Part shown: positions 1 to 64,000 of the stretch, piece after piece
Numbering within the stretch: the first letter of the stretch is position 1
How the letters are laid out: every line of letters begins with the position of its first letter
Source of the DNA: a virus
Length of the DNA: 64,000 nucleotides
IMG/VR virus record: IMGVR_UViG_3300045988_042533
Location: 30,905 to 94,904 of that record
Direction: 5' to 3' (one strand)
Notes under the pieces: generated by a model
Told to the model about the DNA's origin: nothing
Database searches by the model: none
What the model saw: the letters and a program-made list of their open reading frames with translations, nothing else
Position numbers and translations under genes: made by a program

Positions 1-2152
1 TATTAACTTTAACAACTTTATCTGAATCAAGTTTTTCAATTATAGTTCCTGTAGAAGTAATATAATCTTTACTATAAAAGTATGATACTATTTTACTATA
101 ATTGTTTTCATAATCTACAGTCATAGCTTCGATATAATCATTGCTTTTAAGCTTTATGCTTTCTCCATTATATTCAACTCCTAAATTAGTAGGAATAATA
201 AAATGAGAATTTATTATATATCTTATAGTATTGGTTGTAGATTGAAATATAGTAACATTACCATCTTCATCTACTTTCAATTCAGGAGGAGTAACATAAG
301 GTTTTATATATAAAGCATAAACAGTTTTACTTTCATAAATATTAGCACCATCTTTATAAATAATTCTACATTTAACAGTTCTAAAGTTTTCATTTTTTAT
401 ACCATTTGTAGTTATCCACACACCATTATCATTTATTTGTATTTGAGAATCACCTACAGTATTAGGATTATTAACTCTTATATAATTATCAACTGTAATA
501 GTTGGAGAATAAAGCTTCTTAAATACATAAACTGTTACTTTAGTATATTCTTGTCTAGATTCATTATAACCTACAATTCTAATAACATTTCCAAATTTAG
601 GTTTTAATGTATCTCCACTATTTATAAGAGTACTATTTATAGTAGGAGTACTACCATTAGTAGTCATATACATTTTATAAGAACCATTAGATGTTACTAC
701 AACTTCTTCTTTATCTTCATTATAATCTACAGATGGAGCTGTATAAGTAATTATATCTAAAGATGTAATTATAGTTTCTTTTTTAAAGTATTCATTATCT
801 ACATAACTATTGTTAGTGTAATTTCTTATACCAATACTTCTTATAACTTTTATTTTGCTCCAACGATTATCATCTAGTTTAGCAGGTAACGTTCTAACAC
901 CAAGTTGATAATCACTATTATCATATAAATAAGCTTTATCAGTATAATAATTTAACCACTCAGGAAGTACAGGAACATTATTTGCTTTAAGAATATCATT
1001 GCCTGCATCATATTCTAGTATTGGAGATTCAAAATCTATATTGCCAACTTCAAGTTTTTCTATAATAGAATAACTTACTTCATCAGTATTATAGTAAAGT
1101 AGAATATCATTACTAACAAGCTTTATAGGAGAAACATAATCTTTATATTCAGAAGTATTAACAGAGTATTTTACTTTATAATTATGAACATCAAGCTTGT
1201 TATTAGGGTCTAGTTTAACATATATTTCATTAGGTTTGTCAGAAGCTATAAAACTTATTACAGGTTTAATAGCACCTCGTTTATCAGAAATCTCTGTAGT
1301 CCAATAATACTTTTTAAAAGTTCCGTTATCAGTAGTAACACTATAAGCTATACGATATTTTTTAGCTTTAACTATTACAGCATTAACATCTTTGCTTATA
1401 TTGGATTTAGTTTCTTGTTCATTTATACCTACATTATCTTCTGTAGTATAACTATAAACGCCAACTTCATTGTTTTTAAACTTAAAATCTATATTTAAAG
1501 GAGATAGAGTTATAACAGGAAGTTCCATATTATAAATCCCATCACCTATTGTGAATTCACTTACACTAGATTTGTAATCACCATATATTACTACAGCTTT
1601 AGCAACACAGTTTTGCAATGTTATGAAACGACCATTACTTATATTATGAGTGTATATACAATATTCATAATTATCTTTTGAAGGTTCAGTTCCATCAAAA
1701 GTTATATAAATAGAACCTTGTGTAATAATTCCATTATAATTAGGTTCATTTACAACTAAATTTATAGTTTCATAAGTATCAGTACCTTTTTCTCCTACAT
1801 TGTTAATATCAGACACACTTATATTATAATCTTTATTTTCAAAAGGAGTAAATATAAATGTTTCATCATCTAGCTCAATAGATTTAGTATCAGAGTTATA
1901 AGCACCTGTTTTGAATTTAATAACAGGTTTTGTATAAAGTACTATATCTTTATTTATACCATTTAACGTATAAATAGTATTTGCTTTATCTGTAGCAAAT
2001 ATACAAAGGGATGTTTCTGTAGGCTCAGTTCCATCTATAGTATAAAATAGTTTCCAAACATTTGAACTAGATTGAGTATAAGATGAAAGTAGCAATACTC
2101 TAACAACACCTTCGTTGTCACAAAATATATTATAATCAAATCTCTTAGTCAT
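1..2152 (-). CDS. Tail/receptor-binding-type structural protein, N-terminal >716 aa (partial, runs off left edge)
   Basis: Absent from the ORF track because it is truncated. ATG at 2152-2150 overlaps the stop of the upstream gene (ATGACTAA). Hand translation gives MTKRFDYNIFCDNEGVVRVLLL... The same frame is still open at nt 46-118 (VDYENNYSKIVSYFYSKDYITSTG). The motif x-DGTEP(T/S) recurs (YTIDGTEPTE, ITFDGTEPSK), as in chitobiase/Fn3-associated carbohydrate-binding domains. Confidence 0.6.
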   Translation of the reverse strand, partial: MTKRFDYNIFCDNEGVVRVLLLSSYTQSSSNVWKLFYTIDGTEPTETSLCIFATDKANTIYTLNGINKDIVLYTKPVIKFKTGAYNSDTKSIELDDETFIFTPFENKDYNISVSDINNVGEKGTDTYETINLVVNEPNYNGIITQGSIYITFDGTEPSKDNYEYCIYTHNISNGRFITLQNCVAKAVVIYGDYKSSVSEFTIGDGIYNMELPVITLSPLNIDFKFKNNEVGVYSYTTEDNVGINEQETKSNISKDVNAVIVKAKKYRIAYSVTTDNGTFKKYYWTTEISDKRGAIKPVISFIASDKPNEIYVKLDPNNKLDVHNYKVKYSVNTSEYKDYVSPIKLVSNDILLYYNTDEVSYSIIEKLEVGNIDFESPILEYDAGNDILKANNVPVLPEWLNYYTDKAYLYDNSDYQLGVRTLPAKLDDNRWSKIKVIRSIGIRNYTNNSYVDNEYFKKETIITSLDIITYTAPSVDYNEDKEEVVVTSNGSYKMYMTTNGSTPTINSTLINSGDTLKPKFGNVIRIVGYNESRQEYTKVTVYVFKKLYSPTITVDNYIRVNNPNTVGDSQIQINDNGVWITTNGIKNENFRTVKCRIIYKDGANIYESKTVYALYIKPYVTPPELKVDEDGNVTIFQSTTNTIRYIINSHFIIPTNLGVEYNGESIKLKSNDYIEAMTVDYENNYSKIVSYFYSKDYITSTGTIIEKLDSDKVVKVN

Positions 2153-5100
2153 ATATATCAAAATATTTATCATTAGTATTAGCTAGATTGAAATAATCAC
2201 AACTAGCATTATCAAATTCATAAATACGCCTTCTATCTTTATTTCTATCAAAGAGATAACTATTATTGAAAGTTTTATAATTATCTGTGAAAGTATAATC
2301 ATGAAGACTAATATAACTATTTGTATAGAAGCTATAACTCAATGTTATAGTTTGACCATCTTTAAGATATATACATATAATAAGTCTATTATACTTATAA
2401 TCTTCAGCAAACCTAACTGTTTCTATATCTAGAACTTTTAAGAAATTAATTATATCTTTAGATAAAATATCTATTTTACCATCAACAAACATAAATATAT
2501 ATTTGTTTACACTATCATACCATATATACCCATTTTTAGATATAATACTTTCTTTGTTATTTCTAAGACCACCAAAACCTTCATTAGAAGGAAGAAGTTC
2601 TTTATAATCAATATCAAATGTATCAGGAATACTAAGTTGACTTCTACTTGTTAATTGAGGAGTTCTATCAAATACAAATAAAGAATATTCTGTATGGACT
2701 AGTAGATACAAACCTATACCTATAACATTAGTTATCTCACCTTTATTTTCTTTAATTATCTTATAATTATCAACTTCAAAGTTTCTAAAATTATTATCTA
2801 GAGATTCATCTGAAATTACATCACTTCTACGAATAGTTTTAGTAAACGTATCTTCATACTTATCGTTATAATTAGTAAAAGTTTTATTAGGTTTAGCTTT
2901 ATAAGCTTCTTTTATTTCTAGAAAGCTTTTAAGTTTATCAGGACTAATAATGCTATTATATTTAACTCCAAGAGATTTACCTTCAGATGTTGAAAAAGTT
3001 GTAGCACCTTTAGCAAAATCATTAAGAATAGAAGCACAATTATAAGGAACTAAAGCATAATTAAAATCAGTATTAGAACCTAATACATAATAAGTAATAT
3101 TACCATCTTCTGAAGTAACATTATTTACTGTAGGATTTATAATTATATCTTTATTATAATAAATAATCCTTTCTCTATTAAGAAAAGCAGGATGATACCT
3201 ATAATTGTTTTTATTATAAACTTTAGTGTCATAAATATTTGGAGTTAGACGATATAGAGTTTTAACAGATTTATTATATAAAACTGTATTACTATTAGTC
3301 ATATATTTTCTACCAATATCATGATTAATATCTCCAATACTCTCAATATGTTTTTCTATTGTAGCTTTATCAATCAACTCATAACTAATAGGAGTAGACT
3401 TACCACTAGTATCTAAAATTTGATTACCTGATAGATTAAGTTCATTGTATAGACAATCAGTATTTGTAAAACAAGTATGTTTCTCAGTATCAGTACCAAA
3501 CTTCTTATAACATATTATAGGTATTGATTCAACTTCAACATCTTCATAACTTAAAAAATATCCAACATAACCATTAGGAATATTTTCTATTTTAGATGTT
3601 ATATTTATCAAATCAAGACCGTTATGTTTTCTATAAATATATCCAACTCTAAAACCATTTGTAGCACTACCATCTTTTCTAAGATAATGAATAAATATAT
3701 TATAATGCTGATATGGAATAAAAGTTCTATTATTATTTGTCTTAATTATATTACTATAATAAGTTTTAGATTCATTATAAGTAACAGTAGAAGATATTGG
3801 TTCACCACCATAAAAAGCAGGATAACTTAAAGTAAATTCAGATAGACCAACATAACTATAGAAAACTTCTCCTGTAGGTTGTTTATTTTTATAATAATAA
3901 ACTGATTCGATACCTATAGCTAATGCACAATCTTTTACTTCACCATTAAAAGGATATTCTGTACCATCAGCAGTTATCAAATAAAGACAATTATTATCTA
4001 CTTTAACTTTATAAGGATAATTTTCTCCTTTAGTCCATATAAATTGACTTTTCTTTTTATTATAAGAACCTATTTGAATACTAAAAGTATTTATACAATA
4101 AGCAGCGTGTTGATTATCGTTCTTATCATATCCAAAATCAATCTTATCTTTATCAGTAACTTTTAATACAGCAGTAGTACCATCAGGTCTTACAACTCCT
4201 ACTCTAAGTTTACTTATAAGATTATTATTGATAAAAGCAACGGGATTCTTCAAATAAACAACATTATTAATTGTTTCAACATCAACATTGGTTAATCCTG
4301 AATCACAATTCATAGTTTCAAATTGAGCTTGATAAATAGACTTTGTAACAATACTTTGAGTATTCTCATAACTATGGGTATTACAATCTATTTTTATGTT
4401 GTTATTGTTACCTATTTCTTCATTATTATATTCTTCATAATTAGCTATATATAGTCTATTATTATAATTAACTATATTTCTAACATTATAATATTGAGAA
4501 GGAGAACGAAGTAAATCATCAATAGAAATTTCTTCAGTATAAGTATTATTATTTACATCAACTTTATTAATGTTAGCATCAAACTTGTTAAATATTCTAC
4601 CTCTAACATTATTATCATGTTTAACAATATAACCTATTCTAAATGGAACATTGACATTAGATATATTAAGTTCTATATTGCAATTAGAATAAGAATTGCT
4701 ATTAACATCAAAGTTTTTAAAATAACTAATATTCTTTTCTGCATCAGTATCTGGACCACCTATGTCATTATATTTATCACCAAAGTTAAGTTTATAAATC
4801 TTATCATTAATAAGAAAAGAATGAATAGGTTTATCTTTACTAGATTGAGTATATATTAATATATCATCAGTAATTTGAAACCACTTAGAATAATTATTAT
4901 CATCAACTGCAAACTGAATAAAGAATGTATAAGAACCACATAATAGACTTCCACTCGTTTCTATATCATAATCAACATTGTATAATGGAATATCAGGTTC
5001 TATATTATAATTAGAATAATTATTTTTACTATCTAAATTCCAACATTTAAGTGGAACTTTAGCCTTACTTTTAATATTATTCTTTAAACAATAAGCATCG

Positions 5101-5471
5101 TATTCAGCAACGGCTATTATAAGTTCATTCTTATAATTATATGTAAAAGTTCCTGTAATAGTTCCACCATTATATTTCCAATCTGTTTCTACATAAGAAA
5201 TGTCTCCAGTATCTTTACGTCTATAAATTCTAGATATACCTTCTTCATTTTCTACAGGTTGAAAAGTAAATATAACAATTTCATTATTGCAAGGAACAAC
5301 ACCAACCACAAACTCTCCATCATTTTCACATTCAAATGCTACTGAAAATCCATCTTCTCTAGTTATATAAGAATTAGATGTATCCACTACTATATTCTTT
5401 GCAGCAACAAGACTGTTACTAGGAATACTATTAGGTGTTTTATTTAAATATAATTTTTTATTTATATTCAT
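2145..5471 (-). CDS. Large tail structural protein (1108 aa), function unassigned
   Basis: Very long ORF tightly packed with its neighbours (3-nt gap upstream, overlapping stop/start downstream). N/Y/I-rich beta-type composition and a position at the distal end of the tail module. No catalytic motif recognised. Confidence 0.6.
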   Translation of the reverse strand: MNINKKLYLNKTPNSIPSNSLVAAKNIVVDTSNSYITREDGFSVAFECENDGEFVVGVVPCNNEIVIFTFQPVENEEGISRIYRRKDTGDISYVETDWKYNGGTITGTFTYNYKNELIIAVAEYDAYCLKNNIKSKAKVPLKCWNLDSKNNYSNYNIEPDIPLYNVDYDIETSGSLLCGSYTFFIQFAVDDNNYSKWFQITDDILIYTQSSKDKPIHSFLINDKIYKLNFGDKYNDIGGPDTDAEKNISYFKNFDVNSNSYSNCNIELNISNVNVPFRIGYIVKHDNNVRGRIFNKFDANINKVDVNNNTYTEEISIDDLLRSPSQYYNVRNIVNYNNRLYIANYEEYNNEEIGNNNNIKIDCNTHSYENTQSIVTKSIYQAQFETMNCDSGLTNVDVETINNVVYLKNPVAFINNNLISKLRVGVVRPDGTTAVLKVTDKDKIDFGYDKNDNQHAAYCINTFSIQIGSYNKKKSQFIWTKGENYPYKVKVDNNCLYLITADGTEYPFNGEVKDCALAIGIESVYYYKNKQPTGEVFYSYVGLSEFTLSYPAFYGGEPISSTVTYNESKTYYSNIIKTNNNRTFIPYQHYNIFIHYLRKDGSATNGFRVGYIYRKHNGLDLINITSKIENIPNGYVGYFLSYEDVEVESIPIICYKKFGTDTEKHTCFTNTDCLYNELNLSGNQILDTSGKSTPISYELIDKATIEKHIESIGDINHDIGRKYMTNSNTVLYNKSVKTLYRLTPNIYDTKVYNKNNYRYHPAFLNRERIIYYNKDIIINPTVNNVTSEDGNITYYVLGSNTDFNYALVPYNCASILNDFAKGATTFSTSEGKSLGVKYNSIISPDKLKSFLEIKEAYKAKPNKTFTNYNDKYEDTFTKTIRRSDVISDESLDNNFRNFEVDNYKIIKENKGEITNVIGIGLYLLVHTEYSLFVFDRTPQLTSRSQLSIPDTFDIDYKELLPSNEGFGGLRNNKESIISKNGYIWYDSVNKYIFMFVDGKIDILSKDIINFLKVLDIETVRFAEDYKYNRLIICIYLKDGQTITLSYSFYTNSYISLHDYTFTDNYKTFNNSYLFDRNKDRRRIYEFDNASCDYFNLANTNDKYFDIYD

Positions 5472-5474
5472 ATC

Positions 5475-6278
5475 TTAAACTCCTCTAGGATTAAAAGTAA
5501 AGTTATAAAAGAAGTTATTCCAATCACTTTGAGCATCTTTATTTAATTCATTACGAACAGATGCAGCAGCTTTTGGTCGAAGAGTATTCCATTGAATCCA
5601 AGGATTAGTCACAGGACTATTATTTTTCAAATCATATACTTGATGTTTACTTCCACGGCTAAGATATTTAAAAAGAATATACCATGATAAAGCTTCAAGA
5701 AGAAGACCATTGTCATAAATATATGGAACTTCACAATCATAGTATTCATCATAATATGTTGCAACTTCATAAGATATTACAACGATGTAATCAGTATCAA
5801 AGTTTAGTTCTATATTATTACCATCTAGAACATAATTATGATTATTGTTTCTATTTACTATAGAAGCAACTTCCATATAATTAATTCCTGTTTTATTAGT
5901 ATTATCAATAACAGCAATCTCAGATTCTGTAGCACGTCTATTACTATCAGAACCTAAGTTACAATGACAACTAGAAGAATCTAGTTCAGGAATTTCACAA
6001 CCATATTTATCATAAACTCTAATTTCTTTTGCGTTATTAATATCACAAGGAAATTGAGCAATCTTATCACTAACTTCCAACTGTCTTTTCTTCTTAACAG
6101 AAGGAAGAATCTTCATTTGACTTAGAGCATCAATAGTCCAAGCAGCTACTCTAGGAATCCAATCACTTTCACTTATATTAAAGTCATTGTCTACTTTTGC
6201 TACTAGGCGTCCTATGTTTAACTGATTCTTGATTTTCATTTCTAATAAATTTAGTATAAAGAAGTTTATCGGCTTCAA
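5475..6278 (-). CDS. Tail-module protein (267 aa; alternative start at 6239)
   Basis: ORF track. The first ATG overlaps the upstream ORF by 95 nt. The internal ATG at 6239 (MKIKNQLNIG) reduces the overlap to 56 nt. Confidence 0.6.
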   Translation of the reverse strand: MKPINFFILNLLEMKIKNQLNIGRLVAKVDNDFNISESDWIPRVAAWTIDALSQMKILPSVKKKRQLEVSDKIAQFPCDINNAKEIRVYDKYGCEIPELDSSSCHCNLGSDSNRRATESEIAVIDNTNKTGINYMEVASIVNRNNNHNYVLDGNNIELNFDTDYIVVISYEVATYYDEYYDCEVPYIYDNGLLLEALSWYILFKYLSRGSKHQVYDLKNNSPVTNPWIQWNTLRPKAAASVRNELNKDAQSDWNNFFYNFTFNPRGV

Positions 6279-7119
6279 GACAAAGACTAAGCTTAGTCTT
6301 GAGGTCTATATTAAGTTTATAAATCTCATTAACGTCACCTCCAGTTTGTTTAAGAAGTTGTTCATTAGTTATACCTGCATATTGAGCTGGTCTATAATTG
6401 ACCTTTTTAAATTTCAATATATAAGCATTTGGAAGAGTACAATCCAACAAAGGAAGTTCATATATAGCTTCAGGCTTACGAAATATTCTATAATCAACAC
6501 CATTATAAGGAAGTCCATTAGCTTTAGCCCATTCTTCTTCAGCTTTATTCCAAAGATGAACTCCTTGTTCAATAAGTCTCTTCTTATTAGCTTTAGTCTT
6601 AGCATAATCTAGAACATTGCTTTCTCTTTGTCTATAAAGATTACGATTAAAACATATCCAGCCAATACGATTATCATAAACATAACCATAACCTTGAAGA
6701 AGATACTCTTGAACTTTAGTATAGAAAGTTTTAATTATATGGAGATATTGCTTATGATTAAGTTTAAGACACTTTTGATAACTAACTTTACATCTATCAA
6801 TTTCAGCAATTCTTTTCTTTGCTTTAAAATAATTAATAATCTCTAACAGTTTAGCTCTAGTTTCATTATCAATATTCTCATCTCTATATAATATTCCAAG
6901 TGTTGTTAATATTCTACCATTAATATATCTATCTTCAACAAACTCAGGATAATCTGCAAGATTAGTCTTAAACTGAGGAAGCCATTCAATAAATTTATCT
7001 CTCTTACCTTTGTATTCAGCTTCAAGTTTATCCTTCTCAACAAACATTGTTTGAAGAGCCATTTTAAATGCAAACTGCATACTACTAAAATATTGCTTGG
7101 TACTTATAGGTTTTTCCAT
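6184..7119 (-). CDS. Hypothetical structural-module protein (311 aa)
   Basis: ORF track. Packed 3 nt downstream of 7123..7800. No motif recognised. Confidence 0.6.
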   Translation of the reverse strand: MEKPISTKQYFSSMQFAFKMALQTMFVEKDKLEAEYKGKRDKFIEWLPQFKTNLADYPEFVEDRYINGRILTTLGILYRDENIDNETRAKLLEIINYFKAKKRIAEIDRCKVSYQKCLKLNHKQYLHIIKTFYTKVQEYLLQGYGYVYDNRIGWICFNRNLYRQRESNVLDYAKTKANKKRLIEQGVHLWNKAEEEWAKANGLPYNGVDYRIFRKPEAIYELPLLDCTLPNAYILKFKKVNYRPAQYAGITNEQLLKQTGGDVNEIYKLNIDLKTKLSLCLEADKLLYTKFIRNENQESVKHRTPSSKSRQ

Positions 7120-7122
7120 TGT

Positions 7123-7800
7123 TTAAAATTTAATATTGTTTGGAACTTCATCTGTTTGACGAACTTGATTTAAAAGGTCTCTCTTATATATAATCTCTTT
7201 AATTTGACCAACCATATCTTCAGATAAAACCCATTCATTATCATCAAGAGCTACATCTAATTCATCAGCTTCTCCATTCTCAAGAAGTATTTGATTAGGA
7301 TGTTCAAAAGCTGATTCAATGACTATAGCTCCTAGAGTTAAAGCTTTATTATTAGGTGCTGGATATAAATAAATATAATCATTGATATAATCATAACTAA
7401 TAGCTCCACACATACCAGGAAGACTGCCTCTAAATCTAGCAACAGTCTCTTTTATAAATGGAATTTCTCTATTAGTTTTATAACCAACTGTACTAACTCT
7501 ATCAAATGGAAGATTATTTATAAGCCTAACAGGTCTTTGAACTTTTTGTGCAGTACGTTTAATCTTATCGACAGTTACTCCTTCAGGAAGTTCAATATCT
7601 CCATCGTTAACACTAATAAGACTAACTCTATATCTTTGAGTTAGTCCTTTGTCAATATAATTGTGATTCTCATAACTACGTCTAATAACTTCAGCTCTAG
7701 TATGAATAATTAAAGATTTTATATTATTACGTAAAGCTTGATTATTAGGTTGACCTAGACTATGAGCAAACTCACTAACAAGTTGTGCAATACTAGCCAT
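7123..7800 (-). CDS. Hypothetical structural-module protein (225 aa)
   Basis: ORF track. First gene after a 600-nt non-coding gap. Preceded by the GC-rich motif and a TTTAAACTAAT leader box 6 nt before the ATG. Confidence 0.65.
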   Translation of the reverse strand: MASIAQLVSEFAHSLGQPNNQALRNNIKSLIIHTRAEVIRRSYENHNYIDKGLTQRYRVSLISVNDGDIELPEGVTVDKIKRTAQKVQRPVRLINNLPFDRVSTVGYKTNREIPFIKETVARFRGSLPGMCGAISYDYINDYIYLYPAPNNKALTLGAIVIESAFEHPNQILLENGEADELDVALDDNEWVLSEDMVGQIKEIIYKRDLLNQVRQTDEVPNNIKF

Positions 7801-7836
7801 TATATAATTAGTTTAAATATTAATACTATCAAAATT

Positions 7837-7852
7837 AGCTCCCCCGTAGAAG
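7837..7852 (-). promoter_or_regulatory. GC-rich motif copy (CTTCTACGGGGGAGCT on - strand), 36 nt upstream of ATG 7800
   Basis: + strand reads AGCTCCCCCGTAGAAG. Co-oriented with the downstream gene. Member of the family with 16 or more copies (see findings). Confidence 0.45.
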
Positions 7853-8330
7853 GAATGTATGACATGTTACCTTATTATACCTTACTTGCGAACATCAACA
7901 TTGTCTACATGAGGAGGATTAAATATATAACAACCATTATTATATCTAGCAACAGTAAATGCTTACCTAAATCAAACTTATCTACCTTTTAAATTATACT
8001 TATATTATATCTACTAACCTGACTATAACTTTGATTACTGCCTTCAGTTTAATCCTACAACAACAATAAATCCTATCACCAAAAGTTATCCAAAAATATA
8101 TTTATTTATTATCTCTATTGTTATCATCATTGTTATCATAAACATCAGACATATTACATATTCAATCACTTGCAAATATAGACTTTTATGACATCAAACC
8201 AAAATCCTAATACTCTGATATATACGTCTGTGTGCGCACACAAATCGCTTAATTAGCCTGCTGCTATTTGTTAATCGTCTAACATATAACAAGTTATCAG
8301 ACAAGCCGATATGCAGTCGAAATTATTATA

Positions 8331-8369
8331 AACAAAAACTCCTAGCAACAGTAGAACCATTACTAGGAG
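8331..8369 (-). terminator. Rho-independent terminator after the 714-aa fibre gene
   Basis: - strand: stem CTCCTAG(8369-8363)/CTAGGAG(8345-8339), followed by TTTTTGTTT. Confidence 0.7.
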
Positions 8370-8399
8370 AAACAATTTATATAAACCAATGAAAAAAGT

Positions 8400-10544
8400 T
8401 TATTGAGGAGTATCAGCTTCCATATAACCTTTAGCTTTCAAATCAGCAAGCAAATCATTAAACTTAGTTACAACTTCTTCTGCTGTAGCAGCTGTTGTAA
8501 TATTAACAAGCTTAGGTAGTTGGTCTGCTTTTAACTTACCACCAACAAGGTCTGCTTTAGTACTGATATTAGGTATTTCAGTCTTCTTAGCATAAGCATC
8601 CAATGATTGGTGAGCTGTAAGATAACCCTTATTATCTATTTCAGTTTTAGTATAATAGTTATCTTTCTCACTAGTCCAAACAGGGTCTGTTTCAGTATAT
8701 GAAGTTATAAAATTAGCATCATTGGTAAGTTGCGATACTTTGGTTGGAATAGCAGATGTATCAGCTTTTTCATTAATTATTTGCTGAACACTTTTAATAT
8801 CAGGATTAAGAGTTTCACTATCTCCACTCTTTACTACAAGATTAGTTCCATCATAACCACCGAAACCTTTAAGATAAAGACCATAATTGTCTCTATCCAT
8901 ATCAATACCATTCACTCCATCAAAACCAACACCAAAGATTGATTTAGTATTTGATATATTTTTACCAAGAGATATAGCATAATTTCCACCAGTAGTTGAA
9001 TAAGCACCTAAAGCTAAAGAAGATTTAAAATTTGCTGTTGCCATATAACCAATAGCTACAGGATTATCACCTTTAACTCTTATACCATCTCCAATAGCAA
9101 CAGAGTAATAACCTGCTGACGATTTAATATCATTTCCAATAGTTACACATAGAGTATTTGGAAATATATCATTTCCTAATGCTATATAATCACTAGCACC
9201 AGAAAATATTGAGTTTCCTATTGCTATAGAATTAGTTGCCGTGTCATCAATTGTTATTTTACTTCCTATTGCAATACCATTATCATTAGATGCTATTGTA
9301 TTACATCCTATTGCTATAGAAGCATTTCCAATTGCTGATGCTTCATATCCTACAGATGTAGAAAACCTTGAATATGATTCTGTGTTTATGCCTATTGCAA
9401 TAGAATTATTTTGACTTGCTTTTGAATTATATCCTATTGCAATAGAATTATCTCCTTTTGCTTCTGAATTATATCCTATCGCTGTAGAATAAACTCCTCC
9501 AAGCATCCAATTACCTAGAGTATTAGGATAACTAGAATAATATAATTCATGTGTCAAATCTAATAATTCTTCCGTATTAAAACCATTATAAGTACCTATA
9601 CAGTATGTCTCAATAACTTCTATCCATTTGTTATCAGTTGCATCATATATATATTGAGGAGTTTCATCATCTTCAAGATTGTCATCAACTTCTACATAAG
9701 GAAGATTTACAAAAACATTACTTTCTTCAATATTAAGTTGAGTAAGATTATCAACAATACCAGTTTTTTCATTATCAAGATAAAATATGTGAGTTAAATA
9801 AAGAGGTTCAGATGTTCTAAAAAAGTCACCACTTCTATCTAGTTCAATTTCTTCACCAAGTTCTGCAATCTTAATACTTTTATTAAGATTTTTATCATAT
9901 ATATACTGTGCTTTATCAGGTATTAAATCTCCTCCACTCAAATCAGCATAAACATATTCTTCGTTATTATTTAATTGTAAAATATTAGATTCTATAACAG
10001 GATTTTTATATGGAGCTGCTACTTCACCTGCATCTCCTAATTTAAAACAATAGTTTCGTAAATTATCTAAACGATTATCTACATCTATTATATCAGCTTT
10101 AGTATCAAGTTTTGCTTCTATATAACTTAAATCAACTTCAGGTTTAAATTCACCAACTTTCTCCCAAACACCTTCAACATAAAGATATTCAAGATAAACA
10201 TTATCACCTTGACCATCTTGATTAGGAACAAGATAAATCTTATTAGATTTAATATCAGCAGTAGGAAGTTCTCTAACTATTAAGAACAATGTAGTATCTA
10301 TATTACCAAGTTGTTCAATAGGAACACTACCATTAGAATCAAGACTAGCAACACCATTAGCTTTACCAACAGTGTCCTTAGTCAGCATACTCTCTACAAC
10401 TTTAGAAATGTCAGATTTAACTGAATCAAACTCTTCTTTAGTAATAGAACATAAATCACTGAAAGCTTTATAAATAGTATTACGTTTAGCATTACTTATA
10501 GCAATACTACTAATAGCTTTTCTAAGGTCAATTTTGTTAATCAT
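8400..10544 (-). CDS. Tail fibre with YadA-head-like (Hep_Hag-type) repeats
   Basis: aa ~355-525 carry serial SIAIG/NSIAIG/VAIG 14-residue-type repeats, like trimeric autotransporter adhesin heads. N-terminal fibre motifs GVASLDSNGSVPIEQLG and KIYLVP...YLEYLY..WEKVGEF..EVDL are shared with 16223..17338. Confidence 0.75.
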   Translation of the reverse strand: MINKIDLRKAISSIAISNAKRNTIYKAFSDLCSITKEEFDSVKSDISKVVESMLTKDTVGKANGVASLDSNGSVPIEQLGNIDTTLFLIVRELPTADIKSNKIYLVPNQDGQGDNVYLEYLYVEGVWEKVGEFKPEVDLSYIEAKLDTKADIIDVDNRLDNLRNYCFKLGDAGEVAAPYKNPVIESNILQLNNNEEYVYADLSGGDLIPDKAQYIYDKNLNKSIKIAELGEEIELDRSGDFFRTSEPLYLTHIFYLDNEKTGIVDNLTQLNIEESNVFVNLPYVEVDDNLEDDETPQYIYDATDNKWIEVIETYCIGTYNGFNTEELLDLTHELYYSSYPNTLGNWMLGGVYSTAIGYNSEAKGDNSIAIGYNSKASQNNSIAIGINTESYSRFSTSVGYEASAIGNASIAIGCNTIASNDNGIAIGSKITIDDTATNSIAIGNSIFSGASDYIALGNDIFPNTLCVTIGNDIKSSAGYYSVAIGDGIRVKGDNPVAIGYMATANFKSSLALGAYSTTGGNYAISLGKNISNTKSIFGVGFDGVNGIDMDRDNYGLYLKGFGGYDGTNLVVKSGDSETLNPDIKSVQQIINEKADTSAIPTKVSQLTNDANFITSYTETDPVWTSEKDNYYTKTEIDNKGYLTAHQSLDAYAKKTEIPNISTKADLVGGKLKADQLPKLVNITTAATAEEVVTKFNDLLADLKAKGYMEADTPQ

Positions 10545-10550
10545 AAAAGT

Positions 10551-10871
10551 TTAATTTAATAGTTTATCAATTTGTTTATAATCCCAACCTAACTTATTAG
10601 CAATAGGTTTAAATATCCAACTCCAACTAACAGGTGCTAATATAGCAGAGTTGACTAGAACTTTAATATCAGTTCCAAGAAAATAATAAATAGCAGCTAT
10701 AACTATTATAGAAAATAGTAGAACTATCCTTTTAATAGGAACAACTACATTACCACCTGCAACTTTAATCATAAAGTTTATTATAAGATAAGTCATAATG
10801 TTTACTATAACACAATAAGTAAAATCAAATTGACTTATTAAAGCATTAATTACATTGTTTATAACATCCAT
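10551..10871 (-). CDS. Small membrane protein (about 3 TM segments)
   Basis: Hydrophobic stretches FTYCVIVNIMTYLIINFMI, VLLFSIIVIAAIYYFLG and AILAPVSWSWIF. Overlaps the upstream gene by 13 nt. Confidence 0.55.
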   Translation of the reverse strand: MDVINNVINALISQFDFTYCVIVNIMTYLIINFMIKVAGGNVVVPIKRIVLLFSIIVIAAIYYFLGTDIKVLVNSAILAPVSWSWIFKPIANKLGWDYKQIDKLLN

Positions 10872-11089
10872 AGTTTTATTAAGTTTATATTAATAATAGT
10901 TCCAATAGTAATAATAACACTATATCGAATAACATCTTCAATTTCAAATTTAACTAGTCTATAATGTTTCCATTGATAATATTCTCTAGCAATCATTATA
11001 ACTTCAGCTATAATTCCAATTATAATAGAAGTTATAAGCCAACCTCCAATACCAATATAATCTCTAGTGTTAAGTTTAAATAAATTCAT
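10859..11089 (-). CDS. Small membrane protein (2 TM segments)
   Basis: IGIGGWLITSIIIGIIAEVIMI and VIITIGTIININLI hydrophobic segments. Confidence 0.5.
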   Translation of the reverse strand: MNLFKLNTRDYIGIGGWLITSIIIGIIAEVIMIAREYYQWKHYRLVKFEIEDVIRYSVIITIGTIININLIKLWML

Positions 11090-11336
11090 AACATCAATAT
11101 TAAGTTTATTATAAATAAAAATAGTAGTACTACAAGTATAATGTTGTGTAATACTACTATTCTAATCAATTACTAACCACAAAACATTTTAAGCATTTCT
11201 GAGAGCATTTTATTTATTTACCTTTACTCTTTACCATACGGCAAATTTAAAGCTTTCAGAGCTAATCTGTGAACCTCACAGAGGTTAAATTTCAATGATT
11301 TCAGGCAATCATAATAAACTTACTACTCTTAGAAAA

Positions 11337-11741
11337 TCACTTAAACTTATACCAATTAATTGGAACTCCTTTACGACAAGTATCAGCATACCAACGATTA
11401 AATGCTATACCATCATAACCATCAACATCATCAAGAACATCTTTTATATATTGAGCGAGATAATTTTCGTTAGGAACACTTTTACCTAGATAATCAGCTT
11501 TACACATATTAGCTACAAATACTTTATCATAAAGGACATCGTTATCTAGATGTATATTATATGCTCTAAGAATACTATCAACTTGCTCTTCTGTGTATGG
11601 AGTAATTTTACCATTATCATCTTCCATTTGACCAACAGCAAAATCACAAAGATGTTTATTAAAATGACGACCGTTATATTTAAGATATTCAATCATATCT
11701 TCAGGAAGTTCATCATAAATATCAAGACTATCTTTATACAT
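11337..11741 (-). CDS. Hypothetical protein (134 aa)
   Basis: ORF track. Preceded by the GC-rich motif (31 nt) and a TTTAAACTAAT box (6 nt before the ATG). Confidence 0.6.
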   Translation of the reverse strand: MYKDSLDIYDELPEDMIEYLKYNGRHFNKHLCDFAVGQMEDDNGKITPYTEEQVDSILRAYNIHLDNDVLYDKVFVANMCKADYLGKSVPNENYLAQYIKDVLDDVDGYDGIAFNRWYADTCRKGVPINWYKFK

Positions 11742-11770
11742 AACACAATTAGTTTAAAGATTAATACTAG

Positions 11771-11846
11771 TACCCCCGTAGAAGTATGTTAGATGTAGAT
11801 AAGCTACTAGTAGCATTAGCTTCATAACATCTCTTCTACGGGGGTG
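11771..11846. repeat. Inverted pair of the GC-rich motif forming a ~75-nt imperfect hairpin
   Basis: ACCCCCGTAGAAG(11772-11784)...CTTCTACGGGGGT(11833-11845). Inner pairings are ATGTTA/TAACAT and AAGCTA/TAGCTT. Confidence 0.8.
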
Positions 11847-11851
11847 TTGGT

Positions 11852-12085
11852 TTATCTATAACGACCCATTCTTCTAGGCTCTCTATCATCATCATAATCA
11901 TCACGACGACTTCTATAGTCTCTATCGTCATAATCATAATCTCTCATTCTACCTCTGGAAGTATCTTCTCTAGCTTCTGTAGCAGCTATACATTCTTCTA
12001 GTTCTTCCATATCTTCTTTCATTCTTCTAAGTTTATCTCTCATTTGAGATATACTTTTATGTCCTGTCTGTACCATAATCATCAT
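11852..12085 (-). CDS. Small highly charged R/D/E-rich protein (77 aa)
   Basis: C-terminal half is RDYDYDDRDYRSRRDDYDDDREPRRMGRYR. N-terminal part looks like a coiled coil. Confidence 0.5.
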   Translation of the reverse strand: MMIMVQTGHKSISQMRDKLRRMKEDMEELEECIAATEAREDTSRGRMRDYDYDDRDYRSRRDDYDDDREPRRMGRYR

Positions 12086-12086
12086 A

Positions 12087-12572
12087 TTAGTTTAGTTTAT
12101 TAGTGTTACTTACTATATCAAGTATCTTATCTAGTTTAGATTCAACACCTGACACCTTATCTTTAAGTGAAGCTATCTCTTCATCCCTAGCTTTATCTTT
12201 AGCATAATTAGTATCAATAGATTTAAGAATACTTTCAGCTTGTTCAGCTTCAGATTTAATATCTTCAATATGTTCTAAAGTATAATTAGCTTTATGAAGT
12301 ATAGATTCAACTTCTGCTTGAATTTGTTGTTTAGTCTCAGCAATTATAGTTTTACCACCTTTATATGTAACTATAGAACTATTGCTAGGTATGTTATTAA
12401 AATCAGTTGTTACATCACCAACTTTAACTTTGATGTTCATAACCATTTGATTAGTTCCATCTGTAGCAAACTGAGGAATTGTAGTACCAACAACTTCTCC
12501 AATACTATATTTTAGTTTATCAGTCTTATCTAGAATATAAACAAGACTACCTTGATTAAAAGCTGAAAACAT
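12087..12572 (-). CDS. Hypothetical structural-module protein (161 aa)
   Basis: ORF track. Its ATG overlaps the upstream stop (TAATG). Confidence 0.6.
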   Translation of the reverse strand: MFSAFNQGSLVYILDKTDKLKYSIGEVVGTTIPQFATDGTNQMVMNIKVKVGDVTTDFNNIPSNSSIVTYKGGKTIIAETKQQIQAEVESILHKANYTLEHIEDIKSEAEQAESILKSIDTNYAKDKARDEEIASLKDKVSGVESKLDKILDIVSNTNKLN

Positions 12573-12889
12573 TATACTATAAGTTGAAGTTTATTATTCT
12601 GTTTATCAAATACTACTATATGTAGTCCTTCAGTAAGAGAGGTAAGAGCAGCTCCACTAGAATTAAGTAAAGGAAGACTTACATTATTAACCATAATCTC
12701 AAAGCCTGTCGCAGTAGTTGTAGCAGCATTGAAATTAATTACCATTATACCTGCAACGCCCATAGCTCTGAAAGTATGATTAGGCATACTAAAAACAGCA
12801 TTAGCAGTTGCACTGCCAGCAGTCGTTTGAGTAGCTGCTACAAGTGGTATACCTCCACGATTACCAATGTATTCATTATATATTGCCAT
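12572..12889 (-). CDS. Small A/T/N-rich beta-type protein (105 aa)
   Basis: ORF track. Canonical AGGAGG lies 8 nt upstream of the ATG (- strand AATAGGAGGTAAAGTTATG), which is unusual in this genome. Confidence 0.6.
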   Translation of the reverse strand: MAIYNEYIGNRGGIPLVAATQTTAGSATANAVFSMPNHTFRAMGVAGIMVINFNAATTTATGFEIMVNNVSLPLLNSSGAALTSLTEGLHIVVFDKQNNKLQLIV

Positions 12890-12904
12890 AACTTTACCTC
12901 CTAT

Positions 12905-13876
12905 TTAATTCCAAAATCCATTTAAACCATTACCATAAGTTCCATAACCATAATAGCCCATTTGAGCAGCTACACAATTAGGAACAGCAACAAAAGGTTG
13001 ATAAGGTGTAGTAACTGTGCTAGGTTGAGCGCATTTGATTTCATTAACTTCTTTCTGAATACCAGCTAAAGCTCCACTTAAAGGATTAACAGCAGCAGCT
13101 ATCTGTTGACCAAATACAGCAGTCTGATGTTCAGTAGTAAGCTGAGTTTGAAGAGCATTAATCTTATCCTGCATTGCAGACTTCTCAGCAGCATCAAGTT
13201 TAGCTATAACTCTATCTCCTACTACATCAACAGCTTTTTCTAGATTACAAGTTTGGTCTCTAAGAGCATAACCCATATCAGAAAATCCTCTTGTAACAGC
13301 ACTACCAACACCATTCACAGATTCCTTAATAGTATCTGTTTGCTGAATAGTTAATATTTGGTTTTGATGATTACCATCACTTATAGCAGTTTTAAGATTG
13401 CAGCAACATGTTGCAAGTTGACTAGAAAGAGTCATTGTATTCTGAGTACCTGCATTAAGAAGAGCACCTGTTGAAGAATCAATCTTACAACCAACTTGAG
13501 TGACAGCAGTGTTAACTTGATTAATAGCAGTCTGAATCATATTAGTAGAAGTATTGAACATAGAAGCAAGAGATTGAATTGCATTACCATTATTGTTAAT
13601 TGCTTGCATAAGCAAATCTCTACCATCATTGTTATTAACAAGATTAGCAAGTGGACCTAGACCACTACATCCGTTGCCATTTCCACCAAGATTACCAAAC
13701 AGACCACCATTACGCATAAGAGGATAAAGGAAGAACAGAAAGATAACCCAAATCCAACTACCATTACCAAATCCACCACCATTGTTCATAAGAGCCATAA
13801 GTGTAGCTAAATCACTAGTTGAAGAGTTTCCTTTAGAATTACTATCAGGAAACATGAAAACTTTAGAATCGTCCAT
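12905..13876 (-). CDS. Gly/Asn-rich membrane-anchored protein (323 aa), unknown function
   Basis: One TM segment (SWIWVIFLFFLYPLM) flanked by GGGFGNG/GNLGGNGNG. C-terminus is GYYGYGTYGNGLNGFWN and a CCC triplet is present. GC-richer codons by eye. Has its own promoter. Confidence 0.65.
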   Translation of the reverse strand: MDDSKVFMFPDSNSKGNSSTSDLATLMALMNNGGGFGNGSWIWVIFLFFLYPLMRNGGLFGNLGGNGNGCSGLGPLANLVNNNDGRDLLMQAINNNGNAIQSLASMFNTSTNMIQTAINQVNTAVTQVGCKIDSSTGALLNAGTQNTMTLSSQLATCCCNLKTAISDGNHQNQILTIQQTDTIKESVNGVGSAVTRGFSDMGYALRDQTCNLEKAVDVVGDRVIAKLDAAEKSAMQDKINALQTQLTTEHQTAVFGQQIAAAVNPLSGALAGIQKEVNEIKCAQPSTVTTPYQPFVAVPNCVAAQMGYYGYGTYGNGLNGFWN

Positions 13877-13934
13877 AAGTCTTAATTTAATTTAGTTAAT
13901 AATGTTACTTGTACTTGCTAGCATTTGTACACTG

Positions 13935-13966
13935 CAAATATAAGAAGGATGATTTATAGCTACAAA
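13935..13966 (-). promoter_or_regulatory. Bacteroides-type promoter (TTTG-N20-TATATTTG)
   Basis: - strand TTTG (13966-13963), 20-nt spacer, TATATTTG (13942-13935). About 60 nt upstream of ATG 13876. Confidence 0.6.
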
Positions 13967-14000
13967 AAATGGACAACCAAGTTATTACTTAATTGTCCAT
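13963..14000 (-). terminator. Rho-independent terminator after the HTH gene
   Basis: - strand stem ATGGACAA/TTGTCCAT (8 bp), followed by TTTTTTG. Confidence 0.75.
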
Positions 14001-14057
14001 TTATTACTATGTTTATTATGAGCAAACTTATAAATATAATTGTTTCTTATTTATTAA

Positions 14058-14396
14058 TTAAATACACATAGGTTCAACGTCTTTATTAAGTAAAGTAGCT
14101 TGTGCTGTAGCTAGTCTATAAACTCTAGATGTAGATATATAATCATAAGCTAGTTTTCTAAGATGTCTTATAGAACCAACATTTCTATTTAGAATTTGAG
14201 CTATAGTAGTAACACTGAAACCTGCATGTATCATTTGTTCAACAACCATAGCCCTAGACATTACTATGTTTTCTTCACGAGATTTACCAAGAATATCCTC
14301 TCTACTTATACTTAGAGTTCCATTAGGAAGTTCAACAGCACAACATTTAACAACGTTGTCTATAACCCTATATATTTCTTTCTCTTTATCATTCAT
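14058..14396 (-). CDS. HTH DNA-binding protein (DnaA domain IV-like)
   Basis: ILGKSREENIVMSRAMVVEQMIHAGFSVTTIAQILNRNVGSIRHL follows the DnaA C-terminal pattern (I..x.R...i..R..a..l.....s...Ia..l.r..stv.h). Confidence 0.45.
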   Translation of the reverse strand: MNDKEKEIYRVIDNVVKCCAVELPNGTLSISREDILGKSREENIVMSRAMVVEQMIHAGFSVTTIAQILNRNVGSIRHLRKLAYDYISTSRVYRLATAQATLLNKDVEPMCI

Positions 14397-14417
14397 AATA
14401 TTATTAGTTTAAATTAA

Positions 14418-14771
14418 TTACCAATCTACTAATATAGACTTTTGAACAAAGGAAACTGGAGTCCATATTTCCCAAGGTTTGGGATAAGCATTAGGAGTAT
14501 AATTATAAGTACCATAACTATATTTACGGTTACTATTAGAAACAGCAGTATAAACTTGGTTTTCACTATCTTCGTAAGGAAGTAACAACCATTGCCTATG
14601 TTTACCTACAATATCACCTTTATATATATTCTGAATAACATCATTTGGTATAACAAAAGGAGTATCAGTATACCATTTACTTTGTGGTACTTCAACATAT
14701 TTCTTTTGATAAAGTTTATCAATATGCTGTTTAAATAAATTAAGACCTTTAATATCCAAAAATCCACTCAT
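14418..14771 (-). CDS. Small tail-fibre-associated protein (117 aa)
   Basis: N-terminus MSGFLDIKGLNLFKQHI shares the LDxxGL motif with the two fibre genes at 16223 and 17354. Confidence 0.5.
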   Translation of the reverse strand: MSGFLDIKGLNLFKQHIDKLYQKKYVEVPQSKWYTDTPFVIPNDVIQNIYKGDIVGKHRQWLLLPYEDSENQVYTAVSNSNRKYSYGTYNYTPNAYPKPWEIWTPVSFVQKSILVDW

Positions 14772-14784
14772 AATATCAATTATT

Positions 14785-16194
14785 TTAAGTAAATAATTTA
14801 TCTATTTCACTCTTTGTTATACTTGTAATGTTATCAAGTTTTATTTTATAACCTTCTGTAAAGTCATTTGTACTTAAACCTTTACCAGTTACTTTATCAA
14901 CTTTACTACTAAGAGCTGCATATACACCTCCACTGCTTACAGCATTGATATCACCTTGAGCTACTTTACCAGTTATTGTAGTTTTATTAGCACCTTTTTC
15001 AATAGTATCAAGCTTATTCTTATCTGAACCCTTCATAAGTCCATAACTAGTATCGTTCATATCTGATGTAGCAAAAGGTATAACTACAGTACCATTATTG
15101 TCTTCTAGTACACCATTCAAAGTAAGTTGAAAACCTCCATCGTTTGCTAAAGATAAACCACTTAATGAAAGTAGATGGATAGCTCTTCTTTCAGCACCTG
15201 TTATTAAACCATCTTTCTGACCGGTATCATTGAGAATGTTATAAGTAGCTAAAGGAACATTAACATACGCTTGGCTACTAGTATTTAATGCTATAGGATA
15301 ATTATGATTTGCATCATCTTGTTGGAATCCTGTCTTAATACCACCTAATACCTTGTCAGTAGCTGTTGGTAATGAATATTTAGTATCAGTATCTGTCCAT
15401 GGTACATAAACATAAGCTTTGTTAGTACTATCTAATTGAACAGGATAATTCTTACCACTAGCTGAATATCCTAGTTTTATACCACCTAAGTTAGTTCCTG
15501 CTACTGGAAGACTATAATTATTAGCATGTTCTGCAATTCCATCAAGTTTTTTCTTGTCAGCAGTACTCATAATACCAGGCTTGGCTTGAGTTGCAGTGTA
15601 AATCTCAACAATACTCTTATTGTCATGCTTATCATTATCTCCAAAAGCAAGACCTATAAACTGCTGACCATCTGCACTTGTAGAGAAAGGTGTATCAGGA
15701 CTAAATTCTAAGTTATCATAATTTGTCTTCAGTCCATTAAAAGTTGTAGTGTTTACTTTACTATTAAGGGCTGTATTTACAACATTGTTTTGTACAGGAT
15801 TTACAGAACTTGAACTTAAAGAGCTATCAACTGTAGTTTTATTAGCTCCTTCTGCTATACCATTCAACTTTGTTTTATAGGCTTCTGTAAAGTCATTTGT
15901 ACTCAATCCCTTACCGCTTACCTTATCAACTTTATTATTTAAAGCTGCTGTTGTAGCGTAACCACTTAAATCAACATCACTACCAAGTTTAATCTTTCTC
16001 CATTTACCTGTAGTAGTATCTACACTATTACTCTTTGTTAACTGATAAAGAGTTCCTGCTACATTAGTAATAAAATGGTCTGGAAAATCATTTTCGCTAG
16101 CTGCTTTAAGACTAGCAACGTTAGCAAAGTAATCTCTTGCAAAGTTAAACTGCGGTGACTTTAAGTCAAAGTTTTGATTTATGATAAAACTCAT
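14785..16194 (-). CDS. Tail fibre protein (469 aa) with internal duplications
   Basis: VDKV(S/T)GKGLSTNDFTE(A/G)YK.KL occurs twice. (I/G)IAE(G/H)AN / IEKGANKTT occurs three times. YSLP.A....LGGIK occurs twice. All are common phage fibre repeat motifs. Confidence 0.75.
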   Translation of the reverse strand: MSFIINQNFDLKSPQFNFARDYFANVASLKAASENDFPDHFITNVAGTLYQLTKSNSVDTTTGKWRKIKLGSDVDLSGYATTAALNNKVDKVSGKGLSTNDFTEAYKTKLNGIAEGANKTTVDSSLSSSSVNPVQNNVVNTALNSKVNTTTFNGLKTNYDNLEFSPDTPFSTSADGQQFIGLAFGDNDKHDNKSIVEIYTATQAKPGIMSTADKKKLDGIAEHANNYSLPVAGTNLGGIKLGYSASGKNYPVQLDSTNKAYVYVPWTDTDTKYSLPTATDKVLGGIKTGFQQDDANHNYPIALNTSSQAYVNVPLATYNILNDTGQKDGLITGAERRAIHLLSLSGLSLANDGGFQLTLNGVLEDNNGTVVIPFATSDMNDTSYGLMKGSDKNKLDTIEKGANKTTITGKVAQGDINAVSSGGVYAALSSKVDKVTGKGLSTNDFTEGYKIKLDNITSITKSEIDKLFT

Positions 16195-16222
16195 ATCTAT
16201 CTATTTTATTAAGTTAAACATG

Positions 16223-17338
16223 TTAGGCAAATGTATAGCTACCAGTAGCAGTAGCAGGAGTTTTTTGCATATAAACATTATAATTAGTTCCATTAACAGT
16301 AACTGCTGTAAGTTTTGAATAACCACTAAAACCTTGGAAGCCATTACCATCCTTAATAGAAGTCAAATCTCCAAAATATGCTGGATAAGCATAAACAAGT
16401 TTTTGGTTAGATTGAGTAATAGATACTGTTCTATTTTTAGAATTAATTACTGCTTTATTACCTAGCTTTATAATTTCAGCAGCAGTCAATGAAGCTTTAT
16501 TAGCATCAACTACTCCACAATAACTAGCATGAACAAATGTAACAGTACATGTTTTTGTCTTAGTAGTTGAATCAGCTATTGCTGTAAGAGTGAAAGTAAC
16601 AACTTTCCTATCAGTTCCCGATGTTACATTTTCTTTAGGTATACTAAATGATTGTGTTTTAGTACCAACTGCTGGTGTAGCAGAACCTGTATAAGCTCCA
16701 GTTCCGGCAACTTTTTGACTTGTAACTCTATGGAAATCTTCATTAGAGAAATTCCAACTAAGATTAACTACATTATCAGTACCAAGCTCAGCTACATCAG
16801 GTTTAACACTAATCCATGAAATATCGAATGGATAACGATTAGCAAGTTTTGTAAGAATAGCTTTATCGGCAGCACTCATAGCACCAGCAGCAGAAGTTGT
16901 GGCAGAAGGAATACTTATACTAGAAATAGCACTATTTTTAGTAACATTAATTTTTATATTACTAGCATCATTATTTCCTGCTGCAACTCCATTAACAGTA
17001 TCTGCTTTCTTACTATAAGCAGTCAAATCTACTTCAGCTTGGAAGTCGCCAAGTTTCTCCCACTTAGTAGCATCATAATTTGAAGTATGTGCTGTTTCAT
17101 CTACAACTATAGGAAGAATACCTGTATAAACATATTCAGCGTACCTATTCTTTGCTACACCTGAAGCAGCAGGTTCAGGAACAAGATAAATATGCTTACC
17201 TATATTTGTAGTAGGAAGCTTAGATATATCGGTAAGGACTTCTACGAAAGTATTATCAATCTCACCTTTTTTAATAAACTTATTGTTAATGTTAGTAACA
17301 AGAGTTTTTAAACCATCTAAATCAAGATATTGAGCCAT
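16223..17338 (-). CDS. Tail fibre protein (371 aa)
   Basis: N-terminus MAQYLDLDGLKTLVTNI. The IYLVP...YAEYVY...WEKLGDFQAEVDL block is shared with 8400..10544. Confidence 0.7.
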   Translation of the reverse strand: MAQYLDLDGLKTLVTNINNKFIKKGEIDNTFVEVLTDISKLPTTNIGKHIYLVPEPAASGVAKNRYAEYVYTGILPIVVDETAHTSNYDATKWEKLGDFQAEVDLTAYSKKADTVNGVAAGNNDASNIKINVTKNSAISSISIPSATTSAAGAMSAADKAILTKLANRYPFDISWISVKPDVAELGTDNVVNLSWNFSNEDFHRVTSQKVAGTGAYTGSATPAVGTKTQSFSIPKENVTSGTDRKVVTFTLTAIADSTTKTKTCTVTFVHASYCGVVDANKASLTAAEIIKLGNKAVINSKNRTVSITQSNQKLVYAYPAYFGDLTSIKDGNGFQGFSGYSKLTAVTVNGTNYNVYMQKTPATATGSYTFA

Positions 17339-17353
17339 AAATTTAATAGTTAA

Positions 17354-18217
17354 TTAATTAAACATGTTATCTATTTCATCGTTATTTATACTAGCTGCTT
17401 CTAGTTCAGTAGCACTAACTTCTACAAGAGCTGAACCATTCCAACGATAAATCTTATCTGTAGATTTATCTACAAACATTTTACCTGCAAGTGGAACAAA
17501 ACTATCATCTGAATAATTATCTCTACCTTCCCAATTATTGTAATATTTAGCTGTACTTAAACCAGAAGATTCAAAATTAACAAGTAGAGCAAATTGATTT
17601 GCAGAAGAAACATATACTACTGTACCTTCTCCAATGTGAGATGCTTGTAGAACATTAGCTTGTTCTACAATACTAGCAAATTCTACAACATCGTCTACAT
17701 AACTAGGTAGTTGAGAAGCCTTGACTTTACCATCATCACCAAGAGTTACAGCTGTACTTTTAAGTTCGTTAATCTGTTTACTCAAAGCACCTATTACAGT
17801 AAGTATTGTAGCATCTACAAAAGGTTCCCATTTACTCCAAGTACCTGCTTCATTAGTTAAATCTTGAGCTGCTATATTATAATTTCTATAACATTGATAT
17901 ATTTCCTTATGACTATGACTATTTCTAAAATCAAAGTCTTTAGTAGAACTGTTATAAGAACAATGAGTTGTAAGTATTTGTGTAATAACATGTGATGCAC
18001 TATCGCTAAATACTTGCATTATACCAATAATTACACTAGGAGTATTATCAGAAGTTACAGCATAGATTACAGGTTTACCTTCGTAACAATGCTCTTTAGT
18101 ATTTATAGTATCTATTTGACTAACTCTTATAGATGGTATACCATTGCCTGAAAACTCAGTCTTTAGTTTAGTTATAAGATGTTGAAGACCATTACTATCC
18201 AAAAATTTATTTGCCAT
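17354..18217 (-). CDS. Tail fibre protein (287 aa)
   Basis: N-terminus MANKFLDSNGLQHLITKL. Fibre motif DDGKVKASQLPSYVDDV. C-terminal tag NNDEIDNMFN. Confidence 0.7.
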   Translation of the reverse strand: MANKFLDSNGLQHLITKLKTEFSGNGIPSIRVSQIDTINTKEHCYEGKPVIYAVTSDNTPSVIIGIMQVFSDSASHVITQILTTHCSYNSSTKDFDFRNSHSHKEIYQCYRNYNIAAQDLTNEAGTWSKWEPFVDATILTVIGALSKQINELKSTAVTLGDDGKVKASQLPSYVDDVVEFASIVEQANVLQASHIGEGTVVYVSSANQFALLVNFESSGLSTAKYYNNWEGRDNYSDDSFVPLAGKMFVDKSTDKIYRWNGSALVEVSATELEAASINNDEIDNMFN

Positions 18218-18228
18218 ACTTATATCTA

Positions 18229-18360
18229 TTATTTATTAAACATGTTATCTATTTCTTCATTATTAATAGTATCTATAGTAATATCATCACTATCGACACT
18301 AACTTTAAATGGGGACATTTTAGTTCCAATTCTTTCATATAATTGTTTTACTACTTTCAT
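18229..18360 (-). CDS. 43-aa ORF ending in a copy of the fibre C-terminal tag (possible fibre-gene remnant)
   Basis: Hand translation MKVVKQLYERIGTKMSPFKVSVDSDDITIDTINNEEIDNMFNK. A 21-nt stretch (18235-18255) is identical to 17357-17377. Confidence 0.35.
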   Translation of the reverse strand: MKVVKQLYERIGTKMSPFKVSVDSDDITIDTINNEEIDNMFNK

Positions 18361-18365
18361 ATCAA

Positions 18366-18857
18366 CTACTTTTTAATATAAACCCTATGTTGCTTATACT
18401 TTTCAAGCCACTCTTTATATTTATCATAAGTAGACTTGTTAGCAGTAAATGTAACAGCATTATTTATAATTGTACCATTTACTTTTATAGCACCATCAGG
18501 AGTTATAGTGTATTGAAAACTTGTATCGTTTATATTCTTATCTATCAAGTCAATTTGCTTATCAACATATTCTTTAAACAATGTTGCTCTAGCAAAATCT
18601 TCTGAAGCATAAGCTGCACAAGCAGATTGAAAAACATTCCAACAATTAAAAACTATACTACCGTCACCTTTACAAGAAAAAGAACAATCATCTAGAATAT
18701 GTTTACCATAATCAGCAACAAATACTAGAAGTTTGCGATAAGTTGGAATCCAACTAGCTGGAATAGTAAGATAACAAACATCAGAATCTACAACATAATC
18801 TTGCTCTTGTTCACCAATAGTATAAACTTCATTATAATTTCTATCTATATTATTCAT
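18366..18857 (-). CDS. Hypothetical protein (163 aa)
   Basis: ORF track. Tightly packed in the tail module. Confidence 0.6.
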   Translation of the reverse strand: MNNIDRNYNEVYTIGEQEQDYVVDSDVCYLTIPASWIPTYRKLLVFVADYGKHILDDCSFSCKGDGSIVFNCWNVFQSACAAYASEDFARATLFKEYVDKQIDLIDKNINDTSFQYTITPDGAIKVNGTIINNAVTFTANKSTYDKYKEWLEKYKQHRVYIKK

Positions 18858-18861
18858 ATCA

Positions 18862-19086
18862 TCAAATATTAAATGTTATATTACTGATATTGTTTATATG
18901 ATTATCGTTTAGCATTACAACATTATCATAACAATGTTTAAGCATCTGTATAATACTAAGTTTGATAACTTTACTTCTATTTACAACATATCCTTTTTCT
19001 TCAAGAACGTTTATAGTTTTAACTATTTGTTCTTCTTTATCACATAAAGAGTCAATAGATTTCGTTATTTCGACATTATTAATCAT
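18862..19086 (-). CDS. Hypothetical protein (74 aa)
   Basis: ORF track. Tightly packed. Confidence 0.45.
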   Translation of the reverse strand: MINNVEITKSIDSLCDKEEQIVKTINVLEEKGYVVNRSKVIKLSIIQMLKHCYDNVVMLNDNHINNISNITFNI

Positions 19087-19098
19087 AAGAACATCTTA

Positions 19099-19719
19099 TT
19101 AATTAAATACTTTATTGCTAACATAAACAGAATGTTCATCAAATATTATACTAAGTTTATTACCTATTTGTCCAATACGAACAATAGGTTCTTGTCCGTT
19201 ATATATAATATTCAAACATTCTTTTGTTAAATCATCTATCCAATCTTCTTTTAATTTAGTAGAAACATTAATTGAATCAATTTCGTAAGCTGAAAGAATG
19301 TTATAAAGTCTATAATATTCAGTACTAACAAGTTTAAACAAATTCTCTTTAATAAGTTCTTTGTTCTTATCTACATTATTATGTATTATAACTTCAGTAC
19401 AATGCCTTTCTATAACAACTCTAAAACTATCAAATGCTATCTCTATAACATTTTTAAGTTTAGCTCTTTCTTTACTATCAGCATCTTGAAAAGTTTTATC
19501 TAAAACTTGATTAAGTTTGACTACATTCTCGCTAACTTGTTGAATAGCTTGAGCCATTTGAACAATAGGCTTATTTCTATTCTTAGCTTTAAAAAGGTCA
19601 ACAAGTCTAATTATCAAAGTATAAGCAATAAATACTCCACTAGAAATTAGAACTGTAATATAAGATGAATCTTTAACTGCTTGTCCAACTATTTGATTAA
19701 CTGTTTGAAGTTCATCCAT
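19099..19719 (-). CDS. Membrane-anchored hypothetical protein (206 aa)
   Basis: N-terminal TM segment ITVLISSGVFIAYTLIIRLV. The GC-rich motif lies 24 nt upstream of the ATG. Confidence 0.6.
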   Translation of the reverse strand: MDELQTVNQIVGQAVKDSSYITVLISSGVFIAYTLIIRLVDLFKAKNRNKPIVQMAQAIQQVSENVVKLNQVLDKTFQDADSKERAKLKNVIEIAFDSFRVVIERHCTEVIIHNNVDKNKELIKENLFKLVSTEYYRLYNILSAYEIDSINVSTKLKEDWIDDLTKECLNIIYNGQEPIVRIGQIGNKLSIIFDEHSVYVSNKVFN

Positions 19720-19732
19720 ACTATTATAATTA

Positions 19733-19770
19733 AAATACTAGCTCCCCCGTAGAAGAGGTTGCTAGTATTT
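19733..19770 (-). terminator. 10-bp hairpin with the GC-rich motif in its loop, after the 280-aa gene
   Basis: AAATACTAGC (19733-19742) / GCTAGTATTT (19761-19770) is perfect. The loop TCCCCCGTAGAAGAGGTT contains the motif. No clear T-run. Confidence 0.5.
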
Positions 19771-19779
19771 GATTATATA

Positions 19780-20622
19780 TTATTGAAGCCCGAAAGCAGT
19801 TTTAATAGCTTCAGCATTAGCAGTCAGAACAGCTATATGAACTAGCTGATTAACTGTCTCTGTATTAAGCTGACGACCATACTTTCTATCATTTGAGAAA
19901 CGAAGTGTAATGATTGTATACTTACCTTCAGGAACATTCATTGGATAACCTGGATAAATACTAGCACCATCACGATAAGTATTATCAAATCCACGGTTCT
20001 GAGCACACATAGAAGCAAGCTGACGAACATAAGCTGCATCACATGTAGGAGCTGCTGCACGAGTATTCTCTACAGTAGCAATACTATAAAGGTCATCACC
20101 TGCACTAACTTCCCACTCAGTATAATCACCTGCTTTAGCACTTATTGTTAGTACTCCATCAGCATAAGCTACAGTAAGACCAAATTGAGCTTCATCAAGC
20201 TTTTGGGTAAGTTGTTTCTTCAACTCATTACCAAGCTTATCTTGAGTATTAATCTTATCACTACCTGTTGTAGTAACACTCCATTGATTACGCTCATGGA
20301 AATGCATACCAAGTTTAGTAAGAACTACTGTGAAATCTAATCCATTAGATACTAAATCATCAGCAGGAAGATTGACTTTTCCTACAAATGTTGCAGGAGC
20401 ATACTTATCTGTTTGTTCAGCTGAAGACCTAACTTTAAGATGAGATACATCTACAGGAATTGTAATAGCATTTGAATCTTTACGACCAAGAGCTAGAACA
20501 AAATCCTTATCTCCAATGGTAGTAATATACTTACCATCATCTGGAGTATAAATACCAAGCTGACCATCAGCAGGAGCTGAAGTAGCCAAAGCAGGATTTG
20601 TAACTATAAGTAATTGTTTCAT
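19780..20622 (-). CDS. Probable abundant virion (head-associated) protein (280 aa)
   Basis: GC-richer, biased codons like the MCP (by eye). Located in the head module and followed by a strong hairpin. Confidence 0.45.
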   Translation of the reverse strand: MKQLLIVTNPALATSAPADGQLGIYTPDDGKYITTIGDKDFVLALGRKDSNAITIPVDVSHLKVRSSAEQTDKYAPATFVGKVNLPADDLVSNGLDFTVVLTKLGMHFHERNQWSVTTTGSDKINTQDKLGNELKKQLTQKLDEAQFGLTVAYADGVLTISAKAGDYTEWEVSAGDDLYSIATVENTRAAAPTCDAAYVRQLASMCAQNRGFDNTYRDGASIYPGYPMNVPEGKYTIITLRFSNDRKYGRQLNTETVNQLVHIAVLTANAEAIKTAFGLQ

Positions 20623-20649
20623 ATTAATAAAAGTTTAAATAAATTATTG

Positions 20650-21540
20650 TTATTGAGCTGCTTGAGAATCATCACCTTGACGATAATTATTTCTCATAGC
20701 TTCTTGTTGTTGAGCACGTTCTTTAGCTTGAGCAGATAATAGACTACCACTAATACTAGCATGATACAAATCTACTGCACGCTTTACAATATCTCCATGA
20801 AGATATTCAGGCAAGTTGCAATTAACATTAGAACTTCCTACATCTTCACTATATTTAACTGTAGCAGGTTTAGCTACATAAGATATTCTAAGATTAGACG
20901 GTATTACTCCATTAGGAATATTACTTCGACCATTCTTTTTTCTATCTATATATATCCTTATTCTAATATGTCCTTCTTGCCTATTAACAAGATGAGCTAT
21001 AGGACTTCTAAAAGATGGACCAAGAATAAAATCATTTAAAGCATCTGCAATATATATATCATCAATAATTCTAACAGGAAACCAATCAGTTTTAAGCCTT
21101 GTATTTCCCTCATTCCTACCTGAATAGTAATTGATATTGAAATCACAAATATACATATAATCAGAAGGAATTGCAGTTGGTTCAATTTGAGGTTTTTCAC
21201 TACAAGTAATATCAAACTCAAATCCTGTAGTCATGACAGTATTTATAGATGATACTCCACCGTTTAAGATAAAGCCTCCATCACTTTTAGTATTGAATAT
21301 TGACACTTCAGTATCTTTATATAAAGTACTAAGAGCGTTTATTTGTCCAATCTTAGAATTATCAGTAATAACTCTATCATTAGTTCCAGCTATATTTCTC
21401 TTAATGATTTCATTAACTACATCAATGATAGCTGTGTTCAACAACAAGTCTATTTGTTCAGGCAGAATAGCACGAACATTCTGCATACCCATCTGTTGAG
21501 CTAATTGCCTAAACATTATGTGCATATCTGCTATATTCAT
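20650..21540 (-). CDS. Head-module protein (296 aa)
   Basis: ORF track and synteny downstream of the MCP. Confidence 0.55.
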   Translation of the reverse strand: MNIADMHIMFRQLAQQMGMQNVRAILPEQIDLLLNTAIIDVVNEIIKRNIAGTNDRVITDNSKIGQINALSTLYKDTEVSIFNTKSDGGFILNGGVSSINTVMTTGFEFDITCSEKPQIEPTAIPSDYMYICDFNINYYSGRNEGNTRLKTDWFPVRIIDDIYIADALNDFILGPSFRSPIAHLVNRQEGHIRIRIYIDRKKNGRSNIPNGVIPSNLRISYVAKPATVKYSEDVGSSNVNCNLPEYLHGDIVKRAVDLYHASISGSLLSAQAKERAQQQEAMRNNYRQGDDSQAAQ

Positions 21541-21552
21541 AACTCAAACTAT

Positions 21553-22758
21553 TTAGATTAACTTCAATTTATTCTCATACATAACCTTAACTGAATTGTT
21601 ATTTGGATTATTGAAATAAGCAACAGCTTCATTAAGATTTGCTCCAATAAATCCACCATCAGCAGTAGTTATTTGTTGATTGTAAGTAGAACGAATAAGT
21701 TCACCACGTACTATCAAAGTTTCAATAAACGCTTTAAGAACTACATTCTTGTCATTAACAAACTTATTAAACTTATCAGGATTAAGATTAGCATAATCCA
21801 TAAGTTCTGTAGTCTGTCTAATCTTATCTTTGTTAAGAGCAGCAGCAATATTCTGATTAGAAGCTTTGCATACTGCAAGATAAACAGCTTGGAATCTAGA
21901 TGGTGAAGCATCAAGTTCAACTATATTACGTAAAGCAATCTTACGCTCTTCAACAAGCTTCTTTTTACGAGCTTCTTCTCTAGCCAAATCTTTAATATAA
22001 AATCTAAGATTTTGATTACCATTAATAAATATAGGGTCTTTAGCAACTTCACTATAAAGAATACAATGACGATACAAAATATACTCTTCAAGATTTACAG
22101 GATAACCATATTTATATTTAGTACTTTCAAGTATATCAAGTTCTTTATCACGTTTAACAGCTCCTTTATAAAGTTCATCTAGATTATTTTTAGGAATTCG
22201 ATTATAAGCTGCAAGTATCTTGTCTTCTTTCTCTTTAATATCAAGATAATCAGACTTGTGATAATAAACAAAACTTGTATCAAGTTTAGCATCGCCACCT
22301 GTAATAGTAAACTGAATATTACTTAGATAAGATTTTACTCTACTTATAAAATCATTATGAGTAGGACTAATACCTAGAAGACTCGGGAAATATGCTTCAA
22401 TTTCACCCTTATGACCCATAAGAGTTCTAGTAGAACGAACAGAACTTCCTATTGTAGCTTTAACTGGACCAAGACTAGCCATATTAACTCTACGATAATT
22501 AGAATAATTACTAACAAGAGAAACAATTATAGTTCTATTATCAGTATATTCTTCATCTAAATCTTCTTCAAAGAACTCTTCAGCAGGAGTTTCCTCAGGA
22601 GTTTCTACAGGATTCTCATCAGGAGTTTCTACAGAATCATTAGGTTCTTTAATCTCTTTTTCTTCTACTTTGCTTTCTCCTGAATTACTTTTGTCTTCAG
22701 GTTTTATCTGAGGTTTATTAGGACCTCCTCCACTAAATGTTGGATTAAATTCAGTCAT
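21553..22758 (-). CDS. Head-module protein with acidic N-terminal tract (401 aa)
   Basis: N-terminal PDENPVETPEETPAEEFFEEDLDEEY low-complexity tract. Lies directly downstream of the MCP. Confidence 0.55.
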   Translation of the reverse strand: MTEFNPTFSGGGPNKPQIKPEDKSNSGESKVEEKEIKEPNDSVETPDENPVETPEETPAEEFFEEDLDEEYTDNRTIIVSLVSNYSNYRRVNMASLGPVKATIGSSVRSTRTLMGHKGEIEAYFPSLLGISPTHNDFISRVKSYLSNIQFTITGGDAKLDTSFVYYHKSDYLDIKEKEDKILAAYNRIPKNNLDELYKGAVKRDKELDILESTKYKYGYPVNLEEYILYRHCILYSEVAKDPIFINGNQNLRFYIKDLAREEARKKKLVEERKIALRNIVELDASPSRFQAVYLAVCKASNQNIAAALNKDKIRQTTELMDYANLNPDKFNKFVNDKNVVLKAFIETLIVRGELIRSTYNQQITTADGGFIGANLNEAVAYFNNPNNNSVKVMYENKLKLI

Positions 22759-22781
22759 ATCTCTATTGTTATTAGTTTAAA

Positions 22782-24254
22782 TTAAAGTACGCACTTGAGT
22801 TGGAACATCTTAGTAGTCTTATCTACTTGCAGACCGTATGAGTTCTTAACTTCATAACGTGAAGCATCAACATCAGTTGAAAGAACATTAGTTGGGAATC
22901 CACCCCATGAAGCAGGAATTGGAGTAAGACCTTTATATACACCAGCGTTATAAATCTGACCCTTTTGACGAACCTTACGAACATTACGACGACCGTCATA
23001 AGTAGACATATCAATAAGGAATGCTTGATGAGATGTAATAGGAAGACCAGTACGAGGATGAATCATACCATTAGACTTAGCGTTCTCAGCAAATGTTCCC
23101 TTATCAAGAAGTGGAAGATGCTTCATAGTAATTACGTGACCATCAACAGTTTTATATTGACGGAAGTATTTACCATAAGAAAGACCATCACCTGAAGTCT
23201 CAATCATCTTATCACCAAGAGGAGTTACAAATCCTTCAGAACGAGCATCATTACGAATAGCACGGTCAAAGTCTTGCATAAATCCTTTACCAGCACAAAG
23301 AATAACTTCCATAGAACCAGTATCAGTATCTTTGTCAAGAACATCACCTACAGTACGCTCAAGTTTATTAAGAGTAAGTTCCTCACCATAAGTATCATAG
23401 TTACTCTCACGGCAAATCTCTTCCATACCTGCTGTATGAGGAATAGGTTGTCCATTATCAGGGTCAACAAGAGTAATTTCACCATTCACAGTCTTATTAT
23501 ATTGAGCAAACCAAAGACGTTCCTCGTCCATAATACGACATTGAATGTCAAACTGACGCATTTCCTCATTAATCCAAAGGTTAGTAGTACCACCACCCTT
23601 AGTCTTAAACTCATAAGTAACTACAGTGTTACTAATATTACCAGCAATCTCTTTAGAATAACGGTGGAACTCAAGTTGAGAAGTCATCTTACCAGGTCCC
23701 ATAACATTACTACGATTACCCTTAGAATAACTTTGAGGAATAGTAGGAGCAGTCAAAGACCAATAAGCACCAACTTTTAGATTGTCAGCAGAAACATAAG
23801 CATTTGGATTAGGAGTTGTAAGACGAAGACGATAAAGATAACCACCATTTGGTCCTTCACCGAGGTCTTTCATAATACGAACTTGAGTAATACCATCAGG
23901 AGCAATCAAACCATATTGCTCAATAAACCAATGAGTCTTAAACTCAACATCAAACATTACACCACCTTGTCCAACATTACCTGTTGCAGAACAAGCAAGA
24001 ACTTGGTCATTAAACTTCATACGACCCATAGTCTTCCATGTCCAATCAACAGTATCAATATCTACTACACCAGCAGAACCTTGACCTTCAGTAAGGAATG
24101 TCAAAGGGAATCTATCATCATCCATACCATAAGTATAGGTGAGAGTAGAGTTAATCTCAGCAGGTTTGGTAAGCATTAGATGAGCAATAGTCTCCTCATT
24201 AGAGTAACCTCTATCATCATAATTACCACGTTGTACTTCTCTAAGTTTATACAT
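22782..24254 (-). CDS. Major capsid protein (490 aa)
   Basis: Size and position (terminase-portal-scaffold-like-MCP order). Strongest codon bias and GC3 in the window by eye, and mirror ORFs on the opposite strand. Length is typical of crAss-like MCPs. Not confirmed by a search. Confidence 0.65.
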   Translation of the reverse strand: MYKLREVQRGNYDDRGYSNEETIAHLMLTKPAEINSTLTYTYGMDDDRFPLTFLTEGQGSAGVVDIDTVDWTWKTMGRMKFNDQVLACSATGNVGQGGVMFDVEFKTHWFIEQYGLIAPDGITQVRIMKDLGEGPNGGYLYRLRLTTPNPNAYVSADNLKVGAYWSLTAPTIPQSYSKGNRSNVMGPGKMTSQLEFHRYSKEIAGNISNTVVTYEFKTKGGGTTNLWINEEMRQFDIQCRIMDEERLWFAQYNKTVNGEITLVDPDNGQPIPHTAGMEEICRESNYDTYGEELTLNKLERTVGDVLDKDTDTGSMEVILCAGKGFMQDFDRAIRNDARSEGFVTPLGDKMIETSGDGLSYGKYFRQYKTVDGHVITMKHLPLLDKGTFAENAKSNGMIHPRTGLPITSHQAFLIDMSTYDGRRNVRKVRQKGQIYNAGVYKGLTPIPASWGGFPTNVLSTDVDASRYEVKNSYGLQVDKTTKMFQLKCVL

Positions 24255-24287
24255 AATAACTTTAATTTAATTAATAATTAGTTTAAA

Positions 24288-25646
24288 TTAATCAAATACT
24301 AAATCGTTAGCATTGAACTTATTATTAGTTGGCTTTGTTATACGCACAGTTCCATTAGTACCTTGTTGTCTGGATTTAAGTTTAAGGACTTTAACTTGAT
24401 TCTCCTTAATTGCCATATCAACAATATCTTTATAAGTACCACCTGTAAACAGAAGCCAATTATTAATCATATTCATTTCCACTTGCTTTTCAAATGGAAG
24501 TTTGTTGAACAACATTTCAGCAGCAGAACTATAAGCATTACCTTCTTCGTCACTAACAGGTCTAGAAACAAAGTTATAAAAGTCATCTAGATTAACTGTT
24601 ACTTTCTGACCATTAACTTCTTTAACGAAAGTTTCAGGAAGAGAATATTGACCAATAGTTCTACCTTTAATCAAATTGTTTATATAGTTATAATATTTAT
24701 TAGCACTCTCAATTTCAGCTTCTTCTTGAGCTTTAGCTTGCTGAGCCATTTGCTCACGAACTTGTTTATCTTTCTCTTGAAGAGCTTCAAGACAACTTTT
24801 AGCTTCATCATAAAGAGCACCACTATCTTTAAGATATTTAATATAATTCTCATTAACAGACTTATTACCAAACTCTTGAGCTGCCATAAGAATTATATTC
24901 TGCTGTTGAACTTCATTATCTTTATCAAGCTCAACTCCACTTCTATCAGGAACTTCACCAAAACCTTTAGCATTACCATGTATAGTAATATAATCAATAA
25001 ATGACTTAACTAGAGGATTATCATTATAAATTCTAGTATAAGCAGCTTGTTCAGCCTCAGCATAAGAATTAGCAATTACATCACTAACATAAGCTTTTAT
25101 TCCATTAACATCATCTGTATATTCAATAGGATTACCATCTTCTCCTGTTATCTCAAGACCAACAGCTTTCTGAATATTAGCAAGGTTAAGTTCTGTATCA
25201 TCACCCTCTTCAACTTCAAGAGATTTAATCCAATCTTGAACATCAGCGGCAGCTTTAAATACATTGTTGTTTGCATCAACCAAATCACCGTTTTCAGCAA
25301 CAGTATAAACTTGACCATCAAATTCAACTTGAGAACCAACTTCTAGCTCCCCCGTAGAAGTATCTTGGTTGCCATTATCTCCATGCTGTTGTTGACCTTG
25401 TTGTTGTTGACCTTGGTTGCCATTATCACCACCATTGTTATCACCATTATTGTTATTATCTGGCTGACTAACTGGAGGATTTGTTGGAGGAGGTGTAGGC
25501 TGATTGTTATTCTGAGCATTAATATCAGCAGCTCCATTATTACCTCCGTTAATATCGGGAGCATTCATAGGATTCTTATCATTTGGTGCAGCTTGACCAC
25601 CATTATTAGAAGGTTGCTGATTTGTACCATCAAAATCTATCTCCAT
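24288..25646 (-). CDS. Scaffold-like / internal head protein (452 aa)
   Basis: Q/N/G/P-rich disordered N-terminus, then a coiled-coil stretch (QEKDKQVREQMAQQAKAQEEAEIES). Sits between portal and MCP. Confidence 0.4.
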   Translation of the reverse strand: MEIDFDGTNQQPSNNGGQAAPNDKNPMNAPDINGGNNGAADINAQNNNQPTPPPTNPPVSQPDNNNNGDNNGGDNGNQGQQQQGQQQHGDNGNQDTSTGELEVGSQVEFDGQVYTVAENGDLVDANNNVFKAAADVQDWIKSLEVEEGDDTELNLANIQKAVGLEITGEDGNPIEYTDDVNGIKAYVSDVIANSYAEAEQAAYTRIYNDNPLVKSFIDYITIHGNAKGFGEVPDRSGVELDKDNEVQQQNIILMAAQEFGNKSVNENYIKYLKDSGALYDEAKSCLEALQEKDKQVREQMAQQAKAQEEAEIESANKYYNYINNLIKGRTIGQYSLPETFVKEVNGQKVTVNLDDFYNFVSRPVSDEEGNAYSSAAEMLFNKLPFEKQVEMNMINNWLLFTGGTYKDIVDMAIKENQVKVLKLKSRQQGTNGTVRITKPTNNKFNANDLVFD

Positions 25647-26000
25647 AATTAATTAATTTTTTAGTTAAACAATAATTTGATTATTTATATTAAGTGCAAA
25701 GTTATATACATTATTTATATATGCAATAACTGTTTTATCTTTAGCTAGAAGATTATGAGTTAAATAAGTACTTGTACTAGTATCAATATTACTTAATACT
25801 CTCAAACGATTATAAGCAGGTTCATCACTTAATCATCAAATCTATTTGCTGACAGCAGGCTTCCTCATGAACAAACACTGCCGTAGACCAACTTCTTTTT
25901 AGCTCTGTGCCACTCAATATATTTAGATGATAGATTAATCCACTTTGATATTTAACACGCTTAAATCGTGTTTTCAAAATATTAGTTTTCGTACTATAAT

Positions 26001-26044
26001 GACAAAAATAATCCCCAACCGTAGTTTCACAACTAAGTTGGGGA
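26001..26044 (-). terminator. Rho-independent terminator after the portal gene
   Basis: - strand stem TCCCCAAC/GTTGGGGA (8 bp), followed by TTATTTTTG. Confidence 0.75.
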
Positions 26045-26081
26045 ATAAACACATCTTTAATAATATTATCGCAACTATGGT

Positions 26082-28505
26082 TTATTTATCATATCTATTC
26101 TTATTAGTCTTAGCTATCTTTAAATCATTCTTCATTTGTTCACGTTTAACTTGTCTATCAGCAGCAGCATTATATGTATCAAGAGCTAAACGTTGACGTT
26201 CAAGACCAAGTTTAGATTGTTCAATCTGTTGTTTAATTTGGTCTCTACTTCTTTCAAGATTCATTCTAGCTTCATTATCATTGGCTGGAGTACTATCTGT
26301 TAAAGCTGCCATATCAACATCAATATATTTAGATTGAAGTTCATACTGAGCTTTAAGCATTTCAGTCTTTCTATCTTCTTCACCTTTAGCTTGAATCTCA
26401 CGAATCTTATTCTGAACTTCTTCTTCTTTAATTTGAAGCTCCATTTGCTTCATTTGTTCTTCATGCTGTTGTTTAATAGCAGTAAATTTATTAATAGCAT
26501 CTTTTATCTTAGAAACATTATCACCTGTTATAGCAGCCATAGCCATATCAAGGTCACCATTTTGTGCAGCACTAAATGCCCATTGACGAAGTTGTTGAAG
26601 TTTATCTATTTCTTTACTATCATTACGAACAGTAGTTGCAAAATCAGAAGAAATAAAAGAATTGACATCAACTGAAATAAATCTTTGTTTACCTGTTTCA
26701 TCTAAATATGAAGTATTAAGTCCATCTATAAATGCAAGTTTTGCATAATCCAAATCTCTATTATAATCTATTCTACGATAATCATCAAATGTTTGAGTTA
26801 TAATAACAGAACCCATTGCAGATTGAGAAATAGCTTGTTGAGTAGTATTAGCTCCAGCTGATTGAGTAATTTGACCATAACGTTGAGCGTTCATATCAAC
26901 CATTTCTCTAGCTTCAAGTTTAATACTTTCCATAAGATTAGTAAGCTCTGTAATATATTGACCCATATTAGCATTAAGCAAACGAACTTGTTGCATCTTA
27001 ACACCACTTACATCTTCTTCATCATCAACAGGTAGAGTTCCTGTAGCTTCTAATCTATAAAGAGCATCTTCAGGATTAGCTAGAAGAGATTTAGGATACA
27101 TAAGTACAAGCATCTTATTTTTAGCTATTACCATTTCACGATGATAACTAATTATATTACGAAGTACTTGGAAAGGAGTAATTGTTTCTATAATACTAAA
27201 TTTACCCATAAATGGTAGAACTTCCATAATACCATTATAAGGAAGCTTTCCATTACGATTGAAAGCTATAGGTCTAGCTTTAATTGGATAAACAGCATTA
27301 TACCTATTACCAATTCTATATCCTTCATAAACTTGAATCTCATATTCCCATTCAATATCTATATCTCCTGCTTCAGGATTAAGTTGATAATCTTCTTCAA
27401 CAACTCTTTGTGTTTTGAAACCTATCTCATTAACATAAGTAAGAATACCTCTTCTAGCCCAACCTTTCCATACAACATGCCATACTTCATAAAGTTGAGT
27501 ATTAACGTCATAAGGACTTAGATTATTATTCTTAAAGAACTCTCTTTCTTCTTTACTAAACTTATCACAAATGTCAGCATAATAACCTTTATAATTATCA
27601 TACTTTAGAAGTCTAGTAGATTGAGGAGTATATATAGATTTATCATAATATTCTTCTAGAAAAGCTCTATCTTTATCACTCAAATCTTTATCAAACATTT
27701 CAAGTATTTGATTGTAAGACATCATAATCTTTCTAGCAAACATATCATGGTCTTCAACAAAGAACTTATTATTTGGAATAGGATAAGCTTCAACTACAGG
27801 AACAGTTTCTTTAACAATCTTATTATCTCTAATTTCACTATAACTATAACATTCACCTAAAGCGCAGAAGTTGAAGAAGTTTGTAAGATATATCTGATTA
27901 TCTTCTGTAATAGCTCTTACATAATCAAGAACATCTTGACCTTGTTTAGATTGTTCATCAATATAATCTTGATTAAACTTCTCCATAAACTCCTTCTCGT
28001 CAGGCATAGCATCTTGTGGATTAACTTGTTCAGGAGGAGTACCATTTTGAGCAGCTTGTTGTTGAAGCTGTTGAAGTCTTTTCTGAAACTCTTGTTGAAA
28101 AGCTAGTTGAGCTTGTTGTCCAACAGCTTGTTTAAGTTTCATATCATGATTGATTACAACTTCAGGACTACAACTACCAACACTAAATTGATGAACACCT
28201 TTGAAATATTCACTAATATAACGTCTTACAATATCAGACATTATATCTAGATTCCTCATAACAGCAGGAAAACGTTTATACTTTTCCTTAGTAGCATTAT
28301 AAGGATTAAGAGTTTTACGATAAAACTCATTTGGAATATTGCCATGAAGGATGTTAAGTTTTGTCTCAACATCCGTTCTATCATTCATACTCAAACCTAG
28401 ACTAATGATATAATCAATAGAATTAGCATACCATTCAGCTTTAGCTTTAGTAGCAGCATCTACTTTTTGTCTAGGAAATTGAAAACTAAATTTACTTCCG
28501 TACAT
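26082..28505 (-). CDS. Portal protein (807 aa)
   Basis: Large ORF immediately downstream of the large terminase. Long charged coiled-coil C-terminus. Assignment rests on synteny. Confidence 0.6.
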   Translation of the reverse strand: MYGSKFSFQFPRQKVDAATKAKAEWYANSIDYIISLGLSMNDRTDVETKLNILHGNIPNEFYRKTLNPYNATKEKYKRFPAVMRNLDIMSDIVRRYISEYFKGVHQFSVGSCSPEVVINHDMKLKQAVGQQAQLAFQQEFQKRLQQLQQQAAQNGTPPEQVNPQDAMPDEKEFMEKFNQDYIDEQSKQGQDVLDYVRAITEDNQIYLTNFFNFCALGECYSYSEIRDNKIVKETVPVVEAYPIPNNKFFVEDHDMFARKIMMSYNQILEMFDKDLSDKDRAFLEEYYDKSIYTPQSTRLLKYDNYKGYYADICDKFSKEEREFFKNNNLSPYDVNTQLYEVWHVVWKGWARRGILTYVNEIGFKTQRVVEEDYQLNPEAGDIDIEWEYEIQVYEGYRIGNRYNAVYPIKARPIAFNRNGKLPYNGIMEVLPFMGKFSIIETITPFQVLRNIISYHREMVIAKNKMLVLMYPKSLLANPEDALYRLEATGTLPVDDEEDVSGVKMQQVRLLNANMGQYITELTNLMESIKLEAREMVDMNAQRYGQITQSAGANTTQQAISQSAMGSVIITQTFDDYRRIDYNRDLDYAKLAFIDGLNTSYLDETGKQRFISVDVNSFISSDFATTVRNDSKEIDKLQQLRQWAFSAAQNGDLDMAMAAITGDNVSKIKDAINKFTAIKQQHEEQMKQMELQIKEEEVQNKIREIQAKGEEDRKTEMLKAQYELQSKYIDVDMAALTDSTPANDNEARMNLERSRDQIKQQIEQSKLGLERQRLALDTYNAAADRQVKREQMKNDLKIAKTNKNRYDK

Positions 28506-28526
28506 AGTATATTTAATATTATAAAA

Positions 28527-30818
28527 TCAAAATAAATCTCTATTATAAAAGTTATCACTAGTTTCAAGAATTTTCTTCCTAGCACTAAGTTCTTTAGCAG
28601 CTTGCACATCACTTTGTTTCCATTGAAGTGCATGAATAATCATTTCTGAAACACGGTCAAAGTTACCAACACTATTCCATTTCTTCAACTCTAGAATAGT
28701 TTGATAATCATAAATAGTATGAAAAAATAATTTAGGTTTACCATGTTCATCTTTGCCAACTTCACTATAAAGCATTTCTTTAAGCATACGAAGTCCTTCA
28801 AGAACTTTAGTAGAACCTGTTCCACTTCCACCGCCCATATTAACACCATAACTAGCACTAACATGAGCTTTAAGACTAGTATCCCATATTTCTACAGGGT
28901 CTTTCATTAAATATTTGAGAGCTTTCCATTTAGTAAAATTACTAACAGTTTCACCACGATTGACCTCAACACCAGTAGTTCCAATACAATTATAATATCT
29001 AGCTAGAAGATAACATATCTTATCAGCTTCTTCAAGTTTTTCAGGACGACCATAATAAGCGCAAACTAAAGCTGTTTTAAAGTTATTGTAAGGAGAAGGA
29101 TTCATCCAAACTTTAATACTATTGTGAGAATGTTTGTTAGTAATGGCTGCTTTCTCTTTGTTAACACCAACAGGGTCATAACTAATACTATAAAGTCCAG
29201 GAGGTGTACCATAAGTAAGTTGACCTTTAGAATCTTTGTATTGTATCTTCATTGGATTAAACCATTTACGAATACAACCATGAGGATGTTCATTACCACG
29301 TCTAGGAACACCTTCAATCCAATCATAAAAGTCTACATTATGTCTACCACCTTCTTTTTCTATTCTAGCATTAGTTTTAAATTCAACTCCACCTTTGTTG
29401 TCTTCATACAACATTCCATCAACATAAAACTTATAAGCATTATCAACTCTAAGCTTTTCTTCCCATTCCATAAGTTCTTCACTACTAAATAGATTCTCAG
29501 TAGCAGAACTAAATGATTCAGAAGGCATAAGAGCATACTGACCTAGATAATTAATATAATCAGCAAAAGTTTTAGCTTTTTCTTTTTTAATTTTACGTTC
29601 ACGAAGAGCAATACGAATACCAACTTCAATGTCTGAATTACCATCAGCATCCATAGCAATCTTATCACCAATTCTACCTTGAAGACCCCAACAATAAGGT
29701 TTAAAATAACCACAAACTTCATTCCTCATATCTTTATCCCAAACATTTTCAAAAGGCATAAAGTTAAAAGATTGAGGACTATAAAAGTTTTGTTCAAAGA
29801 TTTGCATATTACCACTAGTAGCAGTACCCCAAGCACATAAGTTACCTGTTGTATAACTACCAGTTCTCATAGCAGGCTCAGTAACATTCATAAATTCATC
29901 AAAGTTATCCATTGTAGAAACCTCTTCAACTTTAACTTTGACAGCATCTTTACCAATAGCACAATCAGGATTATTCATTGCTGAAACACTAAACAAAGCA
30001 CTATTCCAAGATTTAGGAGATACTACACCATTAGGAAGTTTATAACCTAATACAAAGTTTTCATTATTAAGAGAAAGAATACCACGCTTAAAGAAAGTTT
30101 CATTCTCATAGAAACGAAGATTAGCAATAGTAAAATCAGTAAGACCGCCTTTAGCAGTAAGAAACTTCTTATCAACAGCCACATGAATACAAACCTTATT
30201 AGGAGAAAGATTTATTTCATTAGCACTATCAGCAGCCATAATATAACTAAAACCTCCACGTCTAGTTTTATCTATAAGAAGATGAAATCCGTTAAGTATA
30301 GCAAATTCCATACAAGCAAAAGTCCAAAATTGAGCATCAATAAATTTAGGAAAATCATGATGTTTTTTAGCAACACTAGCTTTATCACTATAACTAATAC
30401 TAGATTCATCTAGCTGTTCCATATTAATATAATTAAGATAATTATACATAGAACCACTAATATGAAGATTTTCTAATTTACCATTACGAAGCAAACAAGG
30501 AGCATCAAAACCATGTTTTCTTCTATATTCTTCTCTCTTACGAAGTTGTCTATGAGGAATACTATCTTCTTTAAAGAAAGTATATTTGTCATTAGCTCTA
30601 TGGAAATCAGCCATTTCTGTAAGTTTGTGCGTATCTACAAACCTATCATCAAGATTAATATCCATAAGAAAACCTCCACTATCTCCAATCATAAATAGAT
30701 TATTCGGGTCATTATATCCAGCATCTCTAGCTCTTTTATAATGACTTTTATCCTCAAGAATATAACTAAGAAAAGGATATTCTCTAATAAATTTATCAAC
30801 TATCTCAACTTCTTCCAT
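28527..30818 (-). CDS. terL: Terminase large subunit (763 aa)
   Basis: Terminase-type P-loop variant IDKTRRGGFSYIMA (K-x-R-R-x-G-x-S). Size and position upstream of the portal. Confidence 0.7.
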   Translation of the reverse strand: MEEVEIVDKFIREYPFLSYILEDKSHYKRARDAGYNDPNNLFMIGDSGGFLMDINLDDRFVDTHKLTEMADFHRANDKYTFFKEDSIPHRQLRKREEYRRKHGFDAPCLLRNGKLENLHISGSMYNYLNYINMEQLDESSISYSDKASVAKKHHDFPKFIDAQFWTFACMEFAILNGFHLLIDKTRRGGFSYIMAADSANEINLSPNKVCIHVAVDKKFLTAKGGLTDFTIANLRFYENETFFKRGILSLNNENFVLGYKLPNGVVSPKSWNSALFSVSAMNNPDCAIGKDAVKVKVEEVSTMDNFDEFMNVTEPAMRTGSYTTGNLCAWGTATSGNMQIFEQNFYSPQSFNFMPFENVWDKDMRNEVCGYFKPYCWGLQGRIGDKIAMDADGNSDIEVGIRIALRERKIKKEKAKTFADYINYLGQYALMPSESFSSATENLFSSEELMEWEEKLRVDNAYKFYVDGMLYEDNKGGVEFKTNARIEKEGGRHNVDFYDWIEGVPRRGNEHPHGCIRKWFNPMKIQYKDSKGQLTYGTPPGLYSISYDPVGVNKEKAAITNKHSHNSIKVWMNPSPYNNFKTALVCAYYGRPEKLEEADKICYLLARYYNCIGTTGVEVNRGETVSNFTKWKALKYLMKDPVEIWDTSLKAHVSASYGVNMGGGSGTGSTKVLEGLRMLKEMLYSEVGKDEHGKPKLFFHTIYDYQTILELKKWNSVGNFDRVSEMIIHALQWKQSDVQAAKELSARKKILETSDNFYNRDLF

Positions 30819-30820
30819 AC

Positions 30821-31180
30821 CTACAATATACTTATAATAAACAAAATGATAGATGCTGCACCAGCAACACCTATCACATTTCTTTGTTTAGTAACTTTAT
30901 TAACCTTAGTTTTAAGTTGAACTATAGTTTTATCATTATCAGCTATAATGCAACTATCATTATGAACTATATTTCTAAGAACCTTATTAGCTTCTTTTTC
31001 ATATTTAAGTTCCACTAATTTACCATTTACTATACGTAAATCATCAATAGAAACACTAACTGAATCTTGATTAACTAGCTCCCCCGTAGAAGATATGTAT
31101 TGATTACTCCCTGATAAGTCTATAGAACAACTTAACAGTACTATCATCGTCAAGTGTTTTAACTTCAATAACTTTCGCAT
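30821..31180 (-). CDS. Lipoprotein with C-terminal TM anchor (unimolecular-spanin-like architecture)
   Basis: Signal plus lipobox MIVLLSC, and C-terminal TM VIGVAGAASIILFIISIL. Overlaps the upstream gene by 77 nt in another frame. Carries the GC-rich motif in frame (SSTGEL). Confidence 0.5.
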   Translation of the reverse strand: MRKLLKLKHLTMIVLLSCSIDLSGSNQYISSTGELVNQDSVSVSIDDLRIVNGKLVELKYEKEANKVLRNIVHNDSCIIADNDKTIVQLKTKVNKVTKQRNVIGVAGAASIILFIISIL

Positions 31181-31373
31181 TTTTAATACTATCTAAATTA
31201 TCAACTTTAATTTTTAAACTATCATTATACTTTTGTAGTTCAATCTTAGTTTCAATAATATGGTTATTCTTTTTATAATAGTAATCACCAATAATTATAG
31301 AAGCACAAAGAACAACTACAAGAATTATAAATACTGTACAACCTTTATTAATTTCATTACTAAAAAAATCCAT
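31104..31373 (-). CDS. Single-TM small protein (holin or i-spanin candidate)
   Basis: N-terminal TM CTVFIILVVVLCASIIIG followed by a charged coiled-coil-like tail. Its ATG overlaps the endolysin stop (TAATG). Confidence 0.5.
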   Translation of the reverse strand: MDFFSNEINKGCTVFIILVVVLCASIIIGDYYYKKNNHIIETKIELQKYNDSLKIKVDNLDSIKNAKVIEVKTLDDDSTVKLFYRLIRE

Positions 31374-31981
31374 TACATATCCTCCTCATTAATTAAAGTA
31401 TAAGTAAATGTCTTACAACCAGTATAAGCAATTTGTTTCTTAGCTACAGCTACAAGTATTACAAGATTACTAGCACTAGCTACAACTTGACAACCTGCAC
31501 TCCAATTATTAATAACTGTAGATTCAAGACCTGCTTTATGAATATTAATTCCAAATACACCTTCATCTATAGAAATTGGATTATAATCATACATTTCATC
31601 ATGATTATTATCTCTATAAACTTTAACAGGTTTTCTTTGAACTAAAGCTTCATATTTACCTTTATGTTTACCTAATTGATAACAACCTCTATATTGACCA
31701 GGAACAAGTATAGCACAACCTTTAACATTAGATGGATGTTTAAGTTCTGTTATACCAGGGTCTGTAGTAGCAGGAAAAACATATCTTATAGTTTTATCAA
31801 GTTCATCATTATAAATTAAAACTATAGCATCATCAAAGGTATTTGTACATTCTTTACCTTTAGCTCTAACACCTATGATATTAAGATTATACTTACCTTT
31901 TGTAAAATAAGCATAACCTTTACCTTCTAAAAGTGTTTTAAAATCATATTTCTTACATTTATTAATTAATTCTTTATTCAT
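31373..31981 (-). CDS. Putative cell-wall hydrolase / endolysin (YkuD-like H...C motif)
   Basis: GINIHKAG...NWSAGCQVV resembles the His/Cys catalytic pair of L,D-peptidase-type folds. Located next to membrane and lipoprotein genes. Confidence 0.45.
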   Translation of the reverse strand: MNKELINKCKKYDFKTLLEGKGYAYFTKGKYNLNIIGVRAKGKECTNTFDDAIVLIYNDELDKTIRYVFPATTDPGITELKHPSNVKGCAILVPGQYRGCYQLGKHKGKYEALVQRKPVKVYRDNNHDEMYDYNPISIDEGVFGINIHKAGLESTVINNWSAGCQVVASASNLVILVAVAKKQIAYTGCKTFTYTLINEEDM

Positions 31982-31987
31982 AACAAT

Positions 31988-32980
31988 TTAAAATAAACTA
32001 AGTTGATTATTAACTTTATTACTATTACTATCCAAAAAAGTTTTTCTATCTCTTAATATAGCATCTACTTCATTACGAAGATAATTAATATGATACCAAT
32101 TTACAGTTTCTTCACCGTTTTCGTCAATAGGATATTGATTATTTTTATCTCTATAAGGCATACCATATTGATTTTTCACAAAAGGACTTCCAATATGACA
32201 TAGACCTAAACCTACACAAGGAATACCTAGAATAAGCTCAACCATTCTAGCATAAGTAGAAAGTTGCATAGTGTAGTGCATACCATTACAATTATCCAAA
32301 TGAGAAAGAGGAGGTAACATTTTTTCATCTTTAACAATATATTGATTAGTTAGCTGAGCAGGAGTTGTAGACTTATCCTTTTTAAAATATCCAGCTTCAA
32401 ATTGAAGACCATTTCTATTAGTTTTCCAATCTAGAATTACAAATCTATCCTCTTTAATACATAATATATCTATAGTTCCACTAATAAGATAATCAATAAG
32501 AAAAGCACCAATTTCAGAATAAATAGTATAACCTTTATTTATATAGAAATCAAACACATCATAAATCTTTTGATACTTATTATTAGTAGCTTCTTTAAAT
32601 TTATCCAAATCTAAAGGTCTAGGAATTAGATTAGGAATATCTGCAACTGTAATACAACGACCACTTTCAACTTGATTAAGATATTGTATGGCATTTTTAA
32701 ACATACTATTTTCTTTAATAGCATCTTCTATACCATTATGAGTCGCAGTTCCTCTAGTACAAGCTTCATCTGTTATAGCTTGCCACTGTCTTTCAAGTTC
32801 TTTAGAACTAATACCTAGCTCTCTAGACTTCTTTCTAAGCCAATACTTTTTATCAAATTTAGGTGTGTAGTTCTCATGTATCATAGTAGTAACACTAATG
32901 TAACTATTACCTAAACTATCAGTATATTTATGAGTAGGTTCATCAAAATAAAGATAATCGGTATTATATCTAGAATCCAT
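31988..32980 (-). CDS. PD-(D/E)XK (RecB/Cas4-like) nuclease
   Basis: GTIDILC...FVILDWKT (D...D/E-x-K) together with downstream QLSTY. N-terminal HKY...SVT and THNGIE motifs. Confidence 0.6.
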   Translation of the reverse strand: MDSRYNTDYLYFDEPTHKYTDSLGNSYISVTTMIHENYTPKFDKKYWLRKKSRELGISSKELERQWQAITDEACTRGTATHNGIEDAIKENSMFKNAIQYLNQVESGRCITVADIPNLIPRPLDLDKFKEATNNKYQKIYDVFDFYINKGYTIYSEIGAFLIDYLISGTIDILCIKEDRFVILDWKTNRNGLQFEAGYFKKDKSTTPAQLTNQYIVKDEKMLPPLSHLDNCNGMHYTMQLSTYARMVELILGIPCVGLGLCHIGSPFVKNQYGMPYRDKNNQYPIDENGEETVNWYHINYLRNEVDAILRDRKTFLDSNSNKVNNQLSLF

Positions 32981-32986
32981 AACTTA

Positions 32987-33598
32987 TTAATAATTACTAG
33001 CATCCATTGAACTTAATACAGCATTACCACCTCTAGCAACTTCAGTTTCTTTTTCATACATAAGATTCTGTTTAGCTTCTTCTAGTTTTTTAATTATACT
33101 AGGAAGCTCACTAGCTTTCTTATTAACATTATCAACCATTCCTAGAATGTTTGGTAAATCGTCAAGAGTAAGACCTGATTGAAGTTTTTCATTAAGAATA
33201 CTATTAATAGCATCAACTGATAGATTTATATTATGAATACCTTTTTGAATATTCTCAACAACTTTACCAGCTTCAGTTATATTTTGATAATAATATCTTT
33301 TAATTATCTTTTGAACAAGTTCATCAGGAATATAATCATCTTTAAGACCTGCTTGTTGAATAGCCATTTTCAATGATTCAGCATCACTAAGTCCACTTTG
33401 TTTAGCAGGAGATTTAGGGTCTCCAAGATAATAAATAACTATACACTCTTTGATATAATTAGATTTATCTTTAGTTTTATCTCTAGTGTATAATTGCTTA
33501 ATATCTTTATCCATTAATTGACGAATAGTTGGAGCAACAGGCATACCACTATCATCAATCACTAACATCTTATCTATTATTAAATCAACACTAATCAT
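32987..33598 (-). CDS. Hypothetical protein (203 aa)
   Basis: ORF track. 4-nt overlap with the upstream gene. Confidence 0.6.
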   Translation of the reverse strand: MISVDLIIDKMLVIDDSGMPVAPTIRQLMDKDIKQLYTRDKTKDKSNYIKECIVIYYLGDPKSPAKQSGLSDAESLKMAIQQAGLKDDYIPDELVQKIIKRYYYQNITEAGKVVENIQKGIHNINLSVDAINSILNEKLQSGLTLDDLPNILGMVDNVNKKASELPSIIKKLEEAKQNLMYEKETEVARGGNAVLSSMDASNY

Positions 33599-34086
33599 AC
33601 AGGTTCAATAGTTTCTTCAATACAAGTAAAAGTTCTAAAGAAATACATCATAAGACGTGCATAAGATTCACCATAGTTTTCAACATAATAATTATAAAGC
33701 TTTCTATTATCTGTAATAGACATAGAAACTAGATAATTATAATGTCTAAGATACTTATTCTCAACAAGATTATCAATAACAAGCTTCTTACGAAACATAA
33801 CATATTCTTGTTTGCTCATAGTTTTCTCAGCTTGTCTTACAACATCAATGTTATCTATAATGGCTTTCTTATTTTCATTATATCTAATAGTACCTATAAA
33901 AGGTAGACTTGTCCATCTACCTTCTTTGATAAAATTAGAAGCATCTAGCTCTAGTTGTTTAATTAAATCTAAAGCTATTTCCTTATCTATAATGTTATCA
34001 TCAATAGTTTCTAGAACATCTTCTTTTCTAACTATTGTAACATCATAGCCTCTAGGAAACTTTCTAGTACTCTTATCACTTGACAT
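33595..34086 (-). CDS. Hypothetical protein (163 aa)
   Basis: ORF track. The GC-rich motif lies 34 nt upstream of the ATG. Confidence 0.6.
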   Translation of the reverse strand: MSSDKSTRKFPRGYDVTIVRKEDVLETIDDNIIDKEIALDLIKQLELDASNFIKEGRWTSLPFIGTIRYNENKKAIIDNIDVVRQAEKTMSKQEYVMFRKKLVIDNLVENKYLRHYNYLVSMSITDNRKLYNYYVENYGESYARLMMYFFRTFTCIEETIEPV

Positions 34087-34106
34087 ACTATAATGATTAA
34101 TATGAA

Positions 34107-34685
34107 TTACTTATCTAGCTCCCCCGTAGAAGAAGTATGGATGAATGTCAAATTACTACTACTACGTTCACTTTTTAGCCTATCATTAACTCTAAATCTA
34201 TGTCCATGAATATAACTATTAGGAACTACTTTAAAACTAACAAAGCAAGCTTTATCTTGAATCAAAATACTATCTTTATAAATAGTAGGGTTCTCATTAA
34301 CAATAGCAAGGAAATAATTAATATCCAAAACATTGTCTTCTCCAGCTACAGTTTGACTAATAGCTATATCACTACCTGTCATAATAAGTTTATCTCCAAG
34401 ATGAAGACCTGCTACAAACTCCTTAGCACTAGTACCTACTGCTGTTTTAATAAACAAAGGAATACACATACTAGTTCCATTATTCTTCTTTTTAGCATTT
34501 GAAATAATAACAGAAGGAGTTTCTTTACAAACAAGAGCAATCAGAGAATAATTAGGAGCTACTAGAATAGAAGTAGTTTTGTCAACTAAATACTCAAGAG
34601 GAATCTCACTAAGTTTAGTAGGAAGATTGTATTCTAACTCTACATTCTTACCTGTAACATCTTTGCTAAGTTTAAATTTAATCAT
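34107..34685 (-). CDS. Hypothetical protein, first gene of the leftward arm (192 aa)
   Basis: ORF track. The C-terminal residues SSTGELDK are encoded by the GC-rich motif at 34117-34132. Confidence 0.6.
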   Translation of the reverse strand: MIKFKLSKDVTGKNVELEYNLPTKLSEIPLEYLVDKTTSILVAPNYSLIALVCKETPSVIISNAKKKNNGTSMCIPLFIKTAVGTSAKEFVAGLHLGDKLIMTGSDIAISQTVAGEDNVLDINYFLAIVNENPTIYKDSILIQDKACFVSFKVVPNSYIHGHRFRVNDRLKSERSSSNLTFIHTSSTGELDK

Positions 34686-34762
34686 AATGTATAAGTTATT
34701 TAATTTTTAAAATAAGACTACTATTGAAACTGAAGGTCAACTTGTAGTCCGTTATTGTGATA

Positions 34763-34793
34763 CAAATATAGATATTTACTTAATTGTATCAAA
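34763..34793 (-). promoter_or_regulatory. Bacteroides-type promoter for the leftward arm (TTTG-N19-TATATTTG)
   Basis: - strand TTTG (34793-34790), 19-nt spacer, TATATTTG (34770-34763). About 78 nt upstream of ATG 34685. Confidence 0.6.
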
Positions 34794-34883
34794 ATCCATT
34801 AAGTTAAATTAACTTAATGTAAAAATAATCATATAAATTTCATTTTATCAAGCATATATAATAAAGGTATAAATATAATAAGG

Positions 34884-35420
34884 TATATTTGCATCAGGAG
34901 CACTGCGGAGATATACAGCGGTATAATAATGACAAGTACTTAAATAAAGGAAAGTCTCTCAAGCGTTCTATATTAAGTATGGAGTGTTGTAGATGTTCGG
35001 TAGCCGAAAGTGAGAACAGGTCAACAAATACCTTTAATATCTACTCTAGATACTGCTAGAGATTCTATACAATTAATAGTAACCAAACTATTGTGTGGAA
35101 AGTCTTGCTCTAGTGGGAACGGTGCAGTAAGGAGAACTCCTCCCTTAACACATAGGAGAACTCTGAAGATATATTATTTGATTTACAAAGTTGATAACTG
35201 TAAGTCTTATAATAATCTAATGACTTATTATGCTTATAGTTATAATAATGATATTATTAATACAACTTCAAACTTCAGGACTTTATCGACTTGTTGATTT
35301 TATTATATGTATATCTAAGCATTGCTCTAATTAAGAAGTTGTTATTATAATATATAATTCATGTGTTATGACCACATAAATTGAAGATGCTACGAGTTGT
35401 GAAACTAGTAGCATTTTTTA
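34884..35420 (+). ncRNA. Candidate ~520-nt non-coding transcript (orphan -7 box to orphan terminator)
   Basis: TATATTTG at 34884-34891 on the + strand (no -33 TTTG). GC-richer ORF-poor segment with local hairpins (TTCGG-TAG-CCGAA near 35000; ATGTG/CACAT). Ends at a + strand terminator. Confidence 0.3.
35387..35420 (+). terminator. Rho-independent terminator with no upstream + strand CDS
   Basis: Stem ATGCTAC (35387-35393) / GTAGCAT (35408-35414), followed by TTTTTTA. Confidence 0.65.
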
Positions 35421-35460
35421 TTGCCCTAAAGTTAATGATACTAGACATAATAAATATAGT

Positions 35461-35567
35461 AGCTCCCCCGTAGAAGAAATGTATGATGAATAAACTCTTG
35501 CTAGTTATAATTAGTTATACTAGTCAAAGAGTGAATTATATCATAATCCCTTCTACGGGGGAGTTAG
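35461..35567. repeat. Inverted pair of the GC-rich motif (~105-nt imperfect hairpin) at the divergence point
   Basis: CTCCCCCGTAGAAG (35463-35476) / CTTCTACGGGGGAG (35550-35563). Inner pairings are TATGAT/ATCATA, ACTCTT/AAGAGT and CTAGT/ACTAG. Confidence 0.8.
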
Positions 35568-35941
35568 TTTTACTATCAGTGAAGATGATGAAGAAGCGTC
35601 AGCTTCTGAAACATCTGAACGGAATTATAGTCATCAAACATCTAGCTCTACTAGCAGTAATAGTTATAATCATAATAATATGATTGCAGTTAGATGATAA
35701 TATAATAATGAAATTATAACTTTAGATTATAATGATAGTAGAGTTAAAACTAAAACTAGAGTTTGAGATAGAGCTTAAATTGATAATGATTATAACAATT
35801 ATAATATTAAAATTGACGCTAATAATGATGATAGTAATAGTATAAATATAGTAAAGGATTGGGAAATAATGATAATGATAAAGATACTAAGAGTGATAAT
35901 TATAAAAGTAATAATGTTATTGATAGTAATAAATAAAACTT

Positions 35942-36090
35942 TATAGGTGTGAGTGGGGTAATTATATTGATAATGGTAATAATAGTAAAAGAAATAATGA
36001 ATACAGAAGTTTGTAAATACAATAAAGCAAGTAAAATTAAAGGTGTGAATAAATAAATATAAATAAATGAGGTTATAGGTGTGAGTGGGG
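35942..36090. repeat. Direct repeats TATAGGTGTGAGTGGGG x2 (plus a partial AGGTGTGA) in very AT-rich DNA
   Basis: Copies at 35942-35958 and 36074-36090, with a partial at 36041-36048. Each is preceded by AATAAATAAA-like tracts. Confidence 0.7.
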
Positions 36091-36243
36091 GTGTATGTAC
36101 TGCAACCCCTGGCTCTCAAAGTAAGAGTTGAATCACCCCCGTCCTCGACAACAATAAAAAACCAACTTCTCACATCAATAAAAAACCAAGTCTTGGCAGA
36201 AAAGGCTTCTGCCCTTGATTAATTAATTAAACAAATTATCATT

Positions 36244-36741
36244 ATGGAAAAGAAGACTATGGTACTGAGCGTTAACTTTACTAATCTGTTCAACGACAAA
36301 GAAGACAGAATGAAGCTTGGCTTCAAGTTCAAGGAGAAATTTGATGCTCGCAAAGTAGACAAAACTACTGGCGAATACATCATAACCAAGGACAACGAGT
36401 TATCCTTCACGAAGAAACAGTTCGTATTCAAATTGCAGGACAACTTTGTCATTAACTTAATGGCGACAAACCTAAAGTTTGAAGAACTATTACCTATTGA
36501 GGTAACAACAATCTTCAAAGATGTCAAACTTACTATCGACCGTACTCGCCTTGAAGAAGGTGATACATATCTCGATATTGACGGTAATGAACAGACAGCT
36601 GACGGTGAGATGTTTCTTACTGAACTCAAAGACATTGAGTTCACAGACAAAAACATCAATGCAATCAAAGCTGCCATACTTGGTCAAGCTCCTGAAAAGG
36701 ACAAAGACAAAGTTGCTGCAATGCTCGAAATTGTACTCTAA
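36244..36741 (+). CDS. Probable highly expressed early protein (165 aa), unknown function
   Basis: GC-richer, biased codons (AAG/TTC/GAC) that produce a mirror ORF on the - strand. Has its own long hairpin terminator and is flanked by CA-rich direct repeats. Confidence 0.65.
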   Translation: MEKKTMVLSVNFTNLFNDKEDRMKLGFKFKEKFDARKVDKTTGEYIITKDNELSFTKKQFVFKLQDNFVINLMATNLKFEELLPIEVTTIFKDVKLTIDRTRLEEGDTYLDIDGNEQTADGEMFLTELKDIEFTDKNINAIKAAILGQAPEKDKDKVAAMLEIVL

Positions 36742-36748
36742 TTAGCTT

Positions 36749-36793
36749 GGCTAATCATGCTGACCACCACAAAGGTCGTTGGCATGATTAGCC
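36749..36793 (+). terminator. 12-bp perfect hairpin after the 165-aa gene
   Basis: GGCTAATCATGC (36749-36760) / GCATGATTAGCC (36782-36793). No T-run. Confidence 0.5.
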
Positions 36794-37068
36794 TGCTAAT
36801 CATTGTCGTTCGACAACAACTAAACAAGCAACTGACAACAATAAACAAACAAGTCTTGACATCAATAAAAAAACAAGGTTCGGTAACAACACATCAAAAT
36901 AGTGGTAAGACTTATGTAAAAGTTTTATAAGACTTATTGATGTTGCAGCTCTTGAAGCTGTTGTAAGTGTTGTTGCTGATGGTTCATCTTGACCATCTAA
37001 AACATTTAGAGATATACCTTAAATTCATCAAGGTATTAAAATATGTGATGATATAACTAATTTAAATA

Positions 37069-37419
37069 ATGGAGTACATTATTATGAATAAAATGAAAAT
37101 TAAAACTTATGGTGAATTTGTTTTTGGTCATTATCGTAATGGCAAAGACATACTTAGAACAAAGGATATTACTGATAATCAAGTAATGGATGCTATTGGT
37201 AAATCTAAAGTGTTCAATGTAAGAGATTGGTTTGGTCATGTAGATGAAGTTAAGTTTACTATTACTAATATAGAGAAAACTGAATATGGTGATTATATTT
37301 ACACTGTAGAAAGTAATAGGGATAATGTACCTGTTAGATACTTCCCTTCTCCTCATCAAATCCTTATTGATAATGATACTATTGCTTCTCCAATATCTTA
37401 TAGTGTTTTATCTGTTTAA
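37069..37419 (+). CDS. Hypothetical early protein (116 aa)
   Basis: ORF track. Confidence 0.55.
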   Translation: MEYIIMNKMKIKTYGEFVFGHYRNGKDILRTKDITDNQVMDAIGKSKVFNVRDWFGHVDEVKFTITNIEKTEYGDYIYTVESNRDNVPVRYFPSPHQILIDNDTIASPISYSVLSV

Positions 37420-37426
37420 ACTACTC

Positions 37427-37466
37427 TTATCTCTCCTGATAATCTCGTTACAATCGGGAGAGATAA
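37427..37466 (+). terminator. 10-bp hairpin after 37069..37419
   Basis: TTATCTCTCC / GGAGAGATAA. No T-run. Confidence 0.4.
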
Positions 37467-37520
37467 TACTCTTAAATAAATAGCAATAATATTAATAATA
37501 AATATAAAACTTATACTCTT

Positions 37521-37805
37521 ATGAATAATTTCTTTCTAATTGAAGACCCTATAACAATATTTGATGTTGAATATATCGATGATACATTAGATGATATATC
37601 TAATGAAATTGCCGATAAAGAAGATTGGAACAGCTTTGATGATATGGATGATTGGCAAGAGCTTGACCCTGAGTTTGAAGAAGCTTATCAACAAAGAAGT
37701 TATCTAGAAGACATTGTTATAATGAAAACAGATATACCTATAGAAAAAATAAGAGATATGTCTGATGAAGAATTAAACGATATACTTGATAAATTAGAAT
37801 TATAA
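37521..37805 (+). CDS. Highly acidic small protein (94 aa; DNA-mimic/anti-restriction candidate)
   Basis: Hand count gives 32 D/E versus 6 K/R. Early-arm position. Confidence 0.55.
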   Translation: MNNFFLIEDPITIFDVEYIDDTLDDISNEIADKEDWNSFDDMDDWQELDPEFEEAYQQRSYLEDIVIMKTDIPIEKIRDMSDEELNDILDKLEL

Positions 37806-37823
37806 ATAAAACAAATAAAGACA

Positions 37824-38057
37824 TTGATTATGATTAATGAAGAGAAAAACAAACTGTTTTATAAGACATTAGCGATGCTAATTGTTGGTACTGTAAGTAT
37901 AGTTATTGTACTACTTATAATAAATGATATATGTTGTAGTATTTTTCCTACTATAAGTAATCCTATTATAGTTTTTACTATAGTAGTTCTATTTACTACT
38001 GTAGGATTAAACTGCTTAATATCATTTGTAAAACTTTGGAACAAGTTATTCTTATAG
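37824..38057 (+). CDS. Small membrane protein (2 TM)
   Basis: LAMLIVGTVSIVIVLLII and IIVFTIVVLFTTVGLNCLI. Confidence 0.5.
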   Translation: MIMINEEKNKLFYKTLAMLIVGTVSIVIVLLIINDICCSIFPTISNPIIVFTIVVLFTTVGLNCLISFVKLWNKLFL

Positions 38058-38077
38058 ATTTATTCTTTTATCTTATA

Positions 38078-38113
38078 ACTCCTAATGATAGTATTTAAAC
38101 TATTGTTAGGAGT
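38078..38113 (+). terminator. Intergenic hairpin
   Basis: ACTCCTAA(TGATAGT)...(ACTATT)GTTAGGAGT. No T-run. Confidence 0.35.
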
Positions 38114-38159
38114 ATAATTTATAATCAATTTATTAATAACAATTTTAAAACTTTTAATT

Positions 38160-38657
38160 ATGGAAACTCAGAAAGTATTGAGCCAGCTGATGGCAGTTAA
38201 AGAGAATGAGAACGTAAAGGACTTGGTGGTTCGCAACATTAATACCAAGGACATGTCTACATGGACAAGAGTAAGTGTAACTCTTGATAAACCTGTTAAG
38301 GGCTATGTTGTAGACCAAGAGACTGGTGAATATGTTATTGGTACTACTAATGTTATATATGTTAGTACTTTCTCTCTTATAGCAGCTATGAGAGAGAATC
38401 CTGACCTTGCCTTTGCAGGTAATCATTTGATTGAGCATCCTACGGCTATTGGAGTAGTCTTTAGTGGTGCTAAGATTGATGTTATTCTTGAAAAGGTAAC
38501 AGAAAATCAGGAATATAAGAATCCATTTAGTGATAATGCTGTTGATTCAATTATTGAGCATGATAACTATTTTGCTCATATCTATAACATAAGACTCTCT
38601 GAAAGAGGTCTTAAAATGATAGATAAGATAGCAGATAAGATGCTTGGATTCGATTAA
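38160..38657 (+). CDS. Hypothetical early protein (165 aa)
   Basis: ORF track. Same length as 36244..36741 and shares a TGEY(I/V)I motif. This is weak evidence for paralogy. Confidence 0.6.
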   Translation: METQKVLSQLMAVKENENVKDLVVRNINTKDMSTWTRVSVTLDKPVKGYVVDQETGEYVIGTTNVIYVSTFSLIAAMRENPDLAFAGNHLIEHPTAIGVVFSGAKIDVILEKVTENQEYKNPFSDNAVDSIIEHDNYFAHIYNIRLSERGLKMIDKIADKMLGFD

Positions 38658-38666
38658 TATATTATT

Positions 38667-38712
38667 GTGCTAGTGATGCTAATATTAATATTGGTATTAC
38701 TAGCACTTTAAT
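38667..38712 (+). terminator. Hairpin terminator after 38160..38657
   Basis: GTGCTAGTGAT / ATTACTAGCAC (one G-U), followed by TTTAAT. Confidence 0.45.
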
Positions 38713-38746
38713 AAAACATGTATAACAAATAAACATTATAAAGATT

Positions 38747-39163
38747 ATGATGTACTTTTTTAAATCGTCTCATAAGGATGAGACTAGAAGTCAGATAAGC
38801 GTTCTTAGTAATAGTTTTGAACAAGCTCTTATAAGAGTTAGTCAATATTTTACTAACAAAGGGTTTATTGGAAAACCTATACAAATTAGTTTTATTATTG
38901 GTGCACTTATGTGTATCAGTAGTATTAATTGTTATGCTGCTAAGAATGATACTCTTGCAGTAAATAATAATCTTATAACTAAGGTTATTAAACATAAAAC
39001 TACTAATACAAAAGGTAAAGAAATAATCAAATACTATTTTGTTTATAATGGTAATCTTATATCTACATCAAAGACTGTTGTAGATAAGTACGAGCTTGCA
39101 AAAGCTTATGATGTAAGAATTGCTCTTATTATTATTAAAAATAGAAGAATTGCTTTGAACTAA
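38747..39163 (+). CDS. Hypothetical protein with an internal signal-like hydrophobic segment (138 aa)
   Basis: ISFIIGALMCISSINCYA hydrophobic stretch. The start codon is uncertain. Confidence 0.45.
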   Translation: MMYFFKSSHKDETRSQISVLSNSFEQALIRVSQYFTNKGFIGKPIQISFIIGALMCISSINCYAAKNDTLAVNNNLITKVIKHKTTNTKGKEIIKYYFVYNGNLISTSKTVVDKYELAKAYDVRIALIIIKNRRIALN

Positions 39164-39212
39164 TTCATTTAATAGTTATCTTTGTTCATGTTAAATAATA
39201 AATAATATCAAT

Positions 39213-39365
39213 ATGAATGAAGATAACTTTATAGATGAATTTTCTCTCGATGAAGTAGAGGTTGATAATGATTGTATATCTGATGATATAGATGATTATG
39301 ACCTTTATGGTGAAAGAATGGTTGGTGATGATAAGGAATCATATACTAATATTGAATTTGAATAA
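39213..39365 (+). CDS. Very acidic 50-aa ORF
   Basis: Absent from the track (<60 aa). Hand translation MNEDNFIDEFSLDEVEVDNDCISDDIDDYDLYGERMVGDDKESYTNIEFE, with 20 D/E versus 2 K/R. Confidence 0.35.
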   Translation: MNEDNFIDEFSLDEVEVDNDCISDDIDDYDLYGERMVGDDKESYTNIEFE

Positions 39366-39386
39366 CAATATAACAAAAGACTTATT

Positions 39387-39794
39387 ATGAGTAAAAATAA
39401 TCCTACTAAAGCTGAGAAGTGTAGAAGTACTAAACTCAGCAAATGCGATGTTTCAACATTAGTTGGCATCATCCTTAGAAAAGATGCTAAGGAAAAGAAT
39501 TTAAATGACAAAGTTAAAGCAACTACTAATGAGAATAATATTCTCCATGAAACTGTAGCTGGTTTAACAAATAAAGTTGATTCTCTTGAAAAACAACTTA
39601 AAACATTTAATGCTATATTTGCTACTAATAAGCAAATACTTGAATCAACTAAGACGGATAATAAACGTCTTACAGAACACATAAGTGAACTAGCTTTCAA
39701 TTATAGTAAAGCTAGACATAAAGCTATGTATATGTATATAATAAGTGTTATACTTATTAATATAGCATGGATAATATTTGCATGTGTACAGTAA
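39387..39794 (+). CDS. Coiled-coil protein with C-terminal TM anchor (135 aa)
   Basis: C-terminal YMYIISVILINIAWIIFACV. Confidence 0.5.
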   Translation: MSKNNPTKAEKCRSTKLSKCDVSTLVGIILRKDAKEKNLNDKVKATTNENNILHETVAGLTNKVDSLEKQLKTFNAIFATNKQILESTKTDNKRLTEHISELAFNYSKARHKAMYMYIISVILINIAWIIFACVQ

Positions 39795-39890
39795 TAATTT
39801 TTTTCATCTTACTAAAATTTAATTTTTGTGCCGCTATTGCTTGTGAAAGTAGTAGCGGTTTTATTTATAAACTAATTAAAGAAGACAATT

Positions 39891-40211
39891 ATGAAAAAGA
39901 ATATAATTTTAATAATAGTATGGATTGTATTAGTATGTGCTGGAATAATTATTTATTTTCAGCATAAAACTATAATTGAACAACATAGTACTATAAATGA
40001 ACAGCGTAACACTATAAATGATTTTAAATCATATTATAATGCAACTGAAGATTTGTTAGAAAGTATTGATTCTGATATAAATATATCAGATACTTATATG
40101 TGTGGTGATATAGGTGCTGATTATTTCTATGCTGTCAGTAAAATAAATGATAGTATTAGAGTTAAGACATCTGATTATAAACCTATAAACAATCACTATT
40201 ATGGAGAATAA
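39891..40211 (+). CDS. N-terminally anchored small protein (106 aa)
   Basis: N-terminal TM IILIIVWIVLVCAGIIIYF. Confidence 0.5.
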   Translation: MKKNIILIIVWIVLVCAGIIIYFQHKTIIEQHSTINEQRNTINDFKSYYNATEDLLESIDSDINISDTYMCGDIGADYFYAVSKINDSIRVKTSDYKPINNHYYGE

Positions 40212-40374
40212 ATCTTCTGATAAACTTCTTGATGTTTTTCTTAATAATAGACATCAACTTCCTAATCCTCCTGATGTTGTAGAACTTCCTGATGATGTTC
40301 TAAAAGACATTTGGGAAGACCACGAAGCTGACTACTGGGTATCATATAATAAAGAGAATCCAGTAGACCTATAA
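40201..40374 (+). CDS. 57-aa ORF overlapping the previous stop
   Basis: Hand translation MENKSSDKLLDVFLNNRHQLPNPPDVVELPDDVLKDIWEDHEADYWVSYNKENPVDL. ATG lies inside ..TATGGAGAATAA. Confidence 0.4.
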   Translation: MENKSSDKLLDVFLNNRHQLPNPPDVVELPDDVLKDIWEDHEADYWVSYNKENPVDL

Positions 40375-40383
40375 TATTTCTTT

Positions 40384-40470
40384 TCTGCCGGCTTCAAATC
40401 AATTTGACGATATATTTATCAGATAAGAGATTTGAAGCATTTATATTGAATTTTCAAAAAATTAAATAAA
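40384..40470 (+). repeat. Intergenic cassette, copy 1 (hairpin plus ATTGAATTTTCAAA..AATTAAATAA box)
   Basis: TCTGCCGGCTTCAAATC...GATTTGAAGC stem (40391-40400/40429-40438), then ATTGAATTTTCAAAAAATTAAATAAA. Confidence 0.6.
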
Positions 40471-40566
40471 CAACGTATATCTTCTAGCAAGTGTAGTTTA
40501 TACTACGGCTTATGGTGCGAAACCAGCTAGAAGAACTAAAGTAGAAGATAATATAACTCATAACCT

Positions 40567-40584
40567 CTTCTACGGGGGAGTTAG
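40567..40584 (+). promoter_or_regulatory. GC-rich motif copy (CTTCTACGGGGGAGTTAG), 65 nt upstream of ATG 40650
   Basis: Co-oriented with the rightward genes. Follows a 9-bp hairpin (40480-40488/40526-40534). Confidence 0.4.
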
Positions 40585-40649
40585 TACTGCCCTTAATCGT
40601 AAGTGTACTAATGTTACTAATATTATTAATAATTTAAATTTACTGTAAA

Positions 40650-40955
40650 ATGGCAAAGAAACATGATGAAAGTAAGGATTTGTTTAGAGTATCTAAAGTT
40701 TGTGGTATTGACTATAACGACAAACTCATAAGAGTTCGTGACAAATCTAGAATTGGTATCAAAACATGGGGAAGAATTGATTTTCTTGTTCATTATTGTA
40801 ACTGGCGTTGTATATATGATAGAACAGCTGCAATAAGTGATAGGTCTGATGAATCTAATAAGAGTTATAGAGAAATCAAGAAAGAAAATAAACAACGTAA
40901 GTTAACTGATAAACGTGATGGAAATAAGAGGTCTAAAGCTAAAGCTCAAGGTTAA
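40650..40955 (+). CDS. Basic small protein (101 aa), possibly nucleic-acid binding
   Basis: K/R-rich C-terminal third (KKENKQRKLTDKRDGNKRSKAKAQG). Confidence 0.5.
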   Translation: MAKKHDESKDLFRVSKVCGIDYNDKLIRVRDKSRIGIKTWGRIDFLVHYCNWRCIYDRTAAISDRSDESNKSYREIKKENKQRKLTDKRDGNKRSKAKAQG

Positions 40956-41427
40956 TAAACCTAAAGCTAAACCTAAACGTTTAAATAGTAAAACTAGCAC
41001 CCCCGTAGAAGAATGTTATAAGCGTGTATCTCTACTTGTTGTTGGTACTGTTGTTTATAAAGATAATTCTTATTATGCTCATATATCTAAAGATGATTTA
41101 GATGGTAGATTATATCCTAATTCTACTATACCTATTGAAATCAAAGATTATGAGATTCCTTTTACTGATGATAGTTACAATCTTAGATATAGAAATGTTA
41201 TATTTGAACGTGGTAAAAAGCTTGTATGTTATATATTAAGTTTGTTTACTGCTTCGATTAATAGTTCTTATTCTGATAGATATGTACCTTTTAGTCCTAA
41301 TTGGTATATAATTGGAAATATTGTAAGTAATGGTACTAAACTTAAATTTGAATTTAAACGTTTAGGTAATCGAATTGATATTAATGAAAGAATTAAAAAA
41401 GATGATATAAATGATTATGAAGAATGA
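40915..41427 (+). CDS. Hypothetical protein (170 aa)
   Basis: ORF track. 41-nt overlap with the previous ORF. Carries an antisense copy of the GC-rich motif (STPVEEC). Confidence 0.5.
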   Translation: MMEIRGLKLKLKVNKPKAKPKRLNSKTSTPVEECYKRVSLLVVGTVVYKDNSYYAHISKDDLDGRLYPNSTIPIEIKDYEIPFTDDSYNLRYRNVIFERGKKLVCYILSLFTASINSSYSDRYVPFSPNWYIIGNIVSNGTKLKFEFKRLGNRIDINERIKKDDINDYEE

Positions 41428-42899
41428 CAACTATAAGATTAAATGAAGCTAGTAAAGCTAATCTTAGAGATAGTTCTGAAATTACTAATTTTACAGACGA
41501 CCAACGTAAAGCTTATTTTGAACTTATAAGTTTTATTAATGAGCCTTATAATCCTAATGATTGGAAACGTGCTCTTGTTGGTCCTGGAGGTGTTGGTAAA
41601 ACTTATCTTGTAAGAACTATTATTAAGAATTGTAATATTTCTTATTCTATGATTGGTCTTGCTACTCCTACACATAAAGCTTGTAGAGTTCTTAGAACTT
41701 CTCTAGGTTCAGATGTTAGTAGTAAGGTAAATACTCTTCAATCAGATTTAGGTCTTAGACTTAATTTTGATGTTGAAAAGTTTGATATTAATAATCCTCC
41801 GTTTGACCCTAAGAGTAAACCTAAAATAGATGAATATCAACTTTATATAGTTGATGAAGCATCTATGATTAATAGAGGTTTAAGTACTTATCTTGAACGC
41901 AAATTAAAAGAAAATAGGATTAAACTTATTTATATTGGTGATGACCATCAATTAGCACCTGTAAATGAGAAATTCAGTCCTGCTTTTAAAAGTATCAAAA
42001 CTCATAAACTTACTCAAATTGTAAGACAAGAAGAAGATAATCCTCTTATACCATTACTCGATATGCTTAGAAAAGATATAGATAATAAATCTTATAATTT
42101 TCTTAGTTATATAAGTAGAGTTAAAGAAGTATTTGATGAAACTAACACTAAAGGTTTTAGAGTTTTAAAAGGTGATGATTTTGGTAAAGAAGTTATTACT
42201 CAATTTTCAGACCCTCAGATAACTATTAATACTGATAGTGTTCGTATTCTATCTTACACTAATATGTGTGTTTCTAGTTGGAATAAGTTTATTCGTGAGA
42301 TTATAATTAAAGATGGTGAAAAATCAGTTATAACTAATAATGATTTGATAACATCTTATACAACTATAGTTGATGAATTTAATTCCATCATAATTAGAAA
42401 CAGTGAAGACTATATTATAAATGATATTGTAAACTATAATCATCCTACTTATAAAATTAAAGGTTTTATGATTAAATTTCAAGCCATTCATGGTGGTGAA
42501 ATAGCTAAACCTTTATTTGTACTTGACCACACTGATAGATTTAGTGTGCAAATGTATATGAAATTAAGTAATAGTCTTATAGAACATGCTAAATCTGCTA
42601 GAAGAAATATGAGAGCTGCTGCATGGAAAGAATATTATAAGTTTAAAGAAGGTTGTCTTCTTGCAACAAATATTGTTCGTACTAATGGAGAAGTTCTTTA
42701 TTCTAGAGATTTAGATTATGGTTTTGCTCAAACTGTTCATAAGTCTCAGGGTAGTACTTATGATAATGTTATGATTGATGTTAACGATATTGTTTATGAT
42801 AAGAATGGTCGTCCTTATACAGATGTTGTTGAAACAAATAAGCGTTTGTATGTAGCTTTATCAAGAGCAAAATACAAGGCGTTTCTAAAGTTTGGATAA
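41424..42899 (+). CDS. SF1 DNA helicase (Dda/RecD/Pif1-like)
   Basis: Walker A GPGGVGKT, Walker B YIVDEASM, and C-terminal motifs QTVHKSQGSTYD and LYVALSRAK. Confidence 0.85.
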   Translation: MTTIRLNEASKANLRDSSEITNFTDDQRKAYFELISFINEPYNPNDWKRALVGPGGVGKTYLVRTIIKNCNISYSMIGLATPTHKACRVLRTSLGSDVSSKVNTLQSDLGLRLNFDVEKFDINNPPFDPKSKPKIDEYQLYIVDEASMINRGLSTYLERKLKENRIKLIYIGDDHQLAPVNEKFSPAFKSIKTHKLTQIVRQEEDNPLIPLLDMLRKDIDNKSYNFLSYISRVKEVFDETNTKGFRVLKGDDFGKEVITQFSDPQITINTDSVRILSYTNMCVSSWNKFIREIIIKDGEKSVITNNDLITSYTTIVDEFNSIIIRNSEDYIINDIVNYNHPTYKIKGFMIKFQAIHGGEIAKPLFVLDHTDRFSVQMYMKLSNSLIEHAKSARRNMRAAAWKEYYKFKEGCLLATNIVRTNGEVLYSRDLDYGFAQTVHKSQGSTYDNVMIDVNDIVYDKNGRPYTDVVETNKRLYVALSRAKYKAFLKFG

Positions 42900-42922
42900 G
42901 CGTAGACCTACATTCCTTTAGT

Positions 42923-43008
42923 TCTGTCGGCTTGAATGTCTTTAGCTGATTAATCTATAAGTAAACACATTTAAGCTCCTCAGATTGAATTTTCAAATAA
43001 TTAAATAA
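42923..43008 (+). repeat. Intergenic cassette, copy 2
   Basis: TCTGTCGGCTTGAATGT...ACATTTAAGC stem with compensatory changes relative to copy 1, then ATTGAATTTTCAAATAATTAAATAA. ATG 43026 follows after 17 nt. Confidence 0.6.
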
Positions 43009-43025
43009 CTATTAATATTAAAGAT

Positions 43026-43280
43026 ATGTGTCAAGAAGAAATAAAACATGAAGTTGCTGAAACTAAAAAGTGTTCTGTTTGCGGCGAAGTTTTACCATTA
43101 GATATGTTTACAAGACGTGGTGCAGGTAGAGAAAATATTTGTATCAAATGTAAACGTAAACAAAGTGGTCAATCTGAAGCTTTAGCTCAATTTACTCCTA
43201 GAGAGTTGATTGAAGAACTTAAAGCTAGAGGTTATAAAGGTAAACTTACATATACTATTGTTAAAACTTTAAATATATAA
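43026..43280 (+). CDS. Zinc-ribbon small protein (84 aa)
   Basis: CSVCG...N21...CIKCK (two CxxC pairs). Confidence 0.55.
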   Translation: MCQEEIKHEVAETKKCSVCGEVLPLDMFTRRGAGRENICIKCKRKQSGQSEALAQFTPRELIEELKARGYKGKLTYTIVKTLNI

Positions 43281-43283
43281 ATT

Positions 43284-43631
43284 ATGAGTAAACGTAGAAA
43301 TAAATCTAAGAGTAATATTCCTAATCCTTATAGACTTAGGATTGATGAAGTTAAATATAACATTAATGATAAACGTATAGAATGTGTTATTAGATATGTT
43401 AATCCTATAACAAACAATTTACAAATATCTAAAGGTGTTGCTAATTGTAATCCTAAAGATGTATTTGATGTTGAAGTAGGTAAACATTTGGCTGAAGGAA
43501 GAGCTAAATACAACATGTATAGAGGATATAGAGAATACATAGATAATATGATGAATGATGTATTCATTAAATATGATAAACTTCTTAAAAGAGAAGCTGT
43601 GCATATCCAATATATTATAAATGAGTTGTAG
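43284..43631 (+). CDS. Hypothetical protein (115 aa)
   Basis: ORF track. The KGVANCNPKDVFDVEVGKHLAEGRA motif is common in small phage proteins of unknown function (from memory). Confidence 0.55.
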   Translation: MSKRRNKSKSNIPNPYRLRIDEVKYNINDKRIECVIRYVNPITNNLQISKGVANCNPKDVFDVEVGKHLAEGRAKYNMYRGYREYIDNMMNDVFIKYDKLLKREAVHIQYIINEL

Positions 43632-44169
43632 TAAGTGTCCTCTTAGGATGTTCAATAATAAGTGTTATAATCTACAACCTGTAGGTAATCCTCTGTATGG
43701 AAATGCTATTGTAGTTCCTAATGTAGATTATAACGCTTATAAGAACAAAGGAATGAGTTTTAGTAAGTATGTAGAAGTGATTAAAGACATAATATCTTCT
43801 ACGGGGGAGCTAGATGATTATTATGTTATTCCTCTTATACGTTGCAGACTTGCTAAAGAATGTCCTATAAATAGTGAAATATTAACTAATTGTTCTGCTT
43901 ATTTTGTTAGAGAAATAGCAAAATATAAACTTAGACATGTAATGCTTCTTGGTGATGCTGCTAAGTTTTGGCTTAACATAGATAATATAGGTTCTTATAC
44001 AGATTCTGTTATATGTGATTCTAAAACTAGAACTATATATAATGTTTCTTACTCTCCTTTTGTTAAATACATAGATGATAACAAATTTGAAGATTTCAAA
44101 GGTCATCTAATTAAATGGTATAATAGTATTAAAACAGGTATTTATGATTATGATATTATTAATATATGA
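43621..44169 (+). CDS. Uracil-DNA glycosylase family-4-like protein with divergent catalytic motifs
   Basis: Order CSKCPL ... GNAIVVPNVD ... YVIPLIRCRL ... CSAYFVREI...HVMLLGDAA ... VSYSPF parallels the family-4 UDG order CxxCxL / GExPG / N.vkCRP / C..fl / LG..A / HPS. GExPG and HPS themselves are replaced. Lies adjacent to the DNA polymerase. Confidence 0.5.
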   Translation: MSCSKCPLRMFNNKCYNLQPVGNPLYGNAIVVPNVDYNAYKNKGMSFSKYVEVIKDIISSTGELDDYYVIPLIRCRLAKECPINSEILTNCSAYFVREIAKYKLRHVMLLGDAAKFWLNIDNIGSYTDSVICDSKTRTIYNVSYSPFVKYIDDNKFEDFKGHLIKWYNSIKTGIYDYDIINI

Positions 44170-46442
44170 TTCGTAGTTGGGCTTATGATGTAGAGATATT
44201 TCCTAATTTATTTAGTATTACTTTTGTTAATCTTCAAGATTATCTTAAAGTATTTGCTGATTGTGGAACTGATGCTCTAACAGATAAATATAAAGTAAGT
44301 GAAATTAAAGATAAACTTGAAACAGTAGAAAGTAGAATATTTTATATAAGTGATACTGATGATTCTCAAATCCTTAAACTAGTTTCTTTTATAAATGATA
44401 TGGAAGCTAGATTTGATGATAATGGTAATCCTATTAGATATGACTTATTTGGATATAATAATCAAGCTTATGATGATATGATGATTAAAGCTTTTCTTAT
44501 GAACTTTAATCGTTATGATTCTTCTACATCTCTCATAAAGTATCTTTATGAATTAAGTAAAAAACTTATTTCTCTGCAAGATGATAAATCCGCATTATGG
44601 GCTGATAAAGAACTTGATTATATACGTAAGTTTAGACTTCCGTATGCTACTGTAGATTTGTTTAAAGTTTATGCTTTAAATAGTGCTGGAGTAAATATAG
44701 ATAAAGATGGTAATAGAAATAAATTTGGTAAAAGTCTAAAGATGGTTTCTATTAATCTTAAATGGCATGAACTATTAGATTTTACATTACCTCCTATTGA
44801 TGAAGGAGAAGCTGAAATTTATAGAAAGAAACCTAATTATAGAGGATTTAGTATTGAACAACTTAATGCTTTATATACTAATGACTTTGATAGATATGTT
44901 CTTCCTAAATATGTAGAGCCTATGCTTCATTATAATAAGAATGATGTTTATTTAGTATGTGAAATAGCAAGACAAAAACCTGAAGAAATAAAACTTAGAT
45001 ATAGTCTTGGTCATGCTTTTAATCTTAATCTATTGTGTAGTGCTAGAAGTAATATAGCTGATAGACTTTTATATAAGTTCTACTCTGAAATGAGTGGACT
45101 TAAAGTTGAAGCTTTTAAGAAACTTAGAACTGAACGTACTCGTCTTAGTTTTAATAAAATTATATTTCCTCATATATGCTTTAAAACAAAGCAACTTCAA
45201 GATATTCTTGAAGATATGAAACAAATATATATTTATCATACTAATAAAGATGCGTTTTGTAAAGAGTTTACTTTTTATGATACTACTTATACTTTAGCAA
45301 CTGGTGGACTTCATAGTCAAGATAGACCTGATGAACTGAAAAGCGTTGAAGGTAAATATACTTATATTCATTATGATATAAGTAGCTTTTACCCAAGTGT
45401 TATGGTTGCTTATAATATAGCACCTAAACATCTTAACCAACGTATATTTACGAAAATGGTTGATTATTTTAGAGTAACACGTATTAAATGTAAACATACA
45501 GCAGATGAAGTAGAACAATTTATCAAAGGCGTTCACAATAAGCTTAGTGCTGAAGCACTTAAAATTGTTATTAATGCTATATATGGTAAGTTTGGCTTTG
45601 CTGATTACTTCCTCTATGATAGGTTTGCTCAAATGCAAGTTACTATTAATGGTCAACTTATGGTTCTAATGGTTATTGAAGCTCTTGAACTTAATGGTAT
45701 TCATGTTGTATCAGCTAATACTGATGGTATAATTGTCAAATTACCAATAGATAAAGAAGAAGATTTTAAACGTATAACTAGTGAATGGTGCGCTCAAAAT
45801 AAACTTGAAGCGGATAGTGAACGTTATAAACTTTTTGTTGCTAGAGATATTAATAATTATGTCAATAAACAACAGAATAATAAACTTGAATATAAAGGTG
45901 CTCTAGACCCTAAACAATATATTAAAGATTTGAAGAAGGGTTATGATATGCCTATTGTAGCTAAAGCTGTTTGTGATTATTTTCTTAATGGAACTCCTGT
46001 TATAGATACATTAAAGTCTCATAATAATATTCTTGATTTTTGTAAAACTCAGAATGTTGGAAAGCAATTTGATGTAGTTTATGATAGAGTTATTAATGGT
46101 GAAGTTAGGACTATAGAAAGTCAACGTCATGTTAGATTTTATGTTAGTCTTAATGGTGTCATAATATATAAGAAACATAAAACAACTGAAGCTAAATCTG
46201 TTCTAGCTAGTGGATTACCAGTTACTATTCTTAATAGTTTAGATGATAAACCTATTGAGGAAAGAGGTATAGATTATAAGTATTATTATAATGAAGCTTA
46301 TAAGATTATAAATCCTATAAAACTTGGTATATCTCCTAATAGAAAAGGTGATAGTAATAAGAAACTTCTTAGTGGAAAAGTTATGCTTAAACGTAACTTT
46401 GGTTTGTATAATAGTTTATTTGATGATGAAACTAATGAATAA
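44166..46442 (+). CDS. Family B DNA polymerase with 3'-5' exonuclease domain
   Basis: Exo I YDVEIFPN, Exo II NNQAYDDMM, Exo III YNKNDVYL. Pol motif A DISSFYPSVM (DxxSLYPS), motif B KIVINAIYGKFG (KxxxNSxYG), motif C SANTDGI (DTDS-like). Confidence 0.85.
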   Translation: MIRSWAYDVEIFPNLFSITFVNLQDYLKVFADCGTDALTDKYKVSEIKDKLETVESRIFYISDTDDSQILKLVSFINDMEARFDDNGNPIRYDLFGYNNQAYDDMMIKAFLMNFNRYDSSTSLIKYLYELSKKLISLQDDKSALWADKELDYIRKFRLPYATVDLFKVYALNSAGVNIDKDGNRNKFGKSLKMVSINLKWHELLDFTLPPIDEGEAEIYRKKPNYRGFSIEQLNALYTNDFDRYVLPKYVEPMLHYNKNDVYLVCEIARQKPEEIKLRYSLGHAFNLNLLCSARSNIADRLLYKFYSEMSGLKVEAFKKLRTERTRLSFNKIIFPHICFKTKQLQDILEDMKQIYIYHTNKDAFCKEFTFYDTTYTLATGGLHSQDRPDELKSVEGKYTYIHYDISSFYPSVMVAYNIAPKHLNQRIFTKMVDYFRVTRIKCKHTADEVEQFIKGVHNKLSAEALKIVINAIYGKFGFADYFLYDRFAQMQVTINGQLMVLMVIEALELNGIHVVSANTDGIIVKLPIDKEEDFKRITSEWCAQNKLEADSERYKLFVARDINNYVNKQQNNKLEYKGALDPKQYIKDLKKGYDMPIVAKAVCDYFLNGTPVIDTLKSHNNILDFCKTQNVGKQFDVVYDRVINGEVRTIESQRHVRFYVSLNGVIIYKKHKTTEAKSVLASGLPVTILNSLDDKPIEERGIDYKYYYNEAYKIINPIKLGISPNRKGDSNKKLLSGKVMLKRNFGLYNSLFDDETNE

Positions 46443-46451
46443 TATAACAAT

Positions 46452-47861
46452 ATGATTGAAACAGAACTATTTAATGTTGCTGTTAATCAATGGAGAGATA
46501 AAAAAGGTATTGGTACTATGATTTGTCCTAAACCTCTTGATTGTTCTATTCCTTTGATAACAGTATTATCAAATGTACTAACTCGTAGTCCTACTGCTAA
46601 TATATTAATATTAGTAGATGGATTTACTGATAGACTTGAAGTTGTTAATAAGTTTAAAGAATTAAACGATAAAGGAGAAACACTTCTTCTTTCTAAGTTT
46701 AATGATAAACATATTTCTATTTATAGTCAAGATTATAATGATGGTCATGAAAGACAAACTAATGTTTTTCTAACTATATGTTATAAAACTAATACTATAA
46801 GTGAAAGTACTTATACAACTTTATATCTTAGTAGATTTAAACTTGTTATTATAGATAAAGTTTTAGATAATAAATCTATGACTTATTTATCTAAAGTTTG
46901 TCCTACTCTTGATACATTTAGACAACAAGAACTCGATGCAGTTCGCATTAACACCCCCGTAGAAGAATTATTGATACCTTTACGTCTTGATTCTGACTCT
47001 GAAGATGCTAAACTTCTAGATAAATATAACAAAGAAATTTCTACATCTATAAATATATTTGGAAGTTTCGATGTTATGAATGAAGCAAGAATAGGTAATA
47101 GTAAAACTAATACTTCTGCTTTGGATGTATGTAATCGAATTGCTAAAGATAATGGTTGGGATTTAAATCTTGATATGAGTATTGAACTTAATCGTGAAAT
47201 TGATAAGTATTATAATCCAATCGCTATTAATGATAGAGCTTCTAAAACATTTGAATTAATTCGTCTTAGAAGTAATCTTCTTAGTGATAACAACATAAAA
47301 CTTAAAGAAATTAATGATATAGTTGAAGAAAATAAAGATAAGAAAATTCTAATCATTAATAAACGTGGAGAATTTGCTTCTGATGTAACTAACTATCTTA
47401 ATACACTTAATGATAAAGATATATGCGGAAATTATCATGATAAAGTTGAAAACGTTATAGCTATAGATGATAACGGTAATATTATTTATTATAAAAGTGG
47501 TGCTAAGAAAGGACTTCCTAAATATTTAGGTGTTACAAGTCAAAAGAAACAATCTCAACGTAATTTCAATCTTAACAAGATTAATGTACTATCTACTTCT
47601 AATTCTCCTGATAAAGATTTAGATATTGATGTAGATGTTGTCATTATAACAAGTCCTTTGTGTGAGGATATACGTTCTTATTTGTATCGTATGAGCAATC
47701 TAAACGTGTCTAATCCATTGAAACTATATACCTTATATATAAAGGGTACTATGGAAGAAAAACGTATAGAAGAAAGAAAATATGATAGATATAGAACTGT
47801 GTCTACAAAAGAAATTGATGTTGATATTGAAAATAATGATGATTGTGTTGTTGTAGATTAA
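46452..47861 (+). CDS. Replication-module protein, possibly a degenerate SF2 helicase-like ATPase (469 aa)
   Basis: No clean Walker A. LVIIDKV (motif II-like) and KINVLSTSNSPDKDLDIDVDVVIITSP (helicase-C-like) are suggestive only. Confidence 0.3.
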   Translation: MIETELFNVAVNQWRDKKGIGTMICPKPLDCSIPLITVLSNVLTRSPTANILILVDGFTDRLEVVNKFKELNDKGETLLLSKFNDKHISIYSQDYNDGHERQTNVFLTICYKTNTISESTYTTLYLSRFKLVIIDKVLDNKSMTYLSKVCPTLDTFRQQELDAVRINTPVEELLIPLRLDSDSEDAKLLDKYNKEISTSINIFGSFDVMNEARIGNSKTNTSALDVCNRIAKDNGWDLNLDMSIELNREIDKYYNPIAINDRASKTFELIRLRSNLLSDNNIKLKEINDIVEENKDKKILIINKRGEFASDVTNYLNTLNDKDICGNYHDKVENVIAIDDNGNIIYYKSGAKKGLPKYLGVTSQKKQSQRNFNLNKINVLSTSNSPDKDLDIDVDVVIITSPLCEDIRSYLYRMSNLNVSNPLKLYTLYIKGTMEEKRIEERKYDRYRTVSTKEIDVDIENNDDCVVVD

Positions 47862-47911
47862 AATAATGTTTGTATATTTGCAATGTAAAACAAAACAAGC
47901 TCTTTGATATA

Positions 47912-48817
47912 ATGAATAAACAAGAAGAACATAAAGTTGATAATAATCAACTTGTTAAGAGTTCTAGTAATAACTTGAATATAATTAATCTTCTTGATGA
48001 AAAACAATTAGCTGCTGCTGAAGTTTTTCTTAAAAAGATTATTGCTAGTGACAAAGGCGGTGTTAAAAGCGTAAATGAAGGTCTTGCAGTTCTTATGAGA
48101 GCTAATGACTTAAATCTTCCTTTTAGTACTTGTATAGAACATATTCATGTTATTAACGGTAAAACAGGTGTAGATGTACATATCATCAAATCGTTGTTAT
48201 CGAGGGCAGGAGTAACATGGGAAATGAGTAAAGATTATGCTCCTCAGTATCAATATACTGACGGTAATACGATTTATCTTGAAACACAACTTCCCGAATA
48301 TGTTGTGAGATGTAGAACTCCTAAAGAAGCTGAAGAAAAAACTACTGATGATAAAGTAGGTGTTTATCCTCTTAGATATTATGCTGATTTAAAAGGTAAT
48401 ATGTTTAATGAACTTGAACTTAATGCTCAATGTGTTAAATGTATAAATCGTTTTCAAGCTATAACTGTTGCTAAAGAAGGTAAATATCCTGTTGTCAGAG
48501 TTCCAGCTCAACCTATTGATTTTGTAACTGAATATACTTTTAAAAGATATAAAGTTATAAATGGAAAAGAAAGAGAAATAACAGCTAAAGGTCATTTCAG
48601 TTTTACTGAAGCTCAAACTGCTGAATTATTCACTAAAGATACTTATAAAAAGTATGCTAGAATAATGATTGCTAATAGAGCTTTTGTATTTGGAGCTAGA
48701 GATATAGCAGATGATTTGATTATGGGTGTTATGGAAACTAGTGAACTAGATGTAGTAGTTGGTAATTCTAATCCTAGTACCGATTACTATGAAGATTATA
48801 CAGAAATAAAGGATTAA
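47912..48817 (+). CDS. RecT-like single-strand annealing protein (301 aa)
   Basis: ATG at 47912 (MNKQEEHK) is preferred over the TTG at 47870. ...NDLNLPFSTCIEHIHVINGKTGVDVHIIKSLLSRAG and C-terminal YKKYARIMIANRAFVFGARD resemble the RecT core pattern. Similarity judged by eye only. Confidence 0.4.
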   Translation: MNKQEEHKVDNNQLVKSSSNNLNIINLLDEKQLAAAEVFLKKIIASDKGGVKSVNEGLAVLMRANDLNLPFSTCIEHIHVINGKTGVDVHIIKSLLSRAGVTWEMSKDYAPQYQYTDGNTIYLETQLPEYVVRCRTPKEAEEKTTDDKVGVYPLRYYADLKGNMFNELELNAQCVKCINRFQAITVAKEGKYPVVRVPAQPIDFVTEYTFKRYKVINGKEREITAKGHFSFTEAQTAELFTKDTYKKYARIMIANRAFVFGARDIADDLIMGVMETSELDVVVGNSNPSTDYYEDYTEIKD

Positions 48818-48877
48818 ACAACTCCTATTGGAGATAATAATAATTAATTAATTACTAACAATTTAAATTTTACAATT

Positions 48878-49681
48878 ATGACTAATTCAAATTTGAAGTT
48901 CGGTTTCGGTTTCAGTGCTGTTAATGATTCAGTTAAGGCTAGTGCAGTAGAGGTTAAACCTCAGATGATTGTTCGTTCTACTGATGGTGCATTTACACTT
49001 ACAGCTCCAGCTGCTAAAGCTCTTGCTATTGCTCCTGGTGATTATGTAATGTTTATGAACAACATTGACCAGATTGAAGCAGCTATTGCAGCTAAGAATC
49101 CTGATATTGTTAAGTTTGCAGAAGATAATGGTCTTTCACTTGATGTTAAAGCAGATGTTGATTCTATTGTTTCTTCACTTACTCAGTGGGTTATCGCTAA
49201 GGGTATTGCTAAGAAGAAGGCTAATGGTACTCCTATGATGTGTTCTGTTCGTATGACTAAGGCTGATAAGGCTGCTTGGTTGAAGGACAATATGGCTGCA
49301 TTTGTAGCTGAGAATCGTGACGAGCTTATTGCTAAGTATGAGCTTTCTGCTGAAGCTACTGATGAAGAGATTGCTTCTAATGTATCAGTTGATGATGTTG
49401 CTTCTCCAATGGTAGAAGATTTCAAGGGTTGTAAAGTTGCTACTACTTCTTCTGCTACAGGTGTTGGTGTTCAGGTTAACTTTACTTATGCTGCTCTTTG
49501 GAATCAGCTTAAAGCAGACCTTGAGGATAAGAAATCTAAGAATCGTATCTTCGATGTTGACCTTGATACTACTATTAACACTGTAGTAAACAATGGTTTT
49601 GAGGATGTTGATGTAGTTGCATATCCTATCAACTTTGCTGAGGATGTAGACCCAATGCGCCGTGGCGAAAATAAAGACTAA
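48878..49681 (+). CDS. Abundant replication-module protein, possibly AbrB/SpoVT-like DNA-binding at the N-terminus (267 aa)
   Basis: GC-richer, biased codons. STDGAFTLTAPAAKALAIAPGDYVMF resembles the swapped-hairpin pattern (..G.i.iP....alg...GD.v.f). Has its own terminator. Confidence 0.35.
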   Translation: MTNSNLKFGFGFSAVNDSVKASAVEVKPQMIVRSTDGAFTLTAPAAKALAIAPGDYVMFMNNIDQIEAAIAAKNPDIVKFAEDNGLSLDVKADVDSIVSSLTQWVIAKGIAKKKANGTPMMCSVRMTKADKAAWLKDNMAAFVAENRDELIAKYELSAEATDEEIASNVSVDDVASPMVEDFKGCKVATTSSATGVGVQVNFTYAALWNQLKADLEDKKSKNRIFDVDLDTTINTVVNNGFEDVDVVAYPINFAEDVDPMRRGENKD

Positions 49682-49718
49682 TTTCTTGTTTATTTTTAGA
49701 AACTAAATCGTAAATTTG

Positions 49719-49754
49719 AGGGAGAATTAATAGCAATATTAGTTCTCCCTTTTA
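49719..49754 (+). terminator. Rho-independent terminator
   Basis: AGGGAGAA (49719-49726) / TTCTCCCT (49743-49750), followed by TTTTAT. Confidence 0.65.
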
Positions 49755-49797
49755 TATTAATATTAATAGTAATAAACTTTAAAAACTTAATTAAGTT

Positions 49798-50745
49798 ATG
49801 GTAAGTACAGAAAATGCAGCTAATGTACAGGCTGCTAAAAGAGTTAGAAGAGGTGTAAGTAATGCAACTAAAGCTGTTTCTCATCTTAAATTTCATGAGA
49901 AAGATGCAGCAGCTAACGGTTTGTTTGTAGGTCAGCTTTCTGACGTAAGAGTTGAATCATCTGTTAATGCAGATGGTAAGACATTTACAGGTCTTGAAGT
50001 TCCTCGTCTTACATTTGAATTTACTTCTTGTCATGCTAATGCTAATGAGAAAAGATATGTATATCAGACATTATTCCCGATTGAAAGTAATGTTGATACT
50101 ATTCCTGAAGGTAAAGATGAATGGAGAGTTAATGCTGTTCTTGCTTGGATAAAGCATATTCTTGATGTATTCTATCTTAAAGGACGTGAGCTTACTCCAG
50201 CTGAAGAAGATTCTCTTTCTCTTGACTTTGTAGATTATGAGGAGAATAATGGTGTGATTGAATATGTATCTGTTGAACCTGAAACAGTTCTTGCTGCATA
50301 TAAGAAGTTGTTTGAAGCTGCTGCTGCTATGATGAATGGTAGCTATGCAGACAAGGATAAAGAAGCAACTGGTAAACCTTGTTATAAAGATGCTAATGGT
50401 AAACCTCTTCCTGTATGGATGAAGTTACTTCGTTATGTAAAGAACAAGAAAGGCGAGTGGACTGCTGTTTCTCGTGGAGAACTTTCTTTCCCATCATTTG
50501 TAGGTGAAGGTTGTCTTGAGCTTATGAAAGCTAAAGAGTTCCCTAAAGTAATTCGTATTGATGTTACTAAGGAATCTATAACTCCAAAGGAAGTTAAGAA
50601 GACTCCTACTATTGGAACTCCAACAATGCCTGGTATGGCTGGTATGCCTGCTATGGGAGGTGTAGTTGCTGCTCCTGAAGTTAATATTGGTGCAGCTCCT
50701 GCTAATGAAGCATACGAAGGAGCAGGTGGTGATATGCCTTTCTAA
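49798..50745 (+). CDS. Single-stranded DNA-binding-type protein (315 aa)
   Basis: Biased codons. Gly/Pro/Met/Ala-rich flexible tail ending ...EGAGGDMPF, analogous to the bacterial SSB C-terminal tip (DDDIPF). Confidence 0.5.
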   Translation: MVSTENAANVQAAKRVRRGVSNATKAVSHLKFHEKDAAANGLFVGQLSDVRVESSVNADGKTFTGLEVPRLTFEFTSCHANANEKRYVYQTLFPIESNVDTIPEGKDEWRVNAVLAWIKHILDVFYLKGRELTPAEEDSLSLDFVDYEENNGVIEYVSVEPETVLAAYKKLFEAAAAMMNGSYADKDKEATGKPCYKDANGKPLPVWMKLLRYVKNKKGEWTAVSRGELSFPSFVGEGCLELMKAKEFPKVIRIDVTKESITPKEVKKTPTIGTPTMPGMAGMPAMGGVVAAPEVNIGAAPANEAYEGAGGDMPF

Positions 50746-50770
50746 ACTCTAAATAGTACTGCTAATGGTT

Positions 50771-50806
50771 AAGGTGATAGATTAATTTCTATCACCTTTT
50801 ATTTTG
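50771..50806 (+). terminator. Strong rho-independent terminator
   Basis: AAGGTGATAGA (50771-50781) / TCTATCACCTT (50788-50798), followed by TTTTATTTTG. Confidence 0.8.
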
Positions 50807-50864
50807 TTATTACAATTCAAATATTTATATTTGTAATATGAATAACAATTAACATTACAAACAA

Positions 50865-52091
50865 ATGTATAAAAGAACTCCTAATACGTCTAAACTAACT
50901 AAAGCTTTTATTGAATCTAAAATATCTCAAGAAGCTATAGTTAGTAAATATCTTAATATACCTATGGAAGTTGTTCAAGATTGTATCAATCATGGACATC
51001 TAATCAAATCTGTATTTCGTGATGATGATTATAATAAATCTATGGGTATTATATATAACAGAAAAGGAAGACTTAAAGTTCGAGATTTTGGTGGTTTTGG
51101 ATTTTTTGATGATGTATATGGAGTTGTAGCTTATGTATTATCTAATATTTATGATAGACCTATAAGTACTGACAATAAGCAAGATTTTTATTTTGTTCTT
51201 AAACATATAGCTAGTACTTTTTCTGATAATATTGAAGGTAAAGTTATTGATGAAAATGTTGATGAAGATATTGTCAAAGCTTTATCTAAAGGAAGAAGTA
51301 AGAAAGCTATAATAGAAATTGTTCCTAGACCTTGGAATCAACAAGATAAAGCTTATTGGAACTCTATTGGTATTAATCTCAATTTTCTTAATGCTAATTT
51401 TGTTATTCCTGTAGACCAATATTATATTAATCGTGTAACTAATTCAGACCCTAAATATCATTATAAAGAGTCTGACCCTTGTTATGCTTATATGCTTGGT
51501 CAAAATAAGCAAGGTATATATCTGATTAAACTTTATTTTCCTTATAGAGATAGAAGTAAAGAACTTAAATTTATTACTAATTGTAATGTACTTGAAGGAC
51601 TGCCTAATCTTGAAAGAAATGATTATGATTATATTATTATAACTAAATCAAGTAAAGATAGATTAAGTATAGGAAGTCATTTATCATCAACATTCTTCTA
51701 CGGGGGAGCTGGTGATAAACTTCATATAGGTGTCATAAATCTTCCTAGTGAAAATTATAAACTTAAAACTAATGAATATGAGTGGTTAAAGAATAAACTT
51801 AATAAAAATGGTCTTATTGTAAGTCTATTAGATTTTGATACTACAGGTAGATGTGGTGCTAAATATCTATACGATAATTATAATATACCTTATATCTTTA
51901 TTACTAGAGGTGAATTTGGTTTATATAATTATGGTGGTAAAGATTTTAGTGATTTACATAAATGTTATAGTATTAAACAACTTAATCAATTTATTAATGA
52001 AACGATAACCTATGCGGAAATCAAATTTAAAGCTGAAAATAGTCAAGTTTCCTATATGCAGAGACTATCAGAGTTTAATTTGCCGTACTAA
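50865..52091 (+). CDS. Putative primase / Toprim-like replication protein (408 aa)
   Basis: YIIITKSSKDRLSIG and LLDFDTTGRCG (DxD-type) are reminiscent of Toprim. No zinc finger seen. Position in the replication module. Confidence 0.3.
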   Translation: MYKRTPNTSKLTKAFIESKISQEAIVSKYLNIPMEVVQDCINHGHLIKSVFRDDDYNKSMGIIYNRKGRLKVRDFGGFGFFDDVYGVVAYVLSNIYDRPISTDNKQDFYFVLKHIASTFSDNIEGKVIDENVDEDIVKALSKGRSKKAIIEIVPRPWNQQDKAYWNSIGINLNFLNANFVIPVDQYYINRVTNSDPKYHYKESDPCYAYMLGQNKQGIYLIKLYFPYRDRSKELKFITNCNVLEGLPNLERNDYDYIIITKSSKDRLSIGSHLSSTFFYGGAGDKLHIGVINLPSENYKLKTNEYEWLKNKLNKNGLIVSLLDFDTTGRCGAKYLYDNYNIPYIFITRGEFGLYNYGGKDFSDLHKCYSIKQLNQFINETITYAEIKFKAENSQVSYMQRLSEFNLPY

Positions 52092-52116
52092 TAAACATTA
52101 TCATATTGAAATATAT

Positions 52117-52491
52117 ATGACACATATTAATGGTGTTGAAGAAGATAAAATTATGTTTGGAGAAGAACAAGTTCTTAAACGTGGTGATAAATCTTTTAAA
52201 ATATCAAAGAACAATGTTTATTTTTATGGTAGTATAAACTTTAATACTGATAGTCCTGATTATAAAGAGATTGAAACTATGGATATGTTTGATTCTAACG
52301 ACACTAGAGGTATTGAAATTCCTGTAAATTATATTTATAAAACACATAGTGTTATATTAAATATAACTGAAGATAATCCTAAACCTAGGGTTAAAACTAT
52401 TGATACTTTTAATTTTGCTAGAATTTGTCAATATAAACATGGTTGTTTAGGTAAACCAACTAAAGTAGTTGTTTTTAGATATGATAGATAA
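52117..52491 (+). CDS. Hypothetical protein (124 aa from ATG 52117)
   Basis: The track ORF 52012..52491 overlaps the previous gene by 80 nt. ATG 52117 (MTHINGVEEDK) lies just after that gene's stop. Confidence 0.5.
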   Translation: MTHINGVEEDKIMFGEEQVLKRGDKSFKISKNNVYFYGSINFNTDSPDYKEIETMDMFDSNDTRGIEIPVNYIYKTHSVILNITEDNPKPRVKTIDTFNFARICQYKHGCLGKPTKVVVFRYDR

Positions 52492-52912
52492 ACAGTATAT
52501 AAAAGAACTTACAAAAGTTGATGCTGAATTTATTCAACATGAACTTGAAAAAGATACTCCTAATGAAGTAATTCAAGGTTTATTTAAATTTATAGATTGC
52601 TCTAGAAGAAGTCCTCTTGATAATAGAAGACTTATTCAAACAATAGATTTTGCTTATAGACTTTATAATGGTTATATTCTATTTATTTTGACTAATTATA
52701 AAGTTGTTAAAGAAGATGTTGTTAGAGAGAATTGGGAACATATTCATAATAATAATCTTGAATATGAAAAACATTTTCCTAATATCATTTATCAAAAAGC
52801 TAAACCTAAAATTAAAAGAAAGTCTAAAGCTAAAAGTAAACTTGAAGAAGAAAATAAACGTAATATTAATGCTAGAATAAGTGGACTATTTAAATTTAAT
52901 GAAGCAAAATGA
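52469..52912 (+). CDS. Hypothetical protein with basic C-terminus (147 aa)
   Basis: ORF track. KAKPKIKRKSKAKSK tract. Confidence 0.5.
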   Translation: MFLDMIDKQYIKELTKVDAEFIQHELEKDTPNEVIQGLFKFIDCSRRSPLDNRRLIQTIDFAYRLYNGYILFILTNYKVVKEDVVRENWEHIHNNNLEYEKHFPNIIYQKAKPKIKRKSKAKSKLEEENKRNINARISGLFKFNEAK

Positions 52913-54102
52913 AACTTTATAAACGTAATGCTCAAGGTAAAGTTTTAGAATGGGAAATATATAAGAAAGATGATAAGATTATTTGTAATTATGGTCTTTT
53001 TGGTAAAGTTCCTCATACTGAAATATTAAATCCCAAAAGAGTTAAAGCGAATGAAATAGAATCTAGAATTAAAGCTAAACGTAAGGAAGGATATAAAGAA
53101 GCTATTGAACTTAAAGATAATGCTCCAATGGAGATTGCTAAAAGTTCTTTAGCTTCTTTTCTTGATATGTATTTACCTAAAAATAATACTACTCAAGATG
53201 GTTTTGTTCTTCCTATGTTAGCTAAAGTTCTTAAAGATAACAAACCTTTCACTAAAGCTGATTATATAGGTCAATATAAAATCAATGGTCTTAGATGTAT
53301 AATTGGTGCTATTAAAAGTACTGATATGTTTAAACCTGTTAAACTTACATATCACTCTAGAGAAGGTGCTGAATGGAAACAACTATCTTGGATGGATGAT
53401 GTAATTCTTCCTTATATAGGTACTCAATTACTTAATATGATGATTGAAGAAGGTGCTTGTCTTGATGGAGAATTATATCTACCTGGCTATCAAGTTAATG
53501 ATATTAATAGCTTTGTTAAGAACCCATCTCTTCCACAACATTATAAACTTCAATATTGGTGTTATGATATATGTTGTGAAAATATGAATAATGCTATTAG
53601 AGACCAAATTAGATTTAGTCAAATCAATAGATTATCTTATCAATTTGATACTATTAATAGTCATCTTAATAACAAATCACAATTAGTTGTTGTTCCTAAT
53701 GTTGTTATAAATTCTATAGATTCTGCTACATCTTATAGAGATAAATTTATTAATCTTGGTTTTGAAGGTCTTATTGTTAGAAACGTTTATGCTGAATATC
53801 AATTTGGAAAACGTAACTCTGCTATGTTTAAATATAAACGTATAGATGATGGTAAATTTCCTATAATTGATATTATTCCTGAAGGTATTCGTAAAGACCT
53901 TTGTAAACTAGTTCTTAAAAATGATATAAATGAAGAAAGTTTTGAATGTACTCTTAATGCTCCGCATGAGTGTCAAGAAAAGATTCTCAAAGAGAAAGAT
54001 AATTATATTGGACTATATTATGCTATAGTTGAATTTCGTGAAAGAAGTGGAGTTAAACAAGTTCCATTCCATGCTAAAGCTATAGCAATCAAACATAAAT
54101 AA
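52909..54102 (+). CDS. ATP-dependent DNA ligase
   Basis: Nucleotidyltransferase motif I YKINGLR (KxDG-type with N), motif III CLDGELY, motif IV FEGLIVR, motif V AMFKYKR. Confidence 0.75.
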   Translation: MKLYKRNAQGKVLEWEIYKKDDKIICNYGLFGKVPHTEILNPKRVKANEIESRIKAKRKEGYKEAIELKDNAPMEIAKSSLASFLDMYLPKNNTTQDGFVLPMLAKVLKDNKPFTKADYIGQYKINGLRCIIGAIKSTDMFKPVKLTYHSREGAEWKQLSWMDDVILPYIGTQLLNMMIEEGACLDGELYLPGYQVNDINSFVKNPSLPQHYKLQYWCYDICCENMNNAIRDQIRFSQINRLSYQFDTINSHLNNKSQLVVVPNVVINSIDSATSYRDKFINLGFEGLIVRNVYAEYQFGKRNSAMFKYKRIDDGKFPIIDIIPEGIRKDLCKLVLKNDINEESFECTLNAPHECQEKILKEKDNYIGLYYAIVEFRERSGVKQVPFHAKAIAIKHK

Positions 54103-54108
54103 ATTAAT

Positions 54109-54468
54109 ATGAATTTAGCAGCTTATGATAAAATAGATAATAATATTAATCAATCTAATTCTTGGATTGATGTTAAAAGAAGAAAACTAGTGACTAAATG
54201 TCTTCCAAAAAGAAGATATTATTGTATAAGTAAAAGATATGATGATGAAGTCAACATTAATAGATATTTTCTTATTACTTTTGATGATAAACCTACTGAT
54301 AGAAAAGTAAGAATAACAGATGTTGATACTTATGGAAGACAAAGATTTACACTTGGTGATATATGGAATCAAACTATTCTACAATATGCTACATCTGATG
54401 TTTGTGTTCATCTTAATACAGAAGTGACTGCTGATGATGGGGACATATATGAGATTGAGCTTAACTAA
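54109..54468 (+). CDS. Hypothetical protein (119 aa)
   Basis: ORF track. Confidence 0.55.
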   Translation: MNLAAYDKIDNNINQSNSWIDVKRRKLVTKCLPKRRYYCISKRYDDEVNINRYFLITFDDKPTDRKVRITDVDTYGRQRFTLGDIWNQTILQYATSDVCVHLNTEVTADDGDIYEIELN

Positions 54469-54520
54469 CACCCTCGTAGAAGAATGTTGATTGTTTGAAA
54501 ATGGCATGGTTTCTAGCTCA

Positions 54521-54620
54521 TCTGCCGACTTCAAATTGTTCTCCTGATAGATTATTCATCTATCAAGTTATCTCTCGTTAGAATTAAAATTCTGAATATT
54601 TAATTTAAAAATAAAATAAT
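54521..54620 (+). repeat. Intergenic cassette, copy 3 (weaker)
   Basis: TCTGCCGACTTCAAAT matches copy 1 at 15 of 16 positions. Followed by hairpins TGATAGAT/ATCTATCA and AGAAT/ATTCT and an AT-rich TTAATTTAAAAATAAAATAA tract. Confidence 0.4.
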
Positions 54621-54636
54621 TCATATATTTGAAGAT

Positions 54637-56061
54637 ATGAAAAAGGCTATTAAAAAAGTAGGTGCTGAACCTAAAATTAAAAGAAAATTTTATAGAAACG
54701 AAGGATTTCATGTTGGAGTTCATCGTGATGAATGGGGATTATTTGATTCTAAACGTAATCCTTATTGTTTTGTTAATGGTTATTTCTTTACTTATGGAAA
54801 ATGGTTTATTCGTAATCATACTACTTTAGAAGATATTAAAAACTCTTGGGATGATTATTTTTATAATGGTAATATTTATAATGCTTGTTTTGGTATAATA
54901 GATAGAAAACGTAAGATTGCTGTTATTAAGGATGGTAATTATTATTCTTATTATTTAGAACATGCTGTTCCTGATAACTATACTATTTTACATGTTAACG
55001 AAATAAGAGATTTTGATATAACAAAACATCTTCATAAACTTTATACTGAACATTGTAAATATCTTATAGATAGATTTGTTAACCTTAACAGTGATTATTA
55101 TCATGTTGTAAATAATAATAGAGCTAAAGTTATATTTAAATCTAACTATCTTCAAGACCAAATAGATGATGTTGTATACAAACTTGAAAAAGTATCATCT
55201 GAACATAATATATCTAGAACAAAAGATTTATTTGCAGGTAAAGAGCATTTCCTAAATGTAAGTAAAGGCTGGACATCTAAATATATCAAAGTAAAACATC
55301 CTACAATTAATCAGATAATTACAAATACTGTTTTTACTGATGAACAAAAAGCTTATATTGAAAAATGTAAGCTTTACAGTGAATATCGTAGTAATGGTAT
55401 TGTTTGGAAAGATATTCTTACTAAAAGTAAGAAGGAGATTGTAGATAAAGTAGAACAAAAAGAAAGTGAATTTGATGTACGTTGGTCTAAAGCTATTGAA
55501 AGAGGTAAAGAAAATAGAGCAAAAGCTATAAAAGAAGCTAATTCTGAACAAACTCTAGAACAGTTTAGAAATGGTCATATACTTAATAATTATGTTACAT
55601 ATAAGTTCCCCCGTAGAGGACGTAACTTTAGTATACATTGGATGGATGAAATGACTAGAGCTAAATGTTTCAAAAATATTCAACTTAGACTGAATACTAC
55701 AAACAATATTATTACTACAAGTAATAATGCTTCTGTTGACTTATCACAAGCTATTACTCTATTTAATGTTTTGTATGATAAATATTTTAGTCATTATGAT
55801 TATACTAATACTGATGACTACTTTATTGATTTTACAAAAAGAAATATAAAGATAAACTATTATAATCTAAGACATATTTGTTTTACTGAAAAGAAAACTG
55901 ATAATGGTGAAAGATTAGGTTATATGGAATGGAAAATACAAATAGGATGTCATGCTCTTTGGCTTGATGATATTAAAGAATTTTGTAGATATTATCATCT
56001 TGAAGATAGAGTGCATTTTGATTGTAGTGCTAGAAATATTAATCAATTAACTAATAAATAA
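54637..56061 (+). CDS. Hypothetical protein (474 aa)
   Basis: ORF track. No motif assigned. The C-terminal WKIQIGCH...DDIKEF loosely resembles the C-terminus of 58084..58920. Confidence 0.6.
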   Translation: MKKAIKKVGAEPKIKRKFYRNEGFHVGVHRDEWGLFDSKRNPYCFVNGYFFTYGKWFIRNHTTLEDIKNSWDDYFYNGNIYNACFGIIDRKRKIAVIKDGNYYSYYLEHAVPDNYTILHVNEIRDFDITKHLHKLYTEHCKYLIDRFVNLNSDYYHVVNNNRAKVIFKSNYLQDQIDDVVYKLEKVSSEHNISRTKDLFAGKEHFLNVSKGWTSKYIKVKHPTINQIITNTVFTDEQKAYIEKCKLYSEYRSNGIVWKDILTKSKKEIVDKVEQKESEFDVRWSKAIERGKENRAKAIKEANSEQTLEQFRNGHILNNYVTYKFPRRGRNFSIHWMDEMTRAKCFKNIQLRLNTTNNIITTSNNASVDLSQAITLFNVLYDKYFSHYDYTNTDDYFIDFTKRNIKINYYNLRHICFTEKKTDNGERLGYMEWKIQIGCHALWLDDIKEFCRYYHLEDRVHFDCSARNINQLTNK

Positions 56062-56067
56062 ATAATT

Positions 56068-56763
56068 ATGGCTAGAAATAGAAAACCTAAAGAATCTGTT
56101 CAAATTCCTATTAAAGATAGAAAGTTAACAGATTGTGTTGATGAAAGTCTTGTAGATGAAAATGTATTATCATTTAGAGCTATTCAAGATAAACTTGTTA
56201 ATATCTATGCTAAGAAGAATCATGATTATGGTGATAGTTTCAATCAAGGTTGTAATGAACTTGGTGTAGGTTATGCTTTTAGTAGAATATTCGATAAAAC
56301 TAAAAGATTTCAAACTCTTGCTAAAGGTATTATGACTAATTCTCTTAGTATAGAAGTACAAGATGAAACTGTTGAAGATACTATTATGGATTTAGCTAAC
56401 TATTGTGTAATGTATCTTGCATGGAGGGATAAACATATTCATGTAGGAGAAGCAGAAGCTAAACATTTTTCTATAATAGAAGGAAGAGATAATCAAGTTG
56501 ATATAAAACATCCTTCTACGGGGGAGCTAGAATCTAATAATAATACTAATACTTATTATCATAAATTACATGATGAACTTTTTACTAATAAAGTTATATT
56601 ACTTCAAGTAGATAGTAGGAAAGATTGTACTAATCGAGTAACAAGTAAATACGGTTTTGATTTATTTAGAGATGAAAATGATTATGTTTACATCAAAAGT
56701 GTTACTGGTGAACTTATAGATGTAACTATTGATGGTGAATATGTTATATGTATTATACAATAA
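56068..56763 (+). CDS. DUF1599-like (all-alpha, MazG-related) N-terminal domain protein with an extra C-terminal domain
   Basis: KKNHDYGDSF...GYAFSRIFDKTKRF...VEDTIMDLANYCVMY follows the K.xDYG / R..DK..R / D...DL.NY pattern. The GC-rich motif (PSTGEL) sits at the domain junction (aa ~150). Confidence 0.5.
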   Translation: MARNRKPKESVQIPIKDRKLTDCVDESLVDENVLSFRAIQDKLVNIYAKKNHDYGDSFNQGCNELGVGYAFSRIFDKTKRFQTLAKGIMTNSLSIEVQDETVEDTIMDLANYCVMYLAWRDKHIHVGEAEAKHFSIIEGRDNQVDIKHPSTGELESNNNTNTYYHKLHDELFTNKVILLQVDSRKDCTNRVTSKYGFDLFRDENDYVYIKSVTGELIDVTIDGEYVICIIQ

Positions 56764-56772
56764 TAATGAGTT

Positions 56773-56946
56773 ATGGAAAAATATAAAGTTATAAAATCTT
56801 ATATTGAGACTGAATATGCTTATGTTGAAGCTAATTCAGAAGATGAAGCTATAAAGAAAGCAATAGAAGAAGATATTTGGGAAAAGAATCCTAATGATGA
56901 TATATATCTTAATTTTGAATATATTGCTATTAGAGATAATGATTAA
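56773..56946 (+). CDS. 57-aa acidic ORF
   Basis: Hand translation MEKYKVIKSYIETEYAYVEANSEDEAIKKAIEEDIWEKNPNDDIYLNFEYIAIRDND. Confidence 0.35.
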   Translation: MEKYKVIKSYIETEYAYVEANSEDEAIKKAIEEDIWEKNPNDDIYLNFEYIAIRDND

Positions 56947-56967
56947 TAATATAATATTTAATAGAAT

Positions 56968-57870
56968 ATGAAACTAATTAAATCTAATGTAGAAGAATGG
57001 CGTTGTGGTTATACTTTGCCTGAAATTTGGGCACATATTGCAAAATGTGCTAGAGTTTGTTATCAGAATGAACCTCGTAATAATGGAGAGACTGATGAAG
57101 AATTTGTCAAGAGAGTGATTCTTCGTAATCATTCTTTTGATGAAATAGCTAAAAGTAGAGAACTTCAACTTAAACTTCATCTTTCATGTCTTGAACATGG
57201 AACTGTATATCTTAATGTTCCTTATTTAGCTAATAAAGAAAAACTTTCTATATTCTTTTTTAATCAATATGATAAGTTTAAATGTTATAAAATAGAAGAT
57301 AATTCTGATACTTATAACATTGCTATAACAACTAATATGAGATTTATTGTTGAAAATGGACGTACTGATTTATTAAATTATCTTTGTACTCCTACAAAAT
57401 ATCATTATCTTAGAACTACATTTAATATTATTACAGATATTGGTGTAGTAAGAGAACTTGCAAGACATAGAACTCATAGTATTAGTGAAGAATCTACAAG
57501 GTATTGTAATTATGGTAAATCTAAATTCGGCAATGAACTTACATTTATTATTCCTGAATGGGTTGAAACTCGTTGTCCTAATACTGAACATAGTGGTCCA
57601 AGTTCTGCTGATATATATTGGTCTTCTGCTTGTAAAGAAGCAGAAAGTAATTATCTTAGACTTCTTGAAAATGGTTGGACACCTCAACAAGCTCGTCAAA
57701 TTCTTCCTCTAAATACTAAAGTTCAAACTATTCATACAGCATTTAATTCTGATTGGGATGAGTTTGTTAAACTTAGGGCTGATGCTTGTAGTGGAAGTGT
57801 TCATCCTAATATGAAAGTTATAGCTAATAAGATTAAAAGTTTAATGAGTAAAGAAAATGCCACAAACTGA
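56968..57870 (+). CDS. thyX: FAD-dependent thymidylate synthase ThyX
   Basis: ThyX signature RHRTHSISEESTRY (RHRxxS...S.RY) and appropriate size. Confidence 0.85.
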   Translation: MKLIKSNVEEWRCGYTLPEIWAHIAKCARVCYQNEPRNNGETDEEFVKRVILRNHSFDEIAKSRELQLKLHLSCLEHGTVYLNVPYLANKEKLSIFFFNQYDKFKCYKIEDNSDTYNIAITTNMRFIVENGRTDLLNYLCTPTKYHYLRTTFNIITDIGVVRELARHRTHSISEESTRYCNYGKSKFGNELTFIIPEWVETRCPNTEHSGPSSADIYWSSACKEAESNYLRLLENGWTPQQARQILPLNTKVQTIHTAFNSDWDEFVKLRADACSGSVHPNMKVIANKIKSLMSKENATN

Positions 57871-58087
57871 TAGTTTTATATCTGCTAATATAGATGCAGA
57901 AAATTTTAGCAGATTAGCAAAGGATATTGCATCTAATCAACAATTAGATGATGCTATTCAAATGCACAGATATGAAATGATGGAACGCTTTAGAACTCCC
58001 GATATACCTATGAATAGGTATGAACGTAGAGTTGCTAAAGCAAAGTATAATAGTCTTAATAAAAGAAGAAAGAGGAAGAGATTATGA
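57857..58087 (+). CDS. Small protein with basic C-terminus (76 aa)
   Basis: ORF track. Overlapping starts and stops on both sides. Confidence 0.45.
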   Translation: MPQTDSFISANIDAENFSRLAKDIASNQQLDDAIQMHRYEMMERFRTPDIPMNRYERRVAKAKYNSLNKRRKRKRL

Positions 58088-58920
58088 AAAAGTATGAATT
58101 AATACCTGTAATTTTAGAAACTGATAATCTTGTACTACATAGAATCAAAGCATTAAAAGATTTTGGTTATGTTAAAGCTGGTGAATTTGGAGGTTGGATA
58201 GAAAGCGAAGAAAACCTTTCACAAGATGGTACATCTTGGGTTTTTAATAACGCTAAAGTTAGCGGAAATGCAAGAGTTTATGGAAATGCAGAAATATATA
58301 ATAATGTATGGGTTTTTGGTAATGCTGTGGTTTATGAAAATGCAAAAGTTCGTAACAATGCAATGGTGTTTAATAATGCTGGTATTTATGGTAATGCTCG
58401 TATAAGTAACAATGCAAGAGTTTACGACAATGCTGTTGTATATGAAAACGCAAGAGTATTTGATAATTCAAATGTCTGTGGAAATGCTGCTGTTTATGGA
58501 GACGCAAAGATTTATTGCTATGCAAATGTCTGTGATAATGCAACAGTCCATGGTAATGCAAGAGTTTACCATAATGCTCAAATATATGATGAAGCAAACA
58601 TTTATGATTATGCTTATATTTATGAAAACGCTGTTGTTCATGGAAAGGCAAATATCTTTGGTCAGATTAATATTTATGGAAAGGCTGAGATTTTTGGTGA
58701 TGCAAAACTCTATAGTAACGCAGATTACATTGTTTTCAAGAACTTTTGGAGCAGTGGACGATACTTTACATGGACACGTCCAAACAATAAATGGAAAGTA
58801 GGTTGTTTCTATGGGACAGGTGAAGAGCTTATAGAGAAAGCTTATGCTGATAGTGAAAGGTCTGGTAGAGAATATGAAAGAGTTGTAAGATATGTTGAAA
58901 GCATACTTGCAGATGAATAA
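58084..58920 (+). CDS. Hexapeptide-repeat (beta-helix-type) protein, about 27 consecutive x-N-A-x-(V/I)-(Y/F) hexads
   Basis: aa 55-216 read NNAKVS GNARVY GNAEIY NNVWVF GNAVVY ... GDAKLY. N-terminal LHRIKALKDFGYVKAGEFGGWIESEENLSQDG and C-terminal WKVGCFYGTGEEL. SD-like GAGGAAGAG lies upstream. Confidence 0.7.
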   Translation: MKKYELIPVILETDNLVLHRIKALKDFGYVKAGEFGGWIESEENLSQDGTSWVFNNAKVSGNARVYGNAEIYNNVWVFGNAVVYENAKVRNNAMVFNNAGIYGNARISNNARVYDNAVVYENARVFDNSNVCGNAAVYGDAKIYCYANVCDNATVHGNARVYHNAQIYDEANIYDYAYIYENAVVHGKANIFGQINIYGKAEIFGDAKLYSNADYIVFKNFWSSGRYFTWTRPNNKWKVGCFYGTGEELIEKAYADSERSGREYERVVRYVESILADE

Positions 58921-58943
58921 TTAAAACAAGAGGAGAAATAATT

Positions 58944-59039
58944 ATGACAGAAATGGTGTTAATGTTGATAATTCTATTCTTTGTATTTTTATTTATAGGA
59001 TTACATGTATTTATTTTATATAAACAAAAGGAGAAATAA
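58944..59039 (+). CDS. 31-aa hydrophobic peptide ORF
   Basis: Hand translation MTEMVLMLIILFFVFLFIGLHVFILYKQKEK. AGGAGAAATAATT precedes the ATG. Confidence 0.3.
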   Translation: MTEMVLMLIILFFVFLFIGLHVFILYKQKEK

Positions 59040-59041
59040 TT

Positions 59042-60082
59042 ATGAGTATGATAGAATGGGCAGAAAGAGAAATAGCTGCCGCTTGTAAAAGAGAAAATCC
59101 TAATTGGGATGGTAAAAGTTTTGATTATGGTTGTTCATGTTATCAATCAGCACTCAAAGCTTATAAATCTTTAATGGATGATGGACATAGTGGATTTAGT
59201 TTCAGTATGACAAGAAATATACTAAAGAAGCTACTTGATGAAATACCATTATCTCCAATAAGAGACAGTGATTTCTTTATTAATGAAGGTAAAAGTATTA
59301 GAAGACTTGAAAGTGATGAAAGTCTTAAAAAGCGTGGACTTAAATCAAGTATTCAATGTCCTCGTAGGAGTAGTCTTTTTCGTAAAGAAGATTTAGAAGG
59401 TAATGTTAGATATATAGATATTGAAAGGGCTTATTGTATTAACGCTGAAAATCCTTCAGATACTTTCTCAAGCAGTCTTGACGATTTCGTTGATAAACTT
59501 TATCCAATCACAATGCCTTATATGCCATCTTCTGAACAATTTAAAGTATATATAAAATATTGGCTTACTGATAAAAGTCATGGTGATTTTGACGTTCAAG
59601 AAATTATTGGTTATAAAGACCCACAAGGACAATGGCATGATTATAGTGAACTTATATATGATGATGGTAATAGTGTACGTGTAATTACGGATGAAGATAC
59701 AAAACATAAACTTATAGCACGTAGACTTACCTCTATTGAAGATAATATAGCAAGAAATGTATTTGATGACATTAAAGATATATTCTTACCTGACGAGTTA
59801 TATAGAGATAATAGAATAAGATATAACAAAATCAAGGATGCTATTGATAGAGTTATTAAAGTTCGCTTTAATATTGTAAGTGCTAAATGTCGTTGTCTTG
59901 CAAAACAAGATGAACATGGTATTTGCTATCTAAATACTTATAATAATATTTATACTTTAGTTAAAGGTTCTGATGAAGATAAAAAGCCTTTAATTGAAGA
60001 ATGTGATGATGTAAGAGAGTTGATAGAAGTAATAAACATGTTGAAAGAAGAAATTGATATGGTAATTGATAATAAAAACTAA
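59042..60082 (+). CDS. Hypothetical protein (346 aa)
   Basis: ORF track. AGGAGAAATAATT precedes the ATG. The N-terminal EWAEREIAAACKRE...DDGHSGFSFSMTRNILKKLL motif is recalled from phage proteins of unknown function. Confidence 0.6.
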   Translation: MSMIEWAEREIAAACKRENPNWDGKSFDYGCSCYQSALKAYKSLMDDGHSGFSFSMTRNILKKLLDEIPLSPIRDSDFFINEGKSIRRLESDESLKKRGLKSSIQCPRRSSLFRKEDLEGNVRYIDIERAYCINAENPSDTFSSSLDDFVDKLYPITMPYMPSSEQFKVYIKYWLTDKSHGDFDVQEIIGYKDPQGQWHDYSELIYDDGNSVRVITDEDTKHKLIARRLTSIEDNIARNVFDDIKDIFLPDELYRDNRIRYNKIKDAIDRVIKVRFNIVSAKCRCLAKQDEHGICYLNTYNNIYTLVKGSDEDKKPLIEECDDVRELIEVINMLKEEIDMVIDNKN

Positions 60083-60086
60083 TAAT

Positions 60087-60674
60087 ATGTTAGGAAGTCA
60101 CAATAGTTTAACCTACTTGCCATGTCGCAAGTGGTGGATGTATTTAATTAACTGGGCAGCTAAATGTCAAAGTAAAAATCTTTATGAACAATATCATAAT
60201 GGAGTTAGATATTTTGATATTAGAGTTAGGTTTGATAAAAATGATAGACCTGTAATTGTTCATGGTCTTGTAGAATACAAAGGTATTGCAGAAAATTATG
60301 TAGCTATTATAAATGAGTTTGCTAAACATTACAAAGAAGACGTTTATGTAAGATTTGTTCTAGAGTTTAATAAAGAACCTGATGATTGGTTTGCTCAATG
60401 CAATCTTCTTAAAAGATTTATAGCTAATCTTAGAGATGAATATACTAATATCATTTATGATTATAGTATGACTAAGTGGAATGAAGAAGAACTTAATAGA
60501 TATAATACTAAAATGATATATATATTTCATAGGTATAGTAGTACTCTTGGATGGAAGAGATTCTTTTGGATTCCATATTGGTATGCTAAACTTCACAATA
60601 AAGATATTAGAGATACTTGGGAGATTGAACTTAAAGATAAAGTTAATAGAGTTTTAATGTTAGATTTTGTATAA
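60087..60674 (+). CDS. PI-PLC X-domain-like phosphodiesterase (195 aa from ATG 60087)
   Basis: MLGSHNSLTY, GVRYFDIRVR and VIVHG match, in order, the bacterial PI-PLC motifs (P)GTHDSGT, G(A/I)R(I/F)FDIRGR and (V)LHHG, which contain the catalytic His/Arg/His. The track start at 60066 overlaps the previous gene. Confidence 0.55.
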   Translation: MLGSHNSLTYLPCRKWWMYLINWAAKCQSKNLYEQYHNGVRYFDIRVRFDKNDRPVIVHGLVEYKGIAENYVAIINEFAKHYKEDVYVRFVLEFNKEPDDWFAQCNLLKRFIANLRDEYTNIIYDYSMTKWNEEELNRYNTKMIYIFHRYSSTLGWKRFFWIPYWYAKLHNKDIRDTWEIELKDKVNRVLMLDFV

Positions 60675-60879
60675 TATGGCTTGGATTACAATGCTTAATT
60701 ATGAAACAGGTACAATAGATTATCTTGAAACAGATGTTTACTATGATGATTATACAGAAATAGAAAAATGTCTTATAGCTAATCATATTGACCCTGAGAC
60801 AGTGGCTTATATGTCTACAGAAAGTAAGCCTTCAGTATATAATATTAATTTACAAGAAACAGAGGAGGTATTTGAATGA
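60667..60879 (+). CDS. Small acidic protein (70 aa)
   Basis: ORF track. Confidence 0.45.
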   Translation: MYNMAWITMLNYETGTIDYLETDVYYDDYTEIEKCLIANHIDPETVAYMSTESKPSVYNINLQETEEVFE

Positions 60880-61076
60880 GTGATGATTTTAAATGTTTTG
60901 TAGGACTTCATAAAGATGAAATTTATAAAGAAGTTGAAGTCAGAGATAAGAACAATAATGCTGTTGGCATTAATGTTGTGCTTAAATGTACTAATTGTGG
61001 ACGTATTAAATCTATATTTATTCCTACAGATATAGATTATGTTCAGAATAGTAGTACTCGTGTTAATCAAAAATAA
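60876..61076 (+). CDS. Small protein (66 aa)
   Basis: ORF track. Canonical AGGAGG lies 7 nt upstream of the ATG. Confidence 0.5.
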   Translation: MSDDFKCFVGLHKDEIYKEVEVRDKNNNAVGINVVLKCTNCGRIKSIFIPTDIDYVQNSSTRVNQK

Positions 61077-61085
61077 ATTAGAATT

Positions 61086-61835
61086 ATGAATATATTTGAA
61101 ATACAAGAAGATTTACAAGCTTTAATAGATACTATTGAAGCTAATGGTGGTGAAGTAGATGATGAATTGAGTAATCAATTTGCTGCTACAAATAATGACT
61201 TTAAAGAGAAATGTCTAGCTTATGCTGAAGTAATTCAAACTCTTAATAATGACTTAGTTCTTATTAAAGAAGAGAAAGATAGACTTGATAGAGTTAAGAA
61301 ACAAAAAGAAAGGTCTATTACATTTCTTAATAATGTTCTAGTTTCAGCTATAGAAAGATTTGGTACTCCTGATAAGAAAGGCAAACGATTTATTGATTAT
61401 GGAACTAAGAAACTTTCTGTAAAAGAAACTAAAGTTGTTGAAACTAATGATAGCTTTATAGAATCATTAGTTTATAATCTTAAATCTGATTTAAGTTATA
61501 ACAAAATTAATAACACTCTACATATAGCTGATACTATAGATAAAGAAGCATTTGTAGATGAATGTAGAAATGTATATTGGGAAGAGCCTGATGAAACTCA
61601 AAACATTTATGATAGTGATTTGAATAATCTGATGGTAACAACTGAAGTTACAATTCCTCTTTCATCTATATTTAATGAAAAAGGTTATAAATTTGTAGCA
61701 GATTGTGTTTCTGTTTCTCCTATGTATAAATTTAAAGGAAGTATTTCTAAACCTGATATTAAAAGTATTATTGAGAATGGTGATAACACTAATCTTGGTA
61801 AAATAGTTATTAATAAGAAAGTAAATATTAAGTAA
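61086..61835 (+). CDS. Siphovirus Gp157-like protein
   Basis: N-terminal pattern MNIFEIQEDLQALIDTIEANGGEVDDE...KCLAYAEVIQTLNNDLVLIKEEKDRLDRVKKQKERSITFLNN resembles the Gp157 family consensus (recalled from memory). Confidence 0.5.
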   Translation: MNIFEIQEDLQALIDTIEANGGEVDDELSNQFAATNNDFKEKCLAYAEVIQTLNNDLVLIKEEKDRLDRVKKQKERSITFLNNVLVSAIERFGTPDKKGKRFIDYGTKKLSVKETKVVETNDSFIESLVYNLKSDLSYNKINNTLHIADTIDKEAFVDECRNVYWEEPDETQNIYDSDLNNLMVTTEVTIPLSSIFNEKGYKFVADCVSVSPMYKFKGSISKPDIKSIIENGDNTNLGKIVINKKVNIK

Positions 61836-61836
61836 T

Positions 61837-62112
61837 ATGGCAAAGAATAGTTATATATTTGAAGTATCAGTAAAAGTTGCTGATGGTAATGTTCATTCAT
61901 TTTCAACTGTTGGTGCAAACATTAATGATGTATATTATAACTTTAATGATAAAGTATTTAATGGTGAACCTGTAGAAATAATTCAAGTTACTCGTACTGA
62001 TAAAGTAGTTGAAGGTTATACAATGAATTTGGAGTTAAATCCGGATTATAAGCCGACTGAGAAGAATACTGATAAGCTGATAGAGTCTGATATGCTTGCT
62101 CCTGAAGAATAA
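61837..62112 (+). CDS. Hypothetical protein (91 aa)
   Basis: ORF track. Confidence 0.5.
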   Translation: MAKNSYIFEVSVKVADGNVHSFSTVGANINDVYYNFNDKVFNGEPVEIIQVTRTDKVVEGYTMNLELNPDYKPTEKNTDKLIESDMLAPEE

Positions 62113-62129
62113 TAATATGTTGAACAATA

Positions 62130-62171
62130 AATCCTCCACAAGTCAAATAATAATGGCTTGTAGAGGATTTT
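62130..62171 (+). terminator. 13-bp imperfect hairpin after 61837..62112
   Basis: AATCCTCCACAAG / CTTGTAGAGGATT (one mismatch), followed by TT then an A-run. Confidence 0.4.
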
Positions 62172-62190
62172 AAAAAATAAAATAACTGAT

Positions 62191-63246
62191 ATGAGTAAAT
62201 ATAATGTTAACGGTTTACCTTGGAGAAGTGGTCTAGGTAAAGATGTAACTATGTGTGAAACTTCTGCTGAAGTTAATAAAACTGCTGGTCTAGATTGGAC
62301 TGTAGATAAATGTCCTCTAGTAGCTAAAATGCCTTTTGGAATAGGTCGTAATAACGAAATAGATGAAGATGCTTTTGCACATAATGGTAAAATATATCGT
62401 GATTGTCCTAAAGCTTTTGCTACTTATAGAACAGATATTAATGAACCTCTAGGTATAGTTAAATCTCAATATGAAATAGTTCAAAACGCTGATGCTTTTA
62501 ACTTCTTTGATGAAGCTATAGGTGAAGGTGGAGCTACTTGGGATAGAGCAGGTTATTTTGGTTATGGTAATAAAGTATTTGTAACAGCTAAATTAAATAT
62601 TAATACTGATGTTGAAGGTGACAAAATCAATAATTATTTGGTGTTTAGTAACAGTCATGATGGTAGTGGTTCTGTTAACATTCTTCTATCTCCTATTCGT
62701 GTTATATGTACAAATATGCTCAATGGTGCTTTGATGAAGAATGATTGTTATATTAGACTTAGACATACTAAGACTGTTAAAGAAAGACTTGAAATAGGAA
62801 CACAAGTTCTTAAAGTTGCTTGTGAAAGAGCAAGAAGTGCTCAAGAACTATATAGAGAAATGTCTAAGATTAAACTTGATGATGGTGCTGTTATAAAGTA
62901 TCTAGCAGATATTAATCTTAACGATGAAGAACAAGAAAAGTTAATGTCTTATGATTCTAAACATGGATATAATAGATTAGTTAATAAAGAATATAGATGT
63001 CTTGAATCTACAGGAATAAGTACTCGTAAAGCTAATATAATATCTGGAATGTATGAATATTATAATGATGGTATTGGTCAAAAAGATATATATGGAAATG
63101 GTTGGGGAGCTTATAATGCAGTTACAGGTTTTTACTCTAATGTTGCTAATCTTGAAGGTGAAAAGCGTATGGAATCTCTTATTTGGGGTTCTGCTAATAA
63201 CAATATGCTCAAAGCCGCAAATGAAGTAATGAAGTTAGCTATATGA
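62191..63246 (+). CDS. DUF932/DUF945-like phage/plasmid protein
   Basis: LGIVKSQYEIVQNADAFNFFDE ... YLVFSNSHDGSGSVNILLSPIRVICTNML matches the family core (LG.V...Y..vqN...f / nshDGs.s / iRvvC.N). Confidence 0.65.
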   Translation: MSKYNVNGLPWRSGLGKDVTMCETSAEVNKTAGLDWTVDKCPLVAKMPFGIGRNNEIDEDAFAHNGKIYRDCPKAFATYRTDINEPLGIVKSQYEIVQNADAFNFFDEAIGEGGATWDRAGYFGYGNKVFVTAKLNINTDVEGDKINNYLVFSNSHDGSGSVNILLSPIRVICTNMLNGALMKNDCYIRLRHTKTVKERLEIGTQVLKVACERARSAQELYREMSKIKLDDGAVIKYLADINLNDEEQEKLMSYDSKHGYNRLVNKEYRCLESTGISTRKANIISGMYEYYNDGIGQKDIYGNGWGAYNAVTGFYSNVANLEGEKRMESLIWGSANNNMLKAANEVMKLAI

Positions 63247-63491
63247 TGAATATTATTAAAACTCAATATAATCTTGGTGACGAAGTATATGTTATAGATT
63301 TTTCTAGAGGACAAGTTGCTAAAGGTTATGTTTCTAGAAAACTAATACAAATAATATCTGATGAAGAAACGTATGTTTTTCTAGATATTGAAGATGTTAA
63401 TTCTAATCCTATTGTTCAACAAGTTAATGAAAACTTTGTTTTTAAAACTAAAGATGAACTTAAAGAATGGGTTGAACATATAGTTGACTAG
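63243..63491 (+). CDS. Hypothetical protein (82 aa), last gene of the rightward arm in this window
   Basis: ORF track. ATGA overlap with the previous gene. Confidence 0.5.
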   Translation: MMNIIKTQYNLGDEVYVIDFSRGQVAKGYVSRKLIQIISDEETYVFLDIEDVNSNPIVQQVNENFVFKTKDELKEWVEHIVD

Positions 63492-63516
63492 CTAACTATC
63501 TATACTAGTAATACTA

Positions 63517-63642
63517 ACACCCCCGTAGAAGAGATATTGATGACTATAACTCCTACTACTATTTATATTAATGTTAATGTTTAAAGTGATACTAAAGCCG
63601 ACAAAGGAGATTATAACATCAAACATCTCTCTACGGGGGAAC
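63517..63642. repeat. Inverted pair of the GC-rich motif (~125-nt imperfect hairpin) closing the rightward arm
   Basis: ACCCCCGTAGAAGAGAT..TTGATG (63519-) pairs with CATCAAACATCTCTCTACGGGGGA (-63640). The right copy is degenerate. Confidence 0.7.
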
Positions 63643-63670
63643 TGGTGTTGCTAGTTATAATAGATATTAT

Positions 63671-63725
63671 AGTTGTATATATCTACAACATTTTCCTAAA
63701 AAGTTGTATGATTCTACAACATTTG
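63671..63725 (+). repeat. Tandem 31-nt units, each a 6-bp hairpin (AGTTGTA-N6-TACAACATTT)
   Basis: Unit 1 is 63671-63694 and unit 2 is 63702-63725. Stems are GTTGTA/TACAAC. Confidence 0.6.
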
Positions 63726-63790
63726 GAACAAAATAGGGTTGGAGATAACCCTATTTCAGTTAAAACAGGTGGTATGTAACCCTATTTTAG

Positions 63791-63934
63791 TATATTTGCA
63801 TGGAGGAATATCAGTCATGATAGCTTATAATATATAGTATATAATAGGCACTCATAACTAACTGATATTCAACACATTACAGAACATTTTTATACTTTAA
63901 AAGTATCTCTATGTGAATAGAGGTACTTTTTTTG
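63791..63934 (+). ncRNA. Candidate ~130-nt sRNA (orphan -7 box, 9-bp closing stem, terminator)
   Basis: TATATTTG at 63791-63798. Stem AATATCAGT (63807-15) / ACTGATATT (63861-69). Terminator at 63902-63934. No ORF. Confidence 0.3.
63902..63934 (+). terminator. Rho-independent terminator
   Basis: AGTATCTCTA / TAGAGGTACT (one G-U), loop TGTGAA, followed by TTTTTTTG. Confidence 0.7.
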
Positions 63935-64000
63935 TATTTATCATGCTATAAAAAGTACCTTTTTGGTACGTTTTTCATAAATTTGTATCACTAAAAGTAC

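Follow-up and report, generated by a model that had tools for sequence, protein, structure and literature searches.

The window analysed here, a 64,000-nt stretch of DNA from an Intestiviridae (crAss-like) phage, carries an asymmetric cis-signal that is real, far from random in its occurrence, and comparable in length to a promoter. We suspect, tentatively and with less than even confidence, that it serves as a promoter, used in both directions, that is recognised by the RNA polymerase of the phage itself. The core of the signal, CTTCTACGGGGG, is present in 16 exact and 3 degenerate copies (the latter at 54471, 55608, and 63628), all at the positions and on the strands listed in an initial annotation of this DNA. 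Chance expectation was estimated from 100 dinucleotide-preserving shuffles of the window, which yielded no exact copy compared with the 16 observed, and a mean of 0.33 sequences with two or fewer mismatches compared with 19. The annotation's estimate of less than one occurrence per 64 kb is thus borne out, as is its judgement by eye of an A+T content near 70% (measured, ~70-75%). No description of the motif was found in the searchable literature.

The complete element is ~27 nt long and asymmetric, proceeding from a G-free upstream stretch through CTTCTACGGGGG to WGYTAGT, with ~19 strongly conserved positions and no dyad. Conservation is strongest downstream of the core, in GGGGG-(A/T)G(C/T)TAGT, and reaches position +19, whereas the upstream side is weakly conserved (A-rich at -6 to -4, T at -2/-1, and G almost absent from -11 to -1). 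Of the ~25 nt of conservation originally proposed, the downstream AGCTAG side is strong, but the upstream CATACAT amounts to no more than a tendency. Among 185,579 bacterial and archaeal genomes, the full 18-mer occurs only in contigs of 61-94 kb, which are probably mis-binned phage, and the element is therefore not a host chromosomal signal.

Comparison of the window with five other Intestiviridae genomes (cr271_1, ctcc615, cr8_1, crAss002, and p-crAssphage) revealed a lineage-specific variant of the motif in all five, at 16-31 copies each. The six genomes span three subfamilies, with major capsid proteins down to ~65% identity with that of the window, and each contains 16-31 matches to a generalised core, YYTYYAYGGGG, where ~0.3 would be expected. 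One variant is common to all copies within a genome, and variants differ between genera: the window and cr271_1 carry CTTCTACGGGGGAGCTAG, ctcc615 YTTCTACGGGGGAGGTCG, cr8_1 CTTTTACGGGG(G/C)GGCTAGAG, crAss002 CCYYTAYGGGGGAA, and p-crAssphage CCTCYACGGGGRGT, with 31 copies of CCATCCTCYACGGGGRGT in p-crAssphage, where neighbours often carry unlike variants (T/C, GG/AG). Such lineage-wise variation is the pattern that would be expected of a cis-site co-evolving with a phage-encoded recogniser. Many copy positions are orthologous across genera, including those in the helicase, primase, uracil-DNA glycosylase (UDG), and pre-capsid genes; at least five are orthologous in all six genomes, and others are common within Obtuvirinae. 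Both the sequence and the position of the motif are thus conserved in relatives, a point on which the initial annotation had made its interpretation depend. No dispersed motif of a similar kind was found in phi14:2 or in one Suoliviridae genome, phi14:2 having neither a copy of the generalised core nor a comparable dispersed repeat.

Sense copies near gene starts in the window lie 24-71 nt upstream, with a median of ~35 nt across the genomes. The copy at 7841..7852 (-) is 40 nt upstream of ATG 7800, which begins a 225-aa gene (7123..7800), and its orthologues precede the homologous gene in cr271_1 (31982) and cr8_1 (37725). The copy at 11773..11784 (-) is 31 nt upstream of ATG 11741, and that at 19744..19755 (-), orthologous to cr271_1 20443 and cr8_1 47677, is 24 nt upstream of ATG 19719 and 24 nt past the upstream stop codon. 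A fourth (34121..34132, -; orthologous to cr271_1 3522) falls in the final codons of gene 34107..34685, with ATG 34086 following 34 nt downstream. The promoter-like placement claimed for these four co-oriented copies stands, although the distances, measured from G-run to ATG, are 24-40 nt rather than 20-36 nt. The sense copy at 40567..40578 (+) lies 71 nt upstream of ATG 40650, within the 65-72 nt given previously, and brackets gene 40650..40955 together with an antisense copy at 41000..41011 (-), 45 nt past its stop codon. As also reported initially, a back-to-back pair, leftward at 35465..35476 (-) and rightward at 35550..35561 (+), lies at the divergence of the two gene arms, coinciding with the switch in gene orientation and GC skew; the divergence point of p-crAssphage has the same layout (95745(-)/95865(+)).

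Other copies follow stop codons. The antisense copy at 11833..11844 (+) is 8 nt past that of gene 11852..12085(-) and stands back-to-back with 11773, while a degenerate antisense copy (CTTCTACGAGGG; 54471..54482, -), with counterparts in cr271_1 (74323), ctcc615 (22567), and cr8_1 (86689), is 3 nt past that of gene 54109..54468. The antisense copy at 63520..63531 (-), 29 nt past the stop codon of gene 63243..63491, is paired with a degenerate sense copy at 63628..63639 (+; TCTCTACGGGGG), and this locus has a pair of opposite copies in cr271_1, ctcc615, and cr8_1 as well. In total, 6 of the 19 window copies are antisense to local genes (11833, 41000, 46954, 54471, 55608, and 63520).

Approximately 9 of the 19 copies lie inside real ORFs. 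The sense copy at 25349..25360 (-) falls within gene 24288..25646, which precedes the major capsid gene, and is translated as TSTGE in a low-complexity linker; all six genomes have an orthologous copy (a degenerate one in cr8_1) despite hypervariable flanking protein sequence, and the next start codon is 1.1 kb away, with no in-frame ATG after the copy. Another sense copy (31081..31092, -), within the small gene ahead of that for the large terminase, has orthologues at relative position 0.23-0.30 (cr271_1 7007, ctcc615 48019, cr8_1 58987, crAss002 4210, and p-crAssphage 91287). Sense copies also occur in the UDG gene (43796..43807, +; translated SSTGE; orthologous in cr271_1, ctcc615, and cr8_1), in the primase gene (51695..51706, +; FFYGG; orthologous in all six genomes), and in gene 56068..56763 (56513..56524, +), and a degenerate antisense copy (CCTCTACGGGGG; 55608..55619, -) lies in gene 54637..56061. 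The antisense copy in the SNF2-type helicase gene (46954..46965, -), where the coding strand reads TPVEE, occupies corresponding codons in each of the six genomes, tracking the DNA variant of each lineage, such that cr8_1 reads PVKE, with an E to K change. Because in-ORF copies are kept at orthologous codons in hypervariable linkers, and because of this helicase substitution, selection on DNA is seen to override protein sequence at these sites.

Positional orthology also bears on the possibility that the motif is a very small selfish element that moves and spreads in AT-rich phage genomes, for example the solo end of a MITE or something akin to the GC-clusters of yeast mitochondria. This would account for a GC-rich island within 70-75% A+T DNA, for lineage-specific copies within insertions relative to homologues in the DNA polymerases of p-crAssphage and crAss002, and for the GC-rich hairpin modules appended to some copies. 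The MITE alternative offered in the initial annotation is nevertheless disfavoured, given the orthology of positions between genera and the lack of terminal inverted repeats in a single copy. No target-site duplications were seen, and in a 93%-identical relative covering ~36 kb of the window, all 13 covered copies align unbroken (6 lie outside). Ordered alternation and even spacing, described below, would likewise be unexpected of a selfish spreader, and we give this explanation a very slim chance.

The phage encodes a giant virion RNA polymerase, in keeping with the earlier remark that crAss-like phages package such an enzyme. The likeness to T7-type promoters that had been drawn goes no further than likeness; a T7-type polymerase is annotated in none of the relatives. 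Plausible host-type (Bacteroidetes-type) promoters precede the pre-capsid, RecT, and primase genes of the window, apart from the motif, so the motif is not needed to account for their expression, and no host-type -33/-7 element occurs at a fixed distance from it in the window. For phi14:2, the one crAss-like phage with mapped transcription, virion-polymerase transcripts lack a common upstream motif, and middle and late genes are transcribed by host polymerase from host-type promoters (Drobysheva et al., bioRxiv 10.1101/2020.03.07.982082). A small phage regulator (e.g., the HTH protein 14058..14396) that acts on host RNA polymerase through operator or activator sites would be compatible with a dispersed, conserved element having some copies near gene starts. 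However, an asymmetric site without a dyad is unlike HTH-dimer operators, rendering a palindromic HTH operator unlikely for this 27-mer; host-type promoters lie elsewhere, and most copies are inside ORFs. We regard such a role as the most improbable of those considered.

Across the six genomes, ~55-60% of copies are sense, ~40-45% antisense, and ~65% inside ORFs, and non-coding copies (48 of 139) are enriched 3-4x relative to the ~10% of DNA that is non-coding. Between neighbours, inverted orientation greatly exceeds the chance expectation (96 inverted vs 37 direct; 27 vs 0 within 1 kb), and copies are spaced more evenly than at random (p-crAssphage, P=0.0002; cr8_1, P=0.006). The promoter set envisaged in the initial annotation is upheld insofar as the signal is asymmetric, drifts between lineages, and precedes starts, but the co-orientation with genes and mostly intergenic sites expected of such a set are contradicted by the sense and in-ORF proportions, and alternation and even spacing are further departures. 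We know of no phage promoter set with such an antisense share, alternation, and even spacing.

These properties could instead reflect a DNA-level, non-transcriptional signal recognised by phage (or host) machinery for replication, recombination, or nuclease action. Examples would be polar roadblocks, Chi-like sites that tame exonucleases, and sites for single-strand initiation or priming that alternate between strands. Alternating neighbours, even spacing, and the tolerance and conservation of in-ORF copies in either orientation all fit this proposal. Some lineages have GCGAAGC-type mini-hairpins following the motif, a kind found at single-strand origins. Moreover, the crAss002 genome is terminally redundant and circularly permuted, according to a review, and both orientations at regular intervals would be an optimal layout for, e.g., exonucleases entering either genome end. 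On the other hand, the known sites for Chi and primase recognition span 3-8 nt rather than ~20-27 nt, the 18-mer is no feature of host genomes, and neither the sense bias near starts nor the intergenic enrichment is predicted. We consider a DNA-level signal a serious rival, although somewhat less probable than the promoter reading.

A role in transcription punctuation is unlikely. On this view, the promiscuous virion polymerase (or host polymerase) would be stopped or insulated in a polar, sequence-specific manner at sites on both strands, which would limit read-through and antisense transcription. Copies of either orientation are often 3-40 nt past a stop codon, close pairs are always inverted, like a bidirectional terminator, and 35465 (-) and 40567 (+), the first co-directional copies on each side, bound a motif-free stretch of small ORFs (35.6-40.5 kb). 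In addition, 3 of the 19 copies score as a terminator-like hairpin plus T-run. The U-tract is missing in most, however; single copies form only weak folds (-4.6 to -6.8 kcal/mol, z -0.3 to -1.5), with a local hairpin of -12.7 kcal/mol at 19744; and conserved sense copies in the primase, UDG, and giant polymerase genes would truncate transcripts.

Folding of opposite copies together gives a different result, as the 11773/11833 pair reaches -35.4 kcal/mol (z = -5.85). Opposite copies in one long transcript might form stems for RNase III-type processing or protection, like the flanks of rRNA precursors. Pairing of this kind demands precisely such alternating orientation, and each of the 27 pairs of neighbours less than 1 kb apart is inverted; a need for complementarity would also keep copies identical within a genome. 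Yet most copies lie kilobases from the closest partner and within translated ORFs, where ribosomes would unwind long-range stems, the neighbour variants of p-crAssphage would mismatch, and the divergence-point pair would fall on separate transcripts. This role is very unlikely.

The reading that we tentatively prefer remains a promoter for the phage's own polymerase. The size and shape of the element resemble those of promoters for single-polypeptide phage polymerases, and its G-run is placed where phage polymerases typically initiate. The recogniser would be a phage-encoded, sequence-specific machine, for which the giant virion-type RNA polymerase is the likeliest candidate; we infer that the recogniser is a phage polymerase and that recognition leads to initiation. 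Each copy would constitute a self-contained ~27 bp promoter with initiation in or beside the G-run, such that sense copies would start mRNAs 24-71 nt before start codons or within upstream genes, while antisense copies would either give rise to convergent or antisense transcripts or obstruct oncoming polymerases. In p-crAssphage and crAss002, stable GC-rich hairpins follow the motif, mostly at sense copies, and could represent 5′ stabilising stem-loops. If this scheme is correct, transcription start points would occur every ~4 kb on both strands, genome-wide.

Among known systems, Chi and ssi signals are, like the motif, G-rich, orientation-dependent, and dispersed in DNA, and a two-orientation layout would suit a permuted linear genome; RSF1010 ssiA and ssiB are on opposite strands. 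However, Chi sites are 5-8 nt and enriched in the host chromosome, from which the motif 18-mer is absent, and ssi signals are structured hairpins at one origin rather than 20-30 sites. T4-type PeSL cassettes are repeated promoter and hairpin modules flanking genes, reminiscent of the motif and the GC-rich hairpin that often follows it in p-crAssphage and crAss002. PeSLs are host sigma-70 promoters, intergenic and co-oriented, that mark hyperplastic regions, whereas the motif is retained in core genes, with its copies in alternating orientation. N4 virion-polymerase promoters, which share a virion-delivered polymerase, are DNA hairpins with a 5-7 bp stem and 3-nt loop, and the motif can be drawn similarly, its pyrimidine tract, TAC, and G tract forming a short stem with a 3-nt loop. 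This stem would need G-U/G-T wobble pairs, is as weak as noted above for single copies, and is disrupted in half of the copies in cr8_1 (GGGGC); furthermore, the N4 promoters number three, all co-oriented at one end of the genome, compared with 20-30 dispersed motif copies.

Promoters of the T7/T3/SP6 class and of the P23-45 two-barrel polymerases are alike in length (~20-27 bp), asymmetry, high conservation, and many copies per genome, but T7-type promoters are, to our knowledge, all co-oriented with genes, unlike the alternating, evenly spaced, ~40-45% antisense copies here. The middle/late promoters of phi14:2 and 'genus VI' crAss-like phages also comprise a conserved motif before structural genes, with a minority of matches coding or antisense (bioRxiv 10.1101/2020.03.07.982082). 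They differ in being host-type (TTG ... TAnnTTTG) and used by sigma-containing host polymerase, and the four named phi14:2/'genus VI' upstream regions bear no likeness to the GC-rich motif. Phage-polymerase promoter sets (T7/T3/SP6, P23-45) resemble the motif in lineage-wise drift, in a G-run at the presumed start, and in having some copies in upstream genes, and conserved sequence motifs serve as promoters for the two-barrel phage polymerases of P23-45, indicating that crAss-type two-barrel polymerases are able to use sequence motifs in this way.

Scanning the window with the 12-nt core CTTCTACGGGGG revealed 16 exact copies within 64 kb, whereas none occurred in any of 100 dinucleotide-preserving shuffles. 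When as many as two mismatches were allowed, exactly three more copies emerged (54471, 55608, and 63628), for a total of 19 versus a shuffle mean of 0.33. The initial annotation had listed the coordinates and strands of the 16 exact copies, all of which were recovered, along with the same three degenerate copies and no others at this threshold, and the enrichment that it presumed is borne out by the shuffled control. The G+C content of the window stays between 25 and 35% along its whole length, and the sign of the GC skew flips at approximately 35 kb, the point at which the genes pass from the minus to the plus strand. Alignment of the 19 copies in motif orientation defines a conserved block consisting of CTTCTACGGGGG followed by (A/T)G(C/T)TAGT, preceded by an A/T/C-rich stretch that is nearly free of G from positions −11 to −1. 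The position table gives an element of approximately 27 nt, with approximately 19 strongly constrained positions and GGGGG at positions 8-12. Conservation had been judged to span about 25 nt; an extended element is indeed present, but its 5′ part is conserved only as an A/T/C-rich, G-poor composition. The element is asymmetric and lacks internal dyad symmetry. In the window, AGCTAG tends to occur in copies that are sense relative to local genes and TGTTAG in antisense copies, a division into sub-classes that fails in the related genomes cr271_1 and ctcc615. Beside the point where the gene arms diverge, approximately 5 kb of small ORFs (35600-40500) contains no copies, and this stretch may represent an early region that is transcribed differently.

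The capsid module of the window shares approximately 75% nucleotide identity with the crAss-like phages cr271_1, ctcc615, cr8_1, and cr3_1 (Crassvirales, Intestiviridae, Obtuvirinae). For the major capsid protein, identity is 83% with cr271_1 and 65% with both crAss002 and p-crAssphage (represented by record BK010471). These relationships agree with the crAss-like identity first assigned to the phage. The same genes are found on a 94.8-kb contig in a public assembly, and the exact 14-mer CTTCTACGGGGGAG is present in several copies each in many IMG/VR contigs of approximately 90 kb. Whole-genome scans revealed approximately 14 exact and several degenerate copies in cr271_1, identical in sequence to the element of the window, together with a variant in ctcc615 composed of YTTCTACGGGGG followed by AGGTCG or AGCTA, another in cr8_1 with the form CATAC-CTTTTACGGGG(G/C)-GGCTAGAG (26 matches at ≤2 mismatches), and a third in the cultured Intestiviridae phage crAss002 with the form CT-CCYYTAYGGGGG-AA. 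The genome of crAss002, which is propagated on Bacteroides xylanisolvens, contains 28 copies of CCYYTAYGGGGGAA, and p-crAssphage carries 31 copies of tCCAT-CCTC(T/C)ACGGGG(A/G)GT. Across six Intestiviridae genomes (the window, cr271_1, ctcc615, cr8_1, crAss002, and p-crAssphage), matches to a generalised core, YYTYYAYGGGG, number 16-31 per genome versus approximately 0.3 expected, and the conservation among related phages that the initial annotation had left to be checked is therefore found. Between the window and a 93%-identical relative, mismatches amount to 5.9% in the motif and 7.4% in the flanks, a comparison that does not resolve selection. A GC-rich module often lies within a few bases 3′ of the motif, even in ORFs, in p-crAssphage (6022, 28077, 28173, 44953, 58727, 93667, and 95865) and crAss002 (4210, 47840, 86211, and 89648). 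In this module, AGCGGA and GGAGCGG flank, in that order, a short hairpin whose loop is GAA, GTA, or GAAA (the hairpin often being GCGAAGC); the module may either extend the element or be an insert of its own.

Orthology of copies within ORFs was evaluated using protein alignments in which motif-overlapping residues were marked. Four copies within genes are common to all six genomes. One lies in the gene preceding the major capsid gene (24288..25646(-) in the window), where it encodes SSTG(E/G) in a hypervariable low-complexity linker; a second, in the primase gene, encodes (F/L/P)(F/L)YGG; a third, antisense within the SNF2-type helicase gene, overlaps (T/S/L/R)P(V/I)(E/K)E, and each of these three occupies the same place throughout. 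The fourth resides in a small gene before the terminase. Obtuvirinae genomes have further copies in common, in the UDG gene and at several intergenic positions. Orthologous copies each exhibit the DNA variant of their own lineage, and the helicase residue of cr8_1 changes from E to K, fitting CTTTTAC, which indicates that selection acts on the DNA (or RNA) rather than on the peptide. A protein-level motif represented by peptides such as SSTGE and TPVEE fails as an explanation, because intergenic copies and copies on both strands share the DNA sequence and the amino acids follow it. Lineage-specific copies, for example those in the p-crAssphage and crAss002 DNA polymerases, fall in variable loops or insertions. 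The N-terminal ~100 residues of the 452-aa pre-capsid protein (25361-25646(-)) are low in complexity and rich in N, G, D, and Q; this region is hypervariable among relatives and ends at the motif-encoded SSTGE, with a conserved domain directly after. Since such flanks are hypervariable, alignment breaks at motif sites are not read as recombination breakpoints. It is secure that the element is an ancient, strongly selected, asymmetric cis-element, and its recogniser is almost certainly phage-encoded, because that recogniser co-evolves with the phage lineage. Were the recogniser a regulator, the copies would be its operators, an identity that we regard as highly improbable.

Co-orientation of the copies with genes had been put forward as a feature of a promoter set, and the layout contradicts this. 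Only approximately 55-60% of copies in the six genomes are sense and 40-45% are antisense (6 of 19 in the window); ORFs contain approximately 65% of the copies, of which three to six are found in the giant polymerase genes. Successive copies switch orientation more often than expected by chance in a runs test (permutation P = 0.0007 for crAss002, 0.0014 for cr8_1, 0.018 for p-crAssphage, and 0.056 for cr271_1). Pooled neighbour pairs are inverted in 96 cases versus direct in 37, and inversion holds for each of the 27 pairs spaced within 1 kb; since many of the sites are orthologs, these counts lack phylogenetic independence. Spacing, at a mean of approximately 3.7-4 kb, is also more even than random (p-crAssphage, P = 0.0002; cr8_1, P = 0.006; close pairs merged). 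Alternation, even spacing, and conservation within ORFs keep a DNA-level function a serious alternative, in which the sites would serve in priming, as a polar block, or in end protection on a permuted genome; we consider this possible, if somewhat unlikely.

Other features are promoter-like. Non-coding DNA, which makes up approximately 10% of the sequence, holds 48 of 139 copies. Sense intergenic copies in the window precede start codons by 24 nt (ATG at 19719), 31 nt (11741), 34 nt (34086), 40 nt (7800), and 71 nt (40650). The first four had been placed 20-36 nt upstream; their close upstream position stands and the range shifts to 24-40 nt, whereas the fifth falls within the 65-72 nt originally estimated. 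Across genomes this distance is typically approximately 20-40 nt, and an inserted GC-rich hairpin lengthens it. As first described, a back-to-back pair, 35465(-)/35550(+), sits at the gene-orientation switch; it faces outward exactly where the arms diverge, with a small ORF after each copy, and p-crAssphage has the same arrangement. By analogy, the length, asymmetry, G-run, and lineage-specific drift of the element resemble those of promoters read directly by a phage polymerase, and relatives of the crAss enzyme among the two-barrel phage polymerases use conserved sequence motifs. The only RNA polymerase genes annotated in six related genomes are of the giant two-barrel virion type. Among candidate readers, we tentatively rank the RNA polymerase of the phage itself as likeliest; it would use the element as a promoter in both directions. 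Term searches of the crAss001 RNA-seq paper and the p-crAssphage metatranscriptome preprint returned no transcript-start or motif data.

Host-type promoters occupy separate sites. Matches to the Bacteroidetes-type pattern TTG-N17-21-TAnnTTTG number 19 in the window versus 8.2 in shuffles, plausible examples being 25668-25697(-), 50804-50833(+), 47851-47880(+), 13935(-), 34763(-), and 39184(+); such matches lie 29-78 nt upstream of, and co-oriented with, the pre-capsid, primase, RecT, and other genes. The motif itself lacks the TTG and TAnnTTTG blocks and is not a Bacteroidetes primary-sigma promoter (−33 TTTG / −7 TAnnTTTG). In phi14:2 (Steigviridae), virion-polymerase transcripts are reported to lack a common motif, and middle and late genes to rely on host-type promoters (bioRxiv 10.1101/2020.03.07.982082). 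Identity of the motif with a phi14:2 middle promoter was rejected because the four named phi14:2 upstream regions that we examined are host-type promoters.

Paired intergenic copies form strong stem-loops. The inverted pair 11773/11833, between two minus-strand genes, forms a stem-loop of approximately 70 nt (11773-11844; −35.4 kcal/mol, z = −5.85) comprising the two copies and a central palindrome, GCTACTAGTAGC, and may mark a site of processing or termination. For eight single copies the folding energy is −4.6 to −12.7 kcal/mol, with z above −1.5 in seven; given this weak folding and a stem that is not conserved across lineages, a single-copy RNA or DNA hairpin was rejected. The window yields no tRNAs and no Rfam matches at the gathering score. 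RNA pairing or processing as the general function seems quite unlikely. Intergenic copies in either orientation often lie 3-40 nt past a stop codon, and, read along the mRNA, an intergenic pair most commonly has its antisense copy after the stop and its sense copy next, ahead of the ATG. A terminator scan of positions 1-20000, which contain four of the 19 copies, flagged three (7841, 11833, and 19744); by eye, most copies elsewhere in the window have no T-run after the motif, which does not conform to the G+C-rich hairpin and trailing U-tract of an intrinsic terminator. Polar termination or insulation is an unlikely role.

Dispersed elements are also found in some other crAss families. No copies of the motif and no comparable dispersed repeat were detected in phi14:2. 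The genome cr1_1 (Suoliviridae) has no dispersed GC-rich motif either, and its gene at 39317-39883 is annotated as an RNA polymerase sigma factor; these two features of cr1_1 hint that crAss families may differ in how transcription is directed. In cr127_1 (Crevaviridae), a different GC-rich element of approximately 35 nt, TAATGGCCACAAGGGCGAGAGGTGTTCCGAAAT, occurs in ten copies in both orientations, with three close inverted pairs among them (examples at 11356(+), 11912(-), 28698(-), 28871(+), 42040(-), and 42232(+)); its centre, CCACAAGGGCGAG, bears a loose likeness to the p-crAssphage variant CCACGGGGAG. The crAss001 genome contains 27 copies of CTTCTGGAG versus approximately 0.4 expected (for example 1580(+), 6485(-), 8022(-), and 8664(+)), mostly inside genes and usually with TATTA approximately 8-10 nt upstream; orientation again alternates beyond chance (runs test, P = 0.005), and plus-strand copies are never adjacent. 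It is conceivable, though we would not count it probable, that the Intestiviridae element is not a conventional promoter but a new class of genome-wide phage signal, required on both strands in strict alternation at regular ~4-kb intervals and read by a phage-encoded machine, with analogous but sequence-unrelated signals in Crevaviridae and crAss001. Sites of this kind could be where the ejected virion polymerase starts or anchors on a circularly permuted genome with no fixed entering end; another possibility is strand-alternating sites for priming or end protection.

Literature searches by topic and with the window, p-crAssphage, cr8_1, crAss001, and cr127_1 versions of the sequence, which covered sources other than subscription journals, found no description of the motif or its relatives, and a crAss review, a p-crAssphage phage-plasmid preprint, the crAss001 transcriptome paper, and the Gut Phage Biobank paper do not mention it. 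p-crAssphage is reported to be the most abundant human gut virus and was cultured only very recently. For the organisation of transcription and replication in Intestiviridae, the signal offers a concrete handle: it is sharply defined, family-wide, and kept inside essential genes at a cost in protein sequence. Its sites predict where transcript ends, polymerase binding, nicks, or priming may occur, its lineage variants are a candidate specificity code for the giant virion polymerase, and, as a genomic marker, it could help to classify crAss-like contigs. Should the alternating, even layout be functional, it would point to a mode of genome organisation undescribed for any phage.

The signal was also compared with known elements. 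A T7-type promoter comprises ~23 bp of conserved, asymmetric sequence up to the G-run at which transcription initiates, and the motif, with its strongly conserved positions and its G-run, shares this form. T7-type promoters are co-oriented with the genes they serve, whereas six of 19 window copies are antisense; moreover, no T7-like single-subunit RNA polymerase is annotated in six related complete genomes. The T7-type likeness initially proposed is no more than a resemblance. N4-type hairpin promoters have a stable 5-7 bp stem and a 3-nt loop, unlike the motif, whose stem is unconserved in cr8_1. Dispersal might also suggest a MITE or another mobile micro-element, as the initial annotation had allowed, but a single copy has no inverted termini, no duplicated flanks were seen, positions are orthologous across genera, and every copy covered by the 93%-identical relative is retained, making mobility very doubtful. 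REP/BIME-type palindromes differ in that the present unit is not palindromic and is not confined to intergenic DNA. Chi-like signals are short and over-represented in the host chromosome; the motif was compared as the full 18-mer CTTCTACGGGGGAGCTAG, and this sequence has only five matches in 185,579 bacterial and archaeal genomes, not one of them in a Bacteroidales record. At this full length, the sequence is therefore no chromosomal signal of the host. Four of the five are on contigs of 61-94 kb, and exact matches on crAss-like-sized contigs (JAFRAK010000011.1, 93.8 kb, and others of 79 and 61 kb) come from Bacilli, Acholeplasmatales, and Coprovivens MAGs; these contigs are probably mis-binned crAss-like phage genomes. 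Dispersed signals specific to phages are in general a known kind, to which the element belongs; no described promoter, terminator, Chi, REP, or MITE family has a matching layout.

Follow-up and report, generated by a model that had tools for sequence, protein, structure and literature searches.

A short DNA word recurs, evenly spaced and alternating between strands, across the genome of a gut virus and its relatives. This layout is the main new result, and it points to a cis-acting genome-wide signal that is read on DNA, not to a peptide, an RNA gene or a mobile element, although there is no experiment on function. No description of this signal was found in the searchable literature. The window analysed is a stretch of 64,000 nucleotides (positions 30,905 to 94,904 of the IMG/VR record IMGVR_UViG_3300045988_042533; all coordinates below are counted from its first letter), and its source is a crAss-like phage (Intestiviridae, Obtuvirinae-like).

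The window holds 18 copies of the extended motif yTCTTCTACGGGGG(A/T)GCTAg. With up to two mismatches allowed, TCTACGGGGGAGCTA has 17 matches against 0.02 expected by chance (100 dinucleotide shuffles of the window), and 18 of the 19 matches to ACGGGGG lie within the extended motif, the exception being at 36142. The consensus of 183 distinct instances is yTCTTCTACGGGGG(A>T)GCTA(g), that is, a conserved word of about 19-20 nt. The first-pass annotation had described one DNA motif inside unrelated ORFs between 25345 and 56530, with an identity of 15-20 nt. The motif is real and all nine copies inside ORFs are at the sites which it listed, but its length is now corrected as above and the extent was too narrow, more copies being present at 7847, 11779, 11838, 19750, 35471, 35555, 40572, 63526 and 63633. 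These remaining nine lie in non-coding gaps or in a doubtful small ORF, and 8 of the 18 copies are outside all ORFs of at least 50 aa against a non-coding share of 11.7% (P = 5e-4).

The peptides reported earlier for the in-ORF copies were also verified. Five sense copies are read as STGEL: in the pre-capsid gene 24288-25646 (25344..25361, minus strand); in the lipoprotein-like ORF 30821-31180 (31076..31093, minus), directly after the stop codon of ORF 31104-31373; in the final 8 codons of ORF 34107-34685 (34116..34133, minus; STGELDK and stop), where the G-run ends 35 nt upstream of the ATG of ORF 33595-34086; in the uracil-DNA glycosylase (UDG) gene 43621-44169 (43795..43812, plus); and in ORF 56068-56763 (56512..56529, plus), in a low-complexity stretch past the DUF1599 domain (residues 50-117). 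One further sense copy is read in another frame as FFYGGAG in the primase gene 50865-52091 (51694..51711, plus). The antisense copies, all on the minus strand, are read as TPVEE in the basic low-complexity N-terminus of ORF 40915-41427 (40995..41012, GGGGGTGCTA) and in the helicase/ATPase gene 46452-47861 (46949..46966, GGGGGTGTTA), and as FPRRG in ORF 54637-56061 (55603..55620, CCTCTACGGGGGAACTT).

Among the other copies, that at 7836..7853 (minus, sense, intergenic) ends its G-run 41 nt upstream of the ATG of ORF 7123-7800, and that at 19739..19756 (minus, sense) occupies the short gap that separates ORF 19780-20622 from ORF 19099-19719, at the same place as in relatives. A sense GGGGGTACTA variant upstream of ORF 11337-11741 (11768..11785, minus) and an antisense GGGGGTGTTG variant (11832..11849, plus), both intergenic, form a long inverted repeat capable of making a hairpin. 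At the strand switch stands a divergent pair, of which the left half (35460..35477, minus) points toward the minus-strand gene block and the right half (35549..35566, plus), in a doubtful 66-aa ORF, toward the plus-strand block. The intergenic sense copy at 40566..40583 (plus) has the end of its G-run 72 nt upstream of the ATG of ORF 40650-40955, where the replication gene cluster begins. Downstream of a DUF932 gene lies a second divergent, intergenic pair (antisense GGGGGTGTTA at 63515..63532, minus; sense CTCTACGGGGGAACTG at 63627..63644, plus), and pairs are located at the equivalent place in cr271_1 and cr8_1.

In four complete genomes (cr271_1, cr8_1, p-crAssphage ZA and crAss002) there is one copy per about 4,000 bases overall, or per about 6-8 kb on each strand. 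The gaps are more even than chance (coefficient of variation 0.46-0.62, P <= 0.006), the strands alternate (P = 0.0005-0.012; P = 0.003 in crAss001), and six of eight single-strand series have a coefficient of variation of 0.32-0.44 (P <= 0.002). Orientation counts for less than position, the link to gene direction being weak: 13 of the 18 window copies are sense, but over five genomes sense and antisense copies number 71 and 52 (58% and 42%), or 41 and 33 when only intergenic copies are taken, and copies are found on both strands within giant genes of cr271_1, cr8_1 and p-crAssphage. A copy every 6-8 kb on each strand, whatever the direction of the genes, accounts for both the alternation and the even spacing, and the layout speaks against a function as promoter, RNA element, mobile element or peptide. 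The recently acquired cassettes at 14058-18217 and 57.9-60 kb, which have no homologues in relatives, carry no motif.

The motif family is common to the Intestiviridae crAss-like phages, including the prototypical crAssphage. Other genera have their own version or "dialect" at the same gene positions, namely CCTTTTACGGGGSGGCT in cr8_1, CCATCCTCYACGGGGRGT in p-crAssphage and CTCCTTTAYGGGGGAA in crAss002, and a single version is common to all 20-30 copies within a genome. An unbiased sample of 40 Obtuvirinae loci gave the further versions ACAGGGG and ACAGGGCGGC, and crAss001 has a shorter related word, CTTCTGGAG, with 27 matches. The grammar of the family is 5-7 pyrimidines, A, Y or R, and a G-run. 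It is not universal within the order, since cr127_1 (Crevaviridae) has a very different 30-nt repeat. Bacterial genomes show no enrichment at the 17-mer level, only chance singletons and a few contigs of likely mis-binned phages. GCGAAGC, which forms a very stable DNA mini-hairpin and also occurs at phiX174-type origins, follows a subset of the copies in p-crAssphage and crAss002; in the same two genomes runs of AGCGG/GAAGCGG, which are Chi sequences in Bacillus subtilis and Staphylococcus aureus, come after some copies. That all copies of a genome share one version implies a trans-acting reader co-evolving with its sites, most simply a phage protein, although no reader protein has been identified; gene conversion among copies could in principle also produce their concerted change.

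Selection, as far as comparison of sequences can tell, is acting on the motif nucleotides and not on the encoded peptide, as had been inferred earlier; the inference withstands the checks put forward with it. Where relatives are about 70% identical in nucleotides, identity stands at 87% in the 18-nt core and at 69% in the 120 flanking bases; the CTTCTACGGGGG part of the core is nearly invariant, while the flanks diverge and carry indels. The peptide at a given alignment column follows each genome's motif version or reading frame. For the helicase, orthologous antisense copies in the same columns give TPVEE in the window and cr271_1, RPVKE in cr8_1, LPVEE in p-crAssphage and SPIKE in crAss002; for the primase, whose copy is orthologous in all four other Intestiviridae genomes, FYGG in four genomes becomes PLRGN in crAss002 with the same DNA word in another frame. 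The inference would have been refuted if homologues without the motif had kept the peptide, and they have not: the p-crAssphage UDG reads SGRNNTEDV instead of STGEL, and crAss001 Gp31 reads SPKTNF. The alignment with homologues, which the first-pass annotation had proposed as a check, reveals no insertion at the motif site but a sequence replaced in place. Its "DNA or RNA level" is narrowed by the layout, which favours DNA.

An earlier suggestion placed three of the copies at tolerant positions. This is true of the tether of ORF 30821-31180, a genuine lipoprotein-like ORF (MRKLL...LLSC) in which the motif lies 12 residues past the lipobox Cys and is retained in 13 distant relatives although indels surround it, and of the C-terminus of 34107-34685 and the linker after DUF1599 in 56068-56763. 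It extends to the UDG gene, with orthologous copies in cr271_1 and cr8_1 (read as PFTGGLE), and to the pre-capsid gene, where the motif is at the junction between a disordered N/G/Q-rich N-terminal region and the conserved domain. The pre-capsid copy is present in about 34 of 40 Obtuvirinae loci and has orthologous copies in cr271_1, crAss002 and p-crAssphage (with a 12-aa shift); in some genomes a copy on the opposite strand, in the gap between portal and pre-capsid genes, replaces it or is additional to it. By contrast, the copies in the primase and the helicase are within conserved segments that include the invariant G280 of the former and the invariant P169 and E172 of the latter. It may be inferred that, if no intergenic gap exists where the spacing calls for a copy, the word is placed inside an ORF at a site able to bear it, and this would be why STGEL, FYGGAG or TPVEE appear in unrelated proteins.

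What the signal does can be proposed only tentatively. The reading preferred here, and held with a confidence well short of even, is a strand-polar signal, recognised by a co-evolving phage factor, that serves DNA replication or recombination-dependent replication, processes that have to work on both strands and in both directions. In its preferred version, the phage primase or primosome would start or load specifically at the motif, with the motif strand as the single-stranded template. Initiation would take place at the central CTA/TTA triplet (CTG in crAss001), copying of the pyrimidine tract would yield a short primer made only of purines, and recognition specific to the lineage would rest on the G-run with its 3' flank. 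The central triplets match DnaG initiation triplets, possibly by coincidence. A site of 19 nt would be unusual for a primase, since about 3 nt are enough for the known ones. A primase gene is found in all these phages, only as a weak relative in crAss001; its DnaG-type label comes from database annotations only, as sequence searches of Pfam and PDB with the primase gave no match and a single-sequence structure model was unusable. If forks leave the strand switch at about 35.5 kb, where the divergent pair is located, copies in the window are biased 13:5 to the strand that is the lagging-strand template, but over all genomes this bias is just 58%. The equivalent divergent pair of p-crAssphage lies upstream of a repL gene. 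Schmidtke et al. predicted a replication origin upstream of a repL gene in their own assembly (PMC10983915), and we infer that the two sites are the same. The GCGAAGC found after a subset of copies in p-crAssphage and crAss002 also fits the priming reading.

Several other readings must be weighed against this replication signal. The copies might be Chi-like polar control sites or a "self" tag, to which a translocating helicase-nuclease or recombination machine of phage or host responds when the motif is correctly oriented; regular copies on both strands would then protect broken ends, or start their repair, within a few kb. The asymmetric, G-rich motif, its even spacing on both strands and its weak tie to gene direction suit this, as do the encoded SF1 RecD/Dda-like helicase, PD-(D/E)XK exonuclease, RecT homologue (from annotations of the cr271_1 and cr8_1 orthologues) and Gam-like protein, and the AGCGG/GAAGCGG runs of Chi sequence after some copies in p-crAssphage and crAss002. 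We nevertheless consider it unlikely, because the host enzyme determines the known Chi sites, which have 5-8 nt, while the motif is about 19 nt and changes with the phage genus, bacterial genomes show no 17-mer enrichment, and polarity is uncheckable as the genome ends are not known. Likewise only an outside chance is given to promoters or some other transcription signal, with a phage-specific RNA polymerase or factor starting at the G-run. Length (about 20 nt), asymmetry and genus-specific versions are as in T7-type promoters, the copies of a genome change together, non-coding DNA is enriched in them, most window copies are sense, the next ATG follows 11-66 nt after intergenic sense copies, and the pair at the strand switch faces both gene blocks. 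Furthermore, the promoters of the crAss virion RNA polymerase, an enzyme active on single-stranded templates, are unknown (bioRxiv 10.1101/2020.03.07.982082). However, even spacing and strand alternation would not be expected of promoters, 42% of the copies over five genomes are antisense, copies lie within giant genes on either strand, and a copy can switch to the other strand nearby without loss. Early transcripts of phi14:2 have no common motif, and its middle promoters are of a sigma-70-like type; neither the large ORFs nor the annotations of relatives yielded a single-subunit RNA polymerase, and in stranded RNA-seq of crAss001 the transcription modules follow ORF orientation (PMC8375218).

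Somewhat more doubtful is a site-specific nicking enzyme of the phage, leaving single-strand breaks at each copy on alternating strands of virion or replicating DNA. HNH endonuclease genes are annotated in these phages, nicks are compatible with a role in replication or packaging, and several phages are nicked at long asymmetric consensus words conserved among related genomes (T5, the phiKMV group and tf/Rembedalsseter WACTRTGAC; PMC11780129). The tf/Rembedalsseter motifs, however, are on one strand only and uneven (about 13, clustered in one genome part; PMC11780129), and a long-read study of p-crAssphage found pile-ups of read ends at the terminal region only (PMC10983915), which is weak evidence because the DNA may have been ligated. 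An architectural or packaging tag, bound by a protein that organises or condenses the phage DNA or marks it for packaging, is improbable. The statistics of the motif match those of the uptake sequences by which Neisseria and Haemophilus mark self DNA (both orientations, even spacing, preferred ORF frames, inverted gap pairs, lineage dialects), and the recent cassettes lack it, but strand alternation has no rationale if the site is bound purely as double-stranded DNA, the analysis identified no protein as a candidate binder, and packaging signals are normally single. An mRNA element, whether a processing site, a protein-binding hairpin or a translation signal, deserves very little credence. The motif strand can fold its pyrimidine tract onto the G-run in a G-U-rich hairpin of 5-7 bp with a 3-nt loop, every pyrimidine swap between versions retains pairing with G, and sense copies occur in 5' leaders; yet antisense copies would be absent from mRNA, no covariation is seen beyond the invariant G-run, Rfam gave no family match and even spacing within 13-kb genes has no RNA rationale. 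Finally, a miniature mobile element or homing footprint inserted in frame into genes is largely refuted. Copies are many and on both strands, and a few inverted pairs look like terminal inverted repeats or REPIN-like doublets, but there is no insertion relative to homologues, the same gene positions are used across subfamilies with proteins just 30-50% identical, the unit is only about 19 nt without a duplicated target, and host genomes lack the motif.

Known systems share parts of this picture. The REP/BIME/REPIN elements of bacteria are also interspersed short GC-rich words with a CTAC/GTAG-like core, often as inverted pairs in gaps, but they are extragenic and palindromic and vary in position between strains, while half of the present copies are in genes and the motif is non-palindromic and conserved in position across subfamilies. 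Promoters of single-subunit phage RNA polymerases (T7, T3, SP6) are likewise asymmetric and phage-specific, of about 20 nt, with a pyrimidine-rich upstream part and then a G-run; all of them are, however, co-oriented with genes and at gene boundaries, whereas many of the present copies are antisense or deep in genes and no gene for a T7-type polymerase was detected. Primase sites and single-strand initiation signals (T7 GTC-type; complementary-strand origins of G4/phiX174 type) are strand-specific template signals too, with a pyrimidine-containing triplet adjoining the copied stretch, and are needed on the discontinuously copied strand; stable hairpins of the GCGAAGC type adjoin some copies in two genera and are also found at phiX174-type origins. 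Ordinary primase sites are nevertheless frequent and only 3-5 nt, the G4/phiX174-type signals are structured regions of 40-100 nt present once or twice, and we know of no precedent for a 19-nt primase-type site every 6-8 kb per strand. The nick motifs of T5 and the phiKMV group are fewer than those of tf/Rembedalsseter, also on one strand and likewise not evenly spread. Phage nick-site motifs as a whole (T5; phiKMV group, CGACNNNNNCCTACTCCGG; tf/Rembedalsseter) are long asymmetric words conserved within a group, in genes and gaps alike and of unknown function (PMC11780129), and the present motif differs in its 20-30 evenly spaced copies on alternating strands and in that nicking has not been demonstrated. 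Chi sites of RecBCD/AddAB are G-rich, asymmetric and polar, occur once per few kb genome-wide and act on DNA ends independently of the surrounding genes, but are 5-8 nt, specified by the host enzyme and oriented with replication, in contrast to a conserved, phage-genus-specific word of about 19 nt on alternating strands. DNA uptake sequences (USS of Pasteurellaceae, DUS of Neisseriaceae) are signals of bacterial chromosomes for natural transformation at about 1/kb, whereas the carrier here is a lytic or plasmid-like phage with one copy per about 4 kb and no uptake machinery. In the rest they are alike: both are short asymmetric words with a longer weak consensus, in similar numbers on the two strands and more evenly spaced than chance, lying in ORFs in preferred frames and as inverted pairs in intergenic gaps, with lineage-specific dialects, which in the uptake sequences are matched to the receptor.

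The DNA of the window can be assigned, as judged from its sequence, to a crAss-like phage. A Crass_capsid domain lies at 22782-24254, and the closest records are cr271_1, cr8_1, cr3_1 and ctcc615, with approximately 75% nucleotide identity across the structural genes; cr271_1 and cr8_1 are classified in the Crassvirales, family Intestiviridae, subfamily Obtuvirinae. In addition, a 90,415-bp IMG/VR contig shows about 90-95% identity over most of the window. Minus-strand genes extend to about 34.7 kb and plus-strand genes start at about 36.2 kb, the GC skew switches at the same place, and no tRNA was found in the window. The DNA polymerase and the SF1 helicase of cr271_1 are each split into two annotated ORFs (record positions 83336-86033 and 86828-88293, or 33336-36033 and 36828-38293 of L095, the stretch fetched from it), with a 390-nt gap in the polymerase; the window homologues (44166-46442 and 41424-42899) are uninterrupted, and the split ORFs may reflect introns or recoding.

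The motif is by far the most repeated long word of the window, the G + C content of which is 28%. The 15-mer TCTACGGGGGAGCTA has 17 matches with two mismatches or fewer in the 64 kb, against 0.02 expected from dinucleotide shuffles, and 18 of the 19 occurrences of ACGGGGG are embedded in one common longer word. The first-pass annotation had described a DNA word of 15-20 nt repeated between 25345 and 56530; the repetition stands, the length is corrected to about 19-20 nt, and the range proved too narrow, with further copies at 7847, 11779/11838, 19750 and 63526/63633. The conserved unit, yTCTTCTACGGGGG(A>T)GCTA(g), is derived from 183 distinct instances, the tallies of which have no phylogenetic independence. 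Eight of the 18 copies are not in an ORF of 50 aa or more, even though just 11.7% of the window is non-coding (P = 5e-4). The nine copies inside ORFs have the places and reading frames that had been listed for them, that is, sense copies are read as STGEL in five ORFs, as claimed, and as FFYGGAG in ORF 50865-52091, and antisense copies are read as TPVEE in ORFs 40915-41427 and 46452-47861 and as FPRRG in ORF 54637-56061. The remark that the copy in the lipoprotein follows the lipobox also holds, ORF 30821-31180 starting with MRKLLKLKHLTMIVLLSC and carrying the motif 12 residues after that Cys.

Several features near individual copies are recorded here in their own right. ORF 56068-56763 encodes a DUF1599 domain (“nucleotide modification associated domain 1”) with the motif copy in the linker after the domain, and this ORF may hint that the phage modifies its own DNA. 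The non-coding DNA at 63650-63800, after the copy at 63627, contains TCTACAACATTT twice and a perfect hairpin, AATAGGGTT-GGAGAT-AACCCTATT, after which comes one more AACCCTATTTT. The portal and pre-capsid genes are about 435 nt apart, and the size of this non-coding gap (25647-26081) is kept in cr271_1, cr8_1, p-crAssphage and crAss002 (340-455 nt); a motif copy is present there in some genomes, and a strong late promoter or a small RNA may reside in it.

An exact-pattern scan of IMG/VR gave 93 stretches with the motif, mostly crAss-like contigs of about 90 kb. The version of cr271_1 (about 20 copies) is identical to that of the window, and other genomes have versions of their own: CATACCTTTTACGGGG(G/C)GGCTAGAG in cr8_1 (26-27 copies), tCCATCCTC(T/C)ACGGGG(A/G)GT in the ZA isolate of p-crAssphage (record MK238400.1, 30 copies) and aCTCCTTTA(C/T)GGGGGAA in crAss002 (28 copies). 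All of them obey a common grammar of 5-7 pyrimidines, A, one base and a G-run. The first IMG/VR set was selected by the motif itself; a second sample of 40 Obtuvirinae loci of 15-21 kb each, retrieved by the capsid protein and not by the motif, gave the same picture, with copies at conserved offsets and additional versions such as TCTTCTACAGGGGAG and ACCTTTTACAGGGCGGCTTT. One capsid-gene locus (±10 kb), L202 (IMGVR_UViG_3300028797_000141), is Obtuvirinae-like, its capsid protein being 79% identical to that of the window, and shows no more than one copy that can be recognised in 21 kb, against 3-5 in relatives; the motif may have been lost naturally here, and such a genome could help to find the gene of the presumed trans-acting reader.

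Outside the Intestiviridae, ACGGGG is absent altogether from crAss001 of the Steigviridae (MH675552.1; fetched as L156 and L157). Its genome carries CTTCTGGAG 27 times on both strands, at sites from 1580 to 99103 and 75-fold over expectation, perhaps as a shortened form of the Intestiviridae signal (CTTCT...GGAG). In cr127_1 of the Crevaviridae (NC_055886.1; L160 and L161), an unrelated GC-rich word of 30 nt, ATGGCCACAAGGGCGAGAGGTGTTCCGAAAT, occurs ten times, five on the plus and five on the minus strand, several of them paired (for example, record positions 11356, 11920, 28706, 28871, 42048 and 42232). Furthermore, sense and antisense copies differ at 1-3 bases in three genera, always with a purine on the coding strand (A versus T at +9 in the window, G versus C in cr8_1, ACG versus ATG in crAss002), which we read, tentatively, as tolerated positions settled by coding-strand composition. 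Some copies of p-crAssphage and crAss002 have, 3-8 nt downstream, a GC-rich run of the kind of GGAGCGAAGCGGAGCGG, found in p-crAssphage at 28309-28345 of stretch L154 and 46610-46650 of L155 (MK238400.1, 96610-96650), and in crAss002 at 4215-4250 and 47845-47880 of L158 and 36180-36217 of L159 (NC_055828.1, 86180-86217). These runs contain GCGAAGC and repeated AGCGG/GAAGCGG, the latter being the Chi sequences of Bacillus and Staphylococcus. GCGAAGC stands at a fixed place after the motif in three of four cases in p-crAssphage and three of six in crAss002; the window has no GCGAAGC.

That the nucleotides and not the peptides are under selection, as the first-pass annotation had inferred, is supported both by core versus flank identity and by the residues at orthologous columns. 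In relatives of less than 80% identity, the 18-nt core is 87% identical and the flanks are 69% identical, and CTTCTACGGGGG is almost unchanged even amid indels of the surrounding alignment. In four proteins, orthologous copies align column for column between genera with only 30-70% protein identity, and the residues encoded there track the local version of the motif. The helicase has TPVEE, RPVKE, LPVEE or SPIKE according to the genome; UDG has SSTGEL or PFTGGLE, and the motif-free UDG of p-crAssphage has SGRNNTEDV; the primase has FYGG in four genomes and PLRGN in crAss002, because the same DNA word is there one base out of frame. The copy in the pre-capsid protein closes a disordered N/G/Q-rich region; that of p-crAssphage is 12 residues away from this place, and crAss001 has none. 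On this evidence, a function of the peptide is excluded. The proposed alignment of homologues, asking whether the peptide is an insertion or a replacement, gave no insertion at the motif in any alignment, therefore the word has been written in place. In cr8_1, the copy of the pre-capsid gene is lost, with PSTEK remaining, and a copy is found about 0.5 kb off, in the portal/pre-capsid gap and on the opposite strand; other genomes have both copies. This shows that the position of copies weighs more than their orientation. The motif thus proves to be a phage-specific, DNA-level signal under strong purifying selection, and all copies of a genome demonstrably change together across genera. Such concerted change calls for a co-evolving reader or, less likely, homogenisation among copies.

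The genome-wide layout was analyzed in four complete Intestiviridae genomes with pairs less than 300 nt apart merged; the statistics assume independent copies within a genome, and related genomes are counted as separate tests. The copies, with a mean gap of 3.6-5.5 kb, are more even than random placement (gap coefficient of variation 0.46-0.62, P <0.0001 to 0.006), and the strand alternates between neighbours more often than in shuffles (15/19, 22/26, 21/29 and 22/27; P = 0.0005-0.012). When each strand is taken singly, six of the eight series are even (coefficient of variation 0.32-0.44, P ≤ 0.002), with one copy per about 6-8 kb, and the alternation is automatic because two regular series interleave. 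In crAss001, too, successive copies of its word tend to change strand (19/26, P = 0.003), with a spacing that is even only marginally. The ratio of sense to antisense copies is 13:5 in the window, 12:8 in cr271_1, 13:14 in cr8_1, 18:12 in p-crAssphage and 15:13 in crAss002, or 71:52 in total (58% sense, 42% antisense), so orientation is tied only weakly to gene direction. Copies on both strands also lie inside the virion-polymerase genes of 7-13 kb. Inverted pairs are found at a small number of conserved sites: in the strand-switch region of the window (35471/35555), upstream of a repL gene of p-crAssphage (96491/96610) and beside the DUF932 gene, which they follow in the window, cr271_1 and cr8_1 and precede in p-crAssphage. 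These data establish that a copy is needed on each strand at regular intervals, irrespective of the genes.

Cassettes without homologue in relatives, at 14.0-18.2 kb and 57.9-60 kb, overlap the two stretches of the window that go longest without the motif, and the longest gap of all, from 11838 to 19750, spans the cassette at 14058-18217. None of the five compared phages has a homologue of ORF 8400-10544, which has YadA-head repeats, or of the ORFs between 14058 and 17338; 8400-10544 and 14058-18217 probably represent cassettes for tail fibres or host range that can be exchanged. A Tad3 domain (Type I Thoeris inhibitor, E = 1e-20) lies at the N-terminus of ORF 59042-60082, and the next one, ORF 60066-60674, has a PI-PLC-X phospholipase domain. 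These two ORFs are part of a cassette that likewise lacks a motif copy and any homologue in the five phages, possibly an island of anti-defence genes.

Some readings can be set aside. A 17-mer scan of 185,579 bacterial genomes gave chance singletons and several multi-hit contigs of 60-94 kb, which in our reading are mis-binned phage contigs, and a host repeat is rejected because there was nothing else. A mobile mini-element of the MITE or REPIN kind is excluded, as there is no indel at the motif in protein alignments, positions are kept across genera and the motif is absent from hosts. An RNA element in the mRNA would leave the antisense copies (42%) unexplained, and only a possible G-U hairpin without covariation can be drawn; no Rfam family matched in the window or p-crAssphage. 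A hairpin is likewise not supported, since positions -5 to -8 and +9 to +12, which are outside the invariant part, do not covary and the predicted folds differ from copy to copy. In a two-way comparison for recombination hotspots, the identity profile against the two 90%-identical IMG/VR contigs, which match each other exactly where both are available, showed no block boundaries at copies.

A process acting on both strands and in both directions is inferred to be DNA replication, or recombination-dependent replication and repair, and not transcription, packaging or ejection. The function is entirely inferred, and the reading that we prefer, tentatively, is a specific priming or primosome-loading site. 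The central CTA/TTA (CTG in crAss001) matches, perhaps by coincidence, the classic DnaG-type initiation triplets, and on this reading a short purine primer would be templated by the pyrimidine tract. A primase is encoded by all these phages, the window copies favour the lagging-strand template by 13:5 for forks leaving the strand switch (about 35.5 kb), where there are divergent pairs, and in two genera some copies are followed by GCGAAGC, an unusually stable DNA mini-hairpin known also from phiX174-type origins. On the other hand, about 3 nt are usually enough for a primase, the strand bias over five genomes is weak (58%) and the primase family assignment rests on annotation alone. A link to archaeo-eukaryotic primases was dropped, as the annotation of relatives is the DnaG family, and the fold could not be settled: PDB sequence searches were negative and a single-sequence AlphaFold model (pLDDT 37.7) was unusable. 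Residues ~45-65 of the primase (50865-52091), SVFRDDDYNKSMGI (SPFREDTHPSFGF in p-crAssphage), resemble the DnaG zinc-finger motif CPFHxEKTPSF but have other residues in place of its Cys and His ligands; if the likeness is real, template recognition by this primase may be unusual. Schmidtke et al. predicted a p-crAssphage origin upstream of a repL gene in their own assembly (PMC10983915), and we infer that the 96491/96610 pair of the ZA record occupies the same site. Candidates for the reader were not narrowed by BLAST against crAss001, which is too insensitive, and nothing informative came of Pfam and PHROG searches of small ORFs in the neighbourhood.

Priming is not the only reading of such a layout. 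A promoter, at which transcripts would start at the motif, accords with its T7-type size and shape, with intergenic sense copies stopping 11-66 nt short of start codons and with the outward direction of the strand-switch pair, but is rated unlikely: intergenic orientations are near-equal (41:33 sense to antisense, in a larger, non-independent set), copies lie deep within giant genes on both strands, spacing is even and the strand flips between neighbouring positions. Moreover, published stranded RNA-seq of crAss001 shows transcription along the ORF orientation (PMC8375218), and in phi14:2 the transcripts of the virion polymerase have no common motif and the middle promoters are sigma-70-like. 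No Pfam RNA polymerase family was found in the ten largest ORFs of the window, which is about 70% of the genome, the annotations of cr271_1, cr8_1, p-crAssphage and crAss002 have a giant two-barrel virion polymerase as the sole RNA polymerase, and inspection by eye found no consistent TTTG or TAnnTTTG box of the Bacteroides type at a fixed distance downstream of intergenic copies. Transcript-end data are lacking for motif-bearing phages. The layout suits Chi-like polar sites, nick sites and an architectural or self tag roughly as well as it suits priming, from which they differ only in the action of the reader. The Chi-like reading, in which the motif would attenuate a helicase-nuclease in an orientation-dependent way, is given a small chance; about 19 nt are conserved instead of a word of 5-8 nt, and the 17-mer is not over-represented in the 185,579 bacterial genomes (a shorter core such as TACGGGGG was not assessed). 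Nicking, which would leave a single-strand break at each motif of the virion DNA, is likewise given a small chance, the sites of T5, phiKMV and tf being on one strand, unlike these copies, which alternate between both. The near balance of the two orientations and a spacing that is evener than expected by chance suit a tag, by which a DNA-translocating machine would prefer tagged DNA; there are neither binding data nor a candidate machine, and this reading is regarded as quite improbable.

No mention of any version of the motif, or of an interspersed repeat in crAss-like phages, was found in the literature searched (open-access papers and preprints), and repeats and promoters are unmentioned in Yutin 2021. 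We raise as a possibility, with more doubt than confidence, a “punctuation” common to the Crassvirales, in which each strand carries a lineage-specific signal of 9-20 nt every ~6-8 kb, read by a co-evolving phage protein that starts or controls DNA synthesis or repair; in one variant, sequence-programmed priming would take the place of helicase-coupled random priming. If this is true, the need for sites dictates amino acids in essential enzymes, the primase included, across a family with the most abundant human gut virus. The crAss-like phages are the most abundant human gut viruses and their replication and genome handling are almost unknown; a 19-nt word with 20-30 even, strand-alternating sites per genome is a directly testable handle that points to an unidentified sequence-specific factor, and cultured phages are available for experiments with the motif family (crAss002) and with the shorter related word (crAss001). 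In practice, lineages can be told apart rapidly by their version of the motif, interruptions of the pattern point to cassettes of recent acquisition, and gene callers and evolutionary-rate analyses should treat motif codons as DNA-constrained and not protein-constrained.

Among known systems, the DNA uptake sequences of Haemophilus and Neisseria are the closest in statistical anatomy: both they and the motif have both orientations, even spacing, preferred frames in genes, inverted pairs in gaps and dialects, those of the uptake sequences being matched to the receptor. The closest in possible mechanism are Chi sites, the nick-site motifs of phages and the signals for primase or single-strand initiation. 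T7-type promoters differ from the motif in orientation, and no cognate polymerase was found, whereas MITE/REP elements show insertion and variable position, neither of which the motif has. Because the tested defining features fail, we have chosen not to file the motif in the T7-type promoter, Chi, nick-motif or MITE/REP family.
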